Shown here one piece after another: positions 1-64,000 of a stretch of DNA of 64,000 bases. The notes below the pieces were generated by a model, which was given only the letters and a program-made list of their open reading frames with translations, did not search any database and was not told the origin of the DNA. The position numbers and the translations under genes were made by a program. The stretch comes from a phage, in assembly GCA_033648345.1 (NCBI GenBank), contig GCA_033648345.1_4121.1; one strand, written 5' to 3'. The first letter of the stretch is position 1. Each line of letters starts with the position of its first letter.

Positions 1-48
1 CTTGGATTTTACATTGGGTTTACACAACGAATTCTACAACAATATGAG

Positions 49-687
49 ATGAAACAGCCAGAGGTTTGGGTAGAAACTGATTCGAATGAGACGAATGTTT
101 TTTATCTGTACTCTTATTATGCGGAAATTGTTAGTTCAATGACGCTAGAAGGGTATCTATTCGTCAAAACATCTGATATTGAAAAAATATACATAGAACC
201 TGTATCTTTGGATATGGTTGCCCAGCTTCCAACAGTTCAATATTTGGATGCAAATGAGTTGACATATTCGGTGTTTGAGTACCTTAACCGAGACGATTTA
301 ACTCAAGAAATTGAGAATATGGTTTCAAAATATACCACAACTCTTATATCTAATGGTTCACTTAGAATAGAACTGATTTACGACGATACTAGTACTAATG
401 CAGTACGAGGAACTCGAATTGGAAAAGTTACTATACGTGTTGTCCACAATGATGTAGTACTTGGTTATATTTCGAAACGTGGTCATGACTTGTGTTTGAT
501 TAACACATATGTTATTGAACGAAAAGAATGGAACGATTTAATGCAAAAAATCGTAGACGGAAGTGGAATTCGTGATATAATGTGTAATGAGGTAGTGACA
601 ATGAATCCTGACATTGACTGTGATGTATATTTCCCAGTTCCTGGATTTACTCTACGTAATTTTGGTACATTAAAGGGTACAAAATGA
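49..687 (+). CDS. hypothetical protein (212 aa)
   Basis: long ORF in track; first gene of co-oriented plus-strand run; no motif recognised. Confidence 0.5.
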   Translation: MKQPEVWVETDSNETNVFYLYSYYAEIVSSMTLEGYLFVKTSDIEKIYIEPVSLDMVAQLPTVQYLDANELTYSVFEYLNRDDLTQEIENMVSKYTTTLISNGSLRIELIYDDTSTNAVRGTRIGKVTIRVVHNDVVLGYISKRGHDLCLINTYVIERKEWNDLMQKIVDGSGIRDIMCNEVVTMNPDIDCDVYFPVPGFTLRNFGTLKGTK

Positions 688-974
688 AAATTTTAGAAGT
701 CTTACTTGAAAAGGATGCATCCGGCACTCTTTATGTTGGTAATGAGTTCAGTCCTGATCCAATTGATATGATGCAGCGTATTCAAACACTGACCCAATCA
801 ATTTCAGTTAAACAACCTTTCCTAAAAGAATTGGAAATTCACTGCGATAAAGATATGGAACAACATGATAATGTTATTTCTGATATCAAAAGTCTATTGA
901 CAAAGAATGGATATGTGGAGTATAATCCTTCTATCGTAATCGTTATCCCTGACTTTATGAAAGGAACATTGTAA
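684..974 (+). CDS. hypothetical protein
   Basis: ORF in track; ATGA start/stop overlap with upstream gene. Confidence 0.5.
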   Translation: MKILEVLLEKDASGTLYVGNEFSPDPIDMMQRIQTLTQSISVKQPFLKELEIHCDKDMEQHDNVISDIKSLLTKNGYVEYNPSIVIVIPDFMKGTL

Positions 975-1243
975 TGACTAAAGAAGAAATGAAATCTCGC
1001 CTAAGCGAACTTAAGAAAGAACGAAAACTAGTCCGTTTGGACTGGGACATTCTTAACAAAAAAGATGAGCAATCATATGCTAACTGGAGTTCCGATAAAG
1101 TTCGCAATGACCGTTCCAAAGAAGACGCTAAACAGTTTATGGCATTGACCAAACGTTTATCTTCACTGAATAGTGAAATTACAGGTCTTCAAAAGGAAAT
1201 TATTTCAATTCTTCAAGTGGAGATCAACTCACTGTATGAATAA
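974..1243 (+). CDS. hypothetical protein, charged/coiled-coil-like
   Basis: ORF in track; start overlaps previous stop. Confidence 0.45.
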   Translation: MTKEEMKSRLSELKKERKLVRLDWDILNKKDEQSYANWSSDKVRNDRSKEDAKQFMALTKRLSSLNSEITGLQKEIISILQVEINSLYE

Positions 1244-1532
1244 ACATGAAGTGATTCATTTTGATGGTAAGATTTATGTACCAAACAATGATAGTACTGA
1301 ATCTTATTATCTAATCAATGCAATTATGTCAGAAACACAAACATGTTGCCGTCAGCGTCCAGGTGAGTATGAGTTCAGTCAGACCATTGGTTATTATCGT
1401 TATACTGAACTTGATAAATTTACAATCGATTCTAAAAAAGTTATTGACGTTCTCACGAAGAACGGATATAATGAATCCGAATCAAACGAAACAGAGTTAC
1501 CAGTTGTGAAATTTGTTCTAAAAAATAATTAA
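1236..1532 (+). CDS. hypothetical protein
   Basis: track ORF 1173-1532 trimmed to in-frame ATG at 1236 overlapping upstream stop. Confidence 0.4.
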   Translation: MNKHEVIHFDGKIYVPNNDSTESYYLINAIMSETQTCCRQRPGEYEFSQTIGYYRYTELDKFTIDSKKVIDVLTKNGYNESESNETELPVVKFVLKNN

Positions 1533-1535
1533 TTT

Positions 1536-1565
1536 TTGGGACAACACTGAAAAGCATGATATAAT
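1536..1565 (+). promoter_or_regulatory. putative promoter, TGGGACA-N17-TGATATAAT variant
   Basis: ttgggaca ... tgatataat read directly; same architecture recurs at 6674, 24137, 35334. Confidence 0.45.
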
Positions 1566-1649
1566 GTATATTATCGGCAGATGTAAAAATGCAAACCATT
1601 CCTCAATGATGAGGGTTTTTCATAAAAAAGAAATAAAAGGGTATTAAAA

Positions 1650-1859
1650 ATGGCTAAAGAAACTAACGCACAAGTACTAGATATCACCGACTTCGACCGC
1701 ACTGTGAACTACATTCAGTTCCAGATTCATCAAGCTGAAGAAGCTCTCGCAGTATTCCACGGTACTGGTGCAAGGCCAATCCGTTTTGCTCATCTAATTG
1801 CATGGAAGAAAAGTCTACAAGAAGAACTTTCTGAACTGCGTAAAGCAAACCGTAAGTAA
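1650..1859 (+). CDS. hypothetical protein (69 aa)
   Basis: ORF in track with AAAGGG RBS-like upstream; followed by terminator hairpin. Confidence 0.5.
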   Translation: MAKETNAQVLDITDFDRTVNYIQFQIHQAEEALAVFHGTGARPIRFAHLIAWKKSLQEELSELRKANRK

Positions 1860-1870
1860 TTGATTTCCTG

Positions 1871-1897
1871 CCTCATCAATGTTGATGGGGCTTTTTA
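1871..1897 (+). terminator. rho-independent terminator
   Basis: cctcatcaa-tg-ttgatgggg hairpin followed by cttttt. Confidence 0.55.
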
Positions 1898-1923
1898 ATA
1901 AAATACAAACTGAGGATATATTA

Positions 1924-2430
1924 ATGAGTGTTGAATATTGGTTTTTGTTTATATGTCTTGGTACACTAGTACTGATTACATTGGGCTTAATCTTCAATAC
2001 GGTAATCAGTGGTAGTAATTACTTCAAGTCATTTCAACTTCTAATGTCAGCAATGCAGTACAGTGACGAGGCAGAAGAAACCACTACGTTGATTTTGAAT
2101 AAACTTGAAGCTAACTTACTGGTTGCTAAAATTTCTTCGTGTAATACAAATATTGTATTTTATGCATCACCCGTGGACATTAATGGGTACGAAATGAGTT
2201 ACCAGCCAGCCGTTGCTGAAATTTTTATTGGTTCTAAGTATTATGCATATGGATATATCCGAAAGTATTATACTGAAGCAAAAGCCGAGCTAACAAAGAA
2301 ACGACCGTCAATTAAGACATTAAAGCGTATCATCGCACTAGAAAAGAAACTACGAGGTGATGTGACAAAAAATGATTCACCCACTGTAGTAAATACAAAG
2401 AAAAAAAATAACGTAGTGGAGTTGGATTAA
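1924..2430 (+). CDS. hypothetical membrane-associated protein
   Basis: track ORF trimmed to ATG at 1924 after GAGG; N-terminal hydrophobic helix. Confidence 0.45.
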   Translation: MSVEYWFLFICLGTLVLITLGLIFNTVISGSNYFKSFQLLMSAMQYSDEAEETTTLILNKLEANLLVAKISSCNTNIVFYASPVDINGYEMSYQPAVAEIFIGSKYYAYGYIRKYYTEAKAELTKKRPSIKTLKRIIALEKKLRGDVTKNDSPTVVNTKKKNNVVELD

Positions 2431-2735
2431 TGGACGCAGATAAATCAAACAGTATTCTTATTGATGTACAAACGAAGTTATTAGATGTTATGGAAATCAT
2501 CAAAGATTTACCACAAGGATATCAGTTTAAAGTTCGTGAAATGTTATCTTGTGCAGAAACGGTTGTGTCTATGTACAATGATGTGCAGCATGGAATTATC
2601 CCTGAAATTCTTCAAGATGGTCTAAATATTAACACAAAGATTCCAGCACAAGAGCCTGAAGAGGTTGTTCAGCCTGAACCAGAACCTCCTTTACGTAAAG
2701 TACTGGATCTATCTGGTATCAAAATTAACATCTAA
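2430..2735 (+). CDS. hypothetical protein
   Basis: ORF in track; start overlaps upstream stop. Confidence 0.5.
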   Translation: MDADKSNSILIDVQTKLLDVMEIIKDLPQGYQFKVREMLSCAETVVSMYNDVQHGIIPEILQDGLNINTKIPAQEPEEVVQPEPEPPLRKVLDLSGIKINI

Positions 2736-2757
2736 AATACATTCAATAGGAGAAGTA

Positions 2758-2904
2758 ATGAGTAATCAAAAAATTGACTTAGTAGTAAAACTTCAAGAGA
2801 TTCAAGCACTAGCTAAAGGACTTGATGAAAAACGTGCAGCAGTTGATTCACTGTGTGCAACAATTCTGACTGTTTTTGCAGATTACGAAAAGAAATCTGA
2901 TTAA
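2758..2904 (+). CDS. hypothetical small protein
   Basis: in-frame ATG after AGGAGAAG RBS inside track ORF 2665-2904. Confidence 0.4.
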   Translation: MSNQKIDLVVKLQEIQALAKGLDEKRAAVDSLCATILTVFADYEKKSD

Positions 2905-2913
2905 ACATTACTT

Positions 2914-2944
2914 TATACCCAGTCTAGTACTGGGTATTTTTTTT
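2914..2944 (+). terminator. rho-independent terminator
   Basis: atacccagt-ctagt-actgggtat hairpin followed by T8. Confidence 0.6.
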
Positions 2945-2955
2945 AAGGAAATAAA

Positions 2956-3348
2956 ATGACTGAATCTGAACTACGTGAAATGATAGATTTCATTTATGAA
3001 ATGGTGCAAGATAAAAATAACATTAATACAATTACTACTGGACCAAGACAAATTGGTAATCAAATGACATATTCGTTGTCCTTATGGTTACACCCGAACT
3101 TCAAGGTTGATTGTTTGCATTTTCGTCCTGATATTGATGCTTATTATTTTGTAAATCATGATGCATTAATGAAACCAAATAAGCGTCCAGTTGATGATGC
3201 CTTTGTGACGCACCCATTTTATCTGGCTGATTCCGAAGAAGATGAGTTTCAAAAGAACACAACGTTAAGCCCAGGTGAAATTTGCATCCCTTACACACTA
3301 AAAGATAAAATGATTTACATCACAGAAGTTATGAAAACATGCTGGTAA
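2956..3348 (+). CDS. hypothetical protein, EEE-F-Q-x-S C-terminal motif family
   Basis: ORF in track; contains SEEDEFQKNTTL motif shared with about 13 other ORFs. Confidence 0.5.
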   Translation: MTESELREMIDFIYEMVQDKNNINTITTGPRQIGNQMTYSLSLWLHPNFKVDCLHFRPDIDAYYFVNHDALMKPNKRPVDDAFVTHPFYLADSEEDEFQKNTTLSPGEICIPYTLKDKMIYITEVMKTCW

Positions 3349-3378
3349 GTGCAATGAAACTCTGATATAATACAAACA

Positions 3379-3615
3379 ATGATAATAGGAGGATATATGA
3401 AATTTATTAATTTTGATATTTCTAAGGCCAAAGAATTATTTGTAAGAAATGCAGTTTATGATATCATGTTACATAACGGTACTGTACAAGAAGATGTTGT
3501 ATTGTTTTCGTTTGATGGTGAAAATCTCGAAACTATATATAAATTCAGCAACTTAGATGGTGACTTTTGGGAAACCAGTGCTGTTAAAATGTATAGAATT
3601 AAAAAGGAGCATTAA
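3379..3615 (+). CDS. hypothetical protein
   Basis: ORF in track with GGAGG RBS. Confidence 0.45.
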   Translation: MIIGGYMKFINFDISKAKELFVRNAVYDIMLHNGTVQEDVVLFSFDGENLETIYKFSNLDGDFWETSAVKMYRIKKEH

Positions 3616-3616
3616 T

Positions 3617-4105
3617 ATGCCAATTCGTGGTGTACCAGAACCATTAATGGAAGTTATTAAGCATGTTCGCATTGGAGATCGAGAAGTTAATCTTCGCCGT
3701 AATAACATTTTTTACTTTAAAACTTCAGAAATGAGTTCTGTACAGATTGTCATTGGTACATCTATTAAGATTACTCGTGTACTTGATGGTAGTACTGACT
3801 TCGTTGAATATAATGTACTTACTAATAAAGTAACGCATATATATAAATGGAGTGGGTATAAAACTATTAAGTATGAATTTGACTTAGCTAGAACTGAAGA
3901 AGAACGATTTATGCTGAGTACTATCAATCCAGCAAACTATCCTGACCTTGATGCATTTTTGCTAATTTTAAAATTGTATAATGAAGCAAATCAGAAAGCC
4001 AAAGATTATGATAGAATCATGTATGAACGCCGAAAAGAACGTGCACAAAAAAGTTATGATCTGTATGATAGCCCATACGTGAAATATAGTAAGGGGTCGA
4101 AATGA
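3617..4105 (+). CDS. hypothetical protein, EEE-F-x-x-S motif family
   Basis: track ORF trimmed to ATG at 3617 after AAGGAG; TEEERFMLSTI motif. Confidence 0.5.
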   Translation: MPIRGVPEPLMEVIKHVRIGDREVNLRRNNIFYFKTSEMSSVQIVIGTSIKITRVLDGSTDFVEYNVLTNKVTHIYKWSGYKTIKYEFDLARTEEERFMLSTINPANYPDLDAFLLILKLYNEANQKAKDYDRIMYERRKERAQKSYDLYDSPYVKYSKGSK

Positions 4106-4506
4106 ATAAAGAAGTTCAAATTATCATAACTCCACCTATACAAAGTCTGGATGTATCCATTAGTGATTTTTTGGAAAAATACTATGAATGGTTTAATGAA
4201 GATTCAGTAATTTATAACCATTCATTACCTGATGGTTTCGTTGAGCTTATTGAATTAAATGCAAAATCACTATACTTCTGTGTTGAATACAATGATTATA
4301 TGACAGATGAAGTATATCGTTTTCGTTGTACATTGTATCCTAACCATTTTTCCATTGGTTATAAAGACTATCAGTACTGCACCACAAACTATAGTGTAGA
4401 GGAAGAATTTCAGTACAATTTACTTTATCCAGATTTAGATTATACGATTGCAGTGCTGTTGACTAAAATCATGGATTTTTATAAAGATAAATATAATGCA
4501 GCCTAA
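4102..4506 (+). CDS. hypothetical protein, EEE-F-Q motif family
   Basis: ORF in track; VEEEFQYNLL motif; overlapping start/stop. Confidence 0.5.
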   Translation: MNKEVQIIITPPIQSLDVSISDFLEKYYEWFNEDSVIYNHSLPDGFVELIELNAKSLYFCVEYNDYMTDEVYRFRCTLYPNHFSIGYKDYQYCTTNYSVEEEFQYNLLYPDLDYTIAVLLTKIMDFYKDKYNAA

Positions 4507-4681
4507 GACATTTGATGAGTGGTTTAATCTACACTATAATATAAATGCAGCAGATATATACTATTTTAAGCTTGAATTGTATATATCATTGCGTAACCCA
4601 ATTGAGTACTATAACAACATTATCAATTGTGATGATTTTGGTACATATTTTAGTATAGCAGTCATGGACAAAATAAGATGA
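4496..4681 (+). CDS. hypothetical small protein
   Basis: ORF in track, translationally coupled to neighbours. Confidence 0.35.
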   Translation: MQPKTFDEWFNLHYNINAADIYYFKLELYISLRNPIEYYNNIINCDDFGTYFSIAVMDKIR

Positions 4682-4860
4682 CACACAAAGAATGGTTAGA
4701 TGAACTAAAATTTAAACATAATCCTTTTGGTTTTGGTATACGCCAAGGTCATTATGATGTGTTAAAAGATAAACAACTTTTCAAATCATTGGTACTTAAT
4801 GAGGATAGTAATCACTGGTACATCTATGAGCTTGCAATTAGAGACAAAAAAATTGACTAG
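4678..4860 (+). CDS. MTHEEW-family small protein
   Basis: N-terminus MTHKEW and C-terminal W(Y/F)IYELA(I/F)RD shared with 5406-5576; MTHEEW N-terminus also in 7240, 7401, 7562. Confidence 0.5.
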   Translation: MTHKEWLDELKFKHNPFGFGIRQGHYDVLKDKQLFKSLVLNEDSNHWYIYELAIRDKKID

Positions 4861-4905
4861 TACTGATATATATGCTATTCTTTTGTTTTAAGCAGGAGAA
4901 CAATA

Positions 4906-5409
4906 ATGCTCATTACGCATGTACCGGAAAGTATTACTGAGATTTTAAGTAAAATTAATGTTAATGAATTTGAACGAACAGTTCGAAAACAAGGTACTTA
5001 TCACTATAAGCACAAAGATGGTGAACATCAAATAAGCTTAGATCAGAATTATCAAACTCTAACAATTAAAATGGTTACTCGCTGGAATTTTATTCGTAAA
5101 GATACTATTATCTGTGATTTTGGTAAAAGACTACTTAGAAAATGTTTCTCTGAAACAAATGGTATCTATCCAAACCCGAATAGAATTTTCACATATCAAT
5201 ACATCACAGATGAAGATGTACATTTTCAAGAGAGTTTGGTATGTGATAATAAGTACTTTCCCGCATTTTCAGATAATTTGAAGTTAAAAGAACTATATAA
5301 CTATTTCTTAAACGACAATATTCTGTGGGATGAAGAATTAAAACAACGACAGATAGAACGTGAAAAGAAAAAAGTCTGGACTGGTTCACATTGGATGCAA
5401 CGTAAATGA
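4906..5409 (+). CDS. hypothetical protein, F-Q-E-S motif family
   Basis: ORF in track; DEDVHFQESLV motif. Confidence 0.5.
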   Translation: MLITHVPESITEILSKINVNEFERTVRKQGTYHYKHKDGEHQISLDQNYQTLTIKMVTRWNFIRKDTIICDFGKRLLRKCFSETNGIYPNPNRIFTYQYITDEDVHFQESLVCDNKYFPAFSDNLKLKELYNYFLNDNILWDEELKQRQIEREKKKVWTGSHWMQRK

Positions 5410-5576
5410 CACATGAAGAATGGATGTCTATTATGAAAGAACGATATGATCTGTTTGGGAATGGATTTCGTGATGGTCATTACGATATTTTACGAGACAA
5501 ACATCAGTTCGATTTATATGTACTAGATGAGGATGGAAATCGATGGTTCATATATGAGCTTGCATTTAGGGATTAG
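5406..5576 (+). CDS. MTHEEW-family small protein (56 aa)
   Basis: not in track (<60 aa); ATG at 5406 overlapping upstream stop; translation MTHEEWMSIMKERYDLFGNGFRDGHYD...WFIYELAFRD. Confidence 0.45.
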   Translation: MTHEEWMSIMKERYDLFGNGFRDGHYDILRDKHQFDLYVLDEDGNRWFIYELAFRD

Positions 5577-5586
5577 AAGATATATT

Positions 5587-5935
<349 letters not shown>

Positions 5936-5948
5936 CGAGGAATCCAAA

Positions 5949-6146
5949 GTGACTAAAGCAGAACTTGTAGCATTATTGGAATCATATCCCGATGATGCAT
6001 GTATTGAAGTTGTTCATAATGCGAGACATTTTGACATTGAAGATGTAGTACGTTATAATGACAAAGGTGTACTCATCATGGAACTATGTATTGGTGAAAT
6101 GAAAACTGTACCCGAATCAGAAAAACGTAAAAATAGTAAACCGTAA
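5949..6146 (+). CDS. hypothetical protein
   Basis: ORF in track (GTG start) after GAGGAA. Confidence 0.45.
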   Translation: MTKAELVALLESYPDDACIEVVHNARHFDIEDVVRYNDKGVLIMELCIGEMKTVPESEKRKNSKP

Positions 6147-6156
6147 GGAAAATAAA

Positions 6157-6375
6157 ATGGAATCTACTCTATTAGAAGTTATTAACTCATTAAACGCTGG
6201 CGACAATGTTCAAGTACTCCTTCAGGGATATCGTGTAAAAGGTTCAGTAGTTTTAGTTAATGATACCACTGTTGTTGTAACTGAAACTAACCCGTTTGAC
6301 AGTAATGAACTTGCTAATATCCATATTGATATTAAAAGTATTATTGGTGTTGGTGTAACTAAACCACAAGAATAA
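6157..6375 (+). CDS. hypothetical protein
   Basis: ORF in track with AAGGAAAA RBS-like upstream. Confidence 0.45.
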   Translation: MESTLLEVINSLNAGDNVQVLLQGYRVKGSVVLVNDTTVVVTETNPFDSNELANIHIDIKSIIGVGVTKPQE

Positions 6376-6396
6376 CAATTGTTATTGGGGATTACT

Positions 6397-6669
6397 ATGC
6401 ATTTTGAAAAATTCAATACAAATCGTAACACACGCATTGACGTTCTTTATGAAACACAAGACTCAATAAGCATTCGTACACGTAGTGGTGATGTATATCA
6501 TGACTGTACTATTGGTTGGGAACAGGGAAGAACACGTAGTGCAGAATTCGATAACTATCGCTTCTACCAAGGGGACACCACAATCTGGCCTGAACACGTA
6601 GAAGATATTGCGATTGAAGATGAACATAAAGATGAATTTATAAAATTTAATCCCGAAACCGAATCATAA
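6397..6669 (+). CDS. hypothetical protein
   Basis: track ORF trimmed to ATG at 6397. Confidence 0.45.
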   Translation: MHFEKFNTNRNTRIDVLYETQDSISIRTRSGDVYHDCTIGWEQGRTRSAEFDNYRFYQGDTTIWPEHVEDIAIEDEHKDEFIKFNPETES

Positions 6670-6673
6670 ATAT

Positions 6674-6702
6674 TGGGACAGACCAAAAAGATGTGATATA
6701 AT
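6674..6702 (+). promoter_or_regulatory. putative promoter, TGGGACA-N17-TGATATAAT variant
   Basis: tgggac agaccaaaaagatgtga tataat. Confidence 0.45.
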
Positions 6703-6725
6703 TATTAACATGATAACAAAAATAC

Positions 6726-7130
6726 ATGGAACGTAAAATGTGGGGAAACGAATATAAATCAAAACAAGGAAATATTGGAGTTGCTCGTGCAATAGATTAC
6801 TATGTCACGAATGGTTATTCAGTGTCGATACCGATGAATGACACACAATCATATGACTTGGTTGTTGATGATAATATTAAATTGTATAGAGTATCCGTAA
6901 AAACAACATCATACAAAGCACCATCTGGAAATTATAATGTCCAACTAAAAAATAGTGGTGGTTCTAGTGGTAAGAGTGTTATACGAAACTTTGATAAAAC
7001 ATCGTGTGACATACTGTTTGTGTTGTGTGATAATAATGACATATATATCATCCCAATTGATGACATTGATGCACATTCAGCATTTACATTAACTGAAGAA
7101 CGTAAGAAATATATTAGAAAATTATATTAA
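6726..7130 (+). CDS. hypothetical protein, possible PD-(D/E)xK-like nuclease
   Basis: ORF in track; D...VSVK spacing weakly resembles PD-(D/E)xK; low certainty. Confidence 0.45.
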   Translation: MERKMWGNEYKSKQGNIGVARAIDYYVTNGYSVSIPMNDTQSYDLVVDDNIKLYRVSVKTTSYKAPSGNYNVQLKNSGGSSGKSVIRNFDKTSCDILFVLCDNNDIYIIPIDDIDAHSAFTLTEERKKYIRKLY

Positions 7131-7136
7131 AAATAT

Positions 7137-7222
<86 letters not shown>

Positions 7223-7239
7223 CAATTAAAGGTTAAACC

Positions 7240-7400
<161 letters not shown>

Positions 7401-7404
<4 letters not shown>

Positions 7405-7561
7405 CACATGAAGAATGGATGAATGACATTAATTTTAGATATTCGGGTATCGGTAAATGGCTAAAGTATCATTGGGAATTCATTTCAGAGCCACATCTGT
7501 ATGATAAACTTATCAACGATCCAGCATATGAAATGTACTTAATTGAACTACTGGTACGAAT

Positions 7562-7565
<4 letters not shown>
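7401..7565 (+). CDS. MTHEEW-family small protein, tandem copy 2
   Basis: ATGA start/stop overlap with copy 1; same length. Confidence 0.45.
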
Positions 7566-7733
<168 letters not shown>

Positions 7734-7734
7734 G

Positions 7735-8188
<454 letters not shown>

Positions 8189-8216
8189 GTATCTTAACAA
8201 CAGAAGGTATATTGAA

Positions 8217-8456
8217 ATGGGTAAGTATTTTGTGAGTTATAGTTATAATGTATCACGAAAGATTCCACGTGGTGACGGAATGGGATGGTCTTATGATGCA
8301 TATACTTTAAATGAGTCATGTATCATCGAATTACAAGAAAAAGACCTTGACATTTTAAAAATCAAACAACATATTCTTGATGTTGAATTGGCACATCGTA
8401 CTGATACCTATCCAGATGTAAACAACATCAGCATCTTAGTACTAACCAAAGTATAA
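8217..8456 (+). CDS. hypothetical protein
   Basis: track ORF trimmed to ATG 8217 after GAAGG. Confidence 0.45.
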   Translation: MGKYFVSYSYNVSRKIPRGDGMGWSYDAYTLNESCIIELQEKDLDILKIKQHILDVELAHRTDTYPDVNNISILVLTKV

Positions 8457-8532
8457 GATAAAAAGAACTTTACTAAATAATTCCACTGGAGATTAATATG
8501 TTTAAAGATGAACGTCCAGATTTGTAAAAAGT

Positions 8533-8561
8533 ACTTGAATAAATAATTCAGTACTGATATA
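8533..8561 (+). promoter_or_regulatory. putative promoter TTGAAT-N17-TATAAT
   Basis: acttgaataaataattcagtactgatataatg. Confidence 0.45.
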
Positions 8562-8926
8562 ATGAATTCCACAATTAGACGTATATGGTGTAAGTTACGT
8601 CGATGTAATCCAGAACAAGATCTCTGGTACTCTAGGAAGTGGTGAATGTTAACCTAGACGGGTTTGATAATTGGACGATAGGCAATTATTACTTGACTAG
8701 CAGGTTTAAACTAGAGGTGACAGTCCTTCACCAAACTGGAAAACCGGATGGACTTTTATTTAAAAGGGTAAGGCGTGGAAATATGTTTACAGAAGTTGCT
8801 TTTAGTAGCCTGTACGCCCCACGTCAAGGTAGCCGAAAGGCAAGTTAAAACGGGTGGTTATAAAGCTGAATTAACAGCGGCGTTTAAAAGCGTCACCATC
8901 CATTTTTTTTAATTAAAGTTGGTGAT

Positions 8927-9455
<529 letters not shown>

Positions 9456-9456
9456 T

Positions 9457-9574
<118 letters not shown>

Positions 9575-9648
9575 CTTTTTAATTTAAAAGTTTTTTTACT
9601 GTAGTGTTTAGTATCGTATAATGTAATCAAAAGGATAAAATAAAACTC

Positions 9649-10173
<525 letters not shown>

Positions 10174-10207
10174 TAAAAAACAGTACTGATATAATACAAA
10201 CATATTC

Positions 10208-10283
10208 GGCCCTGTATACAATCCAGGAATGTACTCTGCTCATAACAGATGTAAGGTCGGGGCAGCACCGACCAGGGCCACCA
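10208..10283 (+). tRNA. candidate tRNA (anticodon CAT, Met or Ile2) with non-canonical T-loop
   Basis: perfect 7-bp acceptor ggccctg/cagggcc, discriminator A plus CCA, D-arm taca/tgta, loop ctCATaa; T-loop GGCAGCA atypical and no position 26. Confidence 0.45.
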
Positions 10284-10389
10284 ATTTTGGACACATTAAT
10301 CTTCGATGGTAATGCTGGTTAATATCTTACGGCTGTAAAATGCAATACATTACATATTGCTTCAGGTACAGAGATATAAAGATTAATTA

Positions 10390-10890
10390 ATGAGGTATCC
10401 TTATTTTGTCCAATCCTTAATAACTAGAAATGGTGGAAAAGAAATGAAAGGTGTTTCAATTTTTTACGATTACCATGAACAAGGTTTACCACATCAGATT
10501 GCTGGAATCTATTCTACGTCTGATAAAACCGAAGAAGAGATGCGTACTGAATTATTGTCGCTAATTGGTGAGAGAAGTTTCCATGAACGTGATCAACCAA
10601 TTTTCATTAACCACACACATTTGTATGCAAAAAGTTTGCTAGGTGAAGAACTTGATAAAAAGGTGGAATACACTTTGAAACAGTTCTTCCCAATCGCACT
10701 TGATGTAGTTGGTTTCAAATCATCGGATTTCAAGTTCATGTACTATGATGTTGAAGCATATGAGTTCACTTGGAACAATCGTTATCATAAACAATTACAC
10801 CAATATCGTTTAGAACTTCAACATGAAGCGGCTGAAGCATATAAAGCAAAACGAGCAGCACAGAAGCTTGAAGGTAACGTACAGAAATGA
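10390..10890 (+). CDS. hypothetical protein
   Basis: ORF in track; alternative start ATG 10444. Confidence 0.5.
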   Translation: MRYPYFVQSLITRNGGKEMKGVSIFYDYHEQGLPHQIAGIYSTSDKTEEEMRTELLSLIGERSFHERDQPIFINHTHLYAKSLLGEELDKKVEYTLKQFFPIALDVVGFKSSDFKFMYYDVEAYEFTWNNRYHKQLHQYRLELQHEAAEAYKAKRAAQKLEGNVQK

Positions 10891-11189
10891 TAGAATCTAT
10901 CTTATGTGTACTGTTGCCAATTTTAGTAGTTGCTTTGATATGTCTTTATTATGGTTACAGTACTGTGATTGATAAAAAGCAAGTTTACGTCATTACATTC
11001 AGTACTACGCATCTTGAGTTTGGTAATGTTCACACTGGTGTCACTTATATTGCATACCGTTGTAAGTACTTCCATAAGTTCAAATCTTATGATATGATCT
11101 ATTACTGTGATGAATGCAACGTGAATCGTTATATTGACATAAACGATGAATCGAAAAAATCGTTTTACATTTTTAAAGAATTAAAATAA
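10887..11189 (+). CDS. hypothetical protein with N-terminal TM helix and Cys-rich C-terminus
   Basis: ORF in track; CKYFHK...YYCDECNVNRY. Confidence 0.45.
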   Translation: MIESILCVLLPILVVALICLYYGYSTVIDKKQVYVITFSTTHLEFGNVHTGVTYIAYRCKYFHKFKSYDMIYYCDECNVNRYIDINDESKKSFYIFKELK

Positions 11190-11201
11190 ATGGAGACGGA
11201 T

Positions 11202-11369
<168 letters not shown>

Positions 11370-11388
11370 AGAGGTACTTCGAGTATGC

Positions 11389-11514
<126 letters not shown>

Positions 11515-11516
11515 TA

Positions 11517-11598
<82 letters not shown>

Positions 11599-11658
11599 GA
11601 AGAAACTGCTAAACAGCTTGAAGAACTTTGTAGTGCTGCACCTATGCCGACACTTGGC

Positions 11659-11719
<61 letters not shown>

Positions 11720-11770
11720 GCCTCCCCTCAATGCGAAAGAGTATGGCGACTTGTTGGTTATCTTACTTCT

Positions 11771-11849
<79 letters not shown>

Positions 11850-11866
11850 CAAAATAAAGGTACACT

Positions 11867-12283
11867 ATGAAATACAACATTGTTAAAATGGTGAACTATG
11901 TATTAAAAAACAACACATGGTCACTGCATGATGTACAAATAGAAGATATTGGTGAAGTTAGAGTATTTTGCTATGATCCAGATTTGAATCAAACCACAGA
12001 TTTGAGTAAATGTTTTAATATTTTTCTTGGTTATGAATTCAATAATCATTTTTATTCATTTGATGTGTATTTTGAACGAGTTAAAATCAGAATTGCTAAT
12101 GTAAATAGTGATTATTATGACACTAGAATTGAATTGAATTTTGACGATATTGATACTGAAGAAAAATTCTTTCAGTACTGCCTCGTTAACAACACATTAG
12201 GATTAACATTTGATGACATTAGTGCTATCCTTAAAGTTCAAAGATTGATTCCAGAAGAGGTATTAAATCCGTTAAATGACTAG
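11867..12283 (+). CDS. hypothetical protein, F-Q-Y motif family
   Basis: ORF in track; C-terminus paralogous to 12276-12641 (FFQYCLVNN...GLTFDDISAIL). Confidence 0.5.
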   Translation: MKYNIVKMVNYVLKNNTWSLHDVQIEDIGEVRVFCYDPDLNQTTDLSKCFNIFLGYEFNNHFYSFDVYFERVKIRIANVNSDYYDTRIELNFDDIDTEEKFFQYCLVNNTLGLTFDDISAILKVQRLIPEEVLNPLND

Positions 12284-12641
12284 TCTAATAGTACGTATAA
12301 TGCAAGATGTTTGTAATAACCTTTATACAGGCAATTTTGACGATCCGAACATAAAAATATTATGTTATGATGGTTTTACAATGGTACATCCAGCCTATTC
12401 AAATAATATCTACGTAGCATATACAGGTGAAAATCTATTATATCAATTTGATATATATAGTACAATGACAAAGATAATTTTGGATGCATCTAAACCAGCA
12501 ATCTTTATTGCTTCTCATGATTACCATTACACTGAAGAATCACTATTTCAGTACTCAATGATTAATGACATTGGTGGGTTGACATTGGATGAGGTTAATG
12601 CTATACTAGCTGTCTCACGTTTGGTTAAAACCCACAATTAG
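12276..12641 (+). CDS. hypothetical protein, F-Q-Y motif family
   Basis: ORF in track; LFQYSMINDIGGLTLDEVNAIL. Confidence 0.5.
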   Translation: MTSLIVRIMQDVCNNLYTGNFDDPNIKILCYDGFTMVHPAYSNNIYVAYTGENLLYQFDIYSTMTKIILDASKPAIFIASHDYHYTEESLFQYSMINDIGGLTLDEVNAILAVSRLVKTHN

Positions 12642-12650
12642 GAGATTCAT

Positions 12651-12842
12651 ATGTTCTGGAATTTATTATGCTTGTTTGGTCGTACATTGGTTCTTGCTAT
12701 TATTCATACACCTGGTATTCGTAATTATGTTTCTTATGAATTTAAGAAAAATTATCACAACAATACTGAAGTTCGTACAACTAAGATGTGCAAAGACTTC
12801 AAGGTGGATGTTCCACCATTCAAGAAGTACGAGGATGAATAA
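12651..12842 (+). CDS. hypothetical small protein
   Basis: ORF in track; overlapping alternative frame also open. Confidence 0.35.
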   Translation: MFWNLLCLFGRTLVLAIIHTPGIRNYVSYEFKKNYHNNTEVRTTKMCKDFKVDVPPFKKYEDE

Positions 12843-13126
12843 TGGAATTCATTGTTGCACCTGATGAACTTAAAACATTCACGTTCAGAGATAATAACAA
12901 TTATCCTTATACAAATCATTCATTGAATTCATTACATGTTATTGCAATCATTGCATCTGAATACAGGGATAATCCATGTATTGATTTTAAAACCACTGAT
13001 GGCGAATATACATGGGTGATCCCAAAAGATAAATATAGTTATCAAGGGGCAGTAGAAATTCGTGACTCGATTCTAAAACAAATCGAAGATGGAAATACTC
13101 ATCCTAAACTAAACACTCAGTACTGA
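12842..13126 (+). CDS. hypothetical protein
   Basis: ORF in track. Confidence 0.45.
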   Translation: MEFIVAPDELKTFTFRDNNNYPYTNHSLNSLHVIAIIASEYRDNPCIDFKTTDGEYTWVIPKDKYSYQGAVEIRDSILKQIEDGNTHPKLNTQY

Positions 13127-13285
13127 AATCGTTTAACCGGATAGCTTCTAGTCGGTACTGAATTCCTCCTTTTGTCTAGAAGCTATCACTCTTTTAAAGT
13201 ATAATGATATCACCCTCATGGTTCATTATATTCGTTACCCTCTAACAGTATCTTTTTATTCCTCTTTGATACTGTATTTTAGAAG

Positions 13286-13315
13286 TTGACATTTTTACTT
13301 CTACTGTGTTATACT
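13286..13315 (+). promoter_or_regulatory. putative promoter TTGACA-N18-TATACT
   Basis: ttgacatttttacttctactgtgttatact. Confidence 0.4.
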
Positions 13316-13317
13316 TA

Positions 13318-13348
13318 AGGCTGATTCATTATGAATCGGCCTTTTTTC
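13318..13348 (+). terminator. strong hairpin plus T-run immediately downstream of a promoter (terminator or attenuator)
   Basis: 11-bp stem aggctgattca / tgaatcggcct followed by T6. Confidence 0.5.
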
Positions 13349-13365
13349 TTGTGGGGATTAATGTA

Positions 13366-13782
13366 ATGAATAAAGAAGTTATTAGTTTAATGGATGAGTA
13401 TATCAACCAAACATATCGTTTTATATTTTTTAATGCATTTGAGTCCAGGACAACGTATCATTCTGGTGAATATGAGATAACAACTGGATCATTTCTTAAC
13501 GGATACATGGAGTTTTTAGAACAAAGCGATAATGTTTTCATTTCCATATCTGAAAAACATGGTGATGATTATGTTATTGATGTATGGCCTAATAAAGTAG
13601 AGATTGACACTACAAAGAAAATTGTAATTGATGTGGACGAATCATTGTATGATTTAACTGAAGATATGTATATGCAACTAAATTTCGTATACGATCTAAC
13701 TAACATAAGTTATTCTAATCTAAGTAAATTATTTTATATTTGTGGTGTACTACATAAAAACGTACAACAAAATAAAGGATAA
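13366..13782 (+). CDS. hypothetical protein
   Basis: track ORF 13306-13782 trimmed to ATG 13366 downstream of hairpin. Confidence 0.5.
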   Translation: MNKEVISLMDEYINQTYRFIFFNAFESRTTYHSGEYEITTGSFLNGYMEFLEQSDNVFISISEKHGDDYVIDVWPNKVEIDTTKKIVIDVDESLYDLTEDMYMQLNFVYDLTNISYSNLSKLFYICGVLHKNVQQNKG

Positions 13783-13790
13783 ACATTTAA

Positions 13791-14195
13791 ATGTTGAAAA
13801 TTCCACCACATACACTATCTATGCTAATTGAAAATGGTGTAATATTTTCTGAAGGGTGTAGTTCATTCTATACATGTGACGTAGACCCGTACACATTTGA
13901 ATACCGTTCATTTAAAAATACATTGAGTGTTCCATGTGAAGCTTCTGACAACATTGTACTTGTCGTTTCGTTCTATGGTGTGCCAAAATTCTTCATTGAT
14001 ATATATTATGATTCTTTTAAGATACAAACATACGATCATTTTCTTGGTGAAGTGCTCTTGCAAATGCAGATTGAACATGTTACTATAGATGAAGATATGT
14101 TCTTTCAGCTATCTACATTATACGATATGTGTGGATTGTCAGTTGACAACATAAATGGTATCTTTGAAATTGCCAGAACCCTACGAGGAAGATGA
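13791..14195 (+). CDS. hypothetical protein, F-Q-L-S motif family
   Basis: ORF in track; DEDMFFQLSTLYDMCGLSVDNINGIFEI. Confidence 0.5.
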   Translation: MLKIPPHTLSMLIENGVIFSEGCSSFYTCDVDPYTFEYRSFKNTLSVPCEASDNIVLVVSFYGVPKFFIDIYYDSFKIQTYDHFLGEVLLQMQIEHVTIDEDMFFQLSTLYDMCGLSVDNINGIFEIARTLRGR

Positions 14196-14196
14196 T

Positions 14197-14604
14197 ATGG
14201 TCAAAATTTTAAGTGATAATGCAGTTGATATTGTCATTGATGTACTTGAAAACAGTAATACATTTGAGAAGAAACACAGTACTGTATACTTCGGTAAAGA
14301 TTGTTGGCTGAACTATACATCTGATAGTTCATTTATAATTCGTGTTGAAAAGGGTGATATTGGATTAACGATACATGCTTCCTATACTAAAACAATCACT
14401 GTTATTGCCAACAAACCAAGTACTTCTGATTTCTGGGATAGAATTGATGATTGTGACCATTTCATGTCAACATTCTATAAAACAGAAGAAGAACATTTCA
14501 TGGATAGTACTGTCAAAGAATTAGCTATTCCATTTAAACTTATGAAAGCTGCAAGAGATTTTATTTTAAAATACAAAAAAATAGGAGTTGATGATGCAAT
14601 TTAA
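14197..14604 (+). CDS. hypothetical protein, EEE-F-x-x-S motif family
   Basis: track ORF trimmed to ATG 14197 after GAGGAAG; KTEEEHFMDSTV. Confidence 0.5.
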   Translation: MVKILSDNAVDIVIDVLENSNTFEKKHSTVYFGKDCWLNYTSDSSFIIRVEKGDIGLTIHASYTKTITVIANKPSTSDFWDRIDDCDHFMSTFYKTEEEHFMDSTVKELAIPFKLMKAARDFILKYKKIGVDDAI

Positions 14605-15040
14605 TGGTAAGGTTTCTAAAGTAGGTTTAGTTTTTGAAAATTGTGAGTTCATTGATATTGATGTAAAGAATGTTTTATGGATGCATATTGCTGACGTGAA
14701 AACTCTTTGTAGTCGTTTTTCCAACGGTCTAACTATTAGTACTGGTATTGGTGAGTTCGGTATTGCATTGCGTAGTGATACACCATCGGATTTCATGGAT
14801 AACTCTACACTGTTAGACCGTTTAAAAATGCGTGATGTTACACACGTTTATCTTTATGATACTAATGGTGTTGAACAGCGTTATGTAGTTGAATGGGCTA
14901 ATTATAACCTTAGTGATCAATATTCAGTAAACCAGCGTGTTCAACTCACCCCTGGTGGTAATATTGTGTTTGTTAGTTCAACTGGTAAATTAATCAGTGT
15001 AGATGATGAAAGTATTGATCTATTCACTTCATATAACTAA
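14588..15040 (+). CDS. hypothetical protein
   Basis: ORF in track after GGAG. Confidence 0.5.
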   Translation: MMMQFNGKVSKVGLVFENCEFIDIDVKNVLWMHIADVKTLCSRFSNGLTISTGIGEFGIALRSDTPSDFMDNSTLLDRLKMRDVTHVYLYDTNGVEQRYVVEWANYNLSDQYSVNQRVQLTPGGNIVFVSSTGKLISVDDESIDLFTSYN

Positions 15041-15051
15041 TACGAGATAAT

Positions 15052-15471
15052 ATGAAAACAATCAAAACACATTTCAAAGATACATGGACAGAAGTAAGTA
15101 CTGGTAATATTCAAGATATTTTATACAGTACTGAAACTATTCATGTCTATGATGAAGAGACAGCCGCCGAGCAGTTAAAGGCATTGCATCGTAGTGTAGG
15201 TGAACACACCGAGTACGGTGTCAAACATACTCGTGAATTGGTAAGTACTGATCATATTGACACCCGCACTGTAAATCTATCAAAAGAAGAAATGTTTGAT
15301 TTTATTCTAAACAATACTTTAACAATTCAACCAGATGGATCACTATACAGTAAAACAGATGGTACACAAGTTAGTAAAAAGTACAATGTGACCATCAATG
15401 ATACGGTGATGTCTGGATATGATTTAGTTGATGCAATCAACGAGTACGTTTCTATGCAGAGGTTGAAATGA
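15052..15471 (+). CDS. hypothetical protein
   Basis: ORF in track. Confidence 0.5.
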   Translation: MKTIKTHFKDTWTEVSTGNIQDILYSTETIHVYDEETAAEQLKALHRSVGEHTEYGVKHTRELVSTDHIDTRTVNLSKEEMFDFILNNTLTIQPDGSLYSKTDGTQVSKKYNVTINDTVMSGYDLVDAINEYVSMQRLK

Positions 15472-15833
15472 TTAATCTGATATATTTTACAATTATTTGT
15501 TGCATTACTATTGTACTTTGTCGTCTAATTCATGTATACTCATATCATAAAGCGTTGAGAATCGAACAAGAGATTTACAACGAAAACCGTGAGCCAGAGC
15601 CAGAGAAGCTACCCCGCTCACCATATGCATTGAAGCGTGAGATGCATTCGGAGAGTAAGAAGTGGGGTTATGCAATAACCAAGCATGGTTATATCTACAC
15701 TGCTGCAAATGGCTATTTTCAAATTCACCATGATCTTTCAGTTGCGATTGGAATTTTATGGGAAATGGAGGATATAGGTGGTTATGAGCGTACTAAATTT
15801 CCAAACTTACAAAATGATCCAGGAACTTCATGA
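15468..15833 (+). CDS. hypothetical protein with N-terminal TM helix
   Basis: ORF in track. Confidence 0.45.
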   Translation: MINLIYFTIICCITIVLCRLIHVYSYHKALRIEQEIYNENREPEPEKLPRSPYALKREMHSESKKWGYAITKHGYIYTAANGYFQIHHDLSVAIGILWEMEDIGGYERTKFPNLQNDPGTS

Positions 15834-15987
15834 AGAACATGATATAATTGTAGATGTAGAAAAGAAGGAAGTTGTTATGAAGAAGCAAGCATATCGCATC
15901 TTAGACAACTTCTATCTTAAGGCATTTATAATGAAGTTCTGTGCAGACGAGCACTTAACAGGACGTGTTATACGCAAGGAGTCGTAG
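15814..15987 (+). CDS. hypothetical small protein
   Basis: track ORF trimmed to internal ATG. Confidence 0.3.
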   Translation: MIQELHEEHDIIVDVEKKEVVMKKQAYRILDNFYLKAFIMKFCADEHLTGRVIRKES

Positions 15988-16329
15988 ATGGACATGAGTT
16001 CAACAATTCAGTACTTGAGCGAGAATTTTGTCAAAATCATTTCACGTGGTGGTATGATTGTGCATCCTGAAACTGAAGATATGTATATCATTCGTTTTGA
16101 TGCAAATTCTTATGATCAAGTACTTGTTGTTTCGAAATTAGTAGGTTATAATGAAGTCGTTCAGTTCTGCTGTACCGAGTTCGGTATCTATATTAAAGAT
16201 GCAGAAACCAATGAGATTTCACATTATTTTTATCACACACTGATGGGTACTAAAGATTTTGGATTGAAATTCAATGATTTAGTACAATGTCACTATATGT
16301 TTAAAACATACCCAGCATCTGGGAAATAA
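15988..16329 (+). CDS. hypothetical protein
   Basis: ORF in track after GGAG. Confidence 0.5.
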   Translation: MDMSSTIQYLSENFVKIISRGGMIVHPETEDMYIIRFDANSYDQVLVVSKLVGYNEVVQFCCTEFGIYIKDAETNEISHYFYHTLMGTKDFGLKFNDLVQCHYMFKTYPASGK

Positions 16330-16340
16330 GGAGTAACAAT

Positions 16341-17156
16341 ATGAGCAACATTTTCTTCAAAACCATTTCCTTCAAAAAAGAATCTTACTCTTACGCTTAT
16401 GTAGATGGTAAAGTACTCAATATCGTTCTAGATGGTGTTGATGTGCCTGTTCAATTTACCAGCCATCAAGAAGCGATTGAGGGTGCTCAAGAGCTTAACA
16501 GCTTACTAAATGGTATTGAGAAGAAACCTGAAGTTAAATCTGACCTTGATTTATTGGTTGACAAAATTAAAAGTGGTGAACTATTATCAATTCTAGACCA
16601 GTGTAATGAAAAATTACGTGGTGTTGTTGGTGATGTACGTACTACAGTTCAAGATCGTCTACTTGAGCAAGCATTCAAAGAAGTTACTAAGAAAACTGAA
16701 GAACGTGTTGAAGGTATGATTAAAAACATTGATGACGTTCTCACTCATATGTTCACCAAGCCATACGAATCAAGTACTGATTCTGAAGAGAAACAAGAAG
16801 AACCAGTAGAACGCACCAAGCCATCTATTGTTACTAAAGTTAAACATAGTTTTGGTTCACTGGATGATGTATTTGGATTTACAAATGTACGTGTTAGTAC
16901 TGATGAAAAGCCAGAAGTTGATGAAATGCTAATTGGTGACATGACAACTGGTCAACTCAAAAAAGAGATTGATACCTTTGTTAATGAACTAATTAGTTCT
17001 GAACGTGCTGAAAATATGTTTAGCAGTATTTCAGCTAACTTCGGTAAAGAAGCAACTGAGCAAGCAGTACAGGCATTCAAAGATTTGATTTACACTGTTG
17101 CAATTGCTAATCCAGAACAAACACTGGAAGAAGTTCTACGTAAAAACTTCAAATAA
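16341..17156 (+). CDS. hypothetical protein (271 aa)
   Basis: ORF in track with AAGGAG RBS. Confidence 0.55.
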   Translation: MSNIFFKTISFKKESYSYAYVDGKVLNIVLDGVDVPVQFTSHQEAIEGAQELNSLLNGIEKKPEVKSDLDLLVDKIKSGELLSILDQCNEKLRGVVGDVRTTVQDRLLEQAFKEVTKKTEERVEGMIKNIDDVLTHMFTKPYESSTDSEEKQEEPVERTKPSIVTKVKHSFGSLDDVFGFTNVRVSTDEKPEVDEMLIGDMTTGQLKKEIDTFVNELISSERAENMFSSISANFGKEATEQAVQAFKDLIYTVAIANPEQTLEEVLRKNFK

Positions 17157-17174
17157 GATATAGATAAAAGAAAA

Positions 17175-17199
17175 GCCACTACAATGTAGTGGCTTTTTT
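17175..17199. terminator. bidirectional rho-independent terminator
   Basis: gccactac-aat-gtagtggc flanked by A-run upstream and T6 downstream; between convergent genes. Confidence 0.65.
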
Positions 17200-17200
17200 G

Positions 17201-18358
17201 TTATGCGTTATAACCAACAATGACTACAGTACAGCCAAATGGTTCAACAACTTTTAATACAACATTATCATTTGCATCGAGTTCAACTTCACTTAGAACA
17301 ACATGATTGTCTTCAGCATATACTTGAACTTGTGGGAGGATTTTACCATGTTCACTGACAGGAATGGACAGTGTGTACATAGAATCACCATCAACTACCC
17401 AATCACTATCGGTATACGTGTTGTGATATGGAGTGGTGTGTAAGGTTTTACCAATAATACTCAATGAGATTGGAGCGTCATCAGTTTGGTACACAGTAAT
17501 ATTACCGCTAGGATCTACAATGAGGTCTACTCCAATTTGGAATAAATCACCACTGTATGCTTGTAGAGCAAGATACTCACCACGCTCATGCACAGTAGCT
17601 GGTACAGTTGCCATGTACATACCATCGGACGTGTACTCAAACTGAGATAGAAGTACTGAAGTAACGAAGTCAATATCTTCGCCGCTTTCTAGTATATCAA
17701 ATTCAATAGTTTTGGTATTATATATGTCAGAAGTGAGTATGATGGTTCCTTTACCGGATTGAGTAATTGGATCAACTGGAATACTAAAAACATCATCAAT
17801 TATTTCAGTTGTGAAGTACTCGGTTCCGTCAGGAAGTATAACGGTAATACGCATTCCAGTTGTATCAATGGCTGAACCTGCGTTGAATAGGCGACCACCT
17901 ACCAAATCATCACCTACGAACGTTGGGAACATAAGGATGTTGTCTATATCTCTATCTATAATCCCGCATTCAGGGGTGTACATATTATATAGTGTTTGTG
18001 AACTACCTAGAATTGTTTTGTGCAAAAGAAACTTATAAACAAACCCAGTAGGATCTGATTCAAGTTTAGCATCTGAGTATCCTCTTACGAAAAAAGAGTT
18101 CTTTCTTATTTCACTTAGGATTTGGTCATTAGTTTTGTTGTAGTTTAATTGATATCCTTGTATATCCTTTGTTGTAATTTGTACTTTACGATAAATTACA
18201 TTACTTACAGGATCAAGTAAATCATATAATCTATGGCTTCTCTGACGATAGATTCGAACATTTTTGAGTTTAGTCCCATCGTTGAGAATTGCACCATCGA
18301 CTACATATCCACATTCACCGAACTTATATCGTCCAGCAGCAGCAATCGATCTTGACAT
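17201..18358 (-). CDS. hypothetical protein (385 aa), sole minus-strand gene in this region
   Basis: long ORF in track; GGAGGGATG RBS on minus strand. Confidence 0.6.
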   Translation of the reverse strand: MSRSIAAAGRYKFGECGYVVDGAILNDGTKLKNVRIYRQRSHRLYDLLDPVSNVIYRKVQITTKDIQGYQLNYNKTNDQILSEIRKNSFFVRGYSDAKLESDPTGFVYKFLLHKTILGSSQTLYNMYTPECGIIDRDIDNILMFPTFVGDDLVGGRLFNAGSAIDTTGMRITVILPDGTEYFTTEIIDDVFSIPVDPITQSGKGTIILTSDIYNTKTIEFDILESGEDIDFVTSVLLSQFEYTSDGMYMATVPATVHERGEYLALQAYSGDLFQIGVDLIVDPSGNITVYQTDDAPISLSIIGKTLHTTPYHNTYTDSDWVVDGDSMYTLSIPVSEHGKILPQVQVYAEDNHVVLSEVELDANDNVVLKVVEPFGCTVVIVGYNA

Positions 18359-18474
18359 TCATCCCTCCATTGGTATAATTATTATAACGTATTTATTCTA
18401 GATAGGTAAAAAAGCACCTTGACTGAGTTGTGTTTTTGACGTATACTTAAATGGAATATCAATAAGGGGATTTT

Positions 18475-19059
18475 ATGAGTGTTGTAGAAAAACGTTTAGT
18501 ACTGAAAAATGGTAAAATGACTGTTAAGCTATACAAAGATGAAGCTGATTCTTTTATGGCTAAAGCAATTGAGAAATCCGAACGATATAAAATTCTTGCA
18601 CCTGCAAGTAAATCGCCGTATGGATTTAATCACGCTCACAGTCATTTTGTGGGGATGGTATGTGAACATGCGTCATTTGTACTTTTTAATGAAATTGAAA
18701 ACTATTCAGGTATTGCACTTAACATTGATCCAGCGTTCCAAAGTGATGGTCGTGATGGTGAATGTGATATCAAAGTAAACAACTTAAGAATTGAAGTGAA
18801 AGGCATCAAGTACAAATCGTGGACAGACTTTGGACCATGTGTTAGTACTCGACAGTTAAAAAATATACAGAAAAAAGCTGACGTTATTCTGTGGGTATTG
18901 TATAATGAGAAAAAGCAAGAATTCACATTTGAGGGATTCAACTATGTAAAAGACATTAGTTCGATTCCAGTTGTGCTAACAGGTGTACCAGGGCGACCAA
19001 TGATTGAAAATCACCCAGTACTGAGTATTATTAAACCACTTCAGGAGTTACCATTATGA
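18475..19059 (+). CDS. hypothetical protein, possible PD-(D/E)xK nuclease fold
   Basis: ORF in track; D-x9-EVK pattern (CDIKVNNLRIEVK). Confidence 0.5.
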   Translation: MSVVEKRLVLKNGKMTVKLYKDEADSFMAKAIEKSERYKILAPASKSPYGFNHAHSHFVGMVCEHASFVLFNEIENYSGIALNIDPAFQSDGRDGECDIKVNNLRIEVKGIKYKSWTDFGPCVSTRQLKNIQKKADVILWVLYNEKKQEFTFEGFNYVKDISSIPVVLTGVPGRPMIENHPVLSIIKPLQELPL

Positions 19060-19283
19060 TTCAGGCAACTGTATATCAAGATATTAATGAAGAATTTAAT
19101 TCTAAAATTGCATTTTTATCCTTTCCCGTATTGCCAGCTATTGGTGCTACGTTGAATCTTACAATCTGTGGCTTTGAAAAATACTATGAAGTACTAGATA
19201 TTGAGTACTGTGCAGATGTTTATTCATGCAACAGTGAGATTGCTATTCCTGTGCAAATCGACATTATTGTAAAAGAGGTTTGA
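19056..19283 (+). CDS. hypothetical protein
   Basis: ORF in track, coupled. Confidence 0.45.
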   Translation: MIQATVYQDINEEFNSKIAFLSFPVLPAIGATLNLTICGFEKYYEVLDIEYCADVYSCNSEIAIPVQIDIIVKEV

Positions 19284-19744
19284 TTATGTTTAAACACTTT
19301 CTAGTAATCACTGCTGTTGTATTCAGTACTTCCTGCTTTGTTGCACCAGCACATGCGGAAGACCAGCGTCAAACAATCAAGACGATTGGAACAGGGAAAG
19401 CCCAACCAAAACGTACTGCTGAAGAATACATGCCTGAGATGCGTGAACGTTACCGCCAGCAATACCGTGAAAAACATGCTAATGATAAGCCTATCAAAAA
19501 GCATAAATGGAATGTAGTCAAATCGCCATCGTTTTGTGCTGGGTATGCTAAGGTTAAGGATGAACAGCACAACAAGCAGTACTATAAAGATATGTACACA
19601 TTCTATGATTCGAGGATCTCGGATGATGACATGATGGCTGCTAAGGTTGATAAAGAAGAATTTCTTCAGGGTTATGACATGACCGATGATGACAAGATCA
19701 TGGAATGTGTTGAAGTATATGAAAAATACAGAGGTTTTGAATGA
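19280..19744 (+). CDS. secreted protein (signal peptide)
   Basis: N-terminus LVITAVVFSTSCFVAPAHA then charged mature region. Confidence 0.55.
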   Translation: MIMFKHFLVITAVVFSTSCFVAPAHAEDQRQTIKTIGTGKAQPKRTAEEYMPEMRERYRQQYREKHANDKPIKKHKWNVVKSPSFCAGYAKVKDEQHNKQYYKDMYTFYDSRISDDDMMAAKVDKEEFLQGYDMTDDDKIMECVEVYEKYRGFE

Positions 19745-20184
19745 CACTTTTGCTGATTCTAGGTTTATTAGTGTCATATTTCATTTTTCTTAACATCTTC
19801 TCTGATGCATCACATTTTGCATATGCTTCAGCTATTGCAAGACACGAAGGGATAAAGAAGTATATTCCTGCATTGTTATTCTCATATATGTACCATCCAA
19901 GGTACTTTACACTAGGTGTGTTTGACAAGTATGTATACGACGAAAAAGCACTCAATGAAATTGAATACTTTGTAAGAACTCATGCTAATAACAATCCAAA
20001 ATCATTAATTAACTTTACTGATAATCGTAAACGTGTTAGTATTAGAACTGACTTGTATCCTACCAGTCACTTTCATCTAGGTGATTGTAGTGTGTACAGG
20101 GTTAGATACGAAAACTTACTGTTACCACCATCACATATAAGATACATAGAAAAATACTTGTTGAAATGTGTTGACTCCAAATAG
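19741..20184 (+). CDS. hypothetical protein with N-terminal TM helix
   Basis: ORF in track. Confidence 0.5.
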   Translation: MTLLLILGLLVSYFIFLNIFSDASHFAYASAIARHEGIKKYIPALLFSYMYHPRYFTLGVFDKYVYDEKALNEIEYFVRTHANNNPKSLINFTDNRKRVSIRTDLYPTSHFHLGDCSVYRVRYENLLLPPSHIRYIEKYLLKCVDSK

Positions 20185-20200
20185 TAAATGGCAGTATAAT
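20171..20200 (+). promoter_or_regulatory. sigma70-type promoter TTGACT-N18-TATAAT
   Basis: ttgactccaaatagtaaatggcagtataat. Confidence 0.5.
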
Positions 20201-20237
20201 AGCTTCGTACCGCAATAACTGACAAGAGGATTTAACG

Positions 20238-20696
20238 ATGGACGTATTAGCTACTCAATTCAAACGCAACGCAGAAGAACGTGAAGGTTACCTAAGTATC
20301 AGTGAAGTGGTTGAAGATGGATTCAAGCAGTACATTTTCAACAGTGCAATTAAACTGAAGCCAACAAAAGATTCACCGGACCGCAGCTTCACCAAGTGGA
20401 TTGCATTCTGGGAAGATTCACCAATTGCAATCGAAATGACTGTCATCACTACAGTACTGGAAACTGGTTACATCAAAGCAATTGTAGTTGATAAGAAAGT
20501 TCGTACTCTTGATGAAATCGGGACATACCCAGCACGTAACTCTAAAGTATTTGGGTGTTTAGTTGATGGTAAGTTTATGATTGAAAAAGATGCTAAGAAC
20601 TATGTAATTGATAAACTACAAACCAGTGCTACTAAACAGGAAGTCGTAGACCAGAACGCAGTGGATGCTATTAAAAAGGCATGGGGACTGAAATAA
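20238..20696 (+). CDS. hypothetical protein
   Basis: ORF in track with AGAGGA RBS. Confidence 0.5.
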   Translation: MDVLATQFKRNAEEREGYLSISEVVEDGFKQYIFNSAIKLKPTKDSPDRSFTKWIAFWEDSPIAIEMTVITTVLETGYIKAIVVDKKVRTLDEIGTYPARNSKVFGCLVDGKFMIEKDAKNYVIDKLQTSATKQEVVDQNAVDAIKKAWGLK

Positions 20697-21118
20697 TGTT
20701 CACACTTAGCAATGCAAAGTATCTATTTCTTATTGCTATTATTGGTTGGGTGATGGCTCCAGTGCTTAATGCACTGGGGTTTCCAGACGGACATAAACTT
20801 GTAAATGTTTCAGGTGTAATCCAGGGCATTTCATGGTATTCATTGATTATATTTTCTATATGTATTCATACATTTGCACGTGATTGCCGCCGTCTGCTTT
20901 TTGTTAAAGTATTCGGTACTAAGAGATATAGTTTTGTGTTTACATTTATTTTAATACCATGTATTATCTATGCTTTTGTATTTGATTACTATACTTATCT
21001 GTGGGTGTGTGGTTCTATGTTTGTTATGTTGGAATATACAAGAACTGTTCAAAACTCATATGCTGATGAGTATTATGATCTTGAAGTTAAACGAAAATTA
21101 ACGGAGCTAAACAAATGA
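20696..21118 (+). CDS. integral membrane protein
   Basis: track ORF trimmed to ATG 20696; multiple hydrophobic helices. Confidence 0.5.
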   Translation: MFTLSNAKYLFLIAIIGWVMAPVLNALGFPDGHKLVNVSGVIQGISWYSLIIFSICIHTFARDCRRLLFVKVFGTKRYSFVFTFILIPCIIYAFVFDYYTYLWVCGSMFVMLEYTRTVQNSYADEYYDLEVKRKLTELNK

Positions 21119-21540
21119 GGGGATACAATAAGATTTGTATTTTTGTATTTTTAGTTTGTGCAATCAATACATTTGGATATTACTGTACTGAAAACAACAT
21201 TTCATATGGTTTAAATCCTTTGTGGTTTACAATTGCCAATGTAGCACAAATTGGTATTGCTGTTATGTCTGCACTTATGTTCTGTCCAATTGTCACTATG
21301 GATACTGATCATGAAAGGCTGGGATTTATCCGTGATACTGGAGACGAACCTTACAGTAGATTGATTGTGTTGTATCCATTTATTGTTATTTTAGGTACTA
21401 ACATCCAACTTGGGTCTTTATCTAATAGTGTTACTTCAGCAGCCATTACAGTCTTTGCATTCACATTTTTTATGGTACACAAATCAGTACTCAAATGGCA
21501 CATCACCAAAATGGCAGAGAAAGGTACGGAAAACAGTTGA
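21115..21540 (+). CDS. integral membrane protein
   Basis: ORF in track; hydrophobic helices. Confidence 0.5.
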   Translation: MRGYNKICIFVFLVCAINTFGYYCTENNISYGLNPLWFTIANVAQIGIAVMSALMFCPIVTMDTDHERLGFIRDTGDEPYSRLIVLYPFIVILGTNIQLGSLSNSVTSAAITVFAFTFFMVHKSVLKWHITKMAEKGTENS

Positions 21541-21565
21541 CGTGAGTTATTGAGTCATATATAAT
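21537..21565 (+). promoter_or_regulatory. putative promoter TTGACG-N17-TATAAT
   Basis: ttgacgtgagttattgagtcatatataat. Confidence 0.45.
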
Positions 21566-21599
21566 TATTACATCAAAACTGGGAAATGGTAAGGAACTT

Positions 21600-21851
21600 A
21601 TGAACATCGATAAGGTCAAAGAACTTAGTGAAGCACTAATTAAGAACGAAGAAGCTTGTGAAGAACTTCGCAGTACTATCAAAGTTGAGTACGCACGTCT
21701 TCAAGCTATGCTTCAGGAATCCGAATGGGTTGTAACTAAATCTATCGAAGCAATCTATAAGGATATCGAATCCCTTTTCAATAAGAAAAGCAAGTTTGAA
21801 TCTGATTCATATAACAAGCGTAAAGAATTGAATTCAGTACTCGGTATCTAA
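21600..21851 (+). CDS. hypothetical protein
   Basis: ORF in track after AAGGAA. Confidence 0.45.
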   Translation: MNIDKVKELSEALIKNEEACEELRSTIKVEYARLQAMLQESEWVVTKSIEAIYKDIESLFNKKSKFESDSYNKRKELNSVLGI

Positions 21852-21857
21852 AAGTAT

Positions 21858-21886
21858 TTGACTTAACCAATAACATGGAGTACAAT
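21858..21886 (+). promoter_or_regulatory. putative promoter TTGACT-N17-TACAAT
   Basis: ttgacttaaccaataacatggagtacaat. Confidence 0.45.
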
Positions 21887-21925
21887 GTGCTCCTAATTTA
21901 ATTATCAGCTAAAAAGGAAAACATT

Positions 21926-22186
21926 ATGAAATCTATTCTCGTTGCAGTTAACCTGGTTGCTTCCCCATCTTTTAACTTCAAACAAGTTGTTGCTGATAAT
22001 CTGAAGAAGATCTGTCCAAACGCTGAATTGACTTTCTGTGTGTTTGATTCAGAAAAAGTAACTAAAGTTGATCTAAACTATCTTTTGAACGAAGTACAAA
22101 GTATTTCTGGTGAAAGTAGTTTGGAAGTACTGAATACGGTTGCTGATGACTATGATGATACACTGGTAATTTCGGAGAAATTCTAA
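21926..22186 (+). CDS. hypothetical protein
   Basis: ORF in track after AAAGGAAA. Confidence 0.45.
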   Translation: MKSILVAVNLVASPSFNFKQVVADNLKKICPNAELTFCVFDSEKVTKVDLNYLLNEVQSISGESSLEVLNTVADDYDDTLVISEKF

Positions 22187-22191
22187 ATCCA

Positions 22192-22611
22192 ATGCTTAGA
22201 TTTATACATTACTTAATCAGTAAGTTCTTTGGTTATTATACTATTGAAGGTAAAGCTACGCTTGCACATAAAATCTTTGTAGCATTATGTGTGGGTGATT
22301 ATGACGTATTGAATAAGCACTGTAAATCTAAAGCATGTATTGACATAATGGCACTTCGTATCTATGAGTGTCAGTTCAATAGATATAATTTTTACCAGTA
22401 CAGATATGATAAAGATGATTTTGATAGCATTAAAATGCTAAAGAATTTATGTAATAATAAAAAGAATATGCATATATCTGAATTTGTTGCATTGTATTTT
22501 TATTTAAAAAGTTCATTATACATGAATACACTTCAACGCTTCGATCCTGGAATTAATGTATTCAACGATAAAGAATATTATATCTATGATAAATTTTTAG
22601 ATAAGGTTTAA
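22192..22611 (+). CDS. hypothetical protein
   Basis: ORF in track. Confidence 0.45.
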   Translation: MLRFIHYLISKFFGYYTIEGKATLAHKIFVALCVGDYDVLNKHCKSKACIDIMALRIYECQFNRYNFYQYRYDKDDFDSIKMLKNLCNNKKNMHISEFVALYFYLKSSLYMNTLQRFDPGINVFNDKEYYIYDKFLDKV

Positions 22612-22612
22612 T

Positions 22613-23110
22613 ATGACGACTGTTTATATTGATAAACGCTTGGGAGTATTACTTACTGATTCAAAAGTGACATCAACTGAGCAACGTTCATTTTTGAACC
22701 TATTCCCGTTGAAACCAAAACTTAGTTATGGTGTAGTTTCACAAAAAACATTGTATGTACACGACCGACTGTTTAGTGCTTGCGGTGAAGTTAGTGAAAT
22801 TAACAAAGTACTGAGATACTTGATTTCACAAGAGACTGTGATACCAGACCGCAAGGCGAGTTGTCACTGTGTTCTTGTGTCAAAAGATTACATCATTCAC
22901 TTAATCGTTAATAAGGGTAAGTTTACCAAGAAGATTGATTATCTCCATAATGATTATACATTCTTTATGGGTAGTGGTGGTGAATACATGCTTGATGCAG
23001 CAGTACATGAAGAGTATAATACTCTTCTTGATAAGGTATTTGATACCTTCATGGATGTTCATAACCATGATATCTATACCGATGATAATATTAATGTATA
23101 CCGTTTTTGA
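22613..23110 (+). CDS. hypothetical protein
   Basis: ORF in track. Confidence 0.5.
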   Translation: MTTVYIDKRLGVLLTDSKVTSTEQRSFLNLFPLKPKLSYGVVSQKTLYVHDRLFSACGEVSEINKVLRYLISQETVIPDRKASCHCVLVSKDYIIHLIVNKGKFTKKIDYLHNDYTFFMGSGGEYMLDAAVHEEYNTLLDKVFDTFMDVHNHDIYTDDNINVYRF

Positions 23111-23132
23111 TTTCATTCATTAGGAGAAGTAA

Positions 23133-24101
23133 GTGAAAAAGCTTGATTTAAATGCAATTTCTGAAGAAGTACTGGATGAGTGTTTTGCTAGTGAAGAAGT
23201 CAACGTATTAGAGGCTCTTGATTCCGTCGAAGAAGAAGAAGAACATGACGGTCACAAGTTTGAGAAACCAAAAACAGGTATCAGCTTAACTCGCCCTAAA
23301 GGGATAACGAATGAAATGCTCATCCAAGCAGTGCGTGATGGTATTGACGTTGAAAAGAACATTGACCTTTTGGTTCGCTACAACTATCCAATGGTAGTAA
23401 GTGTTGCACGTAAGTGTACATGTTTTATCCCATTTGAAGATAAGATTTCTTATGGTGTTGAAGGTTTAATGCGAGCAATTCATACGTTCGACACTACCAA
23501 AAATGTTAAGTTCATTACATATGCAACAACAACTGTGTACATGACAATCTATAACGAAAGTGCAGATGCTAATTATCTAGTGCATTTCCCACGTTATATG
23601 AGTGTTAATAACATTTATGTGAAACGTTGTGTAGAAGAGTATCAAAGGAAACATGGTAAATACCCAACTCCTGAGATGGTGTCAAAAGAGACTGGTATTG
23701 AGATTCAACACGTTAAGAATTGTCTAACTTACAATAACACTTATGTAGCATTGAATATGAAAATGAGTAATGATTCAGAAAGTACATTATCTGACATTGT
23801 TACTTCAGTTGAACCTGATTACAACTTAGGCGTAGAAACTGTCAGTACCCCACTGGTACAAAGTATTGCAGAAATGATGAGTAACCTATCTGCCAAAGAC
23901 CGTGAATTGATTGAACGTGTACATGGTATTGGTTCTTATTCTGAACCAGAAACGCTACGAGAAATCATTGAGAGTGGTTTTGAAGATGAGAAGGGTAAGG
24001 TCATGACTGCTCGTTCTTCATTGCACCGTAAGTACTCTGAAGCAATGGAACGACTGCGTAAGATGGTTAAGACAAAAGGTTATGAGTTCGAAGATTTTTA
24101 A
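23133..24101 (+). CDS. sigma-70 family RNA polymerase sigma factor (322 aa)
   Basis: region-2-like MVVSVARK...YGVEGLMRAIHTFD...KFITYATTTVYMTI and region-4-like LSAKDRELIERVHGIGS...ETLREII; recognised from motifs only. Confidence 0.7.
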   Translation: MKKLDLNAISEEVLDECFASEEVNVLEALDSVEEEEEHDGHKFEKPKTGISLTRPKGITNEMLIQAVRDGIDVEKNIDLLVRYNYPMVVSVARKCTCFIPFEDKISYGVEGLMRAIHTFDTTKNVKFITYATTTVYMTIYNESADANYLVHFPRYMSVNNIYVKRCVEEYQRKHGKYPTPEMVSKETGIEIQHVKNCLTYNNTYVALNMKMSNDSESTLSDIVTSVEPDYNLGVETVSTPLVQSIAEMMSNLSAKDRELIERVHGIGSYSEPETLREIIESGFEDEKGKVMTARSSLHRKYSEAMERLRKMVKTKGYEFEDF

Positions 24102-24107
24102 GATTAA

Positions 24108-24135
24108 AGGGTTGACTTCGGTCAGCCTTTTTTTT
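24108..24135 (+). terminator. PeSL-like stem-loop plus T8 (terminator; -10 degenerate in this copy)
   Basis: ggttgac-ttcg-gtcagcc hairpin followed by T8. Confidence 0.6.
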
Positions 24136-24136
24136 A

Positions 24137-24165
24137 TGGGACAAATTTATTAATGGTGATACAAT
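24137..24165 (+). promoter_or_regulatory. putative promoter, TGGGACA-N17-(TG)ATACAAT variant
   Basis: tgggacaaatttattaatggtgatacaat; precedes ORF-free region. Confidence 0.45.
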
Positions 24166-24171
24166 GATCTA

Positions 24172-24660
24172 TGTACAATCACAATGACAGTACTGGTACT
24201 GACAATCTTCCCCTACTTCACTTGAAAATGTAAAGGATAGATGAGCTTTTCATTGTAGCGAACAGCAAAAGAAACCCGTTAGATGTGGGCATAGTTTGAA
24301 CCCCTCACGGCAATGCGGCTGTATAAAGAACCACGTTAGGATAGCTGGTGGTTCCTCGATAGACATATAAGGATAACACCTTACGAATTATCTAAGGGAG
24401 AGTTATCGAATTTTGTACAGGAAAGTTGCGTCCAAAATTTGAGTACTCACATTAAGTATTTGATTGCATAGATACTTAATGAAGATACACTATGTTTAAA
24501 AGTGTAGACCGTCATATGAAACTGAAGTAGAGAGAAACAGGATGACCCGCTTTCGCACTCGTTATGAGTAATCTTCAATGCAATAGCTCTGATACCATCA
24601 GCGTCAAATTTCCCTCCGTGCGGGGGGAAGAAAAATCCCTTCCTCAAATCCCGTCAATAT
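24172..24660 (+). ncRNA. candidate structured non-coding RNA (about 490 nt, function unknown)
   Basis: no plus-strand ORF of 60 aa or more in an otherwise ORF-dense region; locally GC-richer; multiple stems (e.g. gaaccac...gtggttc); bracketed by promoters. Confidence 0.35.
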
Positions 24661-24669
24661 TAAAAGTCC

Positions 24670-24698
24670 TTGACAGTTATGATTCATTCGCGTAGAAT
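24670..24698 (+). promoter_or_regulatory. sigma70-type promoter TTGACA-N17-TAGAAT
   Basis: ttgacagttatgattcattcgcgtagaat. Confidence 0.5.
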
Positions 24699-24762
24699 AC
24701 GTAGTATTAGAAGCGAACAGACATCTCGAAGAGATGGATGATTAACCATTGAGGAATATCTA

Positions 24763-24972
24763 ATGAATTCAGTAATCTTTTTAATTATTGCTCTTTCACC
24801 ACAATCTGGTGTACAAATCACCCCAATGAATTCAATGAATCAATGCATTGCAGTACGTGACAGTACGTATGAACAAGTAAACAGCGTTTCACTTAGAACA
24901 GTTGGTGAAGAATTAATGTGGTGTTACAATAGTAATACTAAAGAAAAACTAATTGTTGGACAAACAGAATGA
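24763..24972 (+). CDS. hypothetical small protein with N-terminal hydrophobic segment
   Basis: ORF in track after GAGGAA. Confidence 0.4.
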   Translation: MNSVIFLIIALSPQSGVQITPMNSMNQCIAVRDSTYEQVNSVSLRTVGEELMWCYNSNTKEKLIVGQTE

Positions 24973-25196
24973 GTTATGGTGTTCGTTTTGAGATTCGTTC
25001 TATTGTTATCAATGACGAGAAACAAGCATCGTTGGATGGCGATATACGAGAACTATATCTATCATGTATCCGTGCAAAATCTGAAGCAGATGCATTATCA
25101 CAAATGATTGGTTTTAATTTCTTTCATGGATACTATTTGGTACGAGTTATCGAAGTTAAAAAAGTCACTTTTGAGTGTCTTGCTGGAGAAATATAA
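24969..25196 (+). CDS. hypothetical small protein
   Basis: ORF in track, coupled. Confidence 0.4.
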   Translation: MSYGVRFEIRSIVINDEKQASLDGDIRELYLSCIRAKSEADALSQMIGFNFFHGYYLVRVIEVKKVTFECLAGEI

Positions 25197-25197
25197 A

Positions 25198-25992
25198 ATG
25201 AGCACTATAGATGAATTGATTCGCCGGAATTCAAAATACTACGACCCATCAGAAATTGTCGGCAACATTACTAAATCTGAGTTCGGACCAAATACTCGAA
25301 AACTCATTCATGTAATGTCACGTGATGGCTTTAAATGTGATTGTTGTGGTGAATCCAATGTGGTATTCACTTTACATAAGCACAGTACTAAAGACCGTTA
25401 TAAATTCAGACCTTATGTACTTAAATGGAAACGCCTTGTACGCATGACGTTAGACCATAATGTACTGGACTGTCTTCAGGGCGGTAATGATAAAGAGAAC
25501 ATGACTGCATTGTGTGAGGATTGTAACGCATTACGCCAGCATAAGTTTGCTGAGTACAGTGAGTTTAAGCACTGGTATCATAACGCTGATCGTTCTATCG
25601 AGCCTGACGTTAACTACTGCTTCATTGAGTATATTAAGAATGCTAAAGATACATACATTCTTAAATCAATGTCACCTATTACAGTGTTCCCTGAGAATCT
25701 ATTCAGTACTATGCAGCGTGATTTTAAACGTGGTATCATTAATGCATTCAAACATTTAGACAAAGGTATCAAGCACTTTGAGGTGCAATGCTTAAATGAA
25801 GGAATGAATCGTTTAGTACAAATTTACATGAAATCATTTATAGGTGTTGACACCGCACGTCTACCAGTATATAATTACTTTATTGAAAGCGAAGAAGGTG
25901 AATCTCTTCGTGATTATGGTGAAAGATTTAATAACAAAGTCTTCGCTGCAATATCAAACGAGATTCATTACTATAAACCATATGTAATTTAA
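25198..25992 (+). CDS. HNH-motif nuclease domain protein
   Basis: track ORF 25108-25992 trimmed to ATG 25198; CDCCGE...HKHS...LDHNVLDCLQGGNDKENMTALCEDCNALRQH resembles a Cys-flanked HNH motif. Confidence 0.6.
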   Translation: MSTIDELIRRNSKYYDPSEIVGNITKSEFGPNTRKLIHVMSRDGFKCDCCGESNVVFTLHKHSTKDRYKFRPYVLKWKRLVRMTLDHNVLDCLQGGNDKENMTALCEDCNALRQHKFAEYSEFKHWYHNADRSIEPDVNYCFIEYIKNAKDTYILKSMSPITVFPENLFSTMQRDFKRGIINAFKHLDKGIKHFEVQCLNEGMNRLVQIYMKSFIGVDTARLPVYNYFIESEEGESLRDYGERFNNKVFAAISNEIHYYKPYVI

Positions 25993-26006
25993 TTAGAGGA
26001 TATATC

Positions 26007-26189
26007 ATGCAAATCATCATTCTTATCGTAGGTATCATTCTTGGTGTATATGGTCACTCCTGGATGAACGAGAAGTTCCCTAATACCCGTCCTGAGTATT
26101 GCAGTACTAATGTATTCCAGAATAGTGATAAACCAAAGGATAGTATTGGTAAGAAACTGGACAAAGTACTTGACGTAATCAACGAATAA
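26007..26189 (+). CDS. small membrane protein
   Basis: ORF in track; N-terminal TM. Confidence 0.35.
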   Translation: MQIIILIVGIILGVYGHSWMNEKFPNTRPEYCSTNVFQNSDKPKDSIGKKLDKVLDVINE

Positions 26190-26198
26190 GGGTAAAGT

Positions 26199-26399
26199 AT
26201 GTTTAAATCAAATTCGAATGTTGGTAAGAAGGTTCAATTACTTGAGGATGTATCCACCTTGAGTGGAATTTTCCCAAGAGGTCACATCATGACTATTATT
26301 GCCGAAACATCCCGTGGGTGGGATTTGGAAGATGCTGATGGTAATCGCATCCTTGAGGCTGGATTCTATGGTCATCGTGAATATAAAATCGTTGATTAA
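26199..26399 (+). CDS. hypothetical small protein
   Basis: ORF in track. Confidence 0.4.
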   Translation: MFKSNSNVGKKVQLLEDVSTLSGIFPRGHIMTIIAETSRGWDLEDADGNRILEAGFYGHREYKIVD

Positions 26400-26495
26400 G
26401 GATACAACATGACTTTAGAGATTGTCTTTGGTATTGTTAGCTTAGTCGTCTGTGTGGGTTGGTTTGGGTATCTGATGATTTTTAGTGATTAATAC

Positions 26496-26523
26496 TTGAC
26501 ATAAGATATCAGTACTGTATAAT
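26496..26523 (+). promoter_or_regulatory. early-type promoter TTGACA-N16-(TG)TATAAT with CAGTACTG spacer
   Basis: ttgacataagatatcagtactgtataat. Confidence 0.6.
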
Positions 26524-26616
26524 GTTTATATCAAAGGGAATGCAGTGAAAGGAAAGACAGCATAATCGTACTCGTCACTGCGTTTCCACCCTTTTAAATT
26601 AAATGAGGAATTAACT

Positions 26617-26925
26617 ATGTTTCAAACTAACACTCAAGGTTTTGTAATCATCGATTTGAACCAAAACAGCGGTTATTGGATGAAACCTACTGACGCATGT
26701 ATGCAGTTTGATTTTTTAGGTTACAGGATTAGTGTAAGTACTGGTGCTTCTGTACTGCGTGGTGGTTGTATCGTTGAACATCTGGTAACTGATCCAGAAG
26801 GTCGTGAGTATGAAATCGCAGGTTCAGTACAAGATGCCATTATGTTTGTATGTCAGCGTGAAATGAATAGTTCGAATTCAAATGCACTGACTCATGCTCT
26901 TTCTCAAGAAGTGGAGGTTCGTTAA
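26617..26925 (+). CDS. hypothetical protein
   Basis: ORF in track after GAGGAA. Confidence 0.45.
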   Translation: MFQTNTQGFVIIDLNQNSGYWMKPTDACMQFDFLGYRISVSTGASVLRGGCIVEHLVTDPEGREYEIAGSVQDAIMFVCQREMNSSNSNALTHALSQEVEVR

Positions 26926-27176
26926 TGAAATATATCGTAGCAGTACTCGTTGCATTTTTACTCACTGCATGTGACGCTTCAACAAAAGAACGCACAAGTG
27001 ATTTTATTCTCCCTATTGAATTACAAGAAGCAGGATGTAAGATTTATCGTATGCAAAAGGACGGTGCTGGTGTAACCTTGTATACAGTTTATTGCCCTAA
27101 TGCAAATACCAGTACTGGATACAGCAGCGGTAAAACACGAATCAATACTTCAGTGATTAATGGAGTACAACAATGA
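26925..27176 (+). CDS. putative lipoprotein
   Basis: signal peptide ending LLTAC (lipobox-like). Confidence 0.5.
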   Translation: MKYIVAVLVAFLLTACDASTKERTSDFILPIELQEAGCKIYRMQKDGAGVTLYTVYCPNANTSTGYSSGKTRINTSVINGVQQ

Positions 27177-27541
27177 GCCTTGATACAACCCGTGCAACAG
27201 ATTTATTAACTCGTCTGAATGATGAAGAATATCTTGCTGAAATAAAGTACAAGCTTGAAAAACTGGCTCGAAGTGCTGAAGTAATTGAAGTTAAAGGTCA
27301 TTTACCTATGGATCAATTCCATACGTTCAAAGAAGATATGGTTTATTATCCAAATGAAATTTGGATTGAGTGGGAACATTGGACTAACAAAACTCTACGC
27401 ATTGAAGGTTATTGTGTGAATTATGAATCTGAACCTGGTGATGTTACAAAAACTCTCTCAATTTGGTGTACAAAAACACATGAACTCGTTGAGGTGAATT
27501 TGAATTATATGAAAGGTTTCCGTTGGGGTGATGTTAAATGA
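27173..27541 (+). CDS. hypothetical protein
   Basis: ORF in track, coupled. Confidence 0.45.
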   Translation: MSLDTTRATDLLTRLNDEEYLAEIKYKLEKLARSAEVIEVKGHLPMDQFHTFKEDMVYYPNEIWIEWEHWTNKTLRIEGYCVNYESEPGDVTKTLSIWCTKTHELVEVNLNYMKGFRWGDVK

Positions 27542-27813
27542 TTAAAAAACTATTGACAGTTGTCTTTGTATTATGTACAATGTTTCTTACAGCATGTAAT
27601 GATGACGGAAGGTTTAGTGCAAAAGACTTAGTTCGTCAGGATTGTACATTCACAGGTAAGTCTTTTATTAACGAGTATGAGGTATGTACACAATCAGGTC
27701 GTATCTGTGGTGGTTGGGAAAAACGTCAGGAGCGATTGTATGTATATGAATGCCCTGGTCATCTCAACAAAGTACTAAGCACACACAAACTTGTTTATGA
27801 TAAGGTTGAATAA
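27538..27813 (+). CDS. putative lipoprotein
   Basis: signal peptide ending FLTAC. Confidence 0.5.
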   Translation: MIKKLLTVVFVLCTMFLTACNDDGRFSAKDLVRQDCTFTGKSFINEYEVCTQSGRICGGWEKRQERLYVYECPGHLNKVLSTHKLVYDKVE

Positions 27814-28028
27814 TGACTACCAATGAAATGATGCAGGTTATTTGGGATAAAGGTTGTGATATTAAAATCACTAGTACTGATGTTCGTGTATTCAAAACTG
27901 AATATATGGAGTACTTGGACCTTGATACTTATAATAATATTGTATCAATTGAACACAAAGGTGCAGTACTGGAAACAATTGACGTAGTACTGAAGAAAGC
28001 TACCGACCTATTAGGAGCGGCAGTGTGA
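27813..28028 (+). CDS. hypothetical small protein
   Basis: ORF in track, coupled. Confidence 0.4.
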   Translation: MTTNEMMQVIWDKGCDIKITSTDVRVFKTEYMEYLDLDTYNNIVSIEHKGAVLETIDVVLKKATDLLGAAV

Positions 28029-28181
28029 ATAACAAAGAGTGGGAAGAGTACCGTAAGAAGTGCAGGGAGTTTGATAAAGAACTAACTGGTACAGTGAATG
28101 CAGTAATGTGGGTATCTGTAATTATTGCAGTTCTTGCGTTGGGTGCTATTATTATTAATAAATTATTCTAAGGCGAATATC

Positions 28182-28382
28182 ATGTTTACTTTATATCTCG
28201 CAGTAGTTCTCACCAATGGTGAAATCACTCGTACTATTGGTGAAGGTGTATATAAAACACCAGACCAGTGCTACTCTGCTACTCATTGGCCTCGCGATAG
28301 TGGGGATGAAACTCGCACTGAATTCAAATGCATGAAAGTAAAAGGTGATTTTGTTAACCTTAAGGTTATCGAGGCGAAATAA
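28182..28382 (+). CDS. hypothetical small protein with N-terminal hydrophobic segment
   Basis: track ORF trimmed to ATG 28182 after AAGG. Confidence 0.4.
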   Translation: MFTLYLAVVLTNGEITRTIGEGVYKTPDQCYSATHWPRDSGDETRTEFKCMKVKGDFVNLKVIEAK

Positions 28383-28897
28383 TGGATATTAATGAGTTGT
28401 TGATCTTATTGTTTAATCGTGGAAATGATGTAAGACGTTCTGAATATCAAGACAAAATTCACATTGAAACTGATAAATGTTATGGTAAAACAACTCATGA
28501 GATTTTGAAGCCAAATGGCAAACGATATGCCGATGTATGTTTTCATGAACGAAGTGATGGTAGTGAAATAATCAGTACTGAAATTGTGTTTTATGATAGA
28601 TCCTCGGCAGGTTCGTATGAAATAGAACTTATATATTGTCCTGGTTCAGAAACACACAATAAACGTCAGATATTATATGATGTTTATTCACCTCCAGGTG
28701 TAGCTGAATATTTTGTTATTGATTACAGTACTGAAGAAAGTGTGTTTCAACAGAGCTTGATTCATAACTTCCAGTTGAATGATCCAAATGTACCAAAGTT
28801 GTTCAAACTACTCGATACTATCGATGTTGATTTTGAATTTGTTATGTGCATTAGAACTTCCTTGATCGATGAATTTATGGAACTACTTAATATATGA
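28382..28897 (+). CDS. hypothetical protein, EE-x-F-Q-Q-S motif family
   Basis: ORF in track; STEESVFQQSLIHN. Confidence 0.5.
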   Translation: MDINELLILLFNRGNDVRRSEYQDKIHIETDKCYGKTTHEILKPNGKRYADVCFHERSDGSEIISTEIVFYDRSSAGSYEIELIYCPGSETHNKRQILYDVYSPPGVAEYFVIDYSTEESVFQQSLIHNFQLNDPNVPKLFKLLDTIDVDFEFVMCIRTSLIDEFMELLNI

Positions 28898-29115
28898 ATC
28901 GTTACTACATTGTGTATGAGCATGTATCTGAGTTTAATAATGTACGTGGTTATAAGAAAGAAGTACAGAAGATTGATGTATTTGTTCGTGCATTAAGTCC
29001 AACACATGCACTATTTAAATTGTTTGATGAAGTAACTAAGTACAACACACCAAAAACACAACGCTATATTGAAACAGTACATAGTGTAATACTCACTGAA
29101 TATGATGGAGAATGA
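28894..29115 (+). CDS. hypothetical small protein
   Basis: ORF in track, coupled. Confidence 0.4.
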   Translation: MNRYYIVYEHVSEFNNVRGYKKEVQKIDVFVRALSPTHALFKLFDEVTKYNTPKTQRYIETVHSVILTEYDGE

Positions 29116-29118
29116 CAA

Positions 29119-29337
29119 ATGAATTTATATCTAGTTGAAGGGTCAGTACAAGTATCCAAGCAAGACGGAGAAGGGTATCGTTTTTCACATGTAGAATATT
29201 TTAAGTACGTAGTAAAGGCCGATGGTCAGTACGACGCAGAAATTCAGGTTGAAGAATCATTCCGTAAGAAGAATGATATTGGTAAATTTGAATACCAAGA
29301 CTTACAATTCACTGTATGGCCTAGCATTAATGACTAA
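29119..29337 (+). CDS. hypothetical small protein
   Basis: ORF in track. Confidence 0.4.
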   Translation: MNLYLVEGSVQVSKQDGEGYRFSHVEYFKYVVKADGQYDAEIQVEESFRKKNDIGKFEYQDLQFTVWPSIND

Positions 29338-29338
29338 G

Positions 29339-29542
29339 ATGTGGTGGTGTCATGGTGTCTACAATGTCTATGAATATGGTAGATTCAAAATGAGCAGCAC
29401 CTATGCCAGACGTGTTAATGCGAAAAACCAAGTTGATGCTGCTTGTGAGATTGTAGAGTGGTATGCAGAGTTCAATGCAATTGATTTTATGTACGAAATA
29501 GTTACAATAAATGTTGTACAAATTGACACGTCTCTGATATAA
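29339..29542 (+). CDS. hypothetical small protein
   Basis: track ORF 29222-29542 trimmed to ATG 29339. Confidence 0.3.
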   Translation: MWWCHGVYNVYEYGRFKMSSTYARRVNAKNQVDAACEIVEWYAEFNAIDFMYEIVTINVVQIDTSLI

Positions 29543-29578
29543 TAACTACATCAAAAAACAACTGCAACTGAGGATACT

Positions 29579-30241
29579 ATGTTAGTTAATCTTAATTTCA
29601 TCACTTCTCCTGATTGGGCATTGCGTGGTGTTTCTTTGAACTTTAAAGAAACTAATTTCGACTACATTGGTGATTGTACTTTAGTTAATGCTACATTTGA
29701 TCCTCATCATCCTTTTTGGGCTGAGATTCATGATCCTAATGTAAACAATAGTACATCTGTTATGACTATTGTACAGACGAAACATACAGGTATCCTCGCA
29801 GGTTACAGACCTGAACATGCCATCGAGCACTTCACTGATTATGATGTAGTAGATGCATATCCAATGATCCATGAAGATGGAAGTTTATACACGTCAGAAG
29901 ACTTCCGTGCTATCTTTAATAGTACTGATAACATTCTACCAAGTGGTCGTCCACGCCCTGAGTCTTATCTTATGCACCCGTCTTATGGTGTAGCAGATAC
30001 GCTTGAACAGATTTTGACGAAGTACAAGAACCTTATTGAAGGTCCAGAAGAAATTGTCTTGTGCTATCATCCAGTACTGAAGTCTGACCAACCAGAGAGT
30101 GGTGGGTGGCGTTGGCATAAGAATGGTGAGTACATCGGTACTAAGCGTAGTAAAGAACGCTTTGAGTACTTGTATGATGAGCCAGATGTTGAGGTTGTTT
30201 TATGTTATAATTTTCTTAAGGTGAAAAAGAAATGTATCTAG
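29579..30241 (+). CDS. hypothetical protein (220 aa)
   Basis: ORF in track after GAGGA. Confidence 0.5.
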   Translation: MLVNLNFITSPDWALRGVSLNFKETNFDYIGDCTLVNATFDPHHPFWAEIHDPNVNNSTSVMTIVQTKHTGILAGYRPEHAIEHFTDYDVVDAYPMIHEDGSLYTSEDFRAIFNSTDNILPSGRPRPESYLMHPSYGVADTLEQILTKYKNLIEGPEEIVLCYHPVLKSDQPESGGWRWHKNGEYIGTKRSKERFEYLYDEPDVEVVLCYNFLKVKKKCI

Positions 30242-30474
30242 TATTGAGTTTTGTAGTTGCATTATTGTTTATGTTCTACCCTACACTAGTAGCAGTAGCC
30301 ACTAAACGAAAGCTGGTGGATATCACTACTGTATTCTTGCTAAACGTGGCACTCGTTCTAGTGTCTATTATCATTCCCGTGAACTTTACGGTTATTGACA
30401 TGGCATCTGTATTACTATTCGTCTTCAGTTATCTTATGCTTATTGAAGAAAAACCTGTTGACAAACGTTTGTAG
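30232..30474 (+). CDS. small membrane protein
   Basis: two hydrophobic helices. Confidence 0.45.
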   Translation: MYLVLSFVVALLFMFYPTLVAVATKRKLVDITTVFLLNVALVLVSIIIPVNFTVIDMASVLLFVFSYLMLIEEKPVDKRL

Positions 30475-30485
30475 TACTGTATAAT
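30458..30485 (+). promoter_or_regulatory. early-type promoter TTGACA-N16-(TG)TATAAT
   Basis: ttgacaaacgtttgtagtactgtataat. Confidence 0.6.
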
Positions 30486-30532
30486 GGTTCTTGTAGTCTG
30501 AAACTTAACACTTAAACTTGAGGATATAAAAC

Positions 30533-30859
30533 ATGTTATCAGTTCTAATTTCAATTCCTGCTCTAATTCTGTTATGGGTTATGGTTTTCGAATTCTTCAT
30601 TAAAGACGAAACCGAGCGTGATGAGTTTCGTGAGTTGTTTATGTTAGACTCACCCATTGCACGAATCTTCTTCGTTGTAGTACTTATTTCAGTACTGTCA
30701 TGGTTAGTAAGTTTTGTATTACCAATTGGACCATTTGTTTCAATTATGAATTTAGTTGAGAACATTGTTGGTATTGTATGGTTTACTAATGCATTGTTTG
30801 CTGGTAAAGTTTCCATTTGGTTTGATATCTTGAAAGATAAACTAACTAGTAAGAAGTAA
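30533..30859 (+). CDS. small membrane protein
   Basis: ORF in track after GAGGATA; hydrophobic helices. Confidence 0.45.
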   Translation: MLSVLISIPALILLWVMVFEFFIKDETERDEFRELFMLDSPIARIFFVVVLISVLSWLVSFVLPIGPFVSIMNLVENIVGIVWFTNALFAGKVSIWFDILKDKLTSKK

Positions 30860-30937
30860 CGTTCAAAAAGTCTCTAATAGTATTAAATACTTCTGTACAA
30901 ATAATATGTACAGAAGTATTGCTCGTTAGAGGTTATA

Positions 30938-31303
30938 ATGAAAAAATATATAAAAATGATAATGGTGTTTGTAGTATTCATGCTTTATTCAAGGTTCAGT
31001 ACAGCCGTACCTGCTTACCTTGATTGTATGGGAAACGATGGAACATGGCATGTACTTTCTAATGACCCACAAAATGGAAACAATATTGTCGTAGATAATG
31101 AGGTTTACCGTTTCAGGGCCGAGAGTTTGATTGGGAATAAAAAGGTATCGACATATAAATCAGATGCTGGTATAATAGCAAATGTAATATTGATAGTGGA
31201 CCCCAAGACAAAGGATGGGGATATTTACATAGTCATTTATCAAGATTCGTCGAACAAACGCGATCAGGATATTGATAAATTGAATATTCATTGTGAACTT
31301 TAA
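30938..31303 (+). CDS. secreted protein (signal peptide)
   Basis: N-terminal hydrophobic leader ...SRFSTAVPA. Confidence 0.5.
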   Translation: MKKYIKMIMVFVVFMLYSRFSTAVPAYLDCMGNDGTWHVLSNDPQNGNNIVVDNEVYRFRAESLIGNKKVSTYKSDAGIIANVILIVDPKTKDGDIYIVIYQDSSNKRDQDIDKLNIHCEL

Positions 31304-31313
31304 GGTATAACAA

Positions 31314-31697
31314 ATGATAAACGATGTAATGCTTTATGTATTAATTACTCCGATTCTTATTAACTCAGTAATAACTATTTCAATGGCATTATTTGGTATA
31401 GTAGCAATTGTTTATGCGGTAAGTACTGGAAAGTATACTTTAATTAGTAAGGTTGATTCATGGTTCGCATCTGATAGTGTACCATATTCAGCTAGTATGA
31501 TTACGATTGGTATTCTAATCGTTGCATTTACACTGCACTGTATTGGTTTTATTAATACAAGTATTTTTTCAGTTTTTATTGGTCTATCATTATATCCATC
31601 ACTTTGGTACTTGATTTATGTAACCGATGTTTGGTATAATAACTACAAGCAGTACAAAGTGAAGAAATCCATTTTATCCAAAGGAAACAAATCATGA
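31314..31697 (+). CDS. integral membrane protein
   Basis: multiple hydrophobic helices. Confidence 0.45.
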   Translation: MINDVMLYVLITPILINSVITISMALFGIVAIVYAVSTGKYTLISKVDSWFASDSVPYSASMITIGILIVAFTLHCIGFINTSIFSVFIGLSLYPSLWYLIYVTDVWYNNYKQYKVKKSILSKGNKS

Positions 31698-32044
31698 AAG
31701 TAATTTTGTTTTTTGTTTGTATGATTATATGTGGTATGTCTTATGCAGAACCATTACCTGGACTAGTCTGTACTGAAGGTGATATTAAACACATTTACCA
31801 AGGTGATAGCGATGACCATACTATCGTTTATATCGATGGTGAAGTGTATAATTTTGTTAAAGAACATACTGTAGGTGACATTAGTTTTACGCAGTACTCG
31901 AATGATACTGATCCCAATATGCTTGCATTTCTTCAAGTTGATGTATATGAAGAAAGTAATGGCGAACAGTATGTTAAACTTGTGATGATGCGTAAGGCAG
32001 CAAAACAGGCAACATTCGGTGGCTTGTGTAAATATGAGGACTAA
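31694..32044 (+). CDS. secreted protein (signal peptide)
   Basis: leader ...CGMSYAEP. Confidence 0.5.
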   Translation: MKVILFFVCMIICGMSYAEPLPGLVCTEGDIKHIYQGDSDDHTIVYIDGEVYNFVKEHTVGDISFTQYSNDTDPNMLAFLQVDVYEESNGEQYVKLVMMRKAAKQATFGGLCKYED

Positions 32045-32048
32045 ACAT

Positions 32049-32240
32049 ATGTTGATTTACCAATGTGATAACATTCGTGTTATGCAGCATCCCTACTTAC
32101 AAATCTTTGATGTGCAGCAGTATATGGAAGGTGATGACCCAAGAACCTATGGTCGTAAGTATGATTACTTCACTGTAAAGCAGTGTCATAACATCAAAGA
32201 AGTACGACAATTAGTTCAAGAACTTCAAAATAAAGGTTGA
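32049..32240 (+). CDS. hypothetical small protein
   Basis: track ORF trimmed to ATG 32049. Confidence 0.4.
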   Translation: MLIYQCDNIRVMQHPYLQIFDVQQYMEGDDPRTYGRKYDYFTVKQCHNIKEVRQLVQELQNKG

Positions 32241-32266
32241 CTTCGGTCAACCTTTTTTGTTATAAT
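32232..32266 (+). promoter_or_regulatory. PeSL cassette (stem-loop/terminator overlapping -35 TTGACT, then TATAAT)
   Basis: ggttgac-TTCG-gtcaacc, T6, tataat read directly; nine related copies in window. Confidence 0.7.
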
Positions 32267-32295
32267 TATTTCATCAACTACTGGGGATTTTAATT

Positions 32296-32736
32296 ATGTA
32301 CGTATATCGTTTTGAACTTAAATTCAGTTATATTGAACCTAACTTAGATCCAGCAAAAACAGTAGGGCCGTTCGCACGGTACTCTTCACGATACAGTACT
32401 AAAAATGGATTTGACCGTTTGTGCATGACCACGCCTTCGCAATTCCAACCAGAACCAACTGAAGATGGAATCTATTCAATCAAACGTGGCTGGGCATTTG
32501 GCTGTCAGAGTTTGAATGATTTGTTTAAGTTCTTTACTATGGACTTGGGTAAATTACATCGTGCAGGGTTTGCTGTATCAGTATATGAAGTTCCTGATAA
32601 TCATGTTGACATTGGTCGTAGTCAGGTTCAGTACTATTGTGGTAGTGCCAATCTGGTTCGTATTATGTCAGTGAGAGAAGCAAAGGATGAGTACCGCCAA
32701 AGTAAAAGAGTAATACATGAGGCTGTATATGGATAA
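32296..32736 (+). CDS. hypothetical protein
   Basis: ORF in track. Confidence 0.5.
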   Translation: MYVYRFELKFSYIEPNLDPAKTVGPFARYSSRYSTKNGFDRLCMTTPSQFQPEPTEDGIYSIKRGWAFGCQSLNDLFKFFTMDLGKLHRAGFAVSVYEVPDNHVDIGRSQVQYYCGSANLVRIMSVREAKDEYRQSKRVIHEAVYG

Positions 32737-33073
32737 GACTCAAATAGAATTAAAAAAATTTGTATCGTTTTATCTACCCAATGACCCACGTTGTACACAA
32801 TATGATGTTGCATATTACAATGCATTGACTACACAGTTAATGAAGAAATTCAAACAGTGTTTGACTGTATTCAATGATGATGGTAGACGTAGATATAGAA
32901 TCATTCCAATGAATGATGAAAACGATAACTACTTTGACTTTGATGTTGTTTTTCGAGCATACAATGATGATAGAATAAAATTAAATTATGAGCAAATAAT
33001 GCTTGACCTGAGTGTTATCTGTGTTATAATTACTCACATAGCCGAACTTGATGGTTTAAAAGAATGGTATTGA
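32729..33073 (+). CDS. hypothetical protein
   Basis: track ORF trimmed to ATG 32729. Confidence 0.45.
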   Translation: MDKTQIELKKFVSFYLPNDPRCTQYDVAYYNALTTQLMKKFKQCLTVFNDDGRRRYRIIPMNDENDNYFDFDVVFRAYNDDRIKLNYEQIMLDLSVICVIITHIAELDGLKEWY

Positions 33074-33087
33074 CTTAGAGGATAATC

Positions 33088-33354
33088 ATGAAGCTTAAAT
33101 TACAATACAATGGTTTTACTTTGCGTAACGACACTGAGTTTGTCAATCGTTCACCAGGTGCTGAGTTGTTTTTGCGAGAGATGAACATTCCTTTCGTCAT
33201 CACTACTGTTGGTGACCGTGAAGTTCTACAATACGCAGAGCATCCAGTTATTGATGTTCCGTGGTATTCTGAGCATATGTATATGGATATGGCCCGTCGC
33301 TACGACTGTAAGTTCGTAGTTGAAGGTGATAAAATTACAGTCCAATTCAAATAA
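33088..33354 (+). CDS. hypothetical protein
   Basis: ORF in track after GAGGATA. Confidence 0.45.
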   Translation: MKLKLQYNGFTLRNDTEFVNRSPGAELFLREMNIPFVITTVGDREVLQYAEHPVIDVPWYSEHMYMDMARRYDCKFVVEGDKITVQFK

Positions 33355-33365
33355 GGTAACTTAAA

Positions 33366-33659
33366 ATGATCAGTACTTCAGTAAATGCAAGCATCGTGGC
33401 AGACGTAGAAATGGTTAAAGAATGTACAGACGAAACCCTTCGCAACATGTACATCAACGATTTGATTTCAGAGTACGGAAGTCGTGGTGTTCATGAGTTT
33501 GTTCGCCTGAGCGGTGAATTGATGAAGAATCGCATTCGTATGAAGCTTAATGTGCATCCAAAAGCATGGGCGTTTACAATGAAGTACGCTGAAGATATTG
33601 TTGAGTTGCGTCGCAATGATGTGTATAATCGTTTACACAATGGTACATTAAAGGACTAA
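33366..33659 (+). CDS. hypothetical protein
   Basis: ORF in track. Confidence 0.45.
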   Translation: MISTSVNASIVADVEMVKECTDETLRNMYINDLISEYGSRGVHEFVRLSGELMKNRIRMKLNVHPKAWAFTMKYAEDIVELRRNDVYNRLHNGTLKD

Positions 33660-33709
33660 ATTATAGGAATCCGTAAAAGGATTCCTGTTCTTGTTTATAA
33701 GGTAATAAA

Positions 33710-33934
33710 ATGAAATATCTAGTACTAGTACTGCTATTCTTGAGTACTGTTGTATGTGCTAAACCAAAGTATCATGTAGTGTGTGTCAACGAGATGGAAG
33801 GATATACTGAAACATATAAGAACCATATTGTTGAAGTTGTAGCCCAAGGTTCCTATGGGACCATCATCTTCCTTAAGAACAATGTGATTGTTCAGTACAA
33901 AAAAGATTCAAATTGTAAAGTGACTAAAAAATGA
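33710..33934 (+). CDS. secreted small protein (signal peptide)
   Basis: leader MKYLVLVLLFLSTVVCA. Confidence 0.45.
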   Translation: MKYLVLVLLFLSTVVCAKPKYHVVCVNEMEGYTETYKNHIVEVVAQGSYGTIIFLKNNVIVQYKKDSNCKVTKK

Positions 33935-34004
33935 TCTAGATCAATTTTTCAGATATTCTCTGTAAATAATAGCAGTACAGAACATTATTTTACGGAGGTG
34001 TAAT

Positions 34005-34241
34005 ATGGAAACTATAATCATCATATGTGCGTTGTTTGCATTTTTGGTAATGTGGTCACCAACATTCATTGCATATAAAATGAAAAATAAAAATGCAGAA
34101 GCAATTATGTACGTAAACTTATGTTGCATACTAACTTATGGAATACTTTTATTCTTTACTGAATTTACATTAATCCCAGTAGTAGTTTGTTCATCAATGT
34201 TTATTTGGTTGTTTCTGCTTTATGAATCTATTAAAAAATAA
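34005..34241 (+). CDS. small membrane protein
   Basis: ORF in track after GGAGG; hydrophobic. Confidence 0.4.
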   Translation: METIIIICALFAFLVMWSPTFIAYKMKNKNAEAIMYVNLCCILTYGILLFFTEFTLIPVVVCSSMFIWLFLLYESIKK

Positions 34242-34295
34242 AAGATATAGGGTTGGTATTATACCAACCCTTTTACTTTATGTGGGGTTTAATTA

Positions 34296-34868
34296 ATGAA
34301 TAGAAAAGGTAAGTTTAAAGTATCAAAGAAGAACAAAAGTTCTAGATTTAGACCTATAACTTTAACTTTTAAGGCTAAAGAAGAATTAACTGCACTTAGT
34401 AAAAAGATAATTTCATCTAAGATTAAAGTATCATACGTAAATTCGGTAAAATTTCAAAAGGTTAAACCACAAGACAAACTCATTTCACTTATATTTAAAC
34501 GTAATGATTTTGAGATATTAGTAGATGATTATAGAGCCTATAATGCTGGATTCATTCATGTCACTTGTAATACCGAACTAACTGAGTTGGAACATTTGAC
34601 ATGTATCATAAGTGTAGATAACGGTGTGGTGAAGTACAATTTTTTACATTTTACCAATATCAATAATGGAATGGGTGTACAATCCAGACCTATAGTACCT
34701 ACATGTGATGTGACTAATTTAGCAAAGCTCAATGAAGAAGAATATTTTCAAGAAAGCATTGTAACTGAGCATTTAGATGCTATAATAGCAACTTACAAAG
34801 AATGCATATGGGTTTTGAATGCGATAAAGCCCAAATTGTGTTTAATGAATGTCGTTCGTGATTTATAA
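34296..34868 (+). CDS. hypothetical protein, EEE-Y-F-Q-E-S motif family
   Basis: ORF in track; LNEEEYFQESIV. Confidence 0.5.
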   Translation: MNRKGKFKVSKKNKSSRFRPITLTFKAKEELTALSKKIISSKIKVSYVNSVKFQKVKPQDKLISLIFKRNDFEILVDDYRAYNAGFIHVTCNTELTELEHLTCIISVDNGVVKYNFLHFTNINNGMGVQSRPIVPTCDVTNLAKLNEEEYFQESIVTEHLDAIIATYKECIWVLNAIKPKLCLMNVVRDL

Positions 34869-34881
34869 CTGGAGATGTAGT

Positions 34882-35325
34882 ATGGGTTGGATTAACGTTA
34901 ATAGCATTGAACTAAATGAGCAAGACATATTTGCCTTTGTTAATTTGGTAGAGAACATTGCTATTAAAGGTCGTCTGTTTAGTTCATCGGACGGTAAAAA
35001 ATGGATCTCTCTTATGAACGACAATGGCGAGATTTATGACGTTATGCAACTACCTCATTGGGCTTATAAGAATACATCTGATGATGTGATGGCTGCTGTT
35101 ATGCGTGAGTTTGAAAAGCTACCTGGTGGTGATATTAAGAACATCGTATTCAATGCAGAACGCATGAACTACACACCGGAGCAGCTTCAACAGTTGGCAA
35201 TTGCTGCCTATCAAGCTGCCATTAAGAAACCTGAATGTGTGATATTAAAGTACACACCGGACTTGAAGTTAACACTAGAAGATATGGATTCCTTTATCTT
35301 CAGTTCAGAACTTAAACAGTACTGA
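34882..35325 (+). CDS. hypothetical protein
   Basis: track ORF trimmed to ATG 34882 after GGAG. Confidence 0.5.
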   Translation: MGWINVNSIELNEQDIFAFVNLVENIAIKGRLFSSSDGKKWISLMNDNGEIYDVMQLPHWAYKNTSDDVMAAVMREFEKLPGGDIKNIVFNAERMNYTPEQLQQLAIAAYQAAIKKPECVILKYTPDLKLTLEDMDSFIFSSELKQY

Positions 35326-35333
35326 TTTGACTT

Positions 35334-35362
35334 TGGGACAACCATTTCATACGTGATATAAT
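35334..35362 (+). promoter_or_regulatory. putative promoter, TGGGACA-N17-(TG)ATATAAT variant
   Basis: tgggacaaccatttcatacgtgatataat. Confidence 0.45.
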
Positions 35363-35436
35363 CTTAAGTGTCTGTAGAAATAAACAGCACATGAAGTATA
35401 AATATTAAAGTAATTTATCTCTTTAAGGAGTATGAA

Positions 35437-35820
35437 ATGGTTGATAAATGGAATAAGAAAGAACCATCGCATGATGTGGATATTTCTGGAATTGATAATG
35501 CACATAAGCATAAGTATCTTGATTCACTAGGTCTACTAAAGCCTGACCAAAGTCTTGCACATGAACGCCCATCCCGCGAAAAAGCTTTCAGTCTAGAATC
35601 TCTAGGTCATGAATTGAATCGTGTGTTTGAAGATCATCCAATTTATGTACGTGATATCATTGAGAAACTTAAAGTAACTCCTAAAGAGCACTTCAAGGCA
35701 ACAGTTCACGCAGCATTCCGTGCACTACATGAAGCACTAAAGAAAACTCATAACCTTCGTAAGATTCATGATGATATCGTGAACTCCATTGAAGGCGAAA
35801 AACATAAGTTTAAAAAATAA
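35437..35820 (+). CDS. hypothetical protein, shares SLGLL N-terminal motif with 37060-38553
   Basis: ORF in track after AAGGAG; YLDSLGLLKPDQ. Confidence 0.5.
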   Translation: MVDKWNKKEPSHDVDISGIDNAHKHKYLDSLGLLKPDQSLAHERPSREKAFSLESLGHELNRVFEDHPIYVRDIIEKLKVTPKEHFKATVHAAFRALHEALKKTHNLRKIHDDIVNSIEGEKHKFKK

Positions 35821-35824
35821 TTAA

Positions 35825-35860
35825 AAGGGGTTGACTTCGGTCAGCCCTTTGTCGTATAAT
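35825..35860 (+). promoter_or_regulatory. PeSL cassette
   Basis: gggttgac-TTCG-gtcagccc then tataat. Confidence 0.7.
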
Positions 35861-35906
35861 ATTTTCATTGCTAGAACATAAACCAACTGAGGTAATCATA
35901 TCAAAC

Positions 35907-36164
35907 ATGGCAGAAACATTATCACTATATGCATTAGTACTGTTATTTGTCGGATTTCTTCCCGCACTTATTACAGCCATTCGTGTTGTTAAACATGAAG
36001 CTGCGTTGATTGTATGTAGTATTGGGGCGAACATTCTATTGTATTTCTTTTTAACAAATACTATTGTACTGTTTGCTTTCTTTATCATGATTCTGTGGGT
36101 ACTTGTAATTCTCGGATTCTTCATTTGGTCATTGGTTGATCCTAAGAAAAAACAGGAGAAGTGA
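35907..36164 (+). CDS. small membrane protein
   Basis: track ORF (TTG start) trimmed to ATG 35907; hydrophobic. Confidence 0.45.
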   Translation: MAETLSLYALVLLFVGFLPALITAIRVVKHEAALIVCSIGANILLYFFLTNTIVLFAFFIMILWVLVILGFFIWSLVDPKKKQEK

Positions 36165-36165
36165 A

Positions 36166-36462
36166 ATGAAATTAATTATTGTAATGATGATGTGTTTGGT
36201 TTTCCCAGTACTGGCTACTCCTAATCTGGACTGCACACTGATGCGTTCAGATGGTGACACACTTGAAATCAACACATATGAACTCTTTGGTCCAAGTGTA
36301 GTGGAGAATGAAACCACCTACAATTTCAAAGCTATTGACTTTGAAGGTAATGTTCCAGTACTAACTACAATGACTATTGACAAAACTACTTTACTCGGAC
36401 GAATCACCACACAACGCGGAGAAAGTAAAACATTCACAGCGAAAGCTGACTGTAACTACTAA
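36166..36462 (+). CDS. secreted small protein (signal peptide)
   Basis: track ORF trimmed to ATG 36166 after AGGAG; leader MKLIIVMMMCLVFPVLA. Confidence 0.5.
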   Translation: MKLIIVMMMCLVFPVLATPNLDCTLMRSDGDTLEINTYELFGPSVVENETTYNFKAIDFEGNVPVLTTMTIDKTTLLGRITTQRGESKTFTAKADCNY

Positions 36463-36483
36463 TGGTATAGTACAGTGAAAATA

Positions 36484-36514
36484 GGGTTGACTTCGGTCAA
36501 CCTTTATATATAAT
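36484..36514 (+). promoter_or_regulatory. PeSL cassette
   Basis: ggttgac-TTCG-gtcaacc then tataat. Confidence 0.7.
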
Positions 36515-36527
36515 GGAAGAAATAAAC

Positions 36528-37055
36528 ATGGAACGTTGGAAATTAATTCCTGATTATGACTATTCAATTTCTGATCATGGAAGAGTAAGAAACGAACAAA
36601 CTGGATATATAAGTTGTGGATTTAAAAATAAAGATGGGTATGTGAAGGTCGATTTGTATCGCAATTCTGTGAAAAATAGAAAGGCGATTCATCGACTAGT
36701 AGCTGAAGCATTTTTACCACCACCCACACAGAAACAGTTACAGTGGGCGAGTAGAACAAAGAAAAAAGTTGTTCACATAAACCATAAAGATTGTAATAGA
36801 AGTAACAATCACTATTTGAATTTGGAATGGAGCACAGCATCTGAAAACGTACTATATTCTTATTCACATGGTAACGCAACAACTAATCGTGGTGCTGCTG
36901 TGTTGACATGGGAAATTGTAAGAGAAATAAGAAAAGATTATAATGATAATTATAATGATGTGATAGAATATGCACGAGAAAATTGTAATAAATACCGTGT
37001 ATGTAAAAAAACAATACGTCGTATTTTATACAATCAAACATGGATAGAGGATTAA
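36528..37055 (+). CDS. HNH homing endonuclease (NUMOD4-like N-terminus plus HNH)
   Basis: WKLIPDYDYSISDHGRVRN and HINHKDCNRSNNHYLNLEWSTASEN; start set to ATG 36528 because track start overlaps the -10 box. Confidence 0.8.
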   Translation: MERWKLIPDYDYSISDHGRVRNEQTGYISCGFKNKDGYVKVDLYRNSVKNRKAIHRLVAEAFLPPPTQKQLQWASRTKKKVVHINHKDCNRSNNHYLNLEWSTASENVLYSYSHGNATTNRGAAVLTWEIVREIRKDYNDNYNDVIEYARENCNKYRVCKKTIRRILYNQTWIED

Positions 37056-37059
37056 AAAT

Positions 37060-38553
37060 ATGCCACAAGATAATGGGGATATGAAACATCGTAATGGTGG
37101 ACTAGTACAACACTCGGATAAATGGGCCGACCGAAATCGTCGCAAAAATAGTTATCAAGCAGGACAAGGTTCACGTGGTTCCAGAAACCAAGGAACGGGA
37201 CTTGCTGGTAAGGCAAACGCAGAAGCAGGTGAAGTTAAGAGTACTGAGAACATGACTGAGCTAGAAAAGCTACGTTATGTTAACTCATTAGGTCTTCTTA
37301 ACGCAACACAGAAACAACGCCTTGCTGATATGGAACGTGCTGAGAAAGAACAAGCAGTTCCTAAAGAAGAACCAAAACCAGAAGCTCCTAAAGCAGCTAA
37401 CCCTGTTAAAGAGTTATCTGATAACTTAGGTAAGATCTTTGCTAACAAACCACAGTTGATTCAGGGTATTGTCAAAGCACTACAGGCAGTTCCTAAAGAA
37501 GAACTCAAAGGTAAAGCACAAGCTGTACTTGATGCAATGAAAGGTAATAAGAGCACTGAACCCACTGAAGTATTCAGTACTATCATGCGTGCACTTGAAG
37601 GTACACACAAAGAAGATTCCAAAGAACCTGAACAGGGTGAAGCAAGTCTTGATGGTATTCTTAAAACTTTTGATAGTATTGGTAAAGCAGACCGTGCTAA
37701 TGCCCAGCAAGTCAAGAATGTACTGGCTAAACTTGAAAACCGTTTAGAAGGTAAAGATGATAAGGTTAAGCTCGTATCAGATGCAGTTAACAGTGCACTT
37801 AAATCTTATGTACAAGGTGAGAAAAGTCGCTTCGTAACAGCTATGGATGCTGCATTCAACACTATGAAAAAGTATGAAGCAGAACATGGTGAGAAAGTGA
37901 CACCTGATGGATATCTACTACGTAAAGATGAAGAAGGTGCAGTTGAACAGAAAGATGTTGAGCCTGAGCAAGAAGATCTACCTGATACCGTTGATATGGA
38001 TGGATACATTCATCGTCCTGAGATGGAAGAGTTTGGGTCAGATAAAGAAGGTTTTGAACATGCAATGGCAGTATATAAAGCATTAGTTAAAAATCCAGAT
38101 TATGCTAACCGTTTTGTTGACGAGTTTGATAGTGCATGGAATAACTACAAAGAGAAAGGTTATGATTTCCCTGCTGAAGCTGCATTCTTTGAACTTGGTA
38201 AACTATTAGCTAAACATGGAATTGACGTTGGTTCATCTGATTCCGAAGGTATGGAAGAAGAACATCTTGAAATGACCGATAAATCAATTCATGAACTTCA
38301 AAAGCTAATGATGTGGATATCCGAGATTGGTAAAAAAGCAGGTGCTGATAGTAAAAGTATCAACAAAAACATTAGTTGGATTAAAGATAATGTTGGTAAC
38401 AATGCTCGTAAACTACAAAAGGCGTGGGCTGATTTAGTAAATGGTGCAGATGATGTTGACATTGAATCACCAGAAGCATATGAGTATGCACTAACTACGC
38501 TCGATAACTCATTCAAAGAGTACGACCGTGGTGTTGGAAAAGATAAAAAATAA
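37060..38553 (+). CDS. hypothetical acidic, K/E-rich protein (497 aa)
   Basis: long ORF in track; low-complexity charged composition. Confidence 0.6.
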   Translation: MPQDNGDMKHRNGGLVQHSDKWADRNRRKNSYQAGQGSRGSRNQGTGLAGKANAEAGEVKSTENMTELEKLRYVNSLGLLNATQKQRLADMERAEKEQAVPKEEPKPEAPKAANPVKELSDNLGKIFANKPQLIQGIVKALQAVPKEELKGKAQAVLDAMKGNKSTEPTEVFSTIMRALEGTHKEDSKEPEQGEASLDGILKTFDSIGKADRANAQQVKNVLAKLENRLEGKDDKVKLVSDAVNSALKSYVQGEKSRFVTAMDAAFNTMKKYEAEHGEKVTPDGYLLRKDEEGAVEQKDVEPEQEDLPDTVDMDGYIHRPEMEEFGSDKEGFEHAMAVYKALVKNPDYANRFVDEFDSAWNNYKEKGYDFPAEAAFFELGKLLAKHGIDVGSSDSEGMEEEHLEMTDKSIHELQKLMMWISEIGKKAGADSKSINKNISWIKDNVGNNARKLQKAWADLVNGADDVDIESPEAYEYALTTLDNSFKEYDRGVGKDKK

Positions 38554-38560
38554 ACATTTA

Positions 38561-38596
38561 AAAGGTTGACTTCGGTCAACCTTTTTTTGTAAATAT
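38561..38596 (+). promoter_or_regulatory. PeSL cassette (weak -10)
   Basis: ggttgac-TTCG-gtcaacc followed by T7. Confidence 0.6.
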
Positions 38597-38624
38597 TGTA
38601 GAGGGTTTTATAAGAGGTAATGCA

Positions 38625-38876
38625 ATGTTTAAATATGTTTTATTTTCACTTGTATTGTTTACTGATATAGTTTATAGTACTGAATACCAGTGCTCCATTG
38701 CTAGACAGGAGTTTAGAAACGGTGAGTTCTATACCAAGTCTTACACTAGAGGATTGGTACATGACAATAATAAAACTATAGGGTTCAATGCATTTGATAA
38801 CAAAGATCGATATACGTCTGGAATACTATCTGAACGTAAGTCGGATATACTAGGTATCGAGCGTGAATTCCGGTGA
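38625..38876 (+). CDS. secreted small protein
   Basis: ORF in track; hydrophobic leader. Confidence 0.4.
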   Translation: MFKYVLFSLVLFTDIVYSTEYQCSIARQEFRNGEFYTKSYTRGLVHDNNKTIGFNAFDNKDRYTSGILSERKSDILGIEREFR

Positions 38877-39237
38877 CACGGTTGCAATGTGTAATGATAT
38901 TGAGAGTACTAAGAAAGTATATACTAATGGTGAAAATACTTTTAGATTCCACAATCTTACTACCAATGAAAGTTTATACTTCTACAACTGTAAAGAGTTC
39001 ATTAAACCTGTGGATAACTCATGTGATATGCCGGAGCCAAAAGCTGCTGTATGTGAGGAACCACAATCCAAAGCTGACAAAGATTCAAAAGATAAGAAAG
39101 ACAAAGCTGACAAATCGGATAAAAAAGAAAACAAAAAGAAAGCTAAAGATGATAAAGATAAAAAGTCCCCTAAGCCAAATCCATTTGAAAAGCCAAAGAA
39201 TGAAAAGCCAAAACCAGACATGACATGTAAAATATAA
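38863..39237 (+). CDS. hypothetical protein with Lys/Asp-rich low-complexity tail
   Basis: ORF in track; KKDKADKSDKKENKKKAKDDKDKK; competing overlapping frame. Confidence 0.4.
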   Translation: MNSGDTVAMCNDIESTKKVYTNGENTFRFHNLTTNESLYFYNCKEFIKPVDNSCDMPEPKAAVCEEPQSKADKDSKDKKDKADKSDKKENKKKAKDDKDKKSPKPNPFEKPKNEKPKPDMTCKI

Positions 39238-39242
39238 AAGAA

Positions 39243-39277
39243 AAGGGTTGACTTCGGTCGGCCCTTTTTGCTATAAT
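39243..39277 (+). promoter_or_regulatory. PeSL cassette
   Basis: gggttgac-TTCG-gtcggccc then tataat. Confidence 0.7.
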
Positions 39278-39303
39278 CATTTCATCAACTACTGGAGGTA
39301 AAC

Positions 39304-39717
39304 ATGTTAAAAGTTATTTTCCGTTCTATCAGTTCATTACTTCTTATGATTAGTTCAGTTTGTTATGCAAATGAAGTATCTGATTTATTTGAGAAGAATT
39401 ACCCAACCGCACAAGAGATGGGTGTTTTAAAATGCAAGCTAACTTCGTACAACATCATCGGCAGTAAACTTGTACTGGAACATGAACGTAGTACACCAAT
39501 CCCTCTAGTAGAAGAAGGCAGTACCTTTAGCTTCAAGTACGGGGTGAATGTAACATCTGGTGTAATGAACAATGTTGATGCAGAGACTGGTTCAACATGG
39601 AGTACTAGCGGTAAAGATGTGTTTCATCGTATGCGTGAAAATGGTAAACTGAAGTACGTATATGAAAGTTCATTCATGAAACGTGTATTCATTATAAAAA
39701 ATTGTGTACCAGCATAA
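39304..39717 (+). CDS. secreted protein (signal peptide)
   Basis: leader ...LLMISSVCYA; GGAGG RBS. Confidence 0.5.
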   Translation: MLKVIFRSISSLLLMISSVCYANEVSDLFEKNYPTAQEMGVLKCKLTSYNIIGSKLVLEHERSTPIPLVEEGSTFSFKYGVNVTSGVMNNVDAETGSTWSTSGKDVFHRMRENGKLKYVYESSFMKRVFIIKNCVPA

Positions 39718-39728
39718 GGAACAACATC

Positions 39729-40004
39729 ATGCGTTCATTTGAAAACTTAATCGGTAAACTTCGCTTACAAGAAATTGAAGATGATGTGAAGGAATTATCT
39801 GAAACTAAGAGTTACATTCATTTAGATGAACTGTTTATTAAGTACGGTGAGATTGGTTTTAAGTCATTATTTGTTTTTGTCATGAAGGTGCATAGTTTAA
39901 AGTACTTTGATTTGAGTTCAAAAGACGGACAACCAAATCTGTATTACATGTATTATCTTAAGAACATAGACGAAGCTAATACATTATTCTTAGAATATAT
40001 GTAG
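39729..40004 (+). CDS. hypothetical protein
   Basis: track ORF trimmed to ATG 39729 after AAGGAA. Confidence 0.4.
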   Translation: MRSFENLIGKLRLQEIEDDVKELSETKSYIHLDELFIKYGEIGFKSLFVFVMKVHSLKYFDLSSKDGQPNLYYMYYLKNIDEANTLFLEYM

Positions 40005-40014
40005 GGGTAAAAAA

Positions 40015-40353
40015 ATGGAACAACATTTTGAATTAATTAATAAGGTATCATTTTATGTAGTATCGTTAATTTGGGTGTATTACATGTTTTGTTACATTAT
40101 TGCATTCTTCCGATACACAACCTTGTATCAACGCATATACTACGATGCACCCATTTCATTTATGATGTTCTGTGCATGTACGTGGGGGATAATTGAAGCA
40201 CTGGTATGTGGATATAGTACTGACGAATTAAATCTCGTATCGGTGTTGACATTACTAACAATTGCTACTATGATAGCTACTGTTCCGATATTTTTGCTCT
40301 TTAAACTGCTTCATCGCATCGATGAGTGGCGTAATAAAATCCCTGAAAAGTAA
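40015..40353 (+). CDS. small membrane protein, tandem-array family (C-terminal R-x-K-I/M-P-E/N-K/R tail)
   Basis: hydrophobic helices; C-terminus RNKIPEK; paralogous to 45394-47833 array. Confidence 0.55.
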   Translation: MEQHFELINKVSFYVVSLIWVYYMFCYIIAFFRYTTLYQRIYYDAPISFMMFCACTWGIIEALVCGYSTDELNLVSVLTLLTIATMIATVPIFLLFKLLHRIDEWRNKIPEK

Positions 40354-40362
40354 GGATTGATA

Positions 40363-40704
40363 ATGATTTTTTACACTAATGCGTTTGCTTATGCCGTTGC
40401 ATCAATCTACATTGTGTACTTCTTATTTGGTGGAGTACTGTACTTCTTTAAGTACAAAACATTGTTTAACCGAATGTATCCAAATCATCCAATTGTAGTA
40501 GTACTTTTGATTATTTCTGTTGCTCACATCATTGTAGAAACAATAATGGGTATCAGTGCAGTACATTACAGTCTAGGTACTATTGTAATTATTACTATGA
40601 TCATCGCATACATTTTAGTAATGGGTTTTGGTTTATTTGGAAATGTAGCAATGAAATTGTATAATCGAATCAAAACATTACGTGATAATCTACCGGAGCG
40701 TTGA
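40363..40704 (+). CDS. small membrane protein, tandem-array family
   Basis: C-terminus RDNLPER; coupled. Confidence 0.55.
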   Translation: MIFYTNAFAYAVASIYIVYFLFGGVLYFFKYKTLFNRMYPNHPIVVVLLIISVAHIIVETIMGISAVHYSLGTIVIITMIIAYILVMGFGLFGNVAMKLYNRIKTLRDNLPER

Positions 40705-40705
40705 G

Positions 40706-41050
40706 ATGTATAATTTAAATTTAATATCATATATCATAACAACACTGTTTACTTTCTATGCCTTTGTTGGTATACTCCTACTGTACTTTAAATTTTATAA
40801 ACTTTTTGATCGTTTTTATCCGTCATTAGAACATGAATTCTTATTAGTGATGTACATATGTCTAACGTTTATGTCTACATTTTTCACTGCATCTGATGGT
40901 ATCATTGGTATTAAAGCTGAAGAACCAAATGGGAGTACGCTTGTTGCCTTTATTCTGGTAGGATTTTTCAGTACTTATATTACCTTTATTTCAGGATGTA
41001 CCGTGATTGATTATCTTGTGAAATTACGAGATAAAATGCCAAATCGATAG
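40706..41050 (+). CDS. small membrane protein, tandem-array family
   Basis: C-terminus RDKMPNR. Confidence 0.55.
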   Translation: MYNLNLISYIITTLFTFYAFVGILLLYFKFYKLFDRFYPSLEHEFLLVMYICLTFMSTFFTASDGIIGIKAEEPNGSTLVAFILVGFFSTYITFISGCTVIDYLVKLRDKMPNR

Positions 41051-41059
41051 GGGATTGCT

Positions 41060-41317
41060 ATGTTTGCATTGCGTAATAAAAATACAAAAGAGATTCTGTG
41101 TATCTCAACAGTATGGGATTGTGCAGGAAGTGAAATGATTCTCGAAGAAGGTTCAGGTGATTGTGTTTATGTTGTTCAGGATCGTCGCGAACTGGAATCA
41201 TTACTTGACGAATTTAATGCTGGTGGAAATCCTAAAAGTACTCAATTCCCTGAGATCAGGAATCCAGCACCACCAGGCTCTTATGAAATTCTACAACTGT
41301 GGGAGATGGATAAGTAA
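41060..41317 (+). CDS. hypothetical small protein
   Basis: ORF in track. Confidence 0.4.
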   Translation: MFALRNKNTKEILCISTVWDCAGSEMILEEGSGDCVYVVQDRRELESLLDEFNAGGNPKSTQFPEIRNPAPPGSYEILQLWEMDK

Positions 41318-41697
41318 TGCGTCAAATGCACAAAGTAACCGAGCTAAACAAGCGTCTGATTAAACAATCAATGTTTGAGGATAAAGAGTCTTACTATAAC
41401 TTCAAACGTGCTGTAGAGGCTGCTATCCACATTCAGAAGCTTAAAGATAGTGGATGTATTATTCTCGAAAATGGTTCTGACGTTGTTACTGATGACTTCA
41501 GTGTAGCGTTTGATGTTTCACCTGATGGTTCGCTATCAATGCCACGCTTAGGGACTGGTGACATGACTGTGTGGGTAGGTTTCACTATGGGGAATGTACC
41601 AGGCACGGTGTATGTAGATGATGCTGAGTTGAAAGAAAGCTTCAAAAACTTATCGCATCTTGAACCACAATACGCACATGAAATGAATTTATTTTGA
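41317..41697 (+). CDS. hypothetical protein
   Basis: ORF in track, ATGA-coupled. Confidence 0.45.
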   Translation: MRQMHKVTELNKRLIKQSMFEDKESYYNFKRAVEAAIHIQKLKDSGCIILENGSDVVTDDFSVAFDVSPDGSLSMPRLGTGDMTVWVGFTMGNVPGTVYVDDAELKESFKNLSHLEPQYAHEMNLF

Positions 41698-41698
41698 G

Positions 41699-41726
41699 TT
41701 GACAAACTCATTCAGTACTGTATAAT
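41699..41726 (+). promoter_or_regulatory. early-type promoter TTGACA-N16-(TG)TATAAT with CAGTACTG spacer
   Basis: ttgacaaactcattcagtactgtataat. Confidence 0.6.
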
Positions 41727-41773
41727 GTTTATCAAGGGGATGAACTTCTCATCCCCACAATCGAGGAATTGTC

Positions 41774-42328
41774 ATGATTACTTTTAAGAAAACTGCTAAC
41801 CACATCCATGAGATCTACATTAACGGTCACAAAGCTGGCCTTCTTCGTTTACTCGCCCATCATCCGAATATTACCGTATCTGATAATGAACCTAAAGATT
41901 GGCGTGTATTTTTCTTTGGAAAGTACAGTGATTTTCAAGTATCAAACCTGAAGAACATTCGTTCAGTATGCACGTTAACTGAAATTAAAGAAAAGTTAAC
42001 CAAAGCATTGAAAACTAATCCAGATAGTGTTCTTCCACCTGATAACTTTGTAGAGAAAGGATATGCCTTAGCTCATTTCAAAGATGGTACTATTCAATCT
42101 ATCAGTACTGAATATGAATATCAATGGACTGAGTACTTCACTTATGGATCGCGTAATACATTGATGGCTTCACGTAGTAAATTGGAAGAAGTACTGACTC
42201 GTATGAATGAACGCGAGCGTCAATTTTATGACAAACCAGAAATGTGGAGTTCAACTTACATTGACCGTATTGACTATGTTATTATGACTCCAATCTTTGA
42301 CACTGCTTACTATGATTCTTTGAAATAA
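41774..42328 (+). CDS. hypothetical protein
   Basis: ORF in track after GAGGAA. Confidence 0.5.
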   Translation: MITFKKTANHIHEIYINGHKAGLLRLLAHHPNITVSDNEPKDWRVFFFGKYSDFQVSNLKNIRSVCTLTEIKEKLTKALKTNPDSVLPPDNFVEKGYALAHFKDGTIQSISTEYEYQWTEYFTYGSRNTLMASRSKLEEVLTRMNERERQFYDKPEMWSSTYIDRIDYVIMTPIFDTAYYDSLK

Positions 42329-42544
42329 GGATAACTTATATGAAACTACGTACTCGTAATCGACTGATGGATGCACTGTACCATGAACAGCTTTCACTGA
42401 ATGAAGTGAAGCGTCAGTTAATGTACACATATCTGTTACCCGCTCGCATTGCAAAACAACGTGCTAAAGAATTGCTGAAAGAAGCAATCGAGTACTGGGA
42501 ATCTGATTCGTACTAATTGTCACGTTAATTAAGTGAGGCGATAA

Positions 42545-42796
42545 ATGAAAATTTTATTAGTTCTAATACTACTAATTGTTTTACCATTTACGTTAGTATC
42601 CCCTGAACTTGCATGGAATGTGTTTGTGTACTTACTATGTACTATTGTAGTAAATGGTATCTTGTTCTTAGTTCTATTCATAAATGGAATAGGACACGGT
42701 GGAGGATGGACCAGTACTGCTGATATTGTACATAAAACCACTATGTCTTTATTTGTAGTGTGGAATTTATTCTGGACTTGGTTTGTGTTCTTCTAA
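42545..42796 (+). CDS. small membrane protein
   Basis: hydrophobic throughout. Confidence 0.4.
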   Translation: MKILLVLILLIVLPFTLVSPELAWNVFVYLLCTIVVNGILFLVLFINGIGHGGGWTSTADIVHKTTMSLFVVWNLFWTWFVFF

Positions 42797-42805
42797 TTAA
42801 AAAAT

Positions 42806-43177
42806 ATGAATATAGATTTGAAAGGTGCAACCCGAACTGTCATACTCATTGGGGAATATGCTATCAAGATTCCAACCTTTAAAAGTTGGAAGCTATTCTT
42901 AACAGGGATGATAGCTAACCTCAATGAACGTTCTTGGATGCAGTACTCCAAGCGTAGTGATAGTGGTATCTGCCCTACGTTGTGGTCATCATGTACTGGA
43001 CTAGTAACTGTACAGAAACGTTGTAAGCCAGTACAACATAGGGGTTTATTTTGGGTGGAGTTGTGTGCTTTAGCATTGGATTCAGAGTTGAGTACTGACT
43101 TCTTCTATTCAGATGCGAAGCCAGAAAACTTTGGGTATCTGGGTGGTAAGTTAGTTAAACTTGATTATGGAGATTAA
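42806..43177 (+). CDS. minimal protein-kinase-like protein (123 aa)
   Basis: YAIKIP (VAIK-like), DAKPENFG (HRDLKPEN-like catalytic loop) and VKLDYGD (DFG-like) at kinase-appropriate spacing; no C-lobe. Confidence 0.45.
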   Translation: MNIDLKGATRTVILIGEYAIKIPTFKSWKLFLTGMIANLNERSWMQYSKRSDSGICPTLWSSCTGLVTVQKRCKPVQHRGLFWVELCALALDSELSTDFFYSDAKPENFGYLGGKLVKLDYGD

Positions 43178-43178
43178 T

Positions 43179-43601
43179 ATGTACGCACTGTATAATAAAG
43201 AAAAGAAACAATTTGCTAAGGTTGAAAAATCGATTGATACATTTGGCATGTTTAAGTACTGTATTGTGACGGACCCATATGCTAACTTGTATTACGTTCT
43301 TGATGACGTATCAGTACTGCAACGATTGCTTGAACGTTCCAAAAGCCAATGTCAAGGTATCCATGATGGTTCAACTTATGAAACACCTGAGTGTTCCTAT
43401 GGCTATCTGGATGGGTATGAGATTGTGAAGTTGGGTGCATTGTTGATTAATGAGGAATTTATGAAACTATGTACATGTGATGATTGTGGTAAACAAATAC
43501 CAGAAAGTGAAGTATATCGTAATGAAACTGCATTCGGTGATGATGGTGACTACTGTCAGGATTGTTTTTACGAGAACCATTATGATTTTGGCGATGATTA
43601 A
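43179..43601 (+). CDS. hypothetical protein with Cys-rich C-terminus (possible zinc ribbon)
   Basis: track ORF trimmed to ATG 43179; CTCDDCGK...DYCQDCF. Confidence 0.45.
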   Translation: MYALYNKEKKQFAKVEKSIDTFGMFKYCIVTDPYANLYYVLDDVSVLQRLLERSKSQCQGIHDGSTYETPECSYGYLDGYEIVKLGALLINEEFMKLCTCDDCGKQIPESEVYRNETAFGDDGDYCQDCFYENHYDFGDD

Positions 43602-43605
43602 AACA

Positions 43606-43640
43606 AAGGGTTGACTTCGGTCAGCCCTTTTTGTTATAAT
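43606..43640 (+). promoter_or_regulatory. PeSL cassette upstream of denV
   Basis: gggttgac-TTCG-gtcagccc then tataat. Confidence 0.7.
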
Positions 43641-43668
43641 CATTTCATCGAAACGAGAGGATGAATAC

Positions 43669-44145
43669 ATGACACGCATTAACTTAGTACACGTTAAAGA
43701 ACTTGCTGACCAACATCTGATGGCTGAATATCGTGAACTCCCACGTGTATTTGGTGCTGTACAAAAACACGTTCAAGCACGTAAGCGTGTACGTGATTTC
43801 AAAATTAACAGTACTTACCTGTTAGGTTCAGGTCATGTAACATTCTTCTACAACAAGTTATTGTACTTACAGAAGCGTCATATTGAAATTGTTAACGAAT
43901 GTTTGCGTCGTGGTATGAAGATTCAAAACATTGAATTAAACGACATTAGCGGCTTCCCTGCTGAGTTTTGTAATGACTACGTACCATCGGAGTCAGAGAT
44001 TAAAATGTCTCGTGAGCGTTTGATTGAGAAGCTACAGATGAAGCCTACGTGGTATAAGTTTACTGATGTTGAATGTCCACAGTACGTTAAAGATATGTTG
44101 AATGAAATTGAAGAACAAATCAAAGATGAAATGAATAACTATTAA
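43669..44145 (+). CDS. denV: DenV-type pyrimidine-dimer DNA glycosylase (T4 endonuclease V family)
   Basis: MTRINL...[21 protein letters not shown]...KRVRDFKI...GHVTFFY...RPTWYK closely matches the T4 endonuclease V sequence as I recall it. Confidence 0.93.
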
Positions 44146-44150
44146 AGGAA

Positions 44151-44185
44151 AAGGTTGACTTCGGTCAGCCATTTTTGTTATTATA
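44151..44185 (+). promoter_or_regulatory. PeSL cassette (weak -10)
   Basis: ggttgac-TTCG-gtcagcc. Confidence 0.6.
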
Positions 44186-44214
44186 GCTCTATCGAAACGA
44201 ATGAGGATTAAGTA

Positions 44215-44472
44215 ATGATTAAATTAAAATTTGAAGGTATGCGTGATGGGAATGGTAACCTAATCATTACACGAGGTACTAAAGCAGTACGATGCTTAGA
44301 AGAACATGGTATTGAATTTACTATTCCATACGATGATATCAGGATTAAAGAGGATACGGTACTGGAATTGCCACTCACTACATTTGAAGAATTGAATGCA
44401 TTTTGTCAAACATATAATGCACTAATCACTTTCGATGAACGTAATTGTGTTATTGAATTTTTACAACACTGA
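44215..44472 (+). CDS. hypothetical protein
   Basis: ORF in track after GAGGA. Confidence 0.45.
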   Translation: MIKLKFEGMRDGNGNLIITRGTKAVRCLEEHGIEFTIPYDDIRIKEDTVLELPLTTFEELNAFCQTYNALITFDERNCVIEFLQH

Positions 44473-44488
44473 TGATTAAGTAATAAAG

Positions 44489-44524
44489 AAAGGGTTGACA
44501 CTAGTCAGCCCTTTTTGCTATAAT
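44489..44524 (+). promoter_or_regulatory. PeSL cassette variant (loop ACTA, -35 TTGACA)
   Basis: gggttgac-acta-gtcagccc then tataat. Confidence 0.65.
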
Positions 44525-44552
44525 CATTTCATCAACTCAAGAGGATAAAGAC

Positions 44553-45326
44553 ATGACCCGTACAGAGAAAGCAATCCAAATCGAAAAGAACTTCAACAGC
44601 ATGATGGCAGCTTTGGAATGTTTACTTGATACCCAAGCTAATTCAATCAATTCCCTGATTGTATCTGGTAAAGGTGGTGTTGGTAAAACTTACAACGTTG
44701 ACCAGCGTTTACAGAAAGCTGATGATAACTTTGAAATCGACTACAAAAAGATCAGCGGTAAAGTAACCACTATGGGTTTGTACGAAGCACTGTATCGTTC
44801 ACGTCATGCCGCTTCAGTACTGTTACTTGATGACGTTGATATCTTCTCTGACGAGACTAATATTGATTTGCTTAAAGCTGTGTTGGATACGTCAGAGAAG
44901 CGTGTAGTTTCTTACGCGACTTCTGCTAAGTACCTGGAACAGCAGGGTATCCCTAAGCAGTTTGAATTCCGTGGTAAAGTAATCTTTCTGACTAACAAAA
45001 ACCTGTCACAGATTGCTAAAGGTAAAAGCAGCTTAGCACCACACATCGATGCACTGATCACTCGTAGTATCTTTGTTGACCTGCAACTGTTCACCAACGA
45101 AGAAGTGATGATTCACATTGAGAACATCATGAACAAAACTAACATCCTTGAAAACAATGGTGTTAACAAAAATGGTTGTAAAGCAATCCTGAATTGGATG
45201 CTGAACAACGAAGAACGTTTGCGTAGTCCATCACTGCGTATGCCAGTACTGATCGCTGGTCTGTATAATAAATTCCCATACGATTGGGAATCAATGGCAG
45301 AGAATATGTTCCTTGAGAAAATTTAA
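44553..45326 (+). CDS. P-loop NTPase with deviant Walker A (GKGGVGKT)
   Basis: SGKGGVGKT motif and LLLDDVD Walker-B-like segment; function unknown. Confidence 0.55.
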   Translation: MTRTEKAIQIEKNFNSMMAALECLLDTQANSINSLIVSGKGGVGKTYNVDQRLQKADDNFEIDYKKISGKVTTMGLYEALYRSRHAASVLLLDDVDIFSDETNIDLLKAVLDTSEKRVVSYATSAKYLEQQGIPKQFEFRGKVIFLTNKNLSQIAKGKSSLAPHIDALITRSIFVDLQLFTNEEVMIHIENIMNKTNILENNGVNKNGCKAILNWMLNNEERLRSPSLRMPVLIAGLYNKFPYDWESMAENMFLEKI

Positions 45327-45336
45327 TTACATGTAT

Positions 45337-45367
45337 TGACAGCACTACACTATGGTAGTACTATAAC
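45337..45367 (+). promoter_or_regulatory. putative promoter for membrane-protein array (TTGACA ... TATAAC, long spacer)
   Basis: ttgacagcactacactatggtagtactataac. Confidence 0.3.
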
Positions 45368-45393
45368 TTAATATTCACCACCGGAGATACGAT

Positions 45394-45732
45394 ATGCTTG
45401 AGTTTTTTAATTCAGATACAATGCTTAGTATTACTTTGATTTATCTGTTTGGTTTTTTCTTTTATCATGCACTAGTTGTAGTACTATGGTATTTTAAAAA
45501 GAAAATCGTTTTCAAACTGTATCCTGATGGAAACATTTCACTACTTCTTTTCACTATTATCCAAGGTATGTTTGCAATTGTTGGTCTTATCGCACACTTA
45601 ATTTATTGTGCTAATCCACAGTTGAACTCAATATCACAATATATTGTATTCCTTGGATTACTAATTTGGGTGCTGATATACTTGTTTAATATCATCATTA
45701 ATGGTCGAGCAAAAATTCGTGGGGACTTCTAA
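45394..45732 (+). CDS. small membrane protein, tandem-array family member 1
   Basis: hydrophobic helices; YFKKKIVFKLYP motif. Confidence 0.55.
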   Translation: MLEFFNSDTMLSITLIYLFGFFFYHALVVVLWYFKKKIVFKLYPDGNISLLLFTIIQGMFAIVGLIAHLIYCANPQLNSISQYIVFLGLLIWVLIYLFNIIINGRAKIRGDF

Positions 45733-46079
45733 TGTTTGAATCTTATCTTGAGTTTTTAAAGAGTAGTTCTGTTGCACATTCAATTGCAGGGATTATTCTA
45801 ACAGGTTATGTAACATTTTGGGTAGTTATGTTTCTAGGATGGTATTTTAAACGACAATTCTATAAGCGTAATGGTGAAGATTTTATGAATTCTGTTATTA
45901 ATCAATCGTTGTTTGCATCAACATTGATAGCATGTATTGTAGCAACACTCACAGGAAAGGTACTGCCAGCATTCTCCGCAGTTTACGGTACATTGGGTAT
46001 GATATGTGTAGTTTTTTACTTGATCATTAAACTTTGTTGTGTTATGATTGACCTTCGAAACAAGATACCGGAGGAATGA
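45732..46079 (+). CDS. small membrane protein, tandem-array family member 2
   Basis: C-terminus RNKIPEE; ATGA-type coupling. Confidence 0.55.
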   Translation: MFESYLEFLKSSSVAHSIAGIILTGYVTFWVVMFLGWYFKRQFYKRNGEDFMNSVINQSLFASTLIACIVATLTGKVLPAFSAVYGTLGMICVVFYLIIKLCCVMIDLRNKIPEE

Positions 46080-46414
46080 TGGAATATTTTTTACACTTAC
46101 TGCCGTGGTATATGAAAGTTAGTACTATGTACTATATTCTTAGTGCTGGATTCTACTTTCTGATGTGGTTCTTCAAACGACCAATTTCAGTATTCATCTC
46201 TGATAACATGCTGCAATTAAAATTACACGCATGGTTTTTTATGGCGATGTTTATGCCTATTATTCACTACTCAATGATTAGTAGAGGTTTACGTTCTAAT
46301 GGTGAACCAATTATATTAGTATTCTATTGGGGTTCAACTATTGCATATGTAAGTTTGTTGTTGATCCCAGCCGTTCATAAATTACGTGCTAAAGTTCCTG
46401 ATGCGAGGTACTAA
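46076..46414 (+). CDS. small membrane protein, tandem-array family member 3
   Basis: C-terminus RAKVPDARY. Confidence 0.55.
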   Translation: MMEYFLHLLPWYMKVSTMYYILSAGFYFLMWFFKRPISVFISDNMLQLKLHAWFFMAMFMPIIHYSMISRGLRSNGEPIILVFYWGSTIAYVSLLLIPAVHKLRAKVPDARY

Positions 46415-46728
46415 TGGATATCGTAACATTGATTTACACGCTTTATTCATTCTATTTTATTATGTGTTGGGTTGGATTTTTATTTGTATTGAAGATGTTT
46501 GATTATGTTGAAAAACAGATAAAAGAATTTTGTATTCCTTTTATTGGGTCAACCATAATTAGTATTACTTGTTTGTATTATTTGGTATGTGATCCACCTG
46601 TTAATACAGCAATGATTGACTTCATGTTATTACCAACAACTGTTATTTTTTTATGTAGTCTGATGCCACCGATTAGTCGTGGGCTAACCGAATTTAGACG
46701 CAATCAAAAGCGTAAACGAGGGATGTGA
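46414..46728 (+). CDS. small membrane protein, tandem-array family member 4
   Basis: hydrophobic; coupled. Confidence 0.5.
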   Translation: MDIVTLIYTLYSFYFIMCWVGFLFVLKMFDYVEKQIKEFCIPFIGSTIISITCLYYLVCDPPVNTAMIDFMLLPTTVIFLCSLMPPISRGLTEFRRNQKRKRGM

Positions 46729-47096
46729 TGGAAATTGCACTTATTATATTAACTGCTATGTTGTTTATTAGTACAATTGTTATTATTGGCAAGTTCTTCT
46801 GTGTATCCTTCTTGGAAACCGTATACGATGAAATTGCTGATGATTATGAATTACATGCGGGATTTTTTACTACGTATTGGATTAGTTTATTACTACTTAT
46901 CACTGTATGGATTTTACATATATTCAAATGGGGTATGGTAGATGGTGATCCAGTACTGGCAATTATCTGTGTAGTGTTTGGTCTACTCGGTGGTGCTGTC
47001 CATAATCTGATGGTAATTTGGCAAACCGTACAATATGTATTAGTTCCACATTTTCAGAGAATGCATCAAAGCATCAAATACCGCAAACGAGGATAA
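46725..47096 (+). CDS. small membrane protein, tandem-array family member 5
   Basis: hydrophobic; coupled. Confidence 0.5.
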   Translation: MMEIALIILTAMLFISTIVIIGKFFCVSFLETVYDEIADDYELHAGFFTTYWISLLLLITVWILHIFKWGMVDGDPVLAIICVVFGLLGGAVHNLMVIWQTVQYVLVPHFQRMHQSIKYRKRG

Positions 47097-47097
47097 C

Positions 47098-47460
47098 ATG
47101 AATAATATTGAATTATCTTTTATTGGTCAATTAATGGTAATGGCGTATACATTTATCTTCTCACTGAATGCATTCGTGTGCATTGGGAAGTACTTCCATA
47201 AGCGACCATTATCAAATATATATGATGTAATACAAAGGAGATATAGTCCAGCATATACTGTGTTGAGTACAGCATTCAATTTTGGTTTTATTCTAATGCT
47301 GGTTGCATTATTAACATCGAGTTTAAATTTTATAACATTTGGTATTATGGTATGTTCACTAACACTGAGTGTGGTTATTCTCTGTGCATCCGTTGAGTTG
47401 ATGGCGTGGATGTATTATAAGATTTCCGAAATCCATGACCGTTTAGGTAAGAGGAACTAA
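47098..47460 (+). CDS. small membrane protein, tandem-array family member 6
   Basis: hydrophobic; coupled. Confidence 0.5.
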   Translation: MNNIELSFIGQLMVMAYTFIFSLNAFVCIGKYFHKRPLSNIYDVIQRRYSPAYTVLSTAFNFGFILMLVALLTSSLNFITFGIMVCSLTLSVVILCASVELMAWMYYKISEIHDRLGKRN

Positions 47461-47461
47461 A

Positions 47462-47833
47462 ATGAGTTATCGTGAAATATTTTCGATCATTACTATTATT
47501 GTTTTTAGTTTAGGTTCTTTGGTGTGGTTATTGTATTACTTCTGTGTAACCCCAGTATATAATATGCTAAATTCAGTACGCTCTGATGTTGGTATTGTTT
47601 CTTTTATTATCTTCATGGCATATTATATGCTAAGTATCACAGGTTTGGTTTTGGTTGTTATCTTTGACCTTGGACCGAATCAAGATGGTATGGAGGTGTG
47701 GGAATTGATAACGATGTTTGCATGTATGATACCTGCATTTGGTGTATGTGCTGGTGTATTTTATGGGTTATGTAAAGGTGTGAACTACTTAAAAAATATC
47801 CACAATACTATTCGTAAAAAACGTATGTTATAA
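47462..47833 (+). CDS. small membrane protein, tandem-array family member 7
   Basis: hydrophobic; coupled. Confidence 0.5.
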   Translation: MSYREIFSIITIIVFSLGSLVWLLYYFCVTPVYNMLNSVRSDVGIVSFIIFMAYYMLSITGLVLVVIFDLGPNQDGMEVWELITMFACMIPAFGVCAGVFYGLCKGVNYLKNIHNTIRKKRML

Positions 47834-47834
47834 T

Positions 47835-47870
47835 AAAAATCCAGTACTATTATAGTACTGGATTAATTTT
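47835..47870. terminator. bidirectional terminator between convergent arrays
   Basis: ccagtac-N7-gtactgg hairpin flanked by A- and T-runs. Confidence 0.6.
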
Positions 47871-48993
47871 AATTATCTAAGCCACCAATTACACTGAACT
47901 GTGTGGTAACGTCTGAATTATTATCTATGTAAGTTCTTCTACCAACATAATATAGTTGTCCTTTAGCTTGAATAAAAGTTACGGTCCCTGTATTGAATGT
48001 TATAATATCATTGTATGTAATGTCAGGTGGTAGTGCTGCTGATAACGCAGTAACTTTACTTAATGCAGCACTAGCACTACCATTTATACCAGCAGCAATA
48101 CTACCAGTACCATAGAACTTATTATCTTTACCAATGAATACGTTGGCTGATGCTTGTGTAGCTGATGTTATTGCCTTACCAATTTGGAATGCGGTTCCTA
48201 TGGTGTATGGTGTGCTCCTGGCAGCGTCTATGCTTTGTGTATATCCATCCCCTAGCTGACCATTAACTTTGTCACCACATGAGTATAGAGTACCATTGTG
48301 GCTGTATATGATCCCACGGTTAGAGAAGCTAACAGCTTCTGCATTAGTCCATACTGGTGCGGTGTATGAGTTTACACGACTAGCGGTAGTTCCTAGACCT
48401 AGTATACCATATGTGTTATCACCACATCCAAACCATTGTCCAGAACTGTTTTGATAGAACACTGAACGTTCTGTTGATTCCATGCGTACAGCATCCACAG
48501 CACCACTTTTAACGAACGAAGTTGATGAGGATGTAGTACCAGTACCCAATGCACCATAAGTGTTTGTACCAATCGCATATATTGATCCTAGTGGTGTCAT
48601 AACACGTATGCAGTTATATCCCAATTGAACTTTACATTCAAATAGGTTGTCCCATATTTCAGGAACAGCAGAAAATAAATTTGTAATTTCGAACCATGAT
48701 GTTGTCGAACCAGTTAATCCTATACTGCTTTTGTTTCCTAAAATGAAAACAGTTTTGTCCTTCTTAATTATCCATGATGATAGGAAACCTATCTCACAGC
48801 TATGAACATTTGATTCTATTTGGGTAATATAATACTTAACTGTGTTATCACCCATGAATGCCGCAGCACCGGATGCAAAAAGGTTTCCAGTTTGTTTATT
48901 TAAAATGTAGTTATTGTTTCCATATACACTAACATCATAAGAACTTTCTTGTTTTTCGTTCCCATAATCAAATAACAATACGAAAGGTAACAT
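47869..48993 (-). CDS. RCC1-like repeat beta-propeller protein, array member 1
   Basis: MLPFVLLFDYGN N-terminus; repeats IYAIGTNTYGALGTGTT / WFGCGDNTYGILGLGTT / LYSCGDKVNGQLGDGYT. Confidence 0.75.
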   Translation of the reverse strand: MLPFVLLFDYGNEKQESSYDVSVYGNNNYILNKQTGNLFASGAAAFMGDNTVKYYITQIESNVHSCEIGFLSSWIIKKDKTVFILGNKSSIGLTGSTTSWFEITNLFSAVPEIWDNLFECKVQLGYNCIRVMTPLGSIYAIGTNTYGALGTGTTSSSTSFVKSGAVDAVRMESTERSVFYQNSSGQWFGCGDNTYGILGLGTTASRVNSYTAPVWTNAEAVSFSNRGIIYSHNGTLYSCGDKVNGQLGDGYTQSIDAARSTPYTIGTAFQIGKAITSATQASANVFIGKDNKFYGTGSIAAGINGSASAALSKVTALSAALPPDITYNDIITFNTGTVTFIQAKGQLYYVGRRTYIDNNSDVTTQFSVIGGLDN

Positions 48994-49070
48994 GATAAAA
49001 TCTCCTTGTGTTATACTTTATTTAATCATTTTATAATGTACAATTTTACAGCGATTTAATTGAGGTACTC

Positions 49071-49721
49071 ATGAATAAAAGAAGTAAGTTCTATCAAGAA
49101 TATTTCACTAAACAGAAACGATTCACAAAAAAATACTTTACATCATCCCACCGACCAGTTGCAAGTTACAAACGTCCTAATACTAACTATCTTACTGGTG
49201 GCAAGTTTAGTGCAAAGTTCGAATTACTTATGCGTGAAAAGAATATCAAGATGCATTACGCAGAGACGAGAAAAAACTCATCAATTATTTGTTCTGATTT
49301 TCTTGAGTACGGTTGCTTAACTTATAAATTCAATGATGTATATTTGTATATTGATGTTGATTGTAACAGTACTCTTATGTTTGAGATTTCAATTCACCCA
49401 AATCACAACCGTTATATAAACATTAACTTGATTGATAAAGTACTGATTGGTATATCTAGTACTGATGGTGGTGGATTTGAATTTATTGCTTCAAAATATG
49501 ATGAAGATTTCGTACTTTACCCAGTACTTGATGATGTGAAAGATATACTCAATTCATTAAAAGGAAGTCAATACAAATTATCTGAAGAACAGCTATTTCA
49601 GTACTCACTTATTCATGATGATATCGAGATATACTTAGAGTGTGCGAGAATATTGGAGTATCTTTATAATGAACTAACAACAACTGGTAAAGTGACAGCA
49701 TTCACATTATATAATATGTAA
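49071..49721 (+). CDS. hypothetical protein, EE-x-F-Q-Y-S motif family, embedded in minus-strand array
   Basis: ORF in track; SEEQLFQYSLIHDD. Confidence 0.55.
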   Translation: MNKRSKFYQEYFTKQKRFTKKYFTSSHRPVASYKRPNTNYLTGGKFSAKFELLMREKNIKMHYAETRKNSSIICSDFLEYGCLTYKFNDVYLYIDVDCNSTLMFEISIHPNHNRYININLIDKVLIGISSTDGGGFEFIASKYDEDFVLYPVLDDVKDILNSLKGSQYKLSEEQLFQYSLIHDDIEIYLECARILEYLYNELTTTGKVTAFTLYNM

Positions 49722-49728
49722 AAGAAAA

Positions 49729-49747
49729 GCCAGTACATAGTACTGGC
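49729..49747. terminator. bidirectional terminator hairpin
   Basis: gccagtac-ata-gtactggc between convergent genes. Confidence 0.55.
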
Positions 49748-49753
49748 ATTATA

Positions 49754-50890
49754 TTAAACTGGTGGAGAATTATATGGCTCAAATTTATAAGTTGTCGTAG
49801 CAGTACCAGCAATGGCGTTGTTAGCTAGTATGTACATAGTCCTGTAGTCGATTACCACTACAGTAATACTACCACCAAAAGCATAGTCTGTTATGTTATT
49901 AGTGTTGAATGGTAAATTAGATGAACTGGTCCATGTATTAGCTGTTGTGCTATTTGTACCATTGGAATAACCTACACTAGATGCACCAGTTGTCCATAAG
50001 TTTCCATCATTGAACAAGGAGACATGGTTAGTTGTATATGATTTATTAGGTATAGAACTATCAATTGGTGTATTCCAAACTTTAGTAACCCATGTTGTAA
50101 CTGCTGTATTATTAGTAACGCCATTACCTAATGAACCATTTATTGGTATACCTCTTATATAAGAAGTGTTAGTACTAGGGTCAACATATCCAAATGTATA
50201 TGTATCAAATGCAAATTGAAAACAATCAGAACTCGGTAATGTGTACAGTAATGTATATGAAGACGTGTTTATTGATGAATTTGTACCGTTCACGCCTTGG
50301 TATAAAATACCACTAGCCAATATTTGATTATTATTTTTTGTTATAGTGTTCATTGATGGATATGTTTTCACATCACGCACATCATTAGTCACATATGTTT
50401 GTGTTGATAATGCAACGTTACTACCATTACCTATAACCCCTGTATTTGCACCACTCCCATAAAGTGAACCATCATTCAAAAGAACCATTGTAACATTACC
50501 ATTTCCCGTAATTGTTTTAATATTACTAACATCCACCGCAGCAAATACAGTTGATGTTAAATCAGTGAAACGTGTATAATGTGATGTTGTGCCATTGATT
50601 GGTGTCGCAAAACCAGAATACAATATTCTATTTTCTTTGGTAATAAGGAATGTTCCAGTAACACCATTTGAATGGATATCAACAATATTATCTCCCATTA
50701 ATACCCAATCACTTACGAATGTTGTTGTACCAGTACCTAACCCATGTGTAGTGTTGTAACCACGTCCATACACTCTACCATCACTGAGTAATGTTACCAC
50801 ACATTGACCACCACCACCAAGGATAACTTTTTGGATAGTACTCTTTACTTTTATATTCCCGTACTTAACCATTCTTGCAAAAGGTAACAT
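49754..50890 (-). CDS. RCC1-like repeat protein, array member 2
   Basis: MLPFARMVKYGN; repeats YGRGYNTTHGLGTGTT / LYGSGANTGVIGNGSN. Confidence 0.75.
   Translation of the reverse strand: MLPFARMVKYGNIKVKSTIQKVILGGGGQCVVTLLSDGRVYGRGYNTTHGLGTGTTTFVSDWVLMGDNIVDIHSNGVTGTFLITKENRILYSGFATPINGTTSHYTRFTDLTSTVFAAVDVSNIKTITGNGNVTMVLLNDGSLYGSGANTGVIGNGSNVALSTQTYVTNDVRDVKTYPSMNTITKNNNQILASGILYQGVNGTNSSINTSSYTLLYTLPSSDCFQFAFDTYTFGYVDPSTNTSYIRGIPINGSLGNGVTNNTAVTTWVTKVWNTPIDSSIPNKSYTTNHVSLFNDGNLWTTGASSVGYSNGTNSTTANTWTSSSNLPFNTNNITDYAFGGSITVVVIDYRTMYILANNAIAGTATTTYKFEPYNSPPV

Positions 50891-64000: not shown

Follow-up and report, generated by a model that had tools for sequence, protein, structure and literature searches.

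A recurrent TGGGACA promoter box in an Asteriusvirus-type jumbo coliphage and its possible reading by a phage RpoD-like sigma factor

Introduction

Phage CBB carries a 'divergent RpoD-like promoter', a bioinformatic prediction with the box TGAAACG in the arrangement 7-mer-N13-TGnTATAAT (Buttimer et al. 2017, PMC5259590, Table S6), and its late motif is ATAAATA (PMC5259590). The same promoter class has been ascribed to GAP32 (Abbasifar et al. 2014, as cited in PMC5259590). Promoters go unmentioned in the RaK2 paper, those listed in the PA5oct paper are all of the TTGAC/TATAATA type, and the Asteriusvirus genome papers that we found came without promoter analysis. In the searchable literature we met no description of a TGGGACA class for Asteriusvirus, a search for TGGGACA itself returning noise only, and no known targets of the RpoD-like sigma factor of 'group 2' jumbo phages. 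Here we analysed a 64,000-nt stretch (the window) of an Asteriusvirus-type jumbo coliphage that is about 98% identical to phage BF17, and compared its promoters with those of related phages.

Results

Four window sites share a composite motif

We identified four plus-strand sites in which TGGGACA is separated by exactly 13 nt from TGATATAAT (sites 1, 2 and 4) or TGATACAAT (site 3). Site 1 (1537..1565) consists of the box at 1537-1543, the spacer and TGATATAAT at 1557-1565, and is followed by a conserved 85-nt leader and a plus-strand gene for a 69-aa protein (1650-1859, phrog_15704). Site 2 (6674..6702) precedes a PD-(D/E)XK endonuclease ORF (6726-7130) and a tRNA-like gene (7137-7215). Site 3 (24137..24165) lies directly 3' of the terminator of the phage sigma gene, while site 4 (35334..35362) lies upstream of virion-protein genes (35437-35820 and 37060-38553). 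The first-pass annotation had given the same starts for the last three sites; at the first, the box begins at 1537, and position 1536 is the preceding T. Its spacing of N17 holds only between the hexamers TGGGAC and TAYAAT, the distance from the full box to TGATAYAAT being N13.

The composite motif is far more frequent than expected. GGGACA-N16-TAYAAT occurred four times in the window against 0.07 expected, and TGGGACA-N13-TGnTAYAAT four times against 0.00 in 100 dinucleotide shuffles, bearing out the earlier observation that the four sites share a box and a -10 element. TGGGACA alone was not enriched in the window (6 observed, 6.6 expected), so the composite is the sole informative form. All four sites carry the extended -10 element TGATAYAAT, with TG at -15/-14; three sites have the hexamer TATAAT and the fourth has TACAAT, in each case 16 bp from GGGACA. 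The boxes do not resemble a canonical sigma-70 -35 element, least of all in its TTG: GGGACA matches TTGACA at 4/6 positions at 16 bp but lacks the TT, TGGGAC matches at 2/6 at 17 bp, and TTGGGA, present at three window sites only, matches at 4/6 at 18 bp. The dominant TTGAC(A/T) class described in the first-pass annotation was also found, as about 20 TTGAC[AT]-N16-18-TAYAAT sites on the plus strand between 1 and 48 kb. At 16-bp spacing, the window has GAC[AT] preceded by TT (9) or GG (4) and by no other dinucleotide. The four spacers are unrelated to one another, indicating that the sites are not recent duplicates.

The class extends across the 121Q genome

We then scanned 121Q, a relative with a complete genome, strictly for box-N13-TGnTATAAT. 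At least 18 sites were found, and 18/18 lay on the coding strand; GRGACA-N13-TGnTATAAT occurred 12 times against 0.03 expected. The motif search and alignment that the first-pass annotation had proposed thus found the composite enriched both in the window and genome-wide in 121Q. The sites stand upstream of SSB (a tandem pair), the gene after UvsW, primase, exonuclease and Nudix/glutaredoxin, as well as a thymidylate-synthase cluster, a gp55-like late sigma gene with SbcCD, and tRNA-Ser. In the replication and nucleotide-metabolism modules the box class is dominant and canonical promoters are rare. Moreover, TGn accompanies G[AG]GACA boxes in 12/15 cases and TTGAC[AT] boxes in 2/20 (121Q genome; Fisher p=5e-5). 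The dinucleotide before GACA-N13-TGnTATAAT was GG in eight cases, GA in four, TG in three and TT in two. Position 4 of the box is G in 15/18 of the 121Q sites as opposed to A in 9/9 Serratia BF sites, and boxes of the CBB type were found in only 3/18 (TGGAACA twice, TGAAATG once).

Structured RNAs and other elements near the sites

Downstream of site 3 lies an ORF-free structured RNA of about 440-500 nt (24172..24700, plus strand), which is probably transcribed from this site and is one of four paralogs per genome. Its predicted fold has 74 pairs, 35 of them with compensatory double changes. No Rfam family matched it when the window and positions 24100-24800 were searched, the sole match being a terminator-like partial PhrS. 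In 121Q, each of the four paralogs is preceded by box-N13-TGnTATAAT promoters. Between the sigma gene and site 3, the gene's intrinsic terminator (24107..24135, plus strand; GGTTGAC-TTCG-GTCAGCC, then a T-run) shows compensatory changes in 121Q and ph0011. Stringently controlled stable-RNA promoters, with a 16-bp spacer and tRNA or ncRNA downstream, were considered as well and were ruled out by the AT-rich discriminators.

Two further plus-strand candidates were noted. One, at 553..581, is a putative weaker member (GTAGACG-N13-TGATATAAT) within the 3' end of an ORF, and its 121Q ortholog reads GTGGACG-N13-TGATATAAT. The other, at 9112..9141, is a possible member with one extra base of spacing (AAGGACA-N14-TGATATAAT), kept in 121Q, ph0011 and JNE01 as AGGACA-N17-TATAAT. 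A T4-late-type TATAAATA motif at 35397..35404 (plus strand), downstream of site 4 and invariant in four phages, suggests a dual promoter arrangement at the virion-protein gene.

The site-3 RNA of ph0011 has its nearest counterpart in the 121Q paralog at 326 kb, a sign of exchange between paralogs. The window also contains cassette-like promoter subfamilies, namely hairpin-embedded TTGACT promoters and a CAGTACTG-TATAAT type. Both observations would fit mobile promoter cassettes that recombination makes alike within a genome, like the PeSL elements of T4-type phages, with no dedicated trans-acting reader. However, spacers are unrelated not only among the four window sites but also among most 121Q sites, and only box and -10 are conserved, which is the signature of binding-site selection rather than of copying. 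We consider this explanation highly improbable.

Orthologous promoters shift in box and -13 base between clades

We further compared the sites with their orthologs. At site 1, other Asteriusviruses carry TTGGACA, TTGGATA, CTGGACA or TGGAACA, Salmonella phage 7t3 carries TGGGACA-N14 and RaK2 CTGAACA, while the Yersinia, Serratia and Xanthomonas phages have a canonical TTGACA-N17. The site 2 promoter abuts tRNA-Ser in ph0011, and its 121Q ortholog, TTGGACA-N13-TGATATAAT, lies directly upstream of tRNA-Ser. At site 3, TGGGA is kept in four phages and the spacer is divergent. Site 4 is kept in 121Q and ph0011; in JNE01, a 12-bp deletion leaves TTGAAC-N17-TATAAT.

Orthologous promoters were also compared at the SSB tandem pair, RNaseH, the gene after UvsW and the gp55-like gene. 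They read TGRAAYR with TGG in Serratia BF and TGGGACA with TGA in 7t3/Munch-like phages; in 7t3, the genes downstream are those for RNaseH, SSB and the gp55-like sigma. Across clades, Asteriusvirus and Munch-like phages pair TGGGACA with A at -13, and Eneladusvirus and CBB pair TGRAAYR with G; the difference is significant for box position 4 (p=5e-5) and for the -13 base (p=4e-5). The RaK2 box is TTGAACA, with (C/T)TGAACA at the orthologous promoters. RaK2 40-90 kb holds mostly structural genes and a single example of the class; the comparison also covered a second RaK2 region. In IMG/VR, scans with the exact motif gave nearly all single chance matches, with multiple matches only in 121Q and two Munch-like jumbo contigs, so that such scans do not define the taxonomic range.

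Early TTGACA promoters coexist, unchanged, in all clades that show box shifts, and sigma-70 region 4.2 is, to our knowledge, essentially invariant in Enterobacterales. The clade-specific shifts are therefore not explicable by host sigma, and the concerted change of box and -13 base beside unchanged canonical promoters argues for a phage-encoded reader.

The same comparison bears on the possibility that host sigma-70 simply uses the sites as ordinary extended -10 promoters, in which TGnTATAAT makes the -35 dispensable and the box is a weak variant that is tolerated or selected. A weak -35 with TGn is the classic compensation pattern, GGGACA and TTGGGA each reach 4/6 at 16 and 18 bp, respectively, and TGGGACA by itself is not enriched. 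Orthologous sites also swap the box for near-canonical -35 elements (TTGGACA, TTGAAC-N17, TTGACA-N17), which shows functional equivalence with a sigma-70 -35, and the RaK2 box TTGAACA is itself close to TTGACA. However, relaxed selection predicts many variants, with A-rich ones favoured at about 35% GC, and the 121Q dinucleotides given above are led by GG. The CBB/BF box TGAAACG has only 2/6 matches to TTGACA and yet is highly conserved, and box and -13 base shift together among phage clades although sigma-70 specificity is common to their hosts. Taken together, we regard ordinary sigma-70 promoters as quite unlikely.

A phage RpoD-like sigma factor as the candidate reader

Directly upstream of site 3, the window encodes an RpoD-like sigma factor of 322 aa (23133-24101, plus strand), the candidate reader of the box; orthologs occur throughout the superclade. 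The protein has sigma regions 2, 3 and 4. Pfam found Sigma70_r2 and r3 and did not detect r4, and TIGR02393 RpoD_Cterm scored 96 bits, below the curated cut-off. The protein aligns with RpoS, SigB and RpoD through region 4, including in PDB alignments to RpoS and SigB, and region 4 is predicted to be folded, its helices having pLDDT values of 76-89 in the AF2 model.

Substitutions in regions 4.2 and 3.0 of the sigma go along with the box and -13 shifts, although this covariation covers only three to four clades and is confounded by phylogeny. The recognition helix of region 4.2 reads R[ST]S[LIV]HR where the box is TGGGACA (RSSLHR in the window) and KATLSR where it is TGRAAYR, the RaK2 helix being RGTLHY; in region 3.0, P[RK]Y goes with A/C at -13 and PEH with G. 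The window sigma shares just 59% identity with its 121Q counterpart, though both phages use GGGACA. The suggestion of the first-pass annotation that these sites have a different recognition specificity, through the phage sigma or an activator, draws its support from comparison between phages.

The phage sigma does not keep the group 1/2 set of DNA contacts (W433, W434, Q437, T440, H455, E458, R584-Q589). In the place of W433, W434, Q437, T440, H455 and E458 it has T, T, M, Y, Y and V: the W433/W434 dyad, Q437, T440 (in Asteriusvirus) and H455/E458 are lost, YATWWIRQAITR becoming YATTTVYMTIYN and PVHMxE becoming PRYMSV. F419, K426, F427, Y430 and N383 are retained. Since the -10 is the sigma-70 optimum and sigma-70 contact residues are lost, reading of TGnTATAAT by the phage sigma is uncertain.

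These losses would be accommodated by sigma appropriation of the T4 type, in which host sigma-70 stays on the extended -10, a phage activator, alone or together with an anti-sigma co-factor, occupies the box in place of -35 recognition, and the RpoD-like sigma serves other promoters. The -10 matches the extended sigma-70 element perfectly, yet the residues with which sigma-70 recognises -12 and TG are missing from the phage sigma; the genes of the class match T4 middle genes, and concerted clade shifts need only some phage-encoded reader. However, phmmer --max found no homolog of T4 AsiA or MotA among all ORFs of 40 aa or longer from 121Q and the window (best E-value 0.05), a weak test with single-sequence queries, and none of ten ORFs on either side of the sigma gene gave a DNA-binding domain in Pfam. 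The box occupies -35 to -29 rather than a MotA-like centre of -30 with 11-13-bp spacing, and under appropriation the conserved early sigma would have no promoter class. We judge it unlikely, though the likeliest of the alternatives.

Discussion

The coupling of the box to TGn, the gene modules, the geometry shared with CBB/GAP32, the clade shifts and the differences in the sigma helix together indicate a distinct class, not scatter around TTGACA. We give about an even chance to the reading that the four sites are members of a phage-specific class spread over the genome, probably a middle tier, read by a phage factor that would most probably be the phage's own RpoD-like sigma.

In such a scheme, host sigma-70 would first read TTGACA-N17-TATAAT, and the sigma gene would be transcribed from canonical early promoters of this kind. 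The phage sigma would then recognise, through its region 4.2, TGGGACA-N13-TGATATAAT, a layout with a 7-mer box at -35 to -29 (TGGGACA in Asteriusvirus), a 13-nt spacer and the extended -10 TGnTATAAT. In a third tier, the gp55-like late sigma would read TATAAATA. The perfect extended -10 means that host sigma-70 holoenzyme may also fire the box promoters early. More tentatively, a three-sigma cascade may be common to the jumbo coliphages of the RaK2/121Q superclade: an early RpoD-like sigma without the otherwise universal Trp dyad would read TGGGACA-N13-TGATATAAT, its -35/-13 specificity having co-evolved between genera, and activate replication genes, the late sigma, tRNAs and a family of four large structured RNAs, each of about 440 nt and absent from Rfam.

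If this is true, the RpoD-like sigma characteristic of 'group 2' jumbo phages would have a promoter class assigned to it, and the boxes TGGGACA, TTGAACA and TGAAACG would form a natural matched sigma/promoter series for studying the evolution of -35/-13 specificity, with a tractable E. coli host. The class marks a probable middle regulon, including four conserved structured RNAs. Annotation pipelines that look for TTGACA alone miss such promoters.

Among other known promoter types, none of the sigma-54, sigma-E, sigma-32, sigma-28, MotA-box and SPO1 gp28 motifs, as generally described, fits the sites. The middle promoters of SPO1 differ from those of the host at both -35 and -10 (AGGAGA / TTTNTTT). 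The SPO1 cascade (host sigma-A, then gp28, then gp33/34) is similar in that a phage sigma made early steers the host core RNA polymerase towards a middle class, which includes a late-factor gene, whereas the Asteriusvirus -10 is indistinguishable from the host consensus and its cascade is a conjecture. Generic E. coli extended -10 promoters share TG at -15/-14, a consensus TATAAT and a -35 free to deviate; the phage class differs from them in its conserved, clade-specific 7-mer.

The T4 middle promoters are alike in their sigma-70-type -10, often an extended one, in a non-sigma-70 element that replaces the -35, and in serving replication, nucleotide-metabolism, tRNA and late-sigma genes, often in tandem with early promoters. 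However, the MotA box TGCTTtA is centred at -30 with 11-13-bp spacing, while TGGGACA occupies -35 to -29 with 16-bp spacing: no TGCTT of the (a/t)3TGCTTtA type is present at the window sites, where the box ends 16 bp before TATAAT. T4 also uses AsiA/MotA, whereas Asteriusvirus-type phages encode a full-length RpoD-like sigma, and the weak phmmer test detected no such homolog in 121Q or the window.

The closest match is the CBB/GAP32 class, likewise known from bioinformatic prediction. Its architecture is the identical 29 nt with an A/T-rich spacer, and the Table S6 29-mers superimpose on the window sites; Serratia BF and 121Q show the same geometry. Both classes stand upstream of DNA-synthesis and gp55-like sigma genes, as seen in 121Q and 7t3, and coexist with TTGACA early promoters and ATAAATA late motifs. 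The Asteriusvirus class belongs to a different genus with a different host (E. coli), and is set apart by its box, TGGGACA in the window and TGRGACA across 121Q as opposed to TGAAACG/TGGAAYG (consensus TG[AG]AA[CT][GA]), and by A/C instead of G at -13.

A second promoter class in the window

The TGGGACA box starts at 1537, 6674, 24137 and 35334 on the plus strand of the window (sites 1 to 4). Exactly 13 nt separate it from TGATATAAT at sites 1, 2 and 4 and from TGATACAAT at site 3. This composite motif was observed 4 times against 0.07 expected, and 0.00 times in 100 dinucleotide shuffles, confirming the four recurrent promoter-like sites described in the first-pass annotation; the TGGGACA heptamer by itself occurs at chance level (6 observed vs 6.6 expected). 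The TTGAC(A/T) class, described there as dominant, is also real, with about 20 TTGAC[AT]-N16-18-TAYAAT sites. The dinucleotide before GAC[AT] at a spacing of 16 bp is always TT (9) or GG (4) in the window. The spacers of sites 1 to 4 are mutually unrelated, and homogenisation of a copied cassette is a very improbable explanation for the shared motif.

The window shares about 98% identity with Escherichia phage BF17, an Asteriusvirus of about 380 kb, and 79-88% with the 121Q/PBECO4 group. Positions 1-48,000 form a plus-strand array of small early-type genes and tRNAs, while 47869-63910 (-) holds an array of about 12 paralogs, each of 360-450 aa, which are RCC1-like 'DNA condensation' proteins in the 121Q annotation; several of them are preceded by a hairpin and then TTAAATATAGTATAAT. 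AGTACT recurs in many hairpins of this phage genome. A further promoter subfamily carries a conserved CAGTACTG(A) directly against TATAAT, with -10 hexamers at 7758, 8179, 8558, 10190, 26518, 30480 and 41721 (+).

Genome-wide census in phage 121Q

The census was extended to the complete genome of the relative 121Q, assembled from eight pieces. NNGACA-N16-TATAAT was found with TT 17, GG 10, GA 5, TG 3, AG 1 and TA 1 times, and when TGn was required these became GG 8, GA 4, TG 3 and TT 2. The TGn element accompanies 12 of 15 G[AG]GACA boxes vs 2 of 20 TTGAC[AT] boxes (Fisher p=5.5e-5). GRGACA-N13-TGnTATAAT was observed 12 times against 0.03 expected, so that the motif search finds the class enriched over chance in 121Q as well as in the window.

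Scanning 121Q with the strict pattern [N]G[AG][AG]A[CT][AG]-N13-TGnTATAAT returned 18 sites, all 18 on the coding strand. The genes and regions they precede are SSB (with a tandem pair), the gene following UvsW, DNA primase, an exonuclease, an NrdB-adjacent gene, Nudix/glutaredoxin, the DprA/thymidylate-synthase cluster, the gp55-like late sigma with SbcCD, and four ORF-free gaps. The tRNA-Ser promoter (TTGGACA, the ortholog of site 2) has the same geometry and falls outside the strict pattern. Canonical promoters are concentrated at 50-117 kb and 130-160 kb, where small early genes form arrays; the GGGACA class (class B) is scattered, and is the main type within replication and nucleotide-metabolism modules. 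One GGGACA box, at 121Q 223613, lies inside a hairpin, GGGACAtaaTGTCCC.

Local context and orthologs of the four sites

Site 1 is followed by a conserved leader and then by a 69-aa gene that is present across the superclade. The leader (1566-1649, +) is almost invariant across Asteriusvirus and, 5' of the 69-aa gene, contains a small terminator-like hairpin at 1601-1614 (CCTCA-ATGA-TGAGG, then GTTTTT; T-run 1616-1620), pointing to a possible attenuator or sRNA. Homology at site 1 starts from the -10 in phages of Salmonella, Klebsiella and Yersinia. The box varies within Asteriusvirus (TGGGACA, TTGGACA, TTGGATA, CTGGACA, TGGAACA), is TGGGACA-N14 in Salmonella 7t3 and CTGAACA in RaK2, and gives way to canonical TTGACA-N17 in phages of Yersinia, Serratia and Xanthomonas. 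Sites 3 and 4 retain TGGGA(CA) across orthologs with divergent spacers, and at site 4 of JNE01 TTGAAC-N17 remains after a deletion. Since orthologous boxes vary and some are canonical, the box appears to occupy the functional -35 position and can be swapped for a sigma-70 -35 over evolution.

Downstream of site 2 come an ORF for a PD-(D/E)XK endonuclease and a tRNA-like gene; the ortholog of this promoter directly adjoins tRNA-Ser in ph0011 and 121Q. The endonuclease (6726-7130, +), between promoter and tRNA, is missing there in BF17 and 121Q; it and a NUMOD4/HNH endonuclease (36513-37055, +) are likely mobile nuclease insertions. The latter lies just 5' of a large virion-protein gene (37060-38553, +), the second of two virion-protein genes downstream of site 4. 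The T4-late-type motif TATAAATA stands at 35397-35404 (+), 3' of site 4 and about 33 bp 5' of the virion-protein gene that this promoter also serves, and is invariant in four phages. One virion-protein gene is therefore predicted to be under dual middle and late control.

A structured RNA family downstream of class-B promoters

Site 3 lies 3' of the terminator of the gene for a 322-aa RpoD-like sigma and is followed by about 600 bp without an ORF. This region holds a copy (24172-24700, +) of an ORF-free structured RNA, about 440 nt long and present as four paralogs in each genome. The 121Q copies (90339-90880, 192844-193316, 247513-247923 and 326695-327060) each lie directly 3' of a class-B promoter, and the copy in Serratia phage BF (4530-5044) is 3' of a TGGAACG-type promoter. 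The RNA is 98-100% conserved among Asteriusviruses, vs 59% protein identity for the adjoining sigma gene, and homologs about 70% identical occur in CBB, GAP32, Erwinia, Yersinia, EJP2 and Munch-like phages (the RaK2/CBB/Eneladus superclade). RNAalifold predicted 74 pairs, with compensatory double changes in 35. No match to the RNA was found in Rfam.

Candidate reader of the box

Comparison between clades carries most weight on the question of recognition. The replication region of Serratia phage BF (Eneladusvirus) has 9 strict-pattern sites with TG[GA]AA[CT][GA], mostly with TGGTATAAT. At the orthologous promoters (RNaseH, the SSB tandem pair, gp55-like) the box is TGGGACA with TGATATAAT in 7t3/Munch-like phages and (C/T)TGAAC(A/G) with TGATATAAT in RaK2. 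Box position 4 is G in 15/18 sites of 121Q vs A in 9/9 of BF (p=4.7e-5), and the -13 base is G in 0/18 vs 7/9 (p=4.1e-5). The decisive comparative result is that the box and the -13 base change in concert between clades, three to four of which bear on the pattern. The canonical early promoters of the same genomes are still TTGACA, and to our knowledge sigma-70 region 4.2 is invariant among the hosts of these phages. Taken together, these observations make a phage-encoded reader the simplest explanation. The first-pass proposal of a different recognition specificity, possibly that of a phage sigma or an activator, thus gains support on comparative grounds.

The candidate is the phage RpoD-like sigma (23133-24101, +), conserved throughout the superclade. 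It is fast-evolving: BF17-group and 121Q-group proteins share 59% identity, and the flanking DNA about 80%. Its region 4.2 recognition helix reads (A/S)RSS(L/I/V)HR in Asteriusvirus, SRTSLHR in Munch-like phages, VRGTLHY in RaK2 and SKATLSR in GAP32, CBB and Eneladusvirus (sigma-70 counterpart, TRERIRQ), and is preceded by a 9-13-aa insertion, also seen in the AF2 model (helices 234-251, 254-264, 275-280 and 294-314, pLDDT 76-89). In region 3.0, P(R/K)Y goes with -13 A/C and PEH with -13 G. The W433/W434 dyad is missing in every superclade member, and Q437, T440, H455 and E458 are also missing in Asteriusvirus; F419, K426, F427, Y430 and N383 are kept, which makes recognition of a TAnnnT-type -10 by the phage sigma conceivable.

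That this sigma reads class-B promoters as the middle tier of a proposed cascade is the reading we prefer, with about an even chance of being right. The -10 of class-B sites is the exact sigma-70 optimum, although the phage sigma lacks the Trp dyad and, in Asteriusvirus, the four further residues named above. Reading of the box by a phage-encoded activator acting with sigma-70 is possible and distinctly less probable; a weak search with single-sequence queries found no homolog of T4 AsiA or MotA. Because their extended -10 is perfect, class-B promoters may be open to the host holoenzyme too; that they are plain sigma-70 extended -10 promoters with a weak -35 seems unlikelier still, the box itself changing with the clade.

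Comparison with known promoter systems

Six terminator/promoter cassettes AAAGGGTTGACTTCGGTCAGCCCTTTTTGYTATAAT (32238-32266, 35830-35860, 36485-36514, 39249-39277, 43612-43640 and 44496-44524, +), place their -35 (TTGACT) within the hairpin stem of an intrinsic terminator and are reminiscent of PeSL cassettes in T4-type phages. On a jumbo contig of the Munch-like type (IMGVR_UViG_3300012988_000001, 1440-1545), canonical TTGACA-N17-TATAAT and TGGGACA-N13-TGATATAAT promoters are arranged in tandem 5' of a NadM-Nudix gene, with about 45 bp between them, like the early-plus-middle promoter pairs of T4.

No promoter analysis of an Asteriusvirus turned up in the searchable literature. This kind of promoter is already predicted in related genera. 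Buttimer et al. (2017, PMC5259590) described in phage CBB 18 "divergent RpoD-like" promoters with TGAAACG replacing TTGACA, a class they noted also for GAP32; 11 precede DNA-synthesis ORFs and 1 precedes the gp55-like sigma. The 29-mers of Table S6 in that study fit the geometry 7-mer, N13, TGnTATAAT exactly, as in TGAAACGTAAGGAATTTTTCTGCTATAAT. Because this geometry is identical, we regard the window sites as the Asteriusvirus version of the CBB/GAP32 class, which differs in its box (TGGGACA vs TGAAACG).

Follow-up and report, generated by a model that had tools for sequence, protein, structure and literature searches.

A large family of divergent small proteins in jumbo phages, recognizable through a 14-residue helix signature

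Results

Fourteen ORFs share one signature. Fourteen ORFs in a 64,000-nucleotide stretch of phage DNA (contig GCA_033648345.1_4121.1; hereafter, the window) form one family that is recognizable solely through a 14-residue helix signature. The phage is an Asteriusvirus-type (121Q/PBECO4-like) jumbo coliphage. An earlier note had picked out these ORFs by an acidic run followed by F-Q-x-S, and every one was found at its coordinates on the plus strand, as follows.

2956..3348, + strand: member of 130 aa; motif DSEEDEFQKNTTLS at nt 3229-3270; leave-one-out score of 12.3 bits, above all non-members; phrog_32367, unknown function.
3617..4105, + strand: member of 162 aa with a basic C-terminal extension; motif RTEEERFMLSTINP at nt 3890-3931; regex and leave-one-out; phrog_22160.
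4102..4506, + strand: member of 134 aa; motif YSVEEEFQYNLLYP at nt 4390-4431; regex and leave-one-out; phrog_33143.
4906..5409, + strand: member of 167 aa with a basic C-terminal extension; motif TDEDVHFQESLVCD at nt 5206-5247; regex and leave-one-out; without an ortholog in phage ECO103 4-12-1.
7795..8160, + strand: member of 121 aa; motif KTEEEYFQTSTVQE at nt 8050-8091; leave-one-out, 24.4 bits.
8927..9310, + strand: member of 127 aa; motif ADEADEFQKRTVYE at nt 9182-9223, with S replaced by R; alignment, leave-one-out, and 196-member HMM; without an ortholog in ECO103.
11867..12283, + strand: member of 138 aa; motif DTEEKFFQYCLVNN at nt 12152-12193; leave-one-out, 31.6 bits; BLASTP E value of 1.7e-10 to the 12276 ORF; phrog_17453.
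12276..12641, + strand: member of 121 aa, structure modeled (AlphaFold2); motif YTEESLFQYSMIND at nt 12528-12569; 100% identity to 121Q gp142.
13366..13782, + strand: member of 138 aa; degenerate motif LTEDMYMQLNFVYD at nt 13654-13695, with F replaced by M and S by N; leave-one-out, 18.3 bits; BLASTP E value of 4.7e-6 to the 13791 ORF; phrog_35192.
13791..14195, + strand: member of 134 aa; motif IDEDMFFQLSTLYD at nt 14085-14126; regex, BLASTP, and leave-one-out.
14197..14604, + strand: member of 135 aa; motif KTEEEHFMDSTVKE at nt 14479-14520; regex (EEEHFMDSTV at 14485), leave-one-out, and 196-member HMM.
28382..28897, + strand: member of 171 aa; motif STEESVFQQSLIHN at nt 28727-28768; regex and leave-one-out; orthologs P0001-P0005.
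34296..34868, + strand: member of 190 aa with a disordered basic N-terminal tail; motif LNEEEYFQESIVTE at nt 34728-34769; AlphaFold2 model.
49071..49721, + strand: member of 216 aa with a basic N-terminal region; motif LSEEQLFQYSLIHD at nt 49578-49619; leave-one-out, 19.1 bits.

The starts of the 3617, 13366, and 14197 ORFs match the 121Q annotation and full-length PHROG matches. A tRNA-Ser gene (9338-9427) comes after the 8927 ORF, and the 49071 ORF stands alone, flanked by minus-strand RCC1-like genes.

The motif survived alignment: the 14 ORFs line up in a single block, where conservation of E and F is 90% or higher. Its frequency exceeds chance: a regular expression matched 13 of the 107 window genes, versus 0.05 expected from 2,000 within-protein shuffles, where the largest count reached was 2. 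Relaxed expressions picked up 11 or 12 named ORFs, plus one or two unrelated sequences, in the plus-strand frames and had zero matches in the minus frames of the window. When each ORF was left out of the HMM in turn, it scored between 9 and 32 bits, above all 234 non-member ORFs (at most 5.3 bits), and four members withheld jointly were likewise recovered. An HMM built from 196 members assigned at least 23.5 bits to the 14 ORFs and at most 6.5 bits to everything else in the window; therefore, the original list was complete and exact, including the 13366 ORF, which had been called weaker and is a true member. Profiles were needed because pairwise BLASTP among the 14 ORFs linked only those at 11867, 12276, 13366, and 13791. 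The motif F lies 30 to 65 residues from the C terminus in the window, a wider range than the 30 to 40 residues given before. An ORF at 15988-16329 looked like a degenerate member by eye and gained no support from either the motif HMM or a subfamily HMM.

Database searches indicated that the family was previously undescribed, with neither a name nor a Pfam entry. Nothing beyond noise was found in Pfam for 10 window members at E values up to 1, and 71 members yielded just three unrelated single matches, each under the gathering threshold of its family. NCBIfam gave no match for the 14 members, and a PDB sequence search detected no homolog, the sole match (Im9) not being significant. Each of ten members tested against PHROGs matched a group of "unknown function" (32367, 22160, 33143, 34619, 38341, 17453, and 35192, with some cross-matches), so that the family is catalogued there merely as separate anonymous groups. 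No description of it was found in jumbo-phage genome papers and reviews.

Copy number and spread. The earlier note had described a dispersed family of about 14 genes; the paralogous family is real, and its size is far larger across genomes. The related complete genome of phage ECO103 4-12-1 (~350 kb) encodes ~58 members, which account for about 10% of its genes and lie in two blocks (0 to 50 kb and 260 to 300 kb) of a single strand. Arrays of members also occur in RaK2, a Munch-like contig, Erwinia-phage-like contigs, and metagenomes, and the motif is present in hundreds of further members from other phages. Close relatives differ by gains and losses of members (ECO103 lacks 2 of 13). Family orthologs diverge no faster than neighboring early genes (83.7% versus 87.5% identity; not significant), so that no specific sign of an arms race is seen at that scale. 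Homolog searches of large databases with family alignments, in which E values are scaled to billions of sequences, returned Asteriusvirus orthologs only, and a search with the motif-block alignment gave just 19 candidates, none useful.

Expression context and protein properties. Near-consensus sigma-70 promoters number 28 on the plus strand of the window (897-44524) and 0 on the minus strand (2.4 expected); one of them, matching at 11 of 12 positions (7736-7763), lies directly upstream of the 7795 ORF. From these consensus matches, we infer that the genes are probably transcribed early by the host RNA polymerase. The members have a median pI of 4.7, versus 5.5 for background ORFs, and only 3 of 196 carry a transmembrane-like segment. 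The only virion proteins that the 121Q annotation gives for this region are gp154, gp155, gp199, and gp201, none of which is a family member. Among the rows listed in the virion mass spectrometry table of phAPEC6, the early gene range is represented only by gp035c, gp037c, gp077, and gp078c, which were paired with the four 121Q non-family virion genes through size and gene order, not sequence. Thus, the members are soluble, mostly acidic proteins with no virion-proteome report in the 121Q annotation or in the phAPEC6 rows listed.

The motif reads as a capped helix. The consensus, sharper than in the earlier note, is h-[TS]-E-E-x-[YLF]-F-Q-x-S-[TL]-[VI]-x-[DE]. Among 72 members, position -6 is hydrophobic, -5 is T/S/D/N/G, -4 and -3 are E, and -1 is Y/L/F, followed by F (68/72), Q (66/72), and S (55/72), with positions +2 and +6 variable. 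Helices prefer S, T, D, N, or G at the N cap and can be closed by a capping box and a hydrophobic staple between N' and N4; the acidic part, [TS]-E-E-x-[YLF], reads as such a canonical N cap (capping box) plus staple. Helical periodicity suggests that F, Q, S, [TL], [VI], and D share one helical face, on which F, Q, and S would be buried. This arrangement suggests a structural keystone, not an appended module or a cleavage site. Counting against the keystone reading, the near-invariant polar residues E, E, Q, S, and D (kept in 55 to 66 of 72 members) are more than a purely structural role usually demands.

The same polar residues, kept while the rest of the protein drifts, favor an alternative that we regard as unlikely but worth weighing: the conserved helix would lie exposed and dock onto a single common partner (a phage or host machine such as a protease, a chaperone, RNA polymerase, or a secretion/packaging factor), and the variable remainder would select targets, as in F-box and SOCS-box families. 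Retention of the motif across distant phage lineages and the lack of any conserved position outside it in the family alignments fit this model. However, the conserved face includes the large hydrophobic residues F, L/T, V/I, and Y/L/F, while the opposite positions +2 and +6 vary, which points to a buried face; the helix also belongs to a predicted compact domain that was modeled with confidence, and the analysis brought up no candidate partner.

The predicted fold is a single domain. AlphaFold2 models of two distant members share one architecture, namely, an N-terminal helix, an antiparallel beta-meander, the motif helix, and a C-terminal helix. The 12276 model (pLDDT, 89.9; pTM, 0.84) comprises helix 4-15, five strands within 26-79, motif helix 87-96, and helix 104-114. 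The 34296 model, of moderate confidence (pLDDT, 70; pTM, 0.68), comprises a disordered segment (1-28), helix 30-40, seven strands within 45-133, motif helix 147-156, and helix 160-177. The motif helix is confident in both (block pLDDT, 85 to 94). Independent BFVD models of paralogs superpose on the 12276 model over their full length (Foldseek; 18 to 29% identity; TM score, 0.64 to 0.76), and BFVD models of CBB and fHe-Yen9-04 proteins also match the fold. These models suggest that each member is a single compact alpha+beta domain and that the motif is not a separate module. The separate C-terminal module proposed earlier is thus disfavored by the models, in which the two proteins are each predicted to fold as one compact domain and to share the order of their elements.

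The earlier note had also described the N-terminal regions as unrelated, which stood for sequence (HMM, BLAST, and hhalign) and not for the architecture predicted in the two modeled members. With the motif removed, N-terminal parts recruited no other N-terminal part in iterated HMM searches. The 191 N-terminal sequences fell into 94 BLAST clusters, and their profile-profile scores (hhalign) equaled the reversed-sequence control, with the 3617/4906 and 13366/13791 pairs as the only exceptions; the 3617 and 4906 ORFs share phrog_22160 and have related N-terminal parts (hhalign, 95%). This disparity, together with N-part lengths of 49 to 175 aa, would suit a mobile two-helix C-terminal module (~40 aa) recombined onto unrelated N-terminal domains. 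We consider such shuffling improbable: both modeled members are predicted to pack a helix and beta-meander with the motif helix as one domain, the Foldseek alignments of paralogs extend over the full length, and the tandem arrays indicate whole-gene duplication and divergence.

Several members, e.g., those with TEEGYFQGSTV or SEEYYFQNS, literally resemble a TEV/3C-type processing site (ENLYFQ-S/G, cut after Q) in the linear form E-x-x-[YF]-F-Q-S/G. A processing site is nevertheless very improbable, and we rejected this reading on structural context, as the motif is predicted to lie within the confident helix of a compact domain and not in an accessible flexible linker. Moreover, the conserved stretch extends beyond P1' (S-[TL]-[VI]-x-D) and also ahead of P6, following a helix-capping pattern. 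The prohead protease is the sole protease noted for relatives, and T4-type prohead proteases cut after Glu. A chance or compositional artefact of acidic proteins in a genome of 35% GC is refuted by the shuffle, minus-frame, and leave-one-out tests and by the hundreds of members with the same motif in other phages, and we give it practically no credence.

Discussion

The reading that we favor, though at about even chances, is one large, fast-diverging scaffold family of RaK2-like jumbo phages, with the motif as its keystone, encoded by early genes and serving as a repertoire of host or competitor binders. These small soluble proteins would have expanded within the lineage through tandem duplication. 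Their domain would consist of an N-terminal helix, a 5- to 7-stranded antiparallel meander sheet, the motif helix, and a C-terminal helix, with basic tails on some members. F, Q, S, [TL], [VI], and D would line a short central helix packed on the sheet and the other helices, leaving the remainder of the protein, above all the sheet surface, free to vary. Read early by host RNA polymerase, the genes may supply proteins that stoichiometrically bind or inhibit various host or competitor targets in the service of host takeover or anti-defense, and a role as host-interaction or anti-defense binders is the most likely one that we infer.

Among jumbo phages, Bacillus phage G carries a lineage-specific expansion, a zinc-ribbon family of ~35 copies (Iyer et al.). 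Both are families of small proteins with tens of copies per jumbo genome, largely in tandem. The family described here differs in its ~58 copies in one genome, its fold, its lack of zinc ligands, and a signature consisting of only one helix motif. Frataxin/CyaY-type and p32/MAM33-type alpha-beta sandwiches and the TipC2 immunity protein (PDB 6dhx) are among the closest known systems. Membership of the p32/MAM33/gC1qBP family would call for an N-terminal helix, a seven-stranded antiparallel sheet, and two C-terminal helices, along with a significant match in structure or sequence. The combination of a structural match with linkage to a cognate toxin gene that would mark a TipC2-like immunity protein was not found. 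Helix I of the colicin DNase immunity protein Im9 (YTEAEFLQLV) has a similar start, [ST]-E-x-E-F-x-Q, with a hydrophobic residue before the cap. The Im9 match (E = 0.75; 13.4 bits) spans only the motif and the next helix. Im9 is all-helical, without a beta-sheet, unlike the fold predicted here, and a shared helix-capping pattern best accounts for the likeness.

Viral multigene host-interaction families built on one scaffold include the poxvirus Bcl-2-like proteins and the small early "host-takeover" proteins of T4. Like them, the present family appears to comprise many divergent paralogs with one fold and scant sequence likeness that are early, nonstructural, and strain-variable; that the analogy extends to function is our speculation. 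In a bolder version, which we hold to be rather unlikely, at least 50 versions of a minimal alpha/beta scaffold would form a combinatorial repertoire, each tuned to a different host or defense protein, with the invariant EE..FQ.S helix as an added common handle to one shared phage or host machine. Such a system would be a phage counterpart to F-box or antibody-like diversification, and no larger single effector family would be known in a phage.

The signature would unite about one gene in ten of a 350-kb phage, and comparable arrays in related Klebsiella, Salmonella, and Erwinia jumbo phages, into a single family. A large block of "hypothetical proteins" thereby leaves the dark matter of these genomes, and the simple signature now serves to find further members. 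It also defines a tractable experimental question, namely, what the binding partners are of 50 or more variants of one scaffold that are early, soluble, and acidic. A role in host takeover or anti-defense would make the family a rich store of new inhibitors, and a motif that acts as a shared handle would reveal a new organizing principle for phage effectors.

A C-terminal motif defines 14 ORFs in the window

All 14 plus-strand ORFs that an earlier, sequence-only note had listed as sharing an acidic-F-Q-x-S motif (named here by their start positions, 2956 to 49071) were found at their coordinates, and MAFFT alignment placed the motifs of 14/14 in a single block. Relaxed regular expressions for the motif picked out 11 or 12 named ORFs and one or two unrelated hits, all in plus frames; the minus frames of the window had no matches. 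The possibility that the motif occurs at chance frequency did not survive: a regular expression matched 13 of 107 genes versus 0.05 expected from within-protein shuffles, and a chance origin is effectively eliminated. In leave-one-out HMM searches, each omitted ORF outranked all 234 nonmembers, and four members omitted jointly were still recovered. An HMM built from 196 members scored exactly the 14 ORFs at 23.5 bits or more and the rest of the window at 6.5 bits or less; therefore, the list is complete for this window.

The C terminus (HYFYHTLMGTKDFGLKFNDLV) of a 113-aa plus-strand ORF at 15988-16329, adjoining the 11867-14604 cluster, resembles the motif region of ORF 11867 by eye. Neither the motif HMM nor a subfamily HMM supported its membership, and the ORF could be a degenerate relative.

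Copy number and distribution in other phages

The earlier note's figure of about 14 members is exact for the window, but the family is much larger. In the relative ECO103 4-12-1, a complete genome assembled from unannotated sequence, the window-derived motif HMM matched 56 ORFs, and 58 after iteration converged. All lie on one strand, with 20 in a block at 0 to 50 kb (the window's equivalent region plus flank), 33 in a second block at 260 to 300 kb, and the other five at 190 to 220 kb and 320 to 350 kb. With the 618 features annotated in the related phage 121Q as the measure, they make up about one-tenth of the genome's genes. Close relatives differ by gain and loss of family members. The signature derived from 72 members (median protein length, 148 aa) is h-[TS]-E-E-x-[YLF]-F-Q-x-S-[TL]-[VI]-x-[DE], with F, Q, and S present in 68, 66, and 55 of the 72, respectively.

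A pattern scan of IMG/VR revealed a member on a 345,809-bp contig, which we take to be Klebsiella phage RaK2. It also revealed at least 12 members arranged in tandem on a 109-kb contig with about 74% identity to Salmonella phage Munch/7t3 and Klebsiella phage fENko-Kae01. More arrays were present on two contigs of 174 and 366 kb and on a Logan contig of 50 kb, where at least 16 members fall within 20 kb. When 1.84 billion representatives were scanned in full with HMMER, 32 clusters were significant, and the new metagenomic proteins among them all have the motif; the closest relative from an isolated phage of one metagenomic member (P0065) was from Erwinia phage Hallingskeid.

Sequence searches of Pfam, NCBIfam, and PDB with members gave no significant match, and PHROGs distributes them over separate "unknown function" groups. 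We found no description of the family in the jumbo-phage literature examined. The RaK2 authors reported that about 10% of RaK2 products are paralogues and said nothing more on them, and a comparative survey termed the zinc-ribbon expansion of phage G (~35 copies) "unprecedented."

Divergent N-terminal regions and predicted fold

The regions preceding the motif (N-parts) are, as proposed, unrelated in sequence: with the motif removed, iterated HMMs left the subfamilies unconnected. BLAST grouped 191 N-parts into 94 clusters, and hhalign comparisons scored like reversed controls, except for the pairs 3617/4906 and 13366/13791. AlphaFold2 yielded one architecture for two distant members. ORF 12276 is 100% identical to 121Q gp142; in its model (pLDDT, 89.9; pTM, 0.84), five antiparallel strands follow a first helix and are succeeded by the motif helix (residues 87 to 96) and a C-terminal helix. 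The model of ORF 34296 (pLDDT, 70) starts with a basic tail that is disordered and has seven strands between its first helix and the motif helix (147 to 156), again with a C-terminal helix last. BFVD models of paralogs superposed on the 12276 model over their full length, and weaker structural matches were obtained with proteins of phages CBB, fHe-Yen9-04, RaK2, and GAP32.

T, S, D, N, and G are the usual helix N-cap residues, and the capping box and the N'-N4 hydrophobic staple are textbook helix-start rules. Numbered from the conserved F (position 0), the motif has T/S/D/N/G at -5, as an N-cap by residue statistics; acidic residues at -4 to -2, as N1 to N3 with a capping box; and a hydrophobic residue at -6 with Y/L/F at -1, as a hydrophobic staple. 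F0, S3, [TL]4, and D7, with Q1 and [VI]5, form one broad helical face, and +2 and +6 are variable. From this residue pattern, we infer that the conserved face would be the one through which a central helix packs, so that the motif would act as a structural keystone. A shared functional site is also conceivable, given how strongly E, E, Q, and S are conserved.

Genomic setting and other paralogous groups

The window has a GC content of 34 to 35% and aligns, in mosaic pieces of 90 to 97% identity, with jumbo coliphages of the Asteriusvirus type (121Q, PBECO4, phAPEC6, WPEC5, and others; about 350 to 385 kb). Genes from 1 to about 47.8 kb are nearly all small and on the plus strand, and a minus-strand array of RCC1-like genes starts at 47.9 kb and runs onward. 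Near-consensus sigma-70 promoters (at least 11/12) numbered 28 on the plus strand at 897-44524, including ten perfect TTGACA-N16-18-TATAAT sequences, versus none on the minus strand and about 2.4 expected. These counts mark a densely promoted region for host RNA polymerase, presumably early.

Features of the window
6726-7130, PD-(D/E)XK endonuclease, within the presumed early region
9338-9427, tRNA-Ser(GCT), interleaved with family members
9649-10173, NUMOD4+HNH homing-endonuclease-like gene, within the presumed early region
11777-11850, tRNA-Thr(TGT), interleaved with family members
23133-24101, phage sigma factor, within the presumed early region
30938-31303, 31694-32044, 36136-36462, and 39304-39717, plus strand, four small proteins, each with an N-terminal segment like a signal peptide
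36513-37055, candidate look-alike of the gene at 9649-10173, within the presumed early region
43669-44145, T4 denV-like pyrimidine-dimer glycosylase, within the presumed early region

Additional tRNAs occur in 121Q at the place corresponding to the two tRNA genes. The four signal-peptide-like proteins have similar cysteine and aromatic spacing and are possibly a third paralogous family, secreted or periplasmic. Multi-pass membrane proteins of ~104 to 123 aa, in plus-strand arrays at 40015-41050 (3 genes) and 45394-47833 (7 genes), make up a second family of paralogs that has a signature at the C terminus: most end in the motif R-[DN]-K-[IMV]-P-[ED]-[RKE], and none had a Pfam match. The minus-strand array (47869-63910) contains thirteen tandem paralogs of 210 to 449 aa, nearly all starting MLPF[AV]RM[VF].YGN, and RCC1-like repeats (Pfam PF25390/PF00415) were detected in both paralogs scanned (47869-48993 and 60805-61998). 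The ~40-kDa "DNA condensation proteins" gp003 to gp010 in the phAPEC6 virion list are probable counterparts of the thirteen, which so may be hair-like or whisker fibers.

Likely role of the family

Members are soluble, with a transmembrane-like window in only 3/196, and are mostly acidic (median pI, 4.7 versus 5.5 in background ORFs). Strongly basic extensions, probably disordered, are N-terminal in 34296-34868 and 49071-49721 and C-terminal in 3617-4105 and 4906-5409; the pI of these members (7 to 9.3, versus the acidic majority) hints at nucleic-acid or membrane contact. No family member is marked as a virion protein in the 121Q annotation, and, by size-and-order mapping, none was found in the part of the phAPEC6 virion MS table that was covered.

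Promoters, solubility, acidity, nonvirion status, and gain and loss together favor the view that one scaffold has been diversified into binders that act early in host interaction or anti-defense, a reading that we hold with middling confidence. An adaptor or handle model is a live rival of rather low probability, and module shuffling, also live, is more doubtful still; a TEV-like cleavage site at the motif is essentially excluded. The family is real and previously unrecognized, and its copy number is remarkable.

Follow-up and report, generated by a model that had tools for sequence, protein, structure and literature searches.

Layout of the locus

The window, which is the whole 64,000-nucleotide stretch of phage DNA that was analysed, contains a region at 8565–8910 on the + strand that is bounded by a sigma-70-type promoter (8535–8563) and by a stem with a U8 run (8852–8910). 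This region is divided between two modules, M1 and M2, and is crossed by a predicted open reading frame (ORF).

8535–8563, + strand: sigma-70-type promoter, with TTGAAT (8535–8540), a 17-nt spacer and a TG-extended TATAAT (8558–8563)
8565–8754, + strand: M1, a 190-nt structured RNA of seven hairpins and three pseudoknots, delineated by covariation
8639–8848, + strand: spurious ORF with a GTG start (69 aa), running from within M1 into M2
8772–8910, + strand: M2, starting with a separable hairpin (M2a), which is followed by a GNRA hairpin and a three-way junction (M2b)

A preliminary description, made from the sequence alone, had proposed that a promoter precedes a possible stable RNA here, and a promoter scan recovered TTGAAT-17-TATAAT with its TG at 8535–8563. 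Homology to other phages starts at 8564/8565, directly past the −10 element, and the extended promoter cassette AGTACTTGAcTAAATAgTTCAGTACTG.ATAAT also occurs at 7736, 8157 and 9303. Promoter-like sequences precede M1 elsewhere too: in L021, a TATAAT lies 6 nt upstream of M1, and in the phage RaK2, TTGACA-17-TATTAT ends 8 nt before it. The predicted transcription start of the window copy is located at approximately 8569–8571, at the CCAC of pseudoknot PK-A (see below); the standard 7-nt distance from the −10 element gives a start at 8570–8571, which would cost the PK-A strand one or two bases, and the 5′ pseudoknot of this copy may therefore be weakened by the start position. The other signals that had been pointed out are present as well, including the tRNA neighborhood (tRNA-Ser at 9338, tRNA-Thr at 11777 and a weak tRNA at 7137), in which the nearest tRNAs lie 0.6 kb downstream and 1.3 kb upstream of the region, and the GGTGA…TCACC hairpin at 8716–8732, which a scan of the minus strand also picks up. 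The region is GC-richer than its surroundings, as had been stated (0.40 vs. 0.349 for the window).

The ORF at 8639–8848 exists in the sequence as predicted, and its codons are as atypical as had been claimed: AGG accounts for 3 of its 69 codons, compared with 2 per 1000 in the reference ORFs. Its codon adaptation index (CAI) is 0.53, compared with a mean of 0.70 ± 0.06 for reference pieces of 70 codons taken from 37 long ORFs of the window; only 0.8% of these pieces score as low, so that the ORF falls below 99% of comparable stretches. The region could nevertheless be read as coding for this 69-aa protein or for the 45-aa ORF at 8775–8912, with the odd codons explained by, for example, recent acquisition, since the frame is open from a GTG start onwards and several GenBank records annotate a “hypothetical protein” at this place. 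Several observations argue against this reading. RaK2 has a different, shorter ORF (50 aa) in its place, and in the Proteus phage PM2 the frame is down to 20 aa before it is cut by the next tRNA gene; hairpin P2 of M1 differs by 5, 6 and 9 nt between homologues, and these differences also disrupt any frame that would cross M1 upstream of the ORF; the homology detected by blastn stops at the M1/M2 border in four lineages; no Pfam family matches the ORF; and the substitutions are compensatory in RNA helices. The coding reading is thus scarcely conceivable and may be regarded as already refuted by this comparison. The proposal that a structured RNA takes the place of the ORF gains support from the non-conserved frame, from the compensatory changes within a conserved structure and from the position of M1 beside tRNA genes in T4-like and T5-like phages.

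Folding of the single sequence yields z-values of −1.9 for the whole region, −1.1 for M1 (a value that ignores pseudoknots) and −2.7 for M2. Thermodynamic folding alone is weak evidence for RNA structure; structure beyond chance is indicated by the homologues in unrelated phages and by compensatory base changes. The elements of M2 are as follows.

8772–8825, + strand: M2a, a three-tier hairpin (GGCGUGG/CCACGUC, UACAG/CUGUA and GUUGCU/AGUAGC; minimum free energy [MFE] fold)
8832–8841, + strand: GNRA hairpin GCC-GAAA-GGC (MFE fold)
8852–8910, + strand: M2b, a three-way junction with the closing stem GGGUGGU/ACCAUCC (8852–8858 with 8895–8901)

M2a is common to a few Kuravirus phages (81–85%) and a Gamaleyavirus (77%), and compensatory changes can be read from the alignment in its middle tier; RaK2 and L022 have an inserted promoter that separates M1 from M2a. 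The GNRA stem lies at 8832–8841 as had been noted, and because it is invariant in its three sequences, covariation speaks neither for nor against it. M2b carries two arms, GCUG/CAGC (8865–8878) and GGCGUU/AGCGUC (8879–8894), and is followed by the T8 run (8903–8910) that had been taken as the end of the unit. Its pairing amounts to 95.9%, compared with 26–45% in slid controls, and 6 pairs are changed on both sides among four sequences. The 7-bp stem followed by U8 makes M2b the putative intrinsic terminator for the unit; a simple terminator scan does not call it because the stem closes a three-way junction. The copies in EJP2 and Asterion have no U run, and further copies follow tRNAs or stable RNAs in other phages. 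M2b also contains −35/−10-like hexamers (TTGACA-17-TAnnAT), with TTGACA among the conserved loop bases, and its conservation may be partly at the DNA (promoter) level. M2b recurs as a three-way-junction module at the close of stable-RNA units and may serve as a terminator–promoter cassette. The idea that it is a general phage promoter present in many copies was rejected, as the motif occurs once in the 64 kb.

Conserved fold of M1

M1 is present as a single copy in the window, where it scores 233 bits with covariance model R1 and 214 bits with R2. Its elements, in 5′ to 3′ order, are listed below.

8569–8572, + strand: 5′ strand of PK-A, CCAC, pairing with GUGG at 8639–8642 in the P3 loop
8574–8604, + strand: hairpin P1, core GACGUA/UACGUC, loop AUAUGGUGUAAG; 7 of 9 pairs change on both sides
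8610–8627, + strand: hairpin P2, CCAGA/UCUGG; 4 of 5 pairs covary, and the length varies from 9 to 18 nt across lineages
8631–8658, + strand: hairpin P3, UCUAGG/CCUAGA; 6 of 6 pairs covary, with 99% of cells paired
8659–8665, + strand: junction J3/4, CGGGUUU, with invariant columns
8666–8690, + strand: hairpin P4, GAUAAUUG/CAAUUAUU, loop motif GACGAUA (covariation helices 4–5)
8691–8705, + strand: hairpin P5, ACUUG/CAGGU, loop CUAG (8697–8700)
8697–8700 with 8711–8714, + strand: PK-B, an H-type pseudoknot, CUAG:CUAG, with an A-rich connecting loop
8716–8732, + strand: hairpin P6, GGUGA/UCACC, with the variants GGUAA/UUACC and GGUUA/UAACC
8736–8747, + strand: hairpin P7, CUGG-AAAA-CCGG (alignment, covariation helix 9)
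8750–8754, + strand: 3′ strand of PK-C, GGACU, pairing with the P6 loop and forming the 3′ edge of the conserved RNA

The alignment comprises 17 sequences, which come from only about six lineages linked by horizontal transfer. In this alignment, 96.4% of 751 cells are paired, compared with 24–39% when the partners are slid, a percentage that is inflated because the counting alignment was fitted to the model structure; 28 of the 46 pairs change on both sides, and the covariation score was reached by none of 500 shuffles. The pattern of covariation supports a fold in which the seven hairpins are held together by the three pseudoknots. PK-A and PK-C are backed by tests of cognate against non-cognate strands. 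For PK-A, the variants CCAC:GUGG, CCUC:GAGG and GCAC:GUGC are found in three lineage groups, with 4 of 4 bases paired in all 17 sequences, and none of the non-cognate combinations is fully paired. PK-C, whose 5′ strand AGUCC (8722–8726) lies in the 7-nt loop of P6, occurs in nine distinct loop:tail combinations, including ACCC:GGGU, GCCC:GGGC, AUCC:GGAU, UUCC:GGAA and UCCC:GGGA, and is fully paired in 16 of 17 sequences. P5 and PK-B are each 100% paired, and each has two pairs that change on both sides. An alternative to PK-B, in which P6 is extended by pairing of 8711–8714 with 8736–8739, is 86.8% paired, as opposed to 100%, and is contradicted by both copies in L023. P7 is found in the enterobacterial phages but not in the Aeromonas phages.

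In J3/4, no variation is seen at the C, the first two G residues and the first U after the N, and hardly any at the third G, with the remaining positions variable; the loop motif GACGAUA of P4 is aligned in 17 of 17 sequences. The pairs 117–149 (G–U in 12 sequences) and 152–162 (U–G in 16) place G–U wobbles at conserved positions, which fixes the + strand as the functional one and argues for conservation of an RNA over conservation of DNA. With the 5′ end paired to the P3 loop and the 3′ tail paired to the P6 loop, both ends of M1 would be buried in helices. The GTG “start codon” of the spurious ORF coincides with the 3′ strand of PK-A (8639–8642) in the P3 loop.

Distribution of M1 and its position in tRNA arrays

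Four metagenome contigs and six phage lineages carry the M1 family. It was met in jumbo phages, in T4-like phages of Proteus, Morganella, Shigella and Aeromonas, in T5-like Proteus phages and in one Klebsiella phage of the Stephanstirmvirinae, and all copies are 181–192 nt long. In blastn searches, M1 is matched at 97–99% in Asteriusvirus and at 81% in RaK2-like Alcyoneusvirus; Bragavirus (Straboviridae) and Novosibvirus (Demerecviridae) match at 85–91% over M1 only, and weaker matches lie in a Stephanstirmvirinae phage and in Aeromonas Emmerichvirinae. One of the four metagenome contigs carries two diverged copies on either side of a tRNA-Arg gene. Asteriusvirus itself is variable, as JNE01 has no M1, G17 and phAPEC6 have neither module, and EJP2 has only part. 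Judged from these genomes, the M1 family is modular and dispensable and moves between phages. The preliminary description had suggested a single stable RNA across the whole region; structured RNA is what the region contains, but it is apportioned to two, arguably three, independently mobile modules.

Outside the jumbo phages, M1 directly adjoins tRNA genes in the same orientation, a placement found for its homologues in five lineages. In several genomes, it occupies exactly one gap between two tRNA genes (Gly/Asp, Leu/Ser or Pro/Thr), starting right past the upstream CCA and ending 5–13 nt short of the next tRNA; in PM2, for example, it extends from immediately after the CCA of tRNA-Gly to 8 nt before tRNA-Asp. 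In the Morganella phage Mm5, M1 lies directly upstream of tRNA-Glu. The feature tables are empty beneath the M1 match, except in the Asteriusvirus records. On genome comparison, M1 is an array cassette in T4-like, T5-like and other phages. Homing endonuclease genes are found close by in some genomes: HNH genes in the window (9649–10173) and in RaK2, and a segD-like gene next to the tRNA-Gly–M1 pair in SdyM_006.

The family was met only in virulent phages of Enterobacterales and Aeromonas, in addition to the metagenome contigs. A strict M1 pattern gave no match in 185,579 species genomes, blastn gave none in 5,426 E. coli genomes, and the sole match in 72,556 plasmids was a chance stretch of 32 nt; host mimicry and a prophage origin of M1 were rejected on these grounds. 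A looser pattern, GACGATA-N10-16-TGACNNGCAG, searched in viral and genome contigs, returned only chance occurrences among the matches listed, and covariance model R1 rejected all 200 loci screened from them.

A covariance-model search with Rfam 15 (cmscan at E ≤ 10) over 8300–9100, which takes in the stretch where the stable RNA had been suspected, identified no family and gave only noise of 14–21 bits. Nothing was found at E ≤ 5 over M1 in L013, L017, L021 and L023, or at the gathering score in the window and four other lineages, and the models of known families (RNase P, 6S, riboswitches, ribozymes, Y RNA and GOLLD/ROOL) did not match M1. A full-text search of the literature found no description of this RNA. 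M1 is thus a structured RNA family that is missing from Rfam. As regards a riboswitch or leader, no consistent class of downstream gene was found, M1 being followed by a tRNA, a promoter, an RNA module or an ORF. Upon inspection only, a CsrA sponge was set aside because the GGA motifs are not conserved, and no consistent support emerged for anti-Shine–Dalgarno mimicry, for T-loop motifs or for a likeness to CR-I/CR-V of RNase P.

Known counterparts and possible function

The T4 genes rnaC (species 1, 139 nt) and rnaD (species 2, 119 nt) are likewise non-tRNA genes inside a tRNA cluster, co-oriented with and adjoining the tRNAs; they have been known for decades and are still without an assigned function (PMC3014915; PMC12685909). 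M1 occupies the equivalent position in Bragavirus, Novosibvirus, Emmerichvirinae and a Stephanstirmvirinae phage, and the analogy with the T4 small stable RNAs that had been drawn holds for this position beside tRNAs in T4-like and T5-like phages, but not for homology: within T4 69000–75000 there was no match to covariance model R1 (E ≤ 1) or R2 (E ≤ 10), and blastn of the region and of M1 gave no T4 match, so homology to rnaC/rnaD was rejected. The RNAs also differ in form. Close to its 3′ end, T4 rnaC carries a T arm like that of a tRNA (CCGGGUUCGAAUCCCGG), and the last bases of rnaD are …CACCA; M1 has neither; its 3′ end, …GGAUGGACU, is paired to the P6 loop in a pseudoknot, unlike those of the T4 RNAs, and M1 is longer and possibly has its own promoter. 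M1 resembles the phage tRNAs (RF00005) in its cassette-like place in the array, orientation, spacing and horizontal mobility, and presumably shares their precursor and processing enzymes, but differs in having no cloverleaf, a length of 190 nt and three pseudoknots; ARAGORN and the Rfam RF00005 and tmRNA models made no call in 8565–8915 or over M1 of other lineages. GOLLD, ROOL, raiA and similar RNAs are, like M1, complex covariation-supported folds of no assigned biochemical function, and GOLLD and ROOL are often found in prophages near tRNAs. M1 differs from these in its much smaller size and by the absence of any Rfam match. PA5oct, a jumbo phage related to 121Q and RaK2, expresses abundant ncRNAs defined by RNA-seq (2–5% of phage reads), to which no function has been assigned (PMC7318152); covariance model R2, run with filters off on a 16-kb PA5oct stretch containing ncRNA001 and ncRNA002, gave only noise, and homology of M1 to these RNAs was rejected.

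The stretch 8535–8910 is probably a small ncRNA transcription unit and not a protein gene. As predicted from the sequence, host RNA polymerase would start at TTGAAT-17-TATAAT, read M1 (8565–8754) and M2 (8772–8901), and stop at the M2b stem and U8. In arrays, M1 would be freed by host tRNA-processing enzymes, with RNase P cutting at the downstream tRNA, RNase E cutting 1–3 nt past the upstream CCA and 3′ exonucleases trimming back to the M1 pseudoknot, and the product would be a compact, exonuclease-resistant RNA; this processing model is drawn from PMC2190699. Our best inference is that M1 is a metabolically stable trans-acting RNA matured by these enzymes. It is reasonably likely that M1 acts in trans, and as a folded RNA it would bind a protein or particle tied to tRNA or translation, any specific partner being at best a doubtful guess. 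The distribution, which is sporadic, horizontally transferred and dispensable, suits an accessory role in host takeover or counter-defence.

One such role would be that of a decoy for a host tRNA-directed immune nuclease or toxin, which the RNA would occupy or mislead, thereby complementing the replacement tRNAs of the phage. M1 travels with tRNA cassettes, is accessory and patchy, crosses between unrelated virulent phages of the same hosts and was not found in the bacterial chromosomes or plasmids searched; a precedent for array-encoded counter-defence is the neutralization of the PARIS defense by a phage tRNA (PMC11464382). This evidence is purely circumstantial, M1 has no cloverleaf or anticodon-loop mimic (the P6 loop has neither U33 nor purine 37) and inhibition of a defense system by an RNA of this kind is not known; the decoy role is unlikely. 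M1 might instead be a cis-acting element of tRNA operons that aids the processing, spacing or stability of neighboring tRNAs and has no function once released, in keeping with its embedding in arrays at tRNA-like spacing. We consider this quite unlikely: in the window, L021 and RaK2, M1 apparently has its own promoter and no directly adjoining tRNA, the neighboring tRNAs differ in every lineage, close relatives without M1 still have their tRNAs, and seven helices, three pseudoknots and many invariant unpaired bases exceed the needs of a spacer.

Large bacterial RNAs with complex folds are often catalytic, and a ribozyme that frees itself or its neighbors by self-cleavage, or is otherwise catalytic, would be consistent with the compact multi-pseudoknot fold and with the invariant bases CGG-N-U (in the junction), GACGAUA and GAUGG. 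No known ribozyme family was matched at E ≤ 10, known host enzymes or a promoter account for both ends of M1, and no conserved cleavage-site context is evident, so catalysis appears distinctly unlikely. Finally, conservation could act at the DNA level, on a homing-endonuclease target, a recombination site or a promoter array, with the RNA structure being incidental. Homing endonuclease genes do lie nearby (HNH in the window and RaK2, segD-like in SdyM_006), T4 SegB drives inheritance of the tRNA region (PMC2330249), and M2b contains TTGACA-17-TAnnAT. Nevertheless, the compensatory changes preserve pairing as the sequence changes, the conserved G–U pairs are strand-specific, a nuclease site would span 15–40 bp and not 190 bp of helices, and homing accounts for the spread of M1 but not for its folding; for M1, this explanation is already unlikely, and it is given very little weight.

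M1 bears on an old problem, as small stable RNAs were recognized in the T4 tRNA cluster approximately fifty years ago and have been without an assigned function since. M1 constitutes a second, unrelated and more elaborate example, adds a family absent from Rfam and corrects the annotation of dozens of genome records, in which the “hypothetical protein” at this place is false. Among virulent phages of Enterobacterales and Aeromonas, M1 has passed between six lineages or more, always within or close to tRNA arrays, and this spread with the arrays suggests selection for a job performed with or alongside the phage tRNAs. The system is experimentally tractable, since M1 is carried by culturable phages of E. 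coli, Proteus, Klebsiella and Aeromonas and natural variants without M1 exist. A bolder and rather unlikely possibility is that M1 represents a new class of functional RNA spread as a cassette, either a ribozyme or a compact RNA that engages the tRNA/translation machinery or a tRNA-directed immune nuclease. If this were true, non-tRNA effector RNAs would be a general cargo of phage tRNA arrays, and the puzzle of T4 RNA C and D would be one instance of a broader pattern.

A structured-RNA region and its two modules

The window is part of the genome of a jumbo coliphage of Asteriusvirus type (121Q/PBECO4 group), and the region is 97–99% identical across ~30 genomes of 121Q/PBECO4-type Asteriusvirus (blastn). 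The features from which the preliminary description read a stable RNA at 8565–8915 in place of an atypical ORF are all present in the sequence, tRNA genes are found nearby as it had claimed, and the region is indeed GC-richer than the window (0.40 vs 0.349).

Features of the region
8535–8563, +, promoter, TG-extended TTGAAT-17-TATAAT (promoter scan)
8639–8848, +, ORF with GTG start (ORF call)
8716–8732, +, GGTGA...TCACC, corresponding to hairpin P6 (sequence inspection)
8832–8841, +, GNRA hairpin GCC-GAAA-GGC (sequence inspection)
8903–8910, +, T8 run (sequence inspection)

A comparison with 50,697 phage records by blastn showed that the whole of 8565–8908 is common to Klebsiella RaK2-like phages (81%), that only 8565–8752 is common, at 85–91%, to T4-like Bragavirus (Proteus PM2, Pm5461 and Shigella SdyM_006), Morganella Mm5 (unclassified Straboviridae, related to Bragavirus) and T5-like Novosibvirus (Proteus phages 1 and 2), and that only 8767–8820 is common to a few Kuravirus phages. 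In RaK2 and metagenome contig L022, the two parts are separated by a promoter-like insert (TTGAAC...TATAAT); among Asteriusviruses, JNE01 has the second part without the first, EJP2 has most of the first without the second, and G17 and phAPEC6 have neither. Because of this separate sharing, the inserts and the single-module relatives, the region was treated as two modules, M1 (8565–8754) and M2 (8772–8910), the latter itself composed of M2a and M2b. Weaker blastn matches to M1 were found in Klebsiella KP13-16 (Stephanstirmvirinae) and ~20 Aeromonas Emmerichvirinae phages.

The codon usage of the ORF is as atypical as had been proposed: its codon adaptation is 0.53, whereas the long ORFs of the window, cut into 70-codon pieces, give 0.70 ± 0.06 (with just 0.8% of the pieces scoring as low), and the rare codon AGG occupies 3 of its 69 codons vs 2 per 1000 elsewhere. 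As a protein gene, the ORF is contradicted by its position across the M1/M2 border, at which four lineages lose homology, by its replacement with a different 50-aa frame in RaK2 and a 20-aa stub in PM2, and by P2 length differences of 5, 6 and 9 nt, which break frames through M1; it has no Pfam match. Folding energy (z of −1.9 for the whole region, −1.1 for M1 and −2.7 for M2) is by itself not persuasive as evidence for structured RNA. The structured-RNA region is nevertheless real, and the reading of a stable RNA instead of an ORF appears essentially right, since covariation shows a conserved, strand-specific RNA fold with several pseudoknots and the ORF frame is not kept.

Several other features of the window were observed. 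A repeated extended promoter cassette, AGTACTTGAcTAAATAgTTCAGTACTG.ATAAT, at 7736, 8157, 8535 and 9303 (+), precedes small ORFs, M1 and tRNA-Ser, and would seem to be this phage's type of early promoter. Three paralogous 54-aa ORFs (MTHEEWM...) overlap in tandem at 7240–7726 (+; 7240–7404, 7401–7565 and 7562–7726), and a weak tRNA match at 7137–7215 (+), without an ARAGORN call, lies just over the gathering score of Rfam RF00005 (32.6 bits). A tRNA-like gene that escapes both ARAGORN and Rfam lies at 10207–10285 (+), with a TATAAT of its own ~15 nt upstream. ACCA comes after its 7-bp acceptor stem (GGCCCUG/CAGGGCC), the anticodon loop is CUCAUAA (CAU) and the T loop, GGCAGCA, is unusual. Phage JNE01 has the gene at 100% identity, and in Pectobacterium phage CBB a stretch annotated as tRNA-Met matches it at 82%.

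Fold of M1

A covariance model, R1, was built from ten enterobacterial-phage copies of M1 with a hand-drawn structure, and its search, in which E-values are rough only, returned one full-length copy per lineage (69–233 bits) and exactly one in the window. In a 17-sequence alignment, which was fitted to R1 and represents about six lineages linked by horizontal transfer, 96.4% of cells are standard pairs, compared with 24–39% when the 3′ partners are slid by 1–3 columns; 28 of the 46 pairs are changed on both sides, and the covariation score was reached by none of 500 shuffles.

Hairpins of M1 (by covariation)
8574–8604, +, P1
8610–8627, +, P2
8631–8658, +, P3
8666–8690, +, P4
8691–8705, +, P5
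8716–8732, +, P6
8736–8747, +, P7, absent in Aeromonas phages

The sequence comparison also supports three pseudoknots. PK-A joins the 5′ CCAC (8569–8572) to GUGG (8639–8642) in the P3 loop; the KP13-16 group has CCUC:GAGG instead and the Aeromonas phages GCAC:GUGC, and none of the non-cognate strand combinations pairs fully. PK-B joins the P5 loop CUAG (8697–8700) to CUAG (8711–8714) and is 100% paired, with UA/AU and AU/GC exchanges; a rival pairing of 8711–8714 with 8736–8739 is only 86.8% paired and is contradicted by the copies in metagenome contig L023. PK-C, between the P6 loop AGUCC (8722–8726) and the 3′ tail GGACU (8750–8754), occurs in nine distinct loop:tail combinations and is fully paired in 16 of the 17 sequences. 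Conserved G-U pairs indicate the + strand and favour RNA over DNA. Some unpaired bases vary little or not at all, among them CGG-N-U in the junction between P3 and P4, the P4-loop motif GACGAUA and GAUGG just ahead of the 3′ tail.

M2a and M2b

M2a (8772–8825) is a three-tier hairpin, all tiers of which are kept in homologues from Kuravirus and a Gamaleyavirus, with compensatory changes read from the alignment (e.g., UACAG/CUGUA to UGCCG/CGGUA). In the same phages, a GC-rich unannotated stretch (L007 ~1640–2300, L028, L026 ~380–760; ~650 nt in Kuravirus XT18) holds, besides an M2a-like hairpin, two motifs (GGACGAUAUC and ACAGAUGGAG) reminiscent of GACGAUA and GAUGG of M1, and a tRNA-like T arm, GGUUCGAAUCC, near its 3′ end; cmscan of L007 gave no Rfam match, and the stretch may be another large structured RNA.

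M2b comprises the GNRA hairpin, a three-way junction closed by GGGUGGU/ACCAUCC, and U8. Four diverged copies are 95.9% paired, as opposed to 26–45% for slid controls, and both partners have changed in six of the pairs. The junction motif, UAUAAA-NCUG-AAUUGA-CAGN with two covarying stems, is seen again in several phages, where it follows tRNAs or stable RNAs.

M2b copies and loci of M2b-type three-way junctions
EJP2: copy between tRNA-Ser and tRNA-Arg
Metagenome contigs L022 and L021: copies after tRNA-Arg
Klebsiella phage Asterion: copy after a tRNA-like T arm
RaK2: copy directly upstream of M1
Junction loci: L001 (RaK2) 2441–2500; L022 from 373, 765 and 1764; L021 ~270–345 (−); L025 1493–1605; L027 ~490–560

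A U-rich run follows most copies, which fits a terminator. Every copy also contains TTGACA or TTAACA, 17 nt and a TAnnAT-like hexamer; in RaK2 these hexamers (TTGACA-17-TATTAT) end 8 nt before M1. We infer that an M2b-type module may be a combined terminator and promoter, closing one unit and opening the next. The motif is not a general promoter of the window genome, in which it occurs once.

M1 among phage tRNA genes

Outside the jumbo phages, M1 homologues directly adjoin tRNA genes in the same orientation, in several genomes filling one tRNA-to-tRNA gap, and feature tables show nothing annotated under the match except in Asteriusvirus records.

Neighbours of M1
PM2, Pm5461, SdyM_006: between tRNA-Gly(UCC) and tRNA-Asp
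Morganella Mm5: after a CDS, 5 nt before tRNA-Glu
Novosibvirus: between tRNA-Leu and tRNA-Ser
KP13-16 and metagenome contig L024: after tRNA-Leu, within arrays of 13–14 tRNAs
Aeromonas phages: between tRNA-Pro and tRNA-Thr
Contig L023: two diverged M1 copies flanking tRNA-Arg

Copies are 181–192 nt long in all lineages; in PM2, M1 starts immediately 3′ of the tRNA-Gly CCA and ends 8 nt before tRNA-Asp. Promoter-like sequences precede M1 where no tRNA directly adjoins. The distribution is patchy and horizontally transferred. None of 185,579 bacterial and archaeal species genomes contained a match to a strict M1 pattern, and blastn gave no match in plasmids or in 5,426 E. coli genomes; within the reach of these searches, the family belongs to virulent phages and look-alike metagenome contigs.

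Further observations concern the neighbouring sequences. In RaK2 (NC_019526), ARAGORN calls tRNA-Leu(UAA) 1804–1891, tRNA-Gly(UCC) 2258–2333 and tRNA-Met(CAU) 4202–4279, all absent from the RefSeq annotation, the tRNA-Gly(UCC) being upstream of M1 as in Bragavirus. After M1 in KP13-16, a 48-nt stretch (L005 2132–2179) matches part of phage tRNA-Leu genes and is probably a truncated pseudo-tRNA, a remnant of cassette shuffling. Aeromonas phages have ~90 nt extra between M1 and tRNA-Thr (L006 2081–2169; L013–L016 ~538–627), kept at 83–95% across those phages, with two long hairpins by eye (GGUUGAU.../...AUCAACC and GGAUAUAAUCA.../...UGAUUAUAUUCC).

Array-borne M1 would be released by the same enzymes that process the tRNAs on either side: RNase E would cut 1–3 nt after the upstream CCA, RNase P at the next tRNA, and 3′ exonucleases would trim the remainder, following the tRNA-processing model summarised in PMC2190699. 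PK-C would stall the exonucleases and PK-A would hide the 5′ end, together yielding a long-lived compact RNA; in jumbo phages, the RNA would come from its own early-type promoter. Our guess is that M1 acts in trans on a protein or particle tied to tRNA, translation or tRNA-directed defence, an array-encoded counter-defence precedent being the phage tRNA that neutralises the PARIS system (PMC11464382). Homing endonuclease genes lie in and near such arrays and might, we guess, offer a route for the spread of M1; examples are the HNH gene of the window, a segD-like one in SdyM_006 and T4 SegB, which drives inheritance of the T4 tRNA region (PMC2330249).

The closest analogy is T4 rnaC/rnaD, which occupy the same kind of location and whose function is still unknown (PMC3014915; PMC12685909); however, M1 is not homologous to them in covariance-model searches and lacks their tRNA-like features (the T arm in rnaC, the terminal CCA in rnaD). 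No match was found in Rfam 15 or among the ncRNAs that PA5oct, a related jumbo phage, makes in abundance, and no published description was found in the literature. M1 would belong with the non-tRNA stable RNA genes of phage tRNA arrays, as a new family with a new architecture, the novelty lying in the breadth of the family, its triple-pseudoknot fold and its modular mobility.

What the first reader, a model, noticed from the sequence alone, without database searches (positions are those of the whole stretch)
23133..24101. Phage-encoded sigma-70-family sigma factor
The 322-aa product has region-2-like (EDKISYGVEGLMRAIHTFD...KFITYATTTVYMTI) and region-4-like (DRELIERVHGIGS...ETLREII) segments. 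T4 itself relies on host sigma70 plus the small late factor gp55, so a full-length sigma70-family gene here is unexpected. It could drive a distinct promoter class in this genome.
Basis: partly seen in the sequence, partly recalled or inferred. Interest (0 to 1): 0.6.

Follow-up and report, generated by a model that had tools for sequence, protein, structure and literature searches.

The report
Jumbo-phage RpoD-like sigma factor gene
The gene is a real sigma-70-family sigma factor, but the genome is a 370-kb jumbo coliphage (not T4) where such a gene is an already annotated hallmark; comparison between phages suggests it reads a distinct 'middle' promoter class, one copy of which, right next to the gene, heads an undescribed structured RNA.

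Summary
Observation confirmed. ORF 23133-24101 (+, GTG start, AGGAG ribosome-binding site, 322 aa) encodes a sigma-70-family protein. Pfam regions 2 and 3 score above threshold. Region 4 is missed by Pfam but is shown by structure: all 50 best PDB matches of the C-terminal model are sigma region 4 domains.

The premise is wrong. The window is 99.5% identical to jumbo coliphage fEgEco12, a relative of 121Q, RaK2 and CBB. [quoted passage not shown] A separate gp55-like late factor also exists. The gene itself is therefore already known.

New here:
- The gene ends a four-gene early operon with a sigma70-type promoter and an intrinsic terminator.
- Its DNA-reading residues differ from sigma70 but are nearly invariant within the phage clade.
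- The genome holds a discrete promoter class, T-G-R-G-A-C-A, 13 nt, TGnTATAAT: 18 on the coding strand, 0 on the other.
- The hexamer changes between phage clades together with the sigma recognition helix.
- These promoters precede replication genes, the gp55-like gene, and a four-copy, ~490-nt structured RNA with strong covariation and no Rfam match.

Assigning this promoter class to the sigma is inference.

The parts
21858..21886 (+). Sigma70-type promoter (TTGACT, 17 nt, TACAAT) heading the four-gene operon that ends with the sigma gene
   Evidence: Consensus scan, 10 of 12 matches, in the intergenic gap 21852-21925. No other good promoter lies between it and the sigma gene except weaker in-gene matches. 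Function is inferred.
21926..23110 (+). Three upstream operon genes (21926-22186, 22192-22611, 22613-23110), tightly spaced or overlapping. The third is annotated 'HslV' in fEgEco12.
   Evidence: ORFs; annotation. No Pfam hits. PHROGs of unknown function; the third has only a weak HslV-family match at E=2.8e-6.
23122..23126 (+). Shine-Dalgarno AGGAG, 6 nt before the GTG start
   Evidence: Sequence read directly
23133..24101 (+). Sigma factor coding sequence, 322 aa including stop codon in the coordinates
   Evidence: Identical coordinates to the annotated g519 in fEgEco12.
23370..23558 (+). Region 2 (residues 80-142): core binding and -10 recognition. F119, F127 and Y130 are kept. The sigma70 positions W433, W434, Q437 and T440 are T, T, M and Y here.
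   Evidence: Pfam PF04542, 37.2 bits.
23619..23807 (+). Region 3 (residues 163-225)
   Evidence: Pfam PF04539, 44.9 bits
23838..24077 (+). Region 4 (residues ~236-315): four helices with a helix-turn-helix. An 8-10-residue insertion (SGFEDEKGKVM, nt 23973-24005) forms a small beta-hairpin in the turn. The recognition helix is ARSSLHRKY (nt 24009-24035).
   Evidence: No Pfam r4 hit. AlphaFold model of the domain: pLDDT 85, pTM 0.73. All 50 best PDB matches are sigma region 4 domains. A profile of the domain alone finds the RpoS sigma4 chain 6fi7 at E=4e-4.
24106..24134 (+). Intrinsic terminator (GGGTTGAC-TTCG-GTCAGCC plus a T-run), 5 nt after the stop codon. It belongs to a repeated terminator/promoter family but lacks the TATAAT found in the other copies.
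24138..24165 (+). Class-2 ('middle-type') promoter GGGACA, 13 nt, TGATACAAT. This is the candidate cognate promoter type for this sigma.
   Evidence: Same register as 17 other sites in the genome.
24172..24656 (+). ORF-less, ~485-nt structured RNA element, one of four paralogues per genome, lying directly downstream of the class-2 promoter
   Evidence: About 98% identical to 121Q over 24260-24760, against 72-86% for flanking genes. Four copies per genome. Found in 61 phage records. 76 predicted pairs, 38 with compensatory changes, and controls passed. No Rfam match.
1538..1565 (+). Class-2 promoter (GGGACA, 13 nt, TGATATAAT)
6675..6702 (+). Class-2 promoter (GGGACA, 13 nt, TGATATAAT), upstream of the tRNA region
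35335..35362 (+). Class-2 promoter (GGGACA, 13 nt, TGATATAAT)

Best explanation
The gene encodes a divergent sigma-70-family sigma factor of a jumbo myovirus that has no RNA polymerase of its own.

Shown:
- It has sigma regions 2, 3 and 4.
- It is the last gene of a four-gene unit that starts with a host-sigma70-type promoter and ends at an intrinsic terminator, inside a region of small early-type genes.
- Its promoter-reading residues differ from sigma70 but are almost invariant among its phage relatives.
- The genome contains three promoter-like classes: the sigma70 consensus; a discrete bipartite class T-G-R-G-A-C-A, 13 nt, TGnTATAAT; and a T4-late-like ATAAATA class.
- A separate gp55-like late factor exists.

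Inferred: host sigma70 holoenzyme transcribes the sigma gene early. The new sigma then binds host core RNA polymerase and directs it to the second class. That class drives the replication genes (clamp, ssDNA-binding protein, primase, exonuclease, topoisomerase), the gp55-like late-factor gene and four structured RNA genes. The result is a cascade: sigma70, then the RpoD-like sigma, then the gp55-like sigma. Region 4, with its altered recognition helix and inserted hairpin, is proposed to read the GRGACA hexamer.
For: Sigma identity: Pfam r2 and r3 score above cut-off; PHROG 351 E=2.7e-48; Foldseek's best hits are sigmaS/sigmaA chains, with 262 of 277 sigmaS residues aligned at E=3e-11; the region 4 fold is confirmed.

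Early expression: the promoter at 21858 and the terminator at 24106.

No phage RNA polymerase is annotated in the 366 kb of fEgEco12 read, which agrees with PMC7824862.

Class 2 is real and discrete:
- 18 sites on the + strand, 0 on the - strand, against about 2.9 in shuffles.
- 17 of 18 have identical spacing.
- Among NNGACA sites, NN is TT (37), GG (10) or GA (8) and almost nothing else, although GG and GA are each 4.5% of the background.
- The extended -10 TG is present in 16/18 sites against 8/37 for TT sites, Fisher p=3.9e-6.

Co-variation across clades, with hosts that share the same kind of sigma70:
- Helix ARSSLHRKY/SRSSIHRKY (this phage, 121Q) goes with GRGACA.
- Munch SRTSLHRCY goes with GGGACA.
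- RaK2 VRGTLHYKF goes with TGAACA.
- CBB/BF SKATLSRRY goes with G(A/G)AAC(G/A).
. The hexamers are mutually exclusive between genomes and differ at orthologous promoters for ssb, rnh and g310/ORF055.

The DNA-reading segments are invariant within the clade despite about 50% overall identity.

No AsiA homologue is present, which argues against T4-style appropriation of host sigma70.

The gp55-like gene g336 (PHROG 12791, E=1.4e-152, match from residue 36) has a class-2 promoter just upstream of its likely start, as reported for CBB_244 (PMC5259590).
Against: - No experiment links this protein to any promoter.
- The -10 element of class 2 is a perfect sigma70 extended -10 (TGnTATAAT), which host sigma70 can use without a good -35. 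Yet this sigma has lost the sigma70 residues tied to -12 and TG recognition: Q437, T440, H455 and E458 are M, Y, Y and V/S here.
- Region 2.4/3.0 residues differ between phage clades while the -10 stays the same.
- The co-variation rests on four clades and is qualitative. An unidentified clade-specific activator would give the same pattern.
- Core-binding residues of region 2.2 are only partly kept (Q406, E407 and N409 are S, Y and V here).
- Pfam and NCBIfam scores are far below the equivalog cut-offs.
Confidence: 0.6

Rival explanations
1. The protein is a sigma factor, but class-2 promoters are read by host sigma70 through their extended -10 element, helped by an unidentified clade-specific phage activator that binds the hexamer (functionally like T4 MotA). 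The phage sigma would then have another promoter set, still unidentified.
For: The -10 of class 2 is an ideal sigma70 extended -10, and the TG is near-obligatory, as expected if the -35 is not read by sigma70 region 4. This sigma lacks the sigma70 residues for -12/TG contacts. Several small 'transcriptional regulator' genes are annotated in the genome.
Against: No AsiA homologue was found. The hexamer sits exactly where region 4 of a sigma bound at the -10 would reach (16-nt spacer), and it retains the GACA/AAC core of a -35 element. No other bipartite motif that could serve the phage sigma was found among intergenic k-mers. The hexamer changes follow changes in the sigma recognition helix in four clades.
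Confidence: 0.2
2. The phage sigma is a replacement for host sigma70. It reads the same consensus promoters (class 1) and keeps phage transcription going after the phage inactivates or displaces host sigma70.
For: Sigma70-consensus promoters occur throughout the genome, not only in early regions: 121 on the + strand against 12 on the - strand. The closest cellular relatives by profile are RpoD, RpoS and SigB.
Against: Every specificity position tested differs from sigma70. At sigma70 positions 585, 588 and 589 it has S, H and R. At 433, 434, 437 and 440 it has T, T, M and Y. The HTH turn also carries an insertion. These differences are conserved, which indicates selection for a different specificity.
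Confidence: 0.12
3. The protein acts mainly as a competitor or decoy that occupies host core RNA polymerase (host shut-off) without directing specific initiation.
For: It is expressed from an early operon. Its N-terminal 50 residues are acidic and disordered. Nothing is known experimentally.
Against: A complete and strongly conserved DNA-recognition apparatus, including the region 2.3-2.4 aromatics F119, F127 and Y130 and the region 4 HTH with invariant RSSxHRKY, would not be maintained in a pure decoy.
Confidence: 0.05

Closest known systems
RpoD-like sigma factors of 'group 2' jumbo phages (fEgEco12 g519, 121Q gp167, RaK2 ORF244, CBB_513, GAP32; PHROG 351)
   Same: It is the same gene. It is 99-100% identical to the annotated fEgEco12, Ecwhy_1 and vB_Ec-M-J proteins, 59% to 121Q/PBECO4, 39% to RaK2 and 33-37% to CBB, BF and Munch. 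It has the same position in an early region. It shares the HTH-turn insertion and the N-terminal motif MKKLDLNxIxEEVLDECF.
   Different: Nothing distinguishes it as a gene. Compared with 121Q it is the most diverged gene of its neighbourhood (59% aa against 85-99% for most neighbours), yet its DNA-reading segments are unchanged.
E. coli sigmaS / sigma70 (group 1-2 sigma factors)
   Same: Regions 1.2-like, 2, 3 and 4 occur in the same order. These are the best structural matches (5ipl_F, E=3e-11). The -11A pocket aromatics F419, F427 and Y430 and the region 4.2 residue R584 are kept.
   Different: About 24% identity. It scores far below the NCBIfam equivalog cut-offs (96 bits against 354). W433/W434 are replaced by T/T. 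The -12, TG and -35 specificity residues are replaced. There is an 8-10-residue insertion in the HTH turn and no Pfam r4 or r1.2 hit.
T4 gp55 (late sigma) and the T4 MotA/AsiA middle-transcription system
   Same: Functional analogy only: both are phage-directed reprogramming of host RNA polymerase in temporal classes. The genome does have a gp55-like gene (fEgEco12 g336, outside the window) beside gp47/gp46 homologues, as in T4.
   Different: The window gene is not gp55-like. It is a full multi-domain sigma. No AsiA homologue is present. Middle-type promoters here carry a -35-like hexamer, not a MotA box.
Bacillus phage SPO1 gp28 and other phage middle-gene sigma factors
   Same: The proposed logic is the same: an early gene read by the host primary sigma encodes a sigma that switches core polymerase to middle promoters, which in turn express the late factor(s) (general knowledge; PMC13401047 abstract).
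   Different: There is no detectable close sequence relationship. SPO1 gp28 is a small, highly divergent sigma, whereas this one is RpoD-like with regions 2-4. This comparison was not tested here beyond the database searches.
CBB/GAP32 'divergent RpoD-like promoters' (PMC5259590, Table S6)
   Same: Same architecture and register as class 2 here: a hexamer, 13 nt, then TGnTATAAT. They sit upstream of DNA-synthesis genes and the gp55-like gene.
   Different: The hexamer is G(A/G)AAC(G/A) in CBB and G(G/A)GACA here. The paper did not assign these promoters to the phage sigma and did not note the co-variation or the RNA genes.

Membership tests
Sigma-70 family (bacterial-type RNA polymerase sigma factors) | Region 2 (core binding, -10 recognition and melting) | tested here: met
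   Pfam PF04542, 37.2 bits against a cut-off of 24, residues 80-142. Conserved D103, G108, G111, F119, F127 and Y130.
Sigma-70 family (bacterial-type RNA polymerase sigma factors) | Region 3 | tested here: met
   Pfam PF04539, 44.9 bits against a cut-off of 25.3, residues 163-225
Sigma-70 family (bacterial-type RNA polymerase sigma factors) | Region 4 helix-turn-helix (-35 recognition, beta-flap binding) | tested here: met
   No Pfam PF04545 hit. The domain model (pLDDT 85) matches only sigma region 4 domains in the PDB: top 50 hits, TM 0.5-0.77, rmsd 1.8-3.4 A. The domain profile finds RpoS sigma4 at E=4e-4. The domain is atypical because of an insertion in the HTH turn.
Sigma-70 family (bacterial-type RNA polymerase sigma factors) | Binds core RNA polymerase and confers promoter-specific initiation | not testable with these tools
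   Needs biochemistry. The only support is indirect comparative evidence.
Group 1/2 sigma (RpoD/RpoS equivalogs) | Scores above the curated equivalog cut-offs; region 1.2 present; conserved W433/W434 and the Q437/T440 -12 readers | tested here: not met
   RpoD_Cterm 96 bits against 354; rpoS_proteo 81.8 against 378.7. No PF00140 hit. WW is replaced by TT, and Q437 and T440 by M and Y.
Jumbo-phage RpoD-like sigma clade (PHROG 351; 'group 2' jumbo phage hallmark) | Full-length match to the phage family profile, in a jumbo myovirus that lacks its own RNA polymerase and also encodes a gp55-like factor | tested here: met
   PHROG 351 E=2.7e-48 over residues 1-319. 71 phage records with at least 80% coverage, all jumbo phages among the close hits. 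A gp55-like g336 is present. No RNA polymerase subunit is annotated in fEgEco12.
T4 gp55 late sigma family | Similarity to gp55 (PHROG 12791/234); small factor with a region-2-like domain only | tested here: not met
   The window protein hits only PHROG 351. The gp55-like protein is a different gene, g336, with PHROG 12791 at E=1.4e-152.

The most novel reading that the evidence does not exclude
The sigma factor defines a private 'middle' regulon, and its -35 hexamer co-evolves with the sigma recognition helix across jumbo-phage genera. The most conserved members of that regulon are not proteins. They are a previously undescribed family of ~490-nt, highly structured RNAs, present in 2-5 divergent copies per genome. 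One copy lies immediately downstream of the sigma gene at 24172-24656. Every copy examined (4 in fEgEco12; 121Q, CBB, BF, Munch, EJP2, Yen9-04, Kaldavass and RaK2; 19 metagenomic copies) sits behind the clade-specific class-2 promoter.
Probability: 0.45. Interest if true: 0.75.

Novelty: already known. Interest (0 to 1): 0.35.

Why it matters
The gene as such adds nothing new. It is annotated in the near-identical published genome and is recognised as a hallmark of RNA-polymerase-less jumbo phages.

What could matter is that nobody appears to have shown what these sigma factors read. The comparative pattern found here gives a concrete hypothesis that is cheap to test with purified protein and E. 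coli core polymerase. The pattern has three parts: a discrete bipartite promoter class, a clade-specific hexamer that tracks the recognition helix, and a cascade from sigma70 to the RpoD-like sigma to the gp55-like factor. It also offers a natural set of orthogonal sigma/promoter pairs (GRGACA, TGAACA, GAAACG) that work with an enterobacterial core enzyme.

Separately, the neighbouring ~490-nt RNA family has strong covariation, no Rfam match, several copies per genome and about 70% nucleotide conservation where proteins are only about 35% identical. It looks like a new large phage RNA of unknown function and deserves its own study.

Tried and rejected
1. T4-like context: rejected. Megablast places the window in jumbo phage fEgEco12.
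2. Exact CBB motif TGAAACG, 14-20 nt, TATA in the window: 0 matches. The related class appeared only after de novo analysis.
3. Exact T4 late motif TATAAATA: 1 in the window against 11.9 expected and only 9 in 366 kb. The late motif here is (non-T)ATAAATA.
4. The dominant intergenic k-mer AGTACT and the motif AAGTACTTGCA turned out to belong to sigma70-type promoters of the terminal repeat, not to a new class.
5. 'Class 2 is just weak sigma70 promoters': rejected by the NN-dinucleotide and TG-extension tabulation.
6. AsiA-dependent sigma appropriation: no AsiA homologue was found, best E=0.42. MotA was not tested because I had no reliable query.
7. Pfam on the three upstream operon genes and on g336: nothing at E<=0.01. 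The 'HslV' annotation rests on a weak PHROG match only.
8. RNA element against Rfam at gathering and E<=1 thresholds, 7 copies in all: nothing relevant.
9. Single-sequence folding energy of the RNA: z=-1.38, not significant. The structural support comes from covariation instead.
10. PA5oct RNA-seq-verified ncRNA001, 002 and 004 as possible relatives of the RNA family: no similarity, so there is no borrowed expression evidence.
12. The loose DNA pattern scan of IMG/VR returned mostly chance matches. Only about 20 of about 120 loci were confirmed by nhmmer.
Full report

The ORF lies at 23133-24101 on the + strand. It has a GTG start and encodes 322 aa. The opposite strand is closed by many stop codons. 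AGGAG sits 6 nt before the GTG. The first 20 residues are conserved in every homologue examined (invariant K2, L6, E12, F18), so the annotated start is sound.

Profile searches leave no doubt about the family:
- Pfam Sigma70_r2: 37.2 bits, cut-off 24, residues 80-142.
- Pfam Sigma70_r3: 44.9 bits, cut-off 25.3, residues 163-225.
- PHROG 351 'RNA polymerase sigma factor': E=2.7e-48 over residues 1-319.
- 67 distinct PDB sigma chains at E<=1e-3.

2. WHAT GENOME THIS IS

The surrounding 3.5 kb is 99.5% identical to Escherichia phage fEgEco12 (374,733 bp). It is 97-99% identical to vB_Ec-M-J, Turkey3, Ecwhy_1 and CMSTMSU, and about 84% identical to 121Q/PBECO4 (Asteriusvirus). This is a jumbo myovirus, not T4.

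In fEgEco12 the same ORF, with the same start, is g519 'RNA polymerase sigma factor'. Homologues are annotated as sigma factors in 121Q, RaK2, CBB, Serratia phage BF, Munch and others.

The literature already covers this gene family:
- Iyer et al. 2021 state that all 'group 2' jumbo phages lack an RNA polymerase and encode sigma factors of two types, a minimal type and an RpoD-like type (PMC7824862).
- The CBB paper describes the orthologue CBB_513 with regions 2, 3 and 4 in the early region (PMC5259590).

I found no biochemical characterisation. The gene is therefore known by annotation, and its function is assumed rather than tested.

fEgEco12 g336 lies beside gp47/gp46 homologues. It matches PHROG 12791 'sigma factor for late transcription' at E=1.4e-152. 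Its RaK2 counterpart is annotated gp55.

3. ANATOMY OF THE PROTEIN

The full-length AlphaFold model (pLDDT 69.6) is confident for residues 55-145, 155-200 and 240-315. It is disordered for the acidic N-terminal 50 residues and for the region 3.2 linker. Foldseek's best PDB matches are sigmaS and sigmaA chains from holoenzyme structures (5ipl_F, E=3e-11, 262 aligned columns of 277).

Pfam does not detect region 4, so I tested it separately:
- A profile of the C-terminal 87 residues from nine phage proteins retrieves almost only sigma region 4 chains from the PDB. The RpoS sigma4 chain 6fi7 scores E=4e-4, and 24 of 26 hits are sigma chains. The alignment stops at an insertion.
- A model of the domain alone (pLDDT 85.2, pTM 0.73) has four helices plus a small beta-hairpin.
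- All 50 of its best PDB matches are sigma region 4 domains, with TM 0.5-0.77 and rmsd 1.8-3.4 A.

Region 4 is therefore present. It is atypical because 8-10 residues (consensus GFxDxxGK) are inserted in the turn of the helix-turn-helix.

I aligned the protein to E. coli RpoD. The alignment shows:
- Kept: D403, G408, G411, F419, F427, Y430, P453, R584.
- Replaced: Y425 by V, W433 by T, W434 by T, Q437 by M, T440 by Y, H455 by Y, E458 by V or S, E585 by S, R588 by H, Q589 by R.

From established sigma70 genetics (recalled, not tested here), positions 437/440, 455/458 and 584-589 are the -12, extended -10 and -35 specificity determinants. A changed promoter specificity is therefore expected.

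These segments are almost invariant among eleven homologues that are otherwise only 48-88% identical: TYA(T/S)(T/S)(T/S)xYMTxYNES, PRYMSV, and RSSxHRKY. This is notable because, compared with 121Q, the sigma gene is the most diverged gene in its neighbourhood. It is 59% identical in amino acids, the upstream 'HslV-like' gene is 74.5%, and most other neighbours are 85-99%.

4. EXPRESSION CONTEXT

The window is a run of small, same-strand genes of unknown function. A sigma70-type promoter (TTGACT, 17 nt, TACAAT) sits at 21858-21886 in an intergenic gap. Four tightly packed genes follow, with the sigma gene last. A strong intrinsic terminator lies 5 nt after its stop codon (24106-24131 plus a T-run). 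The inference is that host holoenzyme transcribes the gene early in infection.

The three partner genes have no Pfam match. The 'HslV' label of g518 rests on a weak PHROG match at E=2.8e-6.

5. DOES THE GENOME CONTAIN A PROMOTER CLASS FOR IT?

The window is almost entirely early-type, so I assembled 366 kb of fEgEco12.

Class 1. Sigma70-consensus sites with at least 11 of 12 matches number 121 on the + strand and 12 on the - strand, all along the genome. They include near-identical families in the terminal repeat and fused terminator/promoter modules.

Class 3. Structural genes are preceded by (non-T)ATAAATA, as reported for CBB. The exact T4 motif TATAAATA is strongly avoided.

Class 2. Inspection of the regions upstream of replication genes revealed G(G/A)GACA about 13 nt upstream of TGnTATAAT. 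The evidence that this is a real, discrete class:
- The pattern G[AG]GACA, 14-19 nt, TANAAT occurs 18 times on the + strand and never on the - strand. Shuffles give a mean of about 2.9 and a maximum of 7.
- 17 of 18 sites share exactly the same spacing, 13 of 18 have T before the hexamer, and nearly all have the extended -10 TG. None of these features was required by the search.
- The stricter pattern with 13 nt and TG gives 15 sites against 0.0 in shuffles.
- The class is not a tail of weak sigma70 promoters. Among all NNGACA-spacer-TAYAAT sites on the + strand, NN is TT (37), GG (10) or GA (8), and every other dinucleotide occurs three times or fewer. GG and GA are each only 4.5% of the dinucleotides before GACA, while AT plus AA make up 27%.
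- The TG extension accompanies 16 of 18 GR sites but only 8 of 37 TT sites (Fisher p=3.9e-6).

Downstream of class-2 sites lie the sliding clamp, ssDNA-binding protein, primase, an exonuclease, topoisomerase II, a nudix hydrolase, several unknown genes, four ORF-less elements (section 7) and the gp55-like gene. For the gp55-like gene, the site at 190988 falls inside the annotated 5' extension of g336, but the PHROG match begins at residue 36. Four exact class-2 sites lie in the window: 1538, 6675, 24138 and 35335.

6. LINKING CLASS 2 TO THE SIGMA: CO-VARIATION

The 18 'divergent RpoD-like' promoters published for CBB (Table S6 of PMC5259590) have the same architecture and register. Their hexamer is G(A/G)AAC(G/A), preceded by T.

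In 150 kb of RaK2 the equivalent sites carry (T/C)TGAAC(A/G). They lie at orthologous positions: upstream of ssb, rnh, ORF055 (the counterpart of g310) and ORF142 (the counterpart of g401).

The three hexamers are mutually exclusive between genomes.

The recognition helices, aligned to sigma70 positions 583-591 (TRERIRQIE), are:
- this phage: ARSSLHRKY
- 121Q: SRSSIHRKY
- Munch: SRTSLHRCY
- RaK2: VRGTLHYKF
- BF and CBB: SKATLSRRY

Phages with R at position 584 and H at position 588 use xxGACA. The K/S phages use xxAAC(G/A). RaK2 has Y instead of R at position 589 and differs in the first hexamer positions.

Munch's sigma is only 36% identical overall but keeps R, H and R. The one Munch promoter I read has GGGACA, which is what the pattern predicts. 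I saw the Munch helix and promoter only after forming the idea, so this works as a small independent check. It is still a single site.

The hosts (Escherichia, Salmonella, Klebsiella, Pectobacterium) are all Enterobacterales, whose sigma70 region 4 is, to my knowledge, essentially identical. I did not test this. If so, a phage-encoded reader must explain the hexamer differences.

A T4-type solution, with AsiA plus an activator, is less likely. T4 AsiA finds 1169 phage records, and every listed one is a T4-like genome of 130-200 kb. My recalled query matched T4 at 100%. It finds nothing in fEgEco12, where the best E is 0.42.

The weak points are real:
- The -10 element is an ideal sigma70 extended -10, yet this sigma lacks the sigma70 residues for TG and -12 contacts.
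- The co-variation is qualitative and rests on four clades.
- An unknown clade-specific activator is not excluded.

I therefore rate the full mechanism at about 0.6. In that mechanism, early expression leads the sigma to bind host core polymerase and read class-2 promoters, which in turn switch on replication genes and the gp55-like late factor. The identification of the protein as a sigma-70-family member is near certain.

7. AN UNEXPECTED NEIGHBOUR

The 660 bp after the sigma gene contain no ORF and are unannotated in fEgEco12 and 121Q. Yet positions 24260-24760 are about 98% identical between the two phages, against 72-86% for the flanking genes, and the substitutions show no codon periodicity.

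The element starts just after the class-2 promoter at 24138. It has three paralogues in fEgEco12, at about 59.9, 110.7 and 195.8 kb, with 70-79% identity. These sit behind exactly the three other class-2 promoters that had no nearby ORF.

blastn finds the element in 61 jumbo-phage records, with 2-5 places per genome. Identity is about 70% in CBB, GAP32, BF, Erwinia and Yersinia phages, Munch and EJP2, where the sigma proteins are only about 35% identical.

An alignment of 11 copies has about 170 invariant positions. RNAalifold predicts 76 pairs, 38 of them with compensatory double changes. These include long-range pairs that tie the 3' end to internal invariant blocks.

The controlled count gives:
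- Cells paired: 95.3%, against 80.4% in shuffles and 40-48% when partners are slid.
- Pairs with double changes: 38, against 24.5 in shuffles (0 of 500 reach the observed value).
- Covariation score: 0.473, against 0.194.

An nhmmer profile confirms four copies in fEgEco12, one in RaK2 (E=9e-44, overlapping the annotated ORF014w) and about 20 in IMG/VR contigs, mostly of 350-380 kb. All 19 IMG/VR copies with upstream sequence have a class-2 promoter in register. The RaK2 copy is preceded by RaK2's TGAACA hexamer.

Rfam 15 has no match for seven copies at E<=1. The RNA-seq-defined ncRNAs of the related phage PA5oct are not homologous. I found no description in the searchable literature, but that library is incomplete.

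The function is unknown. The number of invariant unpaired nucleotides suggests a ribozyme-like or protein-binding RNA. I did not pursue this beyond the checks above. It is recorded under 'noticed in passing' and in the novel case.

8. VERDICT

The element of surprise came from mistaking the genome for a T4-like phage.

As a gene it is already known: it is annotated in the near-identical published genome and is a recognised hallmark of its phage group. It is not a member of the RpoD/RpoS equivalog groups or of the gp55 family. It belongs to the phage-specific RpoD-like clade, PHROG 351.

- A structural demonstration of the atypical region 4.
- The operon context of the gene.
- A specific, testable candidate for its cognate promoters, with cross-clade co-variation.
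- The discovery that these promoters head a conserved multi-copy structured RNA family.

I set interest for the finding itself at 0.35. The associated RNA and regulon reading would deserve more if confirmed.

Noticed in passing
window 24172-24656 (+); paralogues in fEgEco12 at 59876-60383, 110634-111198 and 195738-196234; CBB L017:206-690; BF L018:155-644; Munch L019:210-712; RaK2 6831-7429: A ~490-nt ORF-less element immediately downstream of the sigma gene. It is about 98% identical to 121Q where flanking genes are 72-86%. It has 4 paralogues per genome and is about 70% conserved in nucleotides across jumbo-phage genera. 76 base pairs are predicted, 38 with compensatory changes, and the shuffle and slide controls are passed. 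Rfam has no match. Every copy sits behind a class-2 promoter. It is probably a new large structured phage RNA of unknown function.
   Followed up: yes
window 24106, 32227, 35821, 38556, 39238, 43601, 44145, 44485 (+): A repeated module, AAAGGGTTGAC-TTCG-GTCAGCCCTTTTTGTTATAAT. It is an intrinsic-terminator hairpin whose stem contains a TTGAC -35 element, followed by a T-run and TATAAT at promoter spacing, so it is a fused terminator and sigma70-type promoter. The copy after the sigma gene has lost the TATAAT.
   Followed up: partly
intergenic regions genome-wide; in the window e.g. 7735, 8156, 9302, 26495, 41698 (+): The palindromic k-mer AGTACT is hugely over-represented in intergenic DNA: CAGTACT occurs in 56 upstream regions against 1.2 expected. 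Typical forms are TCAGTACTG directly abutting the -10 of sigma70-type promoters, AAGTAC directly before the -35 in terminal-repeat promoters, and terminator stems (GCCAGTAC...GTACTGGC). I have no explanation.
   Followed up: partly
whole window; fEgEco12 genome: The T4 late-promoter octamer TATAAATA is strongly avoided: 1 in the window against 11.9 +/- 3.4 expected, and 9 in 366 kb. Structural genes are instead preceded by (C/G/A)ATAAATA.
   Followed up: partly
window 22613-24101 compared with 121Q (L002:3614-5098): The sigma gene (59% aa identity) and the upstream 'HslV-like' gene (74.5%) form a divergence hot spot between the fEgEco12-type and 121Q-type phages. Most neighbours are 85-99% identical and the adjacent RNA element about 98%. 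This points to either allele replacement by recombination or fast evolution outside the DNA-reading segments, which are unchanged.
   Followed up: partly
fEgEco12 190974-191912 (L006:40974-41912), outside the window: The annotated start of the gp55-like late sigma g336 is probably about 35 codons too far upstream. A class-2 promoter (190988-191015) lies inside the annotated 5' end, and the PHROG match begins at residue 36.
   Followed up: partly
fEgEco12 g160, g340 and g341; RaK2 ORF014w (6672-7325, - strand); Kaldavass CDS0101/0102: Small 'hypothetical protein' ORFs annotated on top of copies of the structured RNA element are probably spurious gene calls.
   Followed up: no
window 47869-64000 (- strand): An array of at least 12 paralogous genes of about 1.2 kb, annotated 'chromosome condensation regulator / DNA condensation protein' in fEgEco12. 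They have conserved 5' ends, ribosome-binding sites and inter-gene hairpins (repeat families D1, D2, D6, D8).
   Followed up: no
window 7137-7215 and 7221-7542 (+): A tRNA-like sequence found by Rfam (32.6 bits) but not by ARAGORN, followed by two tandem 161-nt repeats. A class-2 promoter lies upstream at 6675.
   Followed up: no
residues 1-20 of the sigma (window 23133-23192): The N-terminal motif MKKLDLNxIxEEVLDECF is conserved across all phage clades (invariant K2, L6, E12, F18), although the following ~35 acidic residues are variable and disordered. It has no counterpart in cellular sigma factors. It may be a docking peptide.
   Followed up: no
literature versus data: Ecwhy_1 MH791411 1665-2630: The fEgEco12 paper lists Gp519 (the sigma) among proteins 'completely absent' in Ecwhy_1. 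However, tblastn finds a 99.7% identical ORF there, annotated 'similar to RNA polymerase sigma factor'. The reported absence is probably an artefact of the comparison.
   Followed up: partly

Follow-up and report, generated by a model that had tools for sequence, protein, structure and literature searches.

Why does a signal of about 60 bases recur nine times between the early genes of a giant coliphage? This E. coli phage, an Asteriusvirus, is a jumbo phage of the 121Q/PBECO4 kind and about 350-385 kb in size; we analyzed a stretch of 64,000 nucleotides of it (the window). We consider it highly probable that the nine signals are PeSL-type elements, each fusing an intrinsic terminator with a sigma-70 early promoter, with a predicted role as cassette boundaries. 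Each signal should terminate one transcript and initiate the next, and together they would partition the region into self-contained gene cassettes. PeSLs are an element kind already known, and our literature search found no paper describing such elements in the Asteriusvirus group.

All nine copies of the original prediction are present at its coordinates on the + strand and read as it had described (Table 1). A check of each copy confirmed the shared design of hairpin, -35 and T-run and corrected one spacer, that of copy 36484. Searching the window for TTGACTTCGGTCA with at most one mismatch gave 8 matches, all on the + strand, where 0.02 were expected. The ninth copy, with loop ACTA at 44495, was found with TTGACNNNNGTCA, which gave 11 matches (0.62 expected), three of the 11 being perfect palindromes read in reverse. 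With a covariance model of the 33-nt hairpin plus T-run, run over the window with filters off, the nine copies score 42.6-53.6 bits. A tenth copy is absent: the next + strand match, a diverged hairpin, reaches only 19.1 bits, and the list is exhaustive within the window. No usable -35 or -10 was found at this possible relative, which forms the 3' end of a cassette (33823-34290) missing from 121Q and G17.

Table 1 Positions and anatomy of the hairpin elements in the window
Element	Position	Strand	Hairpin and T-run	-10 region (spacer)	dG (kcal/mol)	Score (bits)	Leader and next start codon
24108	24104..24135	+	AAAGGGTTGAC-TTCG-GTCAGCCTTTT, T8		-13.9	49.8	
32232	32230..32295	+	hairpin, T6	TGT-TATAAT (18 nt)	-13.3	50.2	ATTTCATCAACTACTGGGG; ATG at 32296
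35825	35822..35906	+	GGGGTTGAC-TTCG-GTCAGCCC, short T-run TTTGTCG	TATAAT (18 nt)	-16.9	44.7	ATG at 35907
36484	36480..36527	+	GGGTTGAC-TTCG-GTCAACC, T3	TATAAT (16 nt)	-12.1	42.6	
38561	38558..38624	+	perfect palindrome AAAAGGTTGAC-TTCG-GTCAACCTTTT, T-run	no good -10 (TGTAAA/TAAATA)	-14.2	48.9	ATG at 38625
39243	39240..39303	+	hairpin with two G.U pairs (GTCGGCCC), T5	TGC-TATAAT (18 nt)	-16.3	50.5	CATTTCATCAACTACTGGAGG; ATG at 39304
43606	43603..43668	+	hairpin, T5	TGT-TATAAT (18 nt)	-16.7	53.6	CATTTCATCGAAACGAGAGG; ATG at 43669 (denV, Pyr_excise)
44151	44148..44214	+	7-bp stem GGTTGAC/GTCAGCC, A then T5	TGT-TATTAT (18 nt)	-10.9	49.9	...ATCGAAACGAATGAGG; ATG at 44215 (85-aa ORF)
44489	44487..44552	+	hairpin, loop ACTA, -35 TTGACA, T5	TGC-TATAAT (18 nt)	-17.1	44.0	CATTTCATCAACTCAAGAGG; ATG at 44553 (257-aa AAA-like gene)
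Possible diverged relative	34243..34276	+	AGGGTTGGTA-TTA-TACCAACCCT plus TTTTACTTT			19.1	
Second hairpin family			GCCAGTAC-N3-GTACTGGC, T-run, TTAAATATAGTATAAT				

All copies lie in gaps between + strand ORFs, on the coding strand. The upstream stop codon stands 1-16 nt 5' of the hairpin or, for copy 32232, inside it, the upstream ORF (32049-32240) having its TGA within TTGAC. The gene for the phage sigma factor (23133-24101, with Sigma70_r2/r3 domains) has its stop codon 3 nt before copy 24108, and copy 38561 lies 3' of a 497-aa gene for which relatives carry the annotation virion structural protein. The genes flanking the elements are unrelated, one weak pair excepted, so that gene duplication does not account for the repeat.

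The nine copies all fold as C(UUCG)G-type hairpins, apart from the loop of copy 44489, with dG of -10.9 to -17.1 kcal/mol and folding z-scores of -4.3 to -5.8. Folding and a check of the hexamers bore out the expected arrangement of a -35 in the 5' arm followed by a T-run: the sigma-70 -35 is composed of the TTGAC of that arm plus the first loop base and reads TTGACT. The variant loop noted for copy 44489 makes it a perfect TTGACA. The T-run, with 5-8 T immediately 3' of the stem in six copies, doubles as terminator tail and promoter spacer. A -10 follows at 18 nt in six copies and at 16 nt in copy 36484; copies 38561 and 24108 have no proper -10. The 18-nt spacer is one base above the optimum. 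The degenerate boxes proposed for copies 38561 and 44151 were both recovered, and copy 24108, thought to be terminator-only, has no -10 at 15-19 nt. Beside this copy lies a separate promoter-like site, GGGACA-16-TGA-TACAAT, at 24138-24165. Five of the six copies with the 18-nt spacer have TGn upstream of the -10, and in all six a leader of about 30 nt and a Shine-Dalgarno sequence follow before the ATG, 27-47 nt 3' of the -10. The promoter match is 11/12 for copy 32232 and 12/12 for copy 44489, both with TG. A generic promoter scan gave 85 sites against 85.3 expected, with no overall enrichment; only the top-scoring class stands out.

We infer promoter activity, terminator activity and mobility from sequence and comparative data. 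The upstream transcript would form a GC-clamped hairpin closed by the UUCG tetraloop and be released in the U-run. The same DNA would serve as a promoter, with the upstream A-run at the position of an UP element, the -35 made of TTGAC plus the first loop base, and the 3' arm and T-run providing the 18-nt spacer. From the TGn-extended TATAAT, host RNA polymerase would presumably initiate early in infection, the new mRNA beginning about 7 nt downstream and carrying a short leader, the Shine-Dalgarno sequence and the ATG. With transcription starting past the hairpin in this way, the new mRNA would be free of its own terminator, and each gene or small gene group would thus be transcriptionally insulated and self-sufficient. 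Copies 24108 and 38561 would act as terminators only, and the downstream part of copy 36484 would have been replaced through insertion of a homing endonuclease. Copies 35825, 36484 and 44151 may be weak terminators, their T-runs being short or interrupted or their stem only 7 bp long. The depositors of G17 already annotate the hairpins as terminators (ARNold).

We compared about 60 junctions, counted by hand, with those of four relatives (WPEC5, CMSTMSU, 121Q and G17). Insertion, deletion or replacement breakpoints occur at 6 of the 9 junctions that bear an element compared to 2-4 of about 51 others (Fisher p = 4e-5 to 3e-4), and five of the seven structural differences have a border within an element. 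The leader of copy 35825 contains a breakpoint (35862-35905) where a 37-aa gene of WPEC5, CMSTMSU and 121Q is absent. Copy 39243 (39226-39277) is kept while both its flanks are replaced relative to 121Q and G17, and the 5' edge of copy 43606 is the end of a variable slot (43436/43451-43594/43604). Copies 44151 and 44489 form the left and right borders of a hot spot between denV and the AAA-like gene; 121Q has a truncated half-hairpin marking the breakpoint at the former, and homology with CMSTMSU, WPEC5 and 121Q restarts exactly at 44489. In 121Q (348.5 kb), 7 of 8 matches to the exact pattern fall within the orthologous stretch of about 14 kb. Secondarily, these conserved 50-60-nt repeats between unrelated genes may serve as linkers at which recombination, deletion and insertion occur or survive, so that the region would evolve via cassette shuffling.

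Instead of recombination driven by the elements, the association could also stem from homing-endonuclease activity, or from selection if insertions are viable only at cassette borders. Several causes are possible because one breakpoint is itself a homing-endonuclease insertion: directly 3' of copy 36484 an HNH_3/NUMOD4 gene (36528-37055) has been inserted, its start codon only 13 nt downstream of the TATAAT. Homology with WPEC5 and CMSTMSU ends at 36505 and restarts at 37111, and in relatives the hairpin is followed by the late-type motif TATAAATA instead; the -10 context of this copy derives from the insertion. The endonuclease is found in just one other Asteriusvirus record, EC.P1, and otherwise has <42% identity to scattered phage endonucleases. 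It is quite possible, though not our preferred reading, that the elements are transcription punctuation only and that the breakpoints stem from adjacent insertion of free-standing homing endonucleases and selection for insertions neutral to expression. Genes annotated as HNH, endonuclease or DUF4379 in the relatives fill variable slots adjoining elements, both upstream of the denV element and inside the hot spot, and by our own count five of six distinct endonuclease insertions of the region abut an element. However, the loss of the 37-aa gene, the flank replacement at copy 39243 and the cassette of the 85-aa ORF are free of endonucleases. A 321-bp gene deletion at 26517-26544, between two early-promoter copies without a stem-loop, left a 28-nt overlap of the two promoters, the signature of repeat-to-repeat recombination, and in RB49 and phi1 circles arise from exchange between PeSLs (Arbiol et al., PMC2839356).

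A more doubtful alternative is that the repeat is a convergent optimum: many phages would have arrived separately at the most compact strong design, and the copies would be neither mobile nor of common descent. A plausible function can be given for almost every conserved base: the UP-like A-run, GGG clamp, TTGAC, stable tetraloop, complement, U-run, TGn, TATAAT, CAT start context and GAGG. The motif also occurs in very different genomes, including Straboviridae (KVP40, nt-1, KP27), Vequintavirinae (CR9), contigs of 109-162 kb and even a Brochothrix phage, and the loops of RaK2 vary freely (ATAA, GAAA, TTAT, TTTG). Against this, the copies have leader sequence in common beyond the obvious signals. 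The 13-mer CATCGAAACGAGA stands at equal offset from the -10 in copy 43606 and at 55.55 kb of nt-1, and two leader subtypes (ATCAAC... and ATCGAAAC...) recur within and between genomes. Upstream of the 85-aa ORF, the element has a clear likeness to its RaK2 counterpart in hairpin, TATTAT -10 and ATC-AAACGAA leader, while protein identity is only 33-36%; this likeness shows strong constraint and is also compatible with descent.

It is improbable that the hairpins are instead 3' mRNA stabilizers or RNase processing sites, at which long polycistronic early transcripts are cut and protected and no termination occurs. C(UUCG)G hairpins are exceptionally stable; they were reportedly first noticed in T4 intercistronic regions, by Tuerk et al. 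in 1988. The U-runs are also poor in three copies. The 5-8 T right after the stem in six copies are nevertheless the signature of an intrinsic terminator, a strong promoter just downstream would be pointless were read-through usual, and termination and stabilization can coexist.

Of the stem cells in 112 distinct copies, drawn from many phages, 96.8% are paired, and compensatory double changes are seen in 29; covariation support comes mainly from the outer pairs because the inner stem is almost invariant. Variation in the 3' arm is almost confined to A<->G changes facing a U (U.G 86, U-A 13); these leave the RNA helix of the + strand intact and break the DNA palindrome. In the 121Q orthologue of copy 24108 (TTGGC-TTAT-GCCAA), a compensatory A-T to G-C change preserves the stem while the -35 is lost, and the degenerate form of copy 38561 is conserved in 121Q and G17. 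We give very little credence to the inverted repeat GGTTGAC-N4-GTCAACC being a DNA operator, at which a dimeric protein of the phage or host would cover the -35 and so turn early promoters off. In favor of this reading, the -35 lies within the palindrome's reach in all copies, early transcription must be switched off and a sigma factor is encoded beside copy 24108. Against it, the DNA symmetry is broken in 6 of the 9 copies and 86 of the 112 by a G, where A is needed, exactly where the RNA still pairs as G.U, a T-run follows every copy, terminator-only copies exist, both arms of copy 24108 change in a compensatory way in 121Q, and no candidate binding protein was identified.

The reading as fused terminator and promoter is consistent with the published PeSL, which combines a sigma-70-like early promoter with a stem-loop terminator or attenuator in an intergenic gap; the stem-loop may overlap the -35 (PMC2839356, PMC4122927). 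Every sequence-level feature of that definition is present in the window elements. The original prediction had invoked the PeSLs of T4-type phages; the architecture matches, but the phage is an Asteriusvirus and not T4-type. Identity to the elements at published PeSL positions of nt-1 (44.6, 54.9 and 55.6 kb) and KVP40 is about 80% with a shared design (78-82% over about 53 nt). The elements of the Vibrio phages nt-1 and KVP40 (Comeau, Arbiol and Krisch 2014, PMC4122927) likewise have an A3-4 G3 stem, loop and C3 T3-4, the TTG of the -35 inside the 5' arm, a T-run spacer, a TAWWAT -10 often after TG, and a short leader, Shine-Dalgarno sequence and ATG. They have the leader motifs ATCAACT and CATCGAAACGAGA in common with the window copies, and both sets lie among small ORFans beside indels. 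These phages are, however, Straboviridae infecting Vibrio. The stems in nt-1 vary more and have fewer pairs (TTGC..., TTGAC...); in the window, the inner stem TTGAC/GTCA and the UUCG loop hardly change, and the -10 is nearer consensus.

The PeSLs of the coliphages RB49 and phi1, for which promoter and terminator activity and circles between neighboring copies were shown experimentally (Arbiol et al. 2010, PMC2839356), are the functional model we apply to the window elements, themselves known here from sequence. They too combine a near-consensus TTGACA-N17-TATAAT with a stem-loop between stop codon and ATG; their polyG/polyC hairpin, in five subclasses, varies in position, mostly between -35 and -10 or over the -10 (PMC2839356), whereas the window hairpin always covers the -35. 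The C(UUCG)G intrinsic (Rho-independent) terminators of T4 intercistronic regions resemble the window copies in their GC-rich stem, UUCG loop closed by C-G and U-run; unlike them, ordinary terminators have no promoter hexamer in the stem and no conserved -10, leader and Shine-Dalgarno sequence at fixed distance. The second hairpin family of the window precedes tandem paralogous RCC1-like genes, so that its repetition, unlike that of the nine copies, is explained by gene duplication. Like the PmSLs (promoter-middle stem-loops) of nt-1, and in contrast to the nine copies, it has no TTGACA -35; in both, a terminator hairpin is fused to another class of promoter, which shows that this composite design is not tied to a single type of promoter.

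The nine copies of a UUCG-hairpin motif claimed in the original prediction are present, and the sequence at each position agrees with its description; copies are named here by window coordinate, from c24108 to c44489. A search for TTGACTTCGGTCA with at most one mismatch found 8 occurrences in the 64-kb window, all on the + strand, against 0.02 expected, and the ninth copy, at 44495, has identical arms and the loop ACTA. With a covariance model of the 33-nt hairpin and its T-run, searched with every filter disabled, the nine copies score 42.6-53.6 bits and their reverse-strand readings up to 31 bits. Because the best other match reaches only 19.1 bits (a diverged hairpin at 34243-34276, below which come ordinary terminators), we consider the list of nine complete for the window. 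An Rfam scan of the whole window at gathering thresholds returned three tRNAs only and no match at the elements. A generic sigma-70 promoter scan showed no overall enrichment (85 matches compared to 85.3 expected); its informative class is restricted to sites that agree at 11 or 12 of 12 positions, every one of them on the + strand.

All nine copies form the predicted hairpin, with free energies of -10.9 to -17.1 kcal/mol and z scores of -4.3 to -5.8 relative to shuffles. Together with the alignment of the copies, this supports the proposed order of a UUCG hairpin carrying the -35 in its 5' arm, a T-run and a -10. The consensus is A(2-5) G(2-4) TTGAC-TTCG-GTC(A/G)(A/G)CC(C) T(3-8). The inner 5' arm, TTGAC, becomes the -35 TTGACT with the first loop base, and the predicted variant loop of c44489 proved to be ACTA, yielding a perfect TTGACA. 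TATAAT is found exactly 18 nt past the -35 in c32232, c35825, c39243, c43606 and c44489, with TATTAT in c44151, so that the T-run serves both as terminator tail and as part of the promoter spacer. A TGn extension accompanies 5 of the 6 copies with the 18-nt spacer, and the copies with a promoter match the sigma-70 consensus hexamers at 10-12 of 12 positions. Overall, a sigma-70-like -35/-10 pair at about 17 nt spacing is found in all copies except c24108 and c38561. As in an intrinsic terminator, 5-8 T directly follow the stem in six copies; the T-run is weaker in c35825 and c36484 (three T) and in c44151 (one A ahead of T5). Every copy has an A-run of 2-5 before the G clamp, and the upstream flanks are AT-rich.

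The likeness among copies extends past the -10 into CATTTCATCAACT... or ...ATCGAAACGA..., then GAGG or GGAGG, and an ATG stands 27-47 nt downstream of the -10. An ATG with a Shine-Dalgarno sequence follows the six copies with the 18-nt spacer and c38561. All nine copies are on the + strand between + strand ORFs, with the upstream stop codon 1-16 nt ahead of the hairpin or, for c32232, inside it. There the stop is the TGA of TTGACT itself, and coding sequence, hairpin arm and promoter thus overlap.

Several copies had been described as deviating. The reading of c24108 as terminator-only holds, since it has no -10 at 15-19 nt and lies 3 nt past the sigma-factor gene. Degenerate -10 boxes were indeed found in c38561 (TGTAAA/TAAATA) and c44151 (TATTAT). 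Upstream, c38561 adjoins the end of a 497-aa ORF, annotated as a virion structural protein in relatives, and its degenerate -10 is conserved in the related phages 121Q and G17. For c36484 the hairpin and TATAAT are present, but the description given was otherwise off: the spacer is 16 nt and TATAAT stands just 13 nt from the start of an HNH_3/NUMOD4 endonuclease gene. In the relatives WPEC5, CMSTMSU, 121Q and G17 this hairpin is followed by CTATAAATA, a T4-late-like motif, before a structural gene.

Coordinates of the features discussed (window positions unless stated otherwise)
Feature	Position	Strand	Remarks
Sigma-70-family gene	23133-24101	+	Pfam regions 2 and 3 matched; directly upstream of c24108
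tRNA genes (three)	7137-7215, 9338-9424, 11777-11849	+	Rfam
Stretch without convincing ORF, ~430-660 nt	24136-24563, possibly to 24762	+	after sigma-factor terminator
Stop of ORF 32049-32240	32238-32240	+	TGA within the -35 TTGACT of c32232
E1	26517-26544 (junction region 26496-26544)	+	321-bp gene of WPEC5 and 121Q missing in window
E2	33823-34290		inserted cassette, 3' end at diverged hairpin 34249-34271
E3	35862/35895-35905		37-aa gene lost; border within c35825 leader
E4	36506-37110		endonuclease insertion immediately past c36484 hairpin
HNH_3/NUMOD4 homing-endonuclease gene	36528-37055	+	free-standing; inserted directly 3' of c36484 hairpin
E5	38997-39225 and 39278-39714		both flanks replaced compared to 121Q and G17; element between (c39243) retained
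E6	43436/43451 to 43594/43604		variable slot ending at 5' edge of c43606
Small ORF, ~46 aa	43461-43601	+	in E6 slot; unique; two CxxC pairs (MKLCTCDDCGKQ...CQDCFYENHYDFGDD)
E7	44073/44166-44488		gap between denV and 257-aa AAA-like gene
85-aa ORF	44215-44472	+	flanked by two elements
Second composite family	63270-63252, 59611-59582, 56070-56052, 54822-54798, 50954-50936, 49747-49729	-	
Bidirectional hairpin of second family	47838-47864		
CAGTACTG, examples	4372, 7750, 8171, 26510, 41713, 56054, 62713		found over whole window
RaK2 composite elements	744, 3468, 5472, 5816, 6475		positions in RaK2 locus 209500-216500

Escherichia phages CMSTMSU, vB_Ec-M-J, WPEC5 and Turkey3 share 97-98% identity with the region, and 121Q and PBECO4 share about 88%. 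These relatives are jumbo myoviruses of 348-386 kb, and those with a full taxonomy line belong to Asteriusvirus (Rak2-like group), which lies outside Straboviridae in the NCBI lineage. By identity and lineage the window is therefore from an Asteriusvirus and not from a T4-type phage, the group in which promoter-early stem-loops (PeSLs) were defined. Up to about 48 kb the genes are on the + strand, and from there on they are on the - strand. In the relatives 24-45 kb is annotated almost wholly as hypothetical proteins of 40-190 aa, and the small, mostly unannotated genes around the copies correspond to the hyperplastic regions in which PeSLs occur. The few named genes encode a sigma factor, HNH endonucleases, superinfection-immunity-like proteins, two 'virion structural' proteins and denV, to which 121Q adds a protein kinase gene in its orthologous region. 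In the Rak2-like phage CBB the presumed early region is a similar run of short genes that have RpoD-like promoters (CBB paper). Near the tRNA genes, at 7.7-10.2 kb, we observed strong TTGACT...CAGTACTGTATAAT promoters.

The ORF-free stretch after c24108 carries a promoter-like site, GGGACA-16-TGA-TACAAT, at 24138-24165, and 121Q, too, has an extended -10 at this location. A permissive Rfam scan of this stretch gave only a sub-threshold match to the terminator end of PhrS, and the folding of 24165-24460 is no better than that of shuffles (z = -0.4). Without a matching Rfam family, a structured RNA at this place has no support.

To locate breakpoints we compared 23-46 kb with WPEC5, CMSTMSU, 121Q and G17, four of the eight relatives' loci; the annotation of CMSTMSU was left out because the record is UNVERIFIED_ORG with fragmentary gene calls. 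Seven structural differences were found (E1-E7). They affect 6 of the 9 element-bearing junctions compared to 2-4 of about 51 others (Fisher p = 4e-5 to 3e-4), junction counts made by hand in four relatives and hence approximate. At E1 the blocks of homology overlap over 28 nt, and the junction fuses parts of two early promoters without a stem-loop (TTGACA...CAGTACTGTATAATGTTTATATCAAA), both of them present in WPEC5. Judged from this junction, E1 is a deletion by exchange between promoter repeats, the signature of such recombination. The endonuclease gene inserted at E4 takes the place of about 50 nt at the start of the structural gene downstream and is absent from all four relatives; it is 99.4% identical in EC.P1 only, other phage homologues being below 42%. 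The replacement at E5 includes the protein-kinase gene of 121Q. The E6 slot holds unrelated sequence in WPEC5 and CMSTMSU and an HNH gene in vB_Ec-M-J, WPEC3 and fEgEco12, and is empty in 121Q.

E7 contains a single 85-aa ORF in the window, at least 674 bp in G17, and 1.9, 2.9 and 3.9 kb of other cassettes in CMSTMSU, 121Q and WPEC5, each bounded by further copies of the element; in the annotation of fEgEco12, denV immediately precedes the homologue of the 257-aa gene. Homology picks up exactly at 44489, and the left border in 121Q is a truncated half-hairpin (GGGTTGACTTCGGT|TACAC). No homologue of the 85-aa ORF was found in other Escherichia phage records; Klebsiella RaK2-like phages have the only homologues, at 33-36% identity. 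The RaK2 homologue is two genes past denV. Immediately ahead of it stands a similar element that has the same hairpin, TATTAT as its -10 and the leader ATC-AAACGAA, indicating that the element is far better conserved than the gene it serves.

The breakpoint association and E1 support the elements as candidate recombination linkers. Homing endonucleases rather than the repeats may have caused the breakpoints, given that homing-endonuclease genes stand beside elements in 5 of the 6 distinct insertions by our own count, and selection alone would favour events at cassette borders.

The element also occurs in other large phages. An exact-pattern scan of IMG/VR returned 36 stretches, mostly in contigs of 345-378 kb and a few in contigs of 109-247 kb, and in 121Q 7 of 8 exact matches fall in a stretch of about 14 kb orthologous to window 32-44.5 kb. 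In RaK2 the composite elements have fixed arms and freely varying loops (ATAA, TTCG, GAAA, TTAT, TTTG), and small ORFs beside them are annotated as similar to genes of the T4-like phage JS98 and of Shigella phage phiSboM-AG3. The annotated start of RaK2 ORF294 overlaps an element and is probably miscalled. Using one 60-nt window copy as query, blastn matched 378 phage records: Rak2-like jumbo phages with 6-12 matching places each, KVP40, nt-1 and relatives with 77-82% identity over about 53 nt, as well as Slopekvirus, Certrevirus, Aeromonas T4-likes and others. The matching elements of nt-1 are at 44.63 kb (AAAAAGGGTTGACAGATGTCAGCCCTTTTTTGTATCAT), 54.95 kb and 55.55 kb. The 44.63 kb element is in the ORF109/110 gap, and the 51-56 kb series includes the other two; both locations have been discussed as PeSLs (PMC4122927). 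The likeness includes the leader: CATCGAAACGAGA has an equal offset from the -10 in c43606 and in the 55.55 kb element of nt-1, and ATCAACT is common to c32232, c39243, c44489 and the 54.95 kb element.

It is possible that the same motif in unrelated phage families reflects convergent design, as almost every conserved base has a plausible function. Against this, the shared leader adds evidence for common descent, but modestly, given its start context and ribosome-binding site. A bolder proposal, which we regard as rather improbable, is that hairpin, promoter and leader form a linker circulating among unrelated large myoviruses (Rak2-like jumbo phages, schizo-T4 vibriophages, Aeromonas T4-likes, Vequintavirinae and others). 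Such a linker would provide a shared interface, for recombination as well as expression, through which small early genes could be exchanged; adjacent free-standing HNH endonucleases may supply the DNA breaks.

The pattern of variation indicates that the hairpin is conserved as RNA. The covariance model gave 206 matches among the loci of relatives and the IMG/VR scan, and the best 150 of the 206 were aligned, corresponding to 112 distinct sequences. In these 112, standard pairs occupy 96.8% of stem cells and compensatory double changes are found in 29 stem cells, chiefly in the outer pairs. Stem and -35 both constrain the 5' arm, which is fixed, and the variation of the 3' arm among these 112 is almost only A to G or G to A opposite U (86 U.G, 13 U-A). 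Such changes keep the RNA helix of the + strand and break the DNA palindrome; the - strand RNA would get C.A mismatches. We infer that the prevalence of G.U would also abolish a mirror-image TTGAC on the opposite strand. In the 121Q orthologue of c24108, TTGGC-TTAT-GCCAA, a compensatory A-T to G-C change keeps the stem and the -35 is lost. The palindrome is therefore unlikely to be a DNA operator bound by a protein, its two-fold symmetry being broken in most copies by the very A to G changes that keep the RNA pairing. A mobile repeat of the MITE or REP kind was rejected on the single orientation and the fixed distance to stop and start codons, and no target-site duplications flanking the copies were seen in the alignments. 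Nor is the repeat a by-product of gene duplication, because the flanking genes are unrelated apart from one weak pair (27% identity) upstream of c35825 and c38561.

A second composite hairpin family has the form (AT)GCCAGTAC-N3-GTACTGGC, T-run/TTTTCTTTTT, then TTAAATATAGTATAATGAATAAAGGAGG and ATG, with TTAAATATAGTATAAT after the T-run; the members at 49747 and 59611 are variants. The genes that it precedes are tandem RCC1-like paralogues, all starting MLPF..., and tandem duplication can thus explain the repetition of the family. Lacking a TTGACA -35, the family may represent a different promoter class, one perhaps recognised by the phage sigma factor. No match to Pfam region 4 was found in this protein, and, speculatively, a sigma factor without region 4 would fit promoters without a -35, either those of the second family or TATAAATA-like motifs. 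The half-sites of an 8-bp palindrome, CAGTACTG, also form the stems of this family. The palindrome occurs 38 times in the window compared to 0.89 expected, and not one of 100 shuffles has as many as 4. Its copies are found both inside and between coding sequences, and their flanks show no wider consensus. In several stem-loop-less sigma-70-like promoters (TTGAC(T/A)...CAGTACTGTATAAT) the palindrome occupies the spacer immediately ahead of the -10, and it could be a protein-binding or modification site.

The best-supported reading of the nine elements, based on their anatomy and on reporter assays of RB49 and phi1 PeSLs (PMC2839356), is an intrinsic terminator joined to a host-type early promoter, an arrangement that would insulate each cassette. 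Transcripts from upstream would end in the U-run, and the new transcript would begin 3' of the hairpin and so would not terminate itself. A terminator placed inside the promoter would also stop read-through from occluding that promoter. RNA polymerase that has terminated stays attached to the DNA (Harden et al. 2020, PMC6978322); a bolder and likewise rather improbable idea is that the arrangement lets the polymerase pass straight to the next promoter of the array.

If the elements work in this way, the early region of these 350-385 kb phages consists of plug-in units, each with its own promoter and terminator. This would explain how small host-takeover, immunity and repair genes are gained, lost and swapped without upsetting the expression of their neighbours. 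For annotation of jumbo phages, where terminators and promoters are now listed apart, the elements mark likely borders of early transcription units. They are also compact natural parts of about 60 nt, predicted to combine a terminator, a strong promoter and a ribosome-binding site, with possible use in phage engineering.

Depositors of related genomes annotated the hairpins as terminators only, the CBB paper gives RpoD-like promoters and terminators as separate lists, and no publication applying the term PeSL to Rak2-like or Asteriusvirus phages turned up in our literature search. Published PeSLs are intergenic and combine a sigma-70-like early promoter with a stem-loop terminator or attenuator in the space from stop codon to ATG; they cluster in hyperplastic regions and adjoin indels (PMC2839356, PMC4122927). 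Those of RB49 and phi1 have been assayed for activity with reporters, and mini-circles form between neighbouring copies (PMC2839356). The PeSLs of nt-1 and KVP40 have the stem A3-4 G3-loop-C3 T3-4 and the promoter TTGYVH-N17-TAWWAT (PMC4122927). Five stem-loop positions are described, overlap with the -35 among them (PMC2839356), and the window copies, with the stem over the -35, correspond to this one of the five subclasses; c24108 and c38561 are counterparts of published 'degraded' or half PeSLs. The direct comparison supports the interpretation in the original prediction, as gap position, sigma-70 promoter, stem-loop, A-run, setting, indel borders and the 78-82% identity over about 53 nt to elements of nt-1 and KVP40 all agree. 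That the host phage is not T4-like is a matter of taxonomic scope, not of mechanism. The advance is incremental, because elements of this kind and the role proposed for them have been published before; it extends the PeSL concept past the T4-like phages where it was defined. Taken together, these results support the nine elements as PeSLs, with predicted promoter and terminator activity, in a jumbo-phage lineage.
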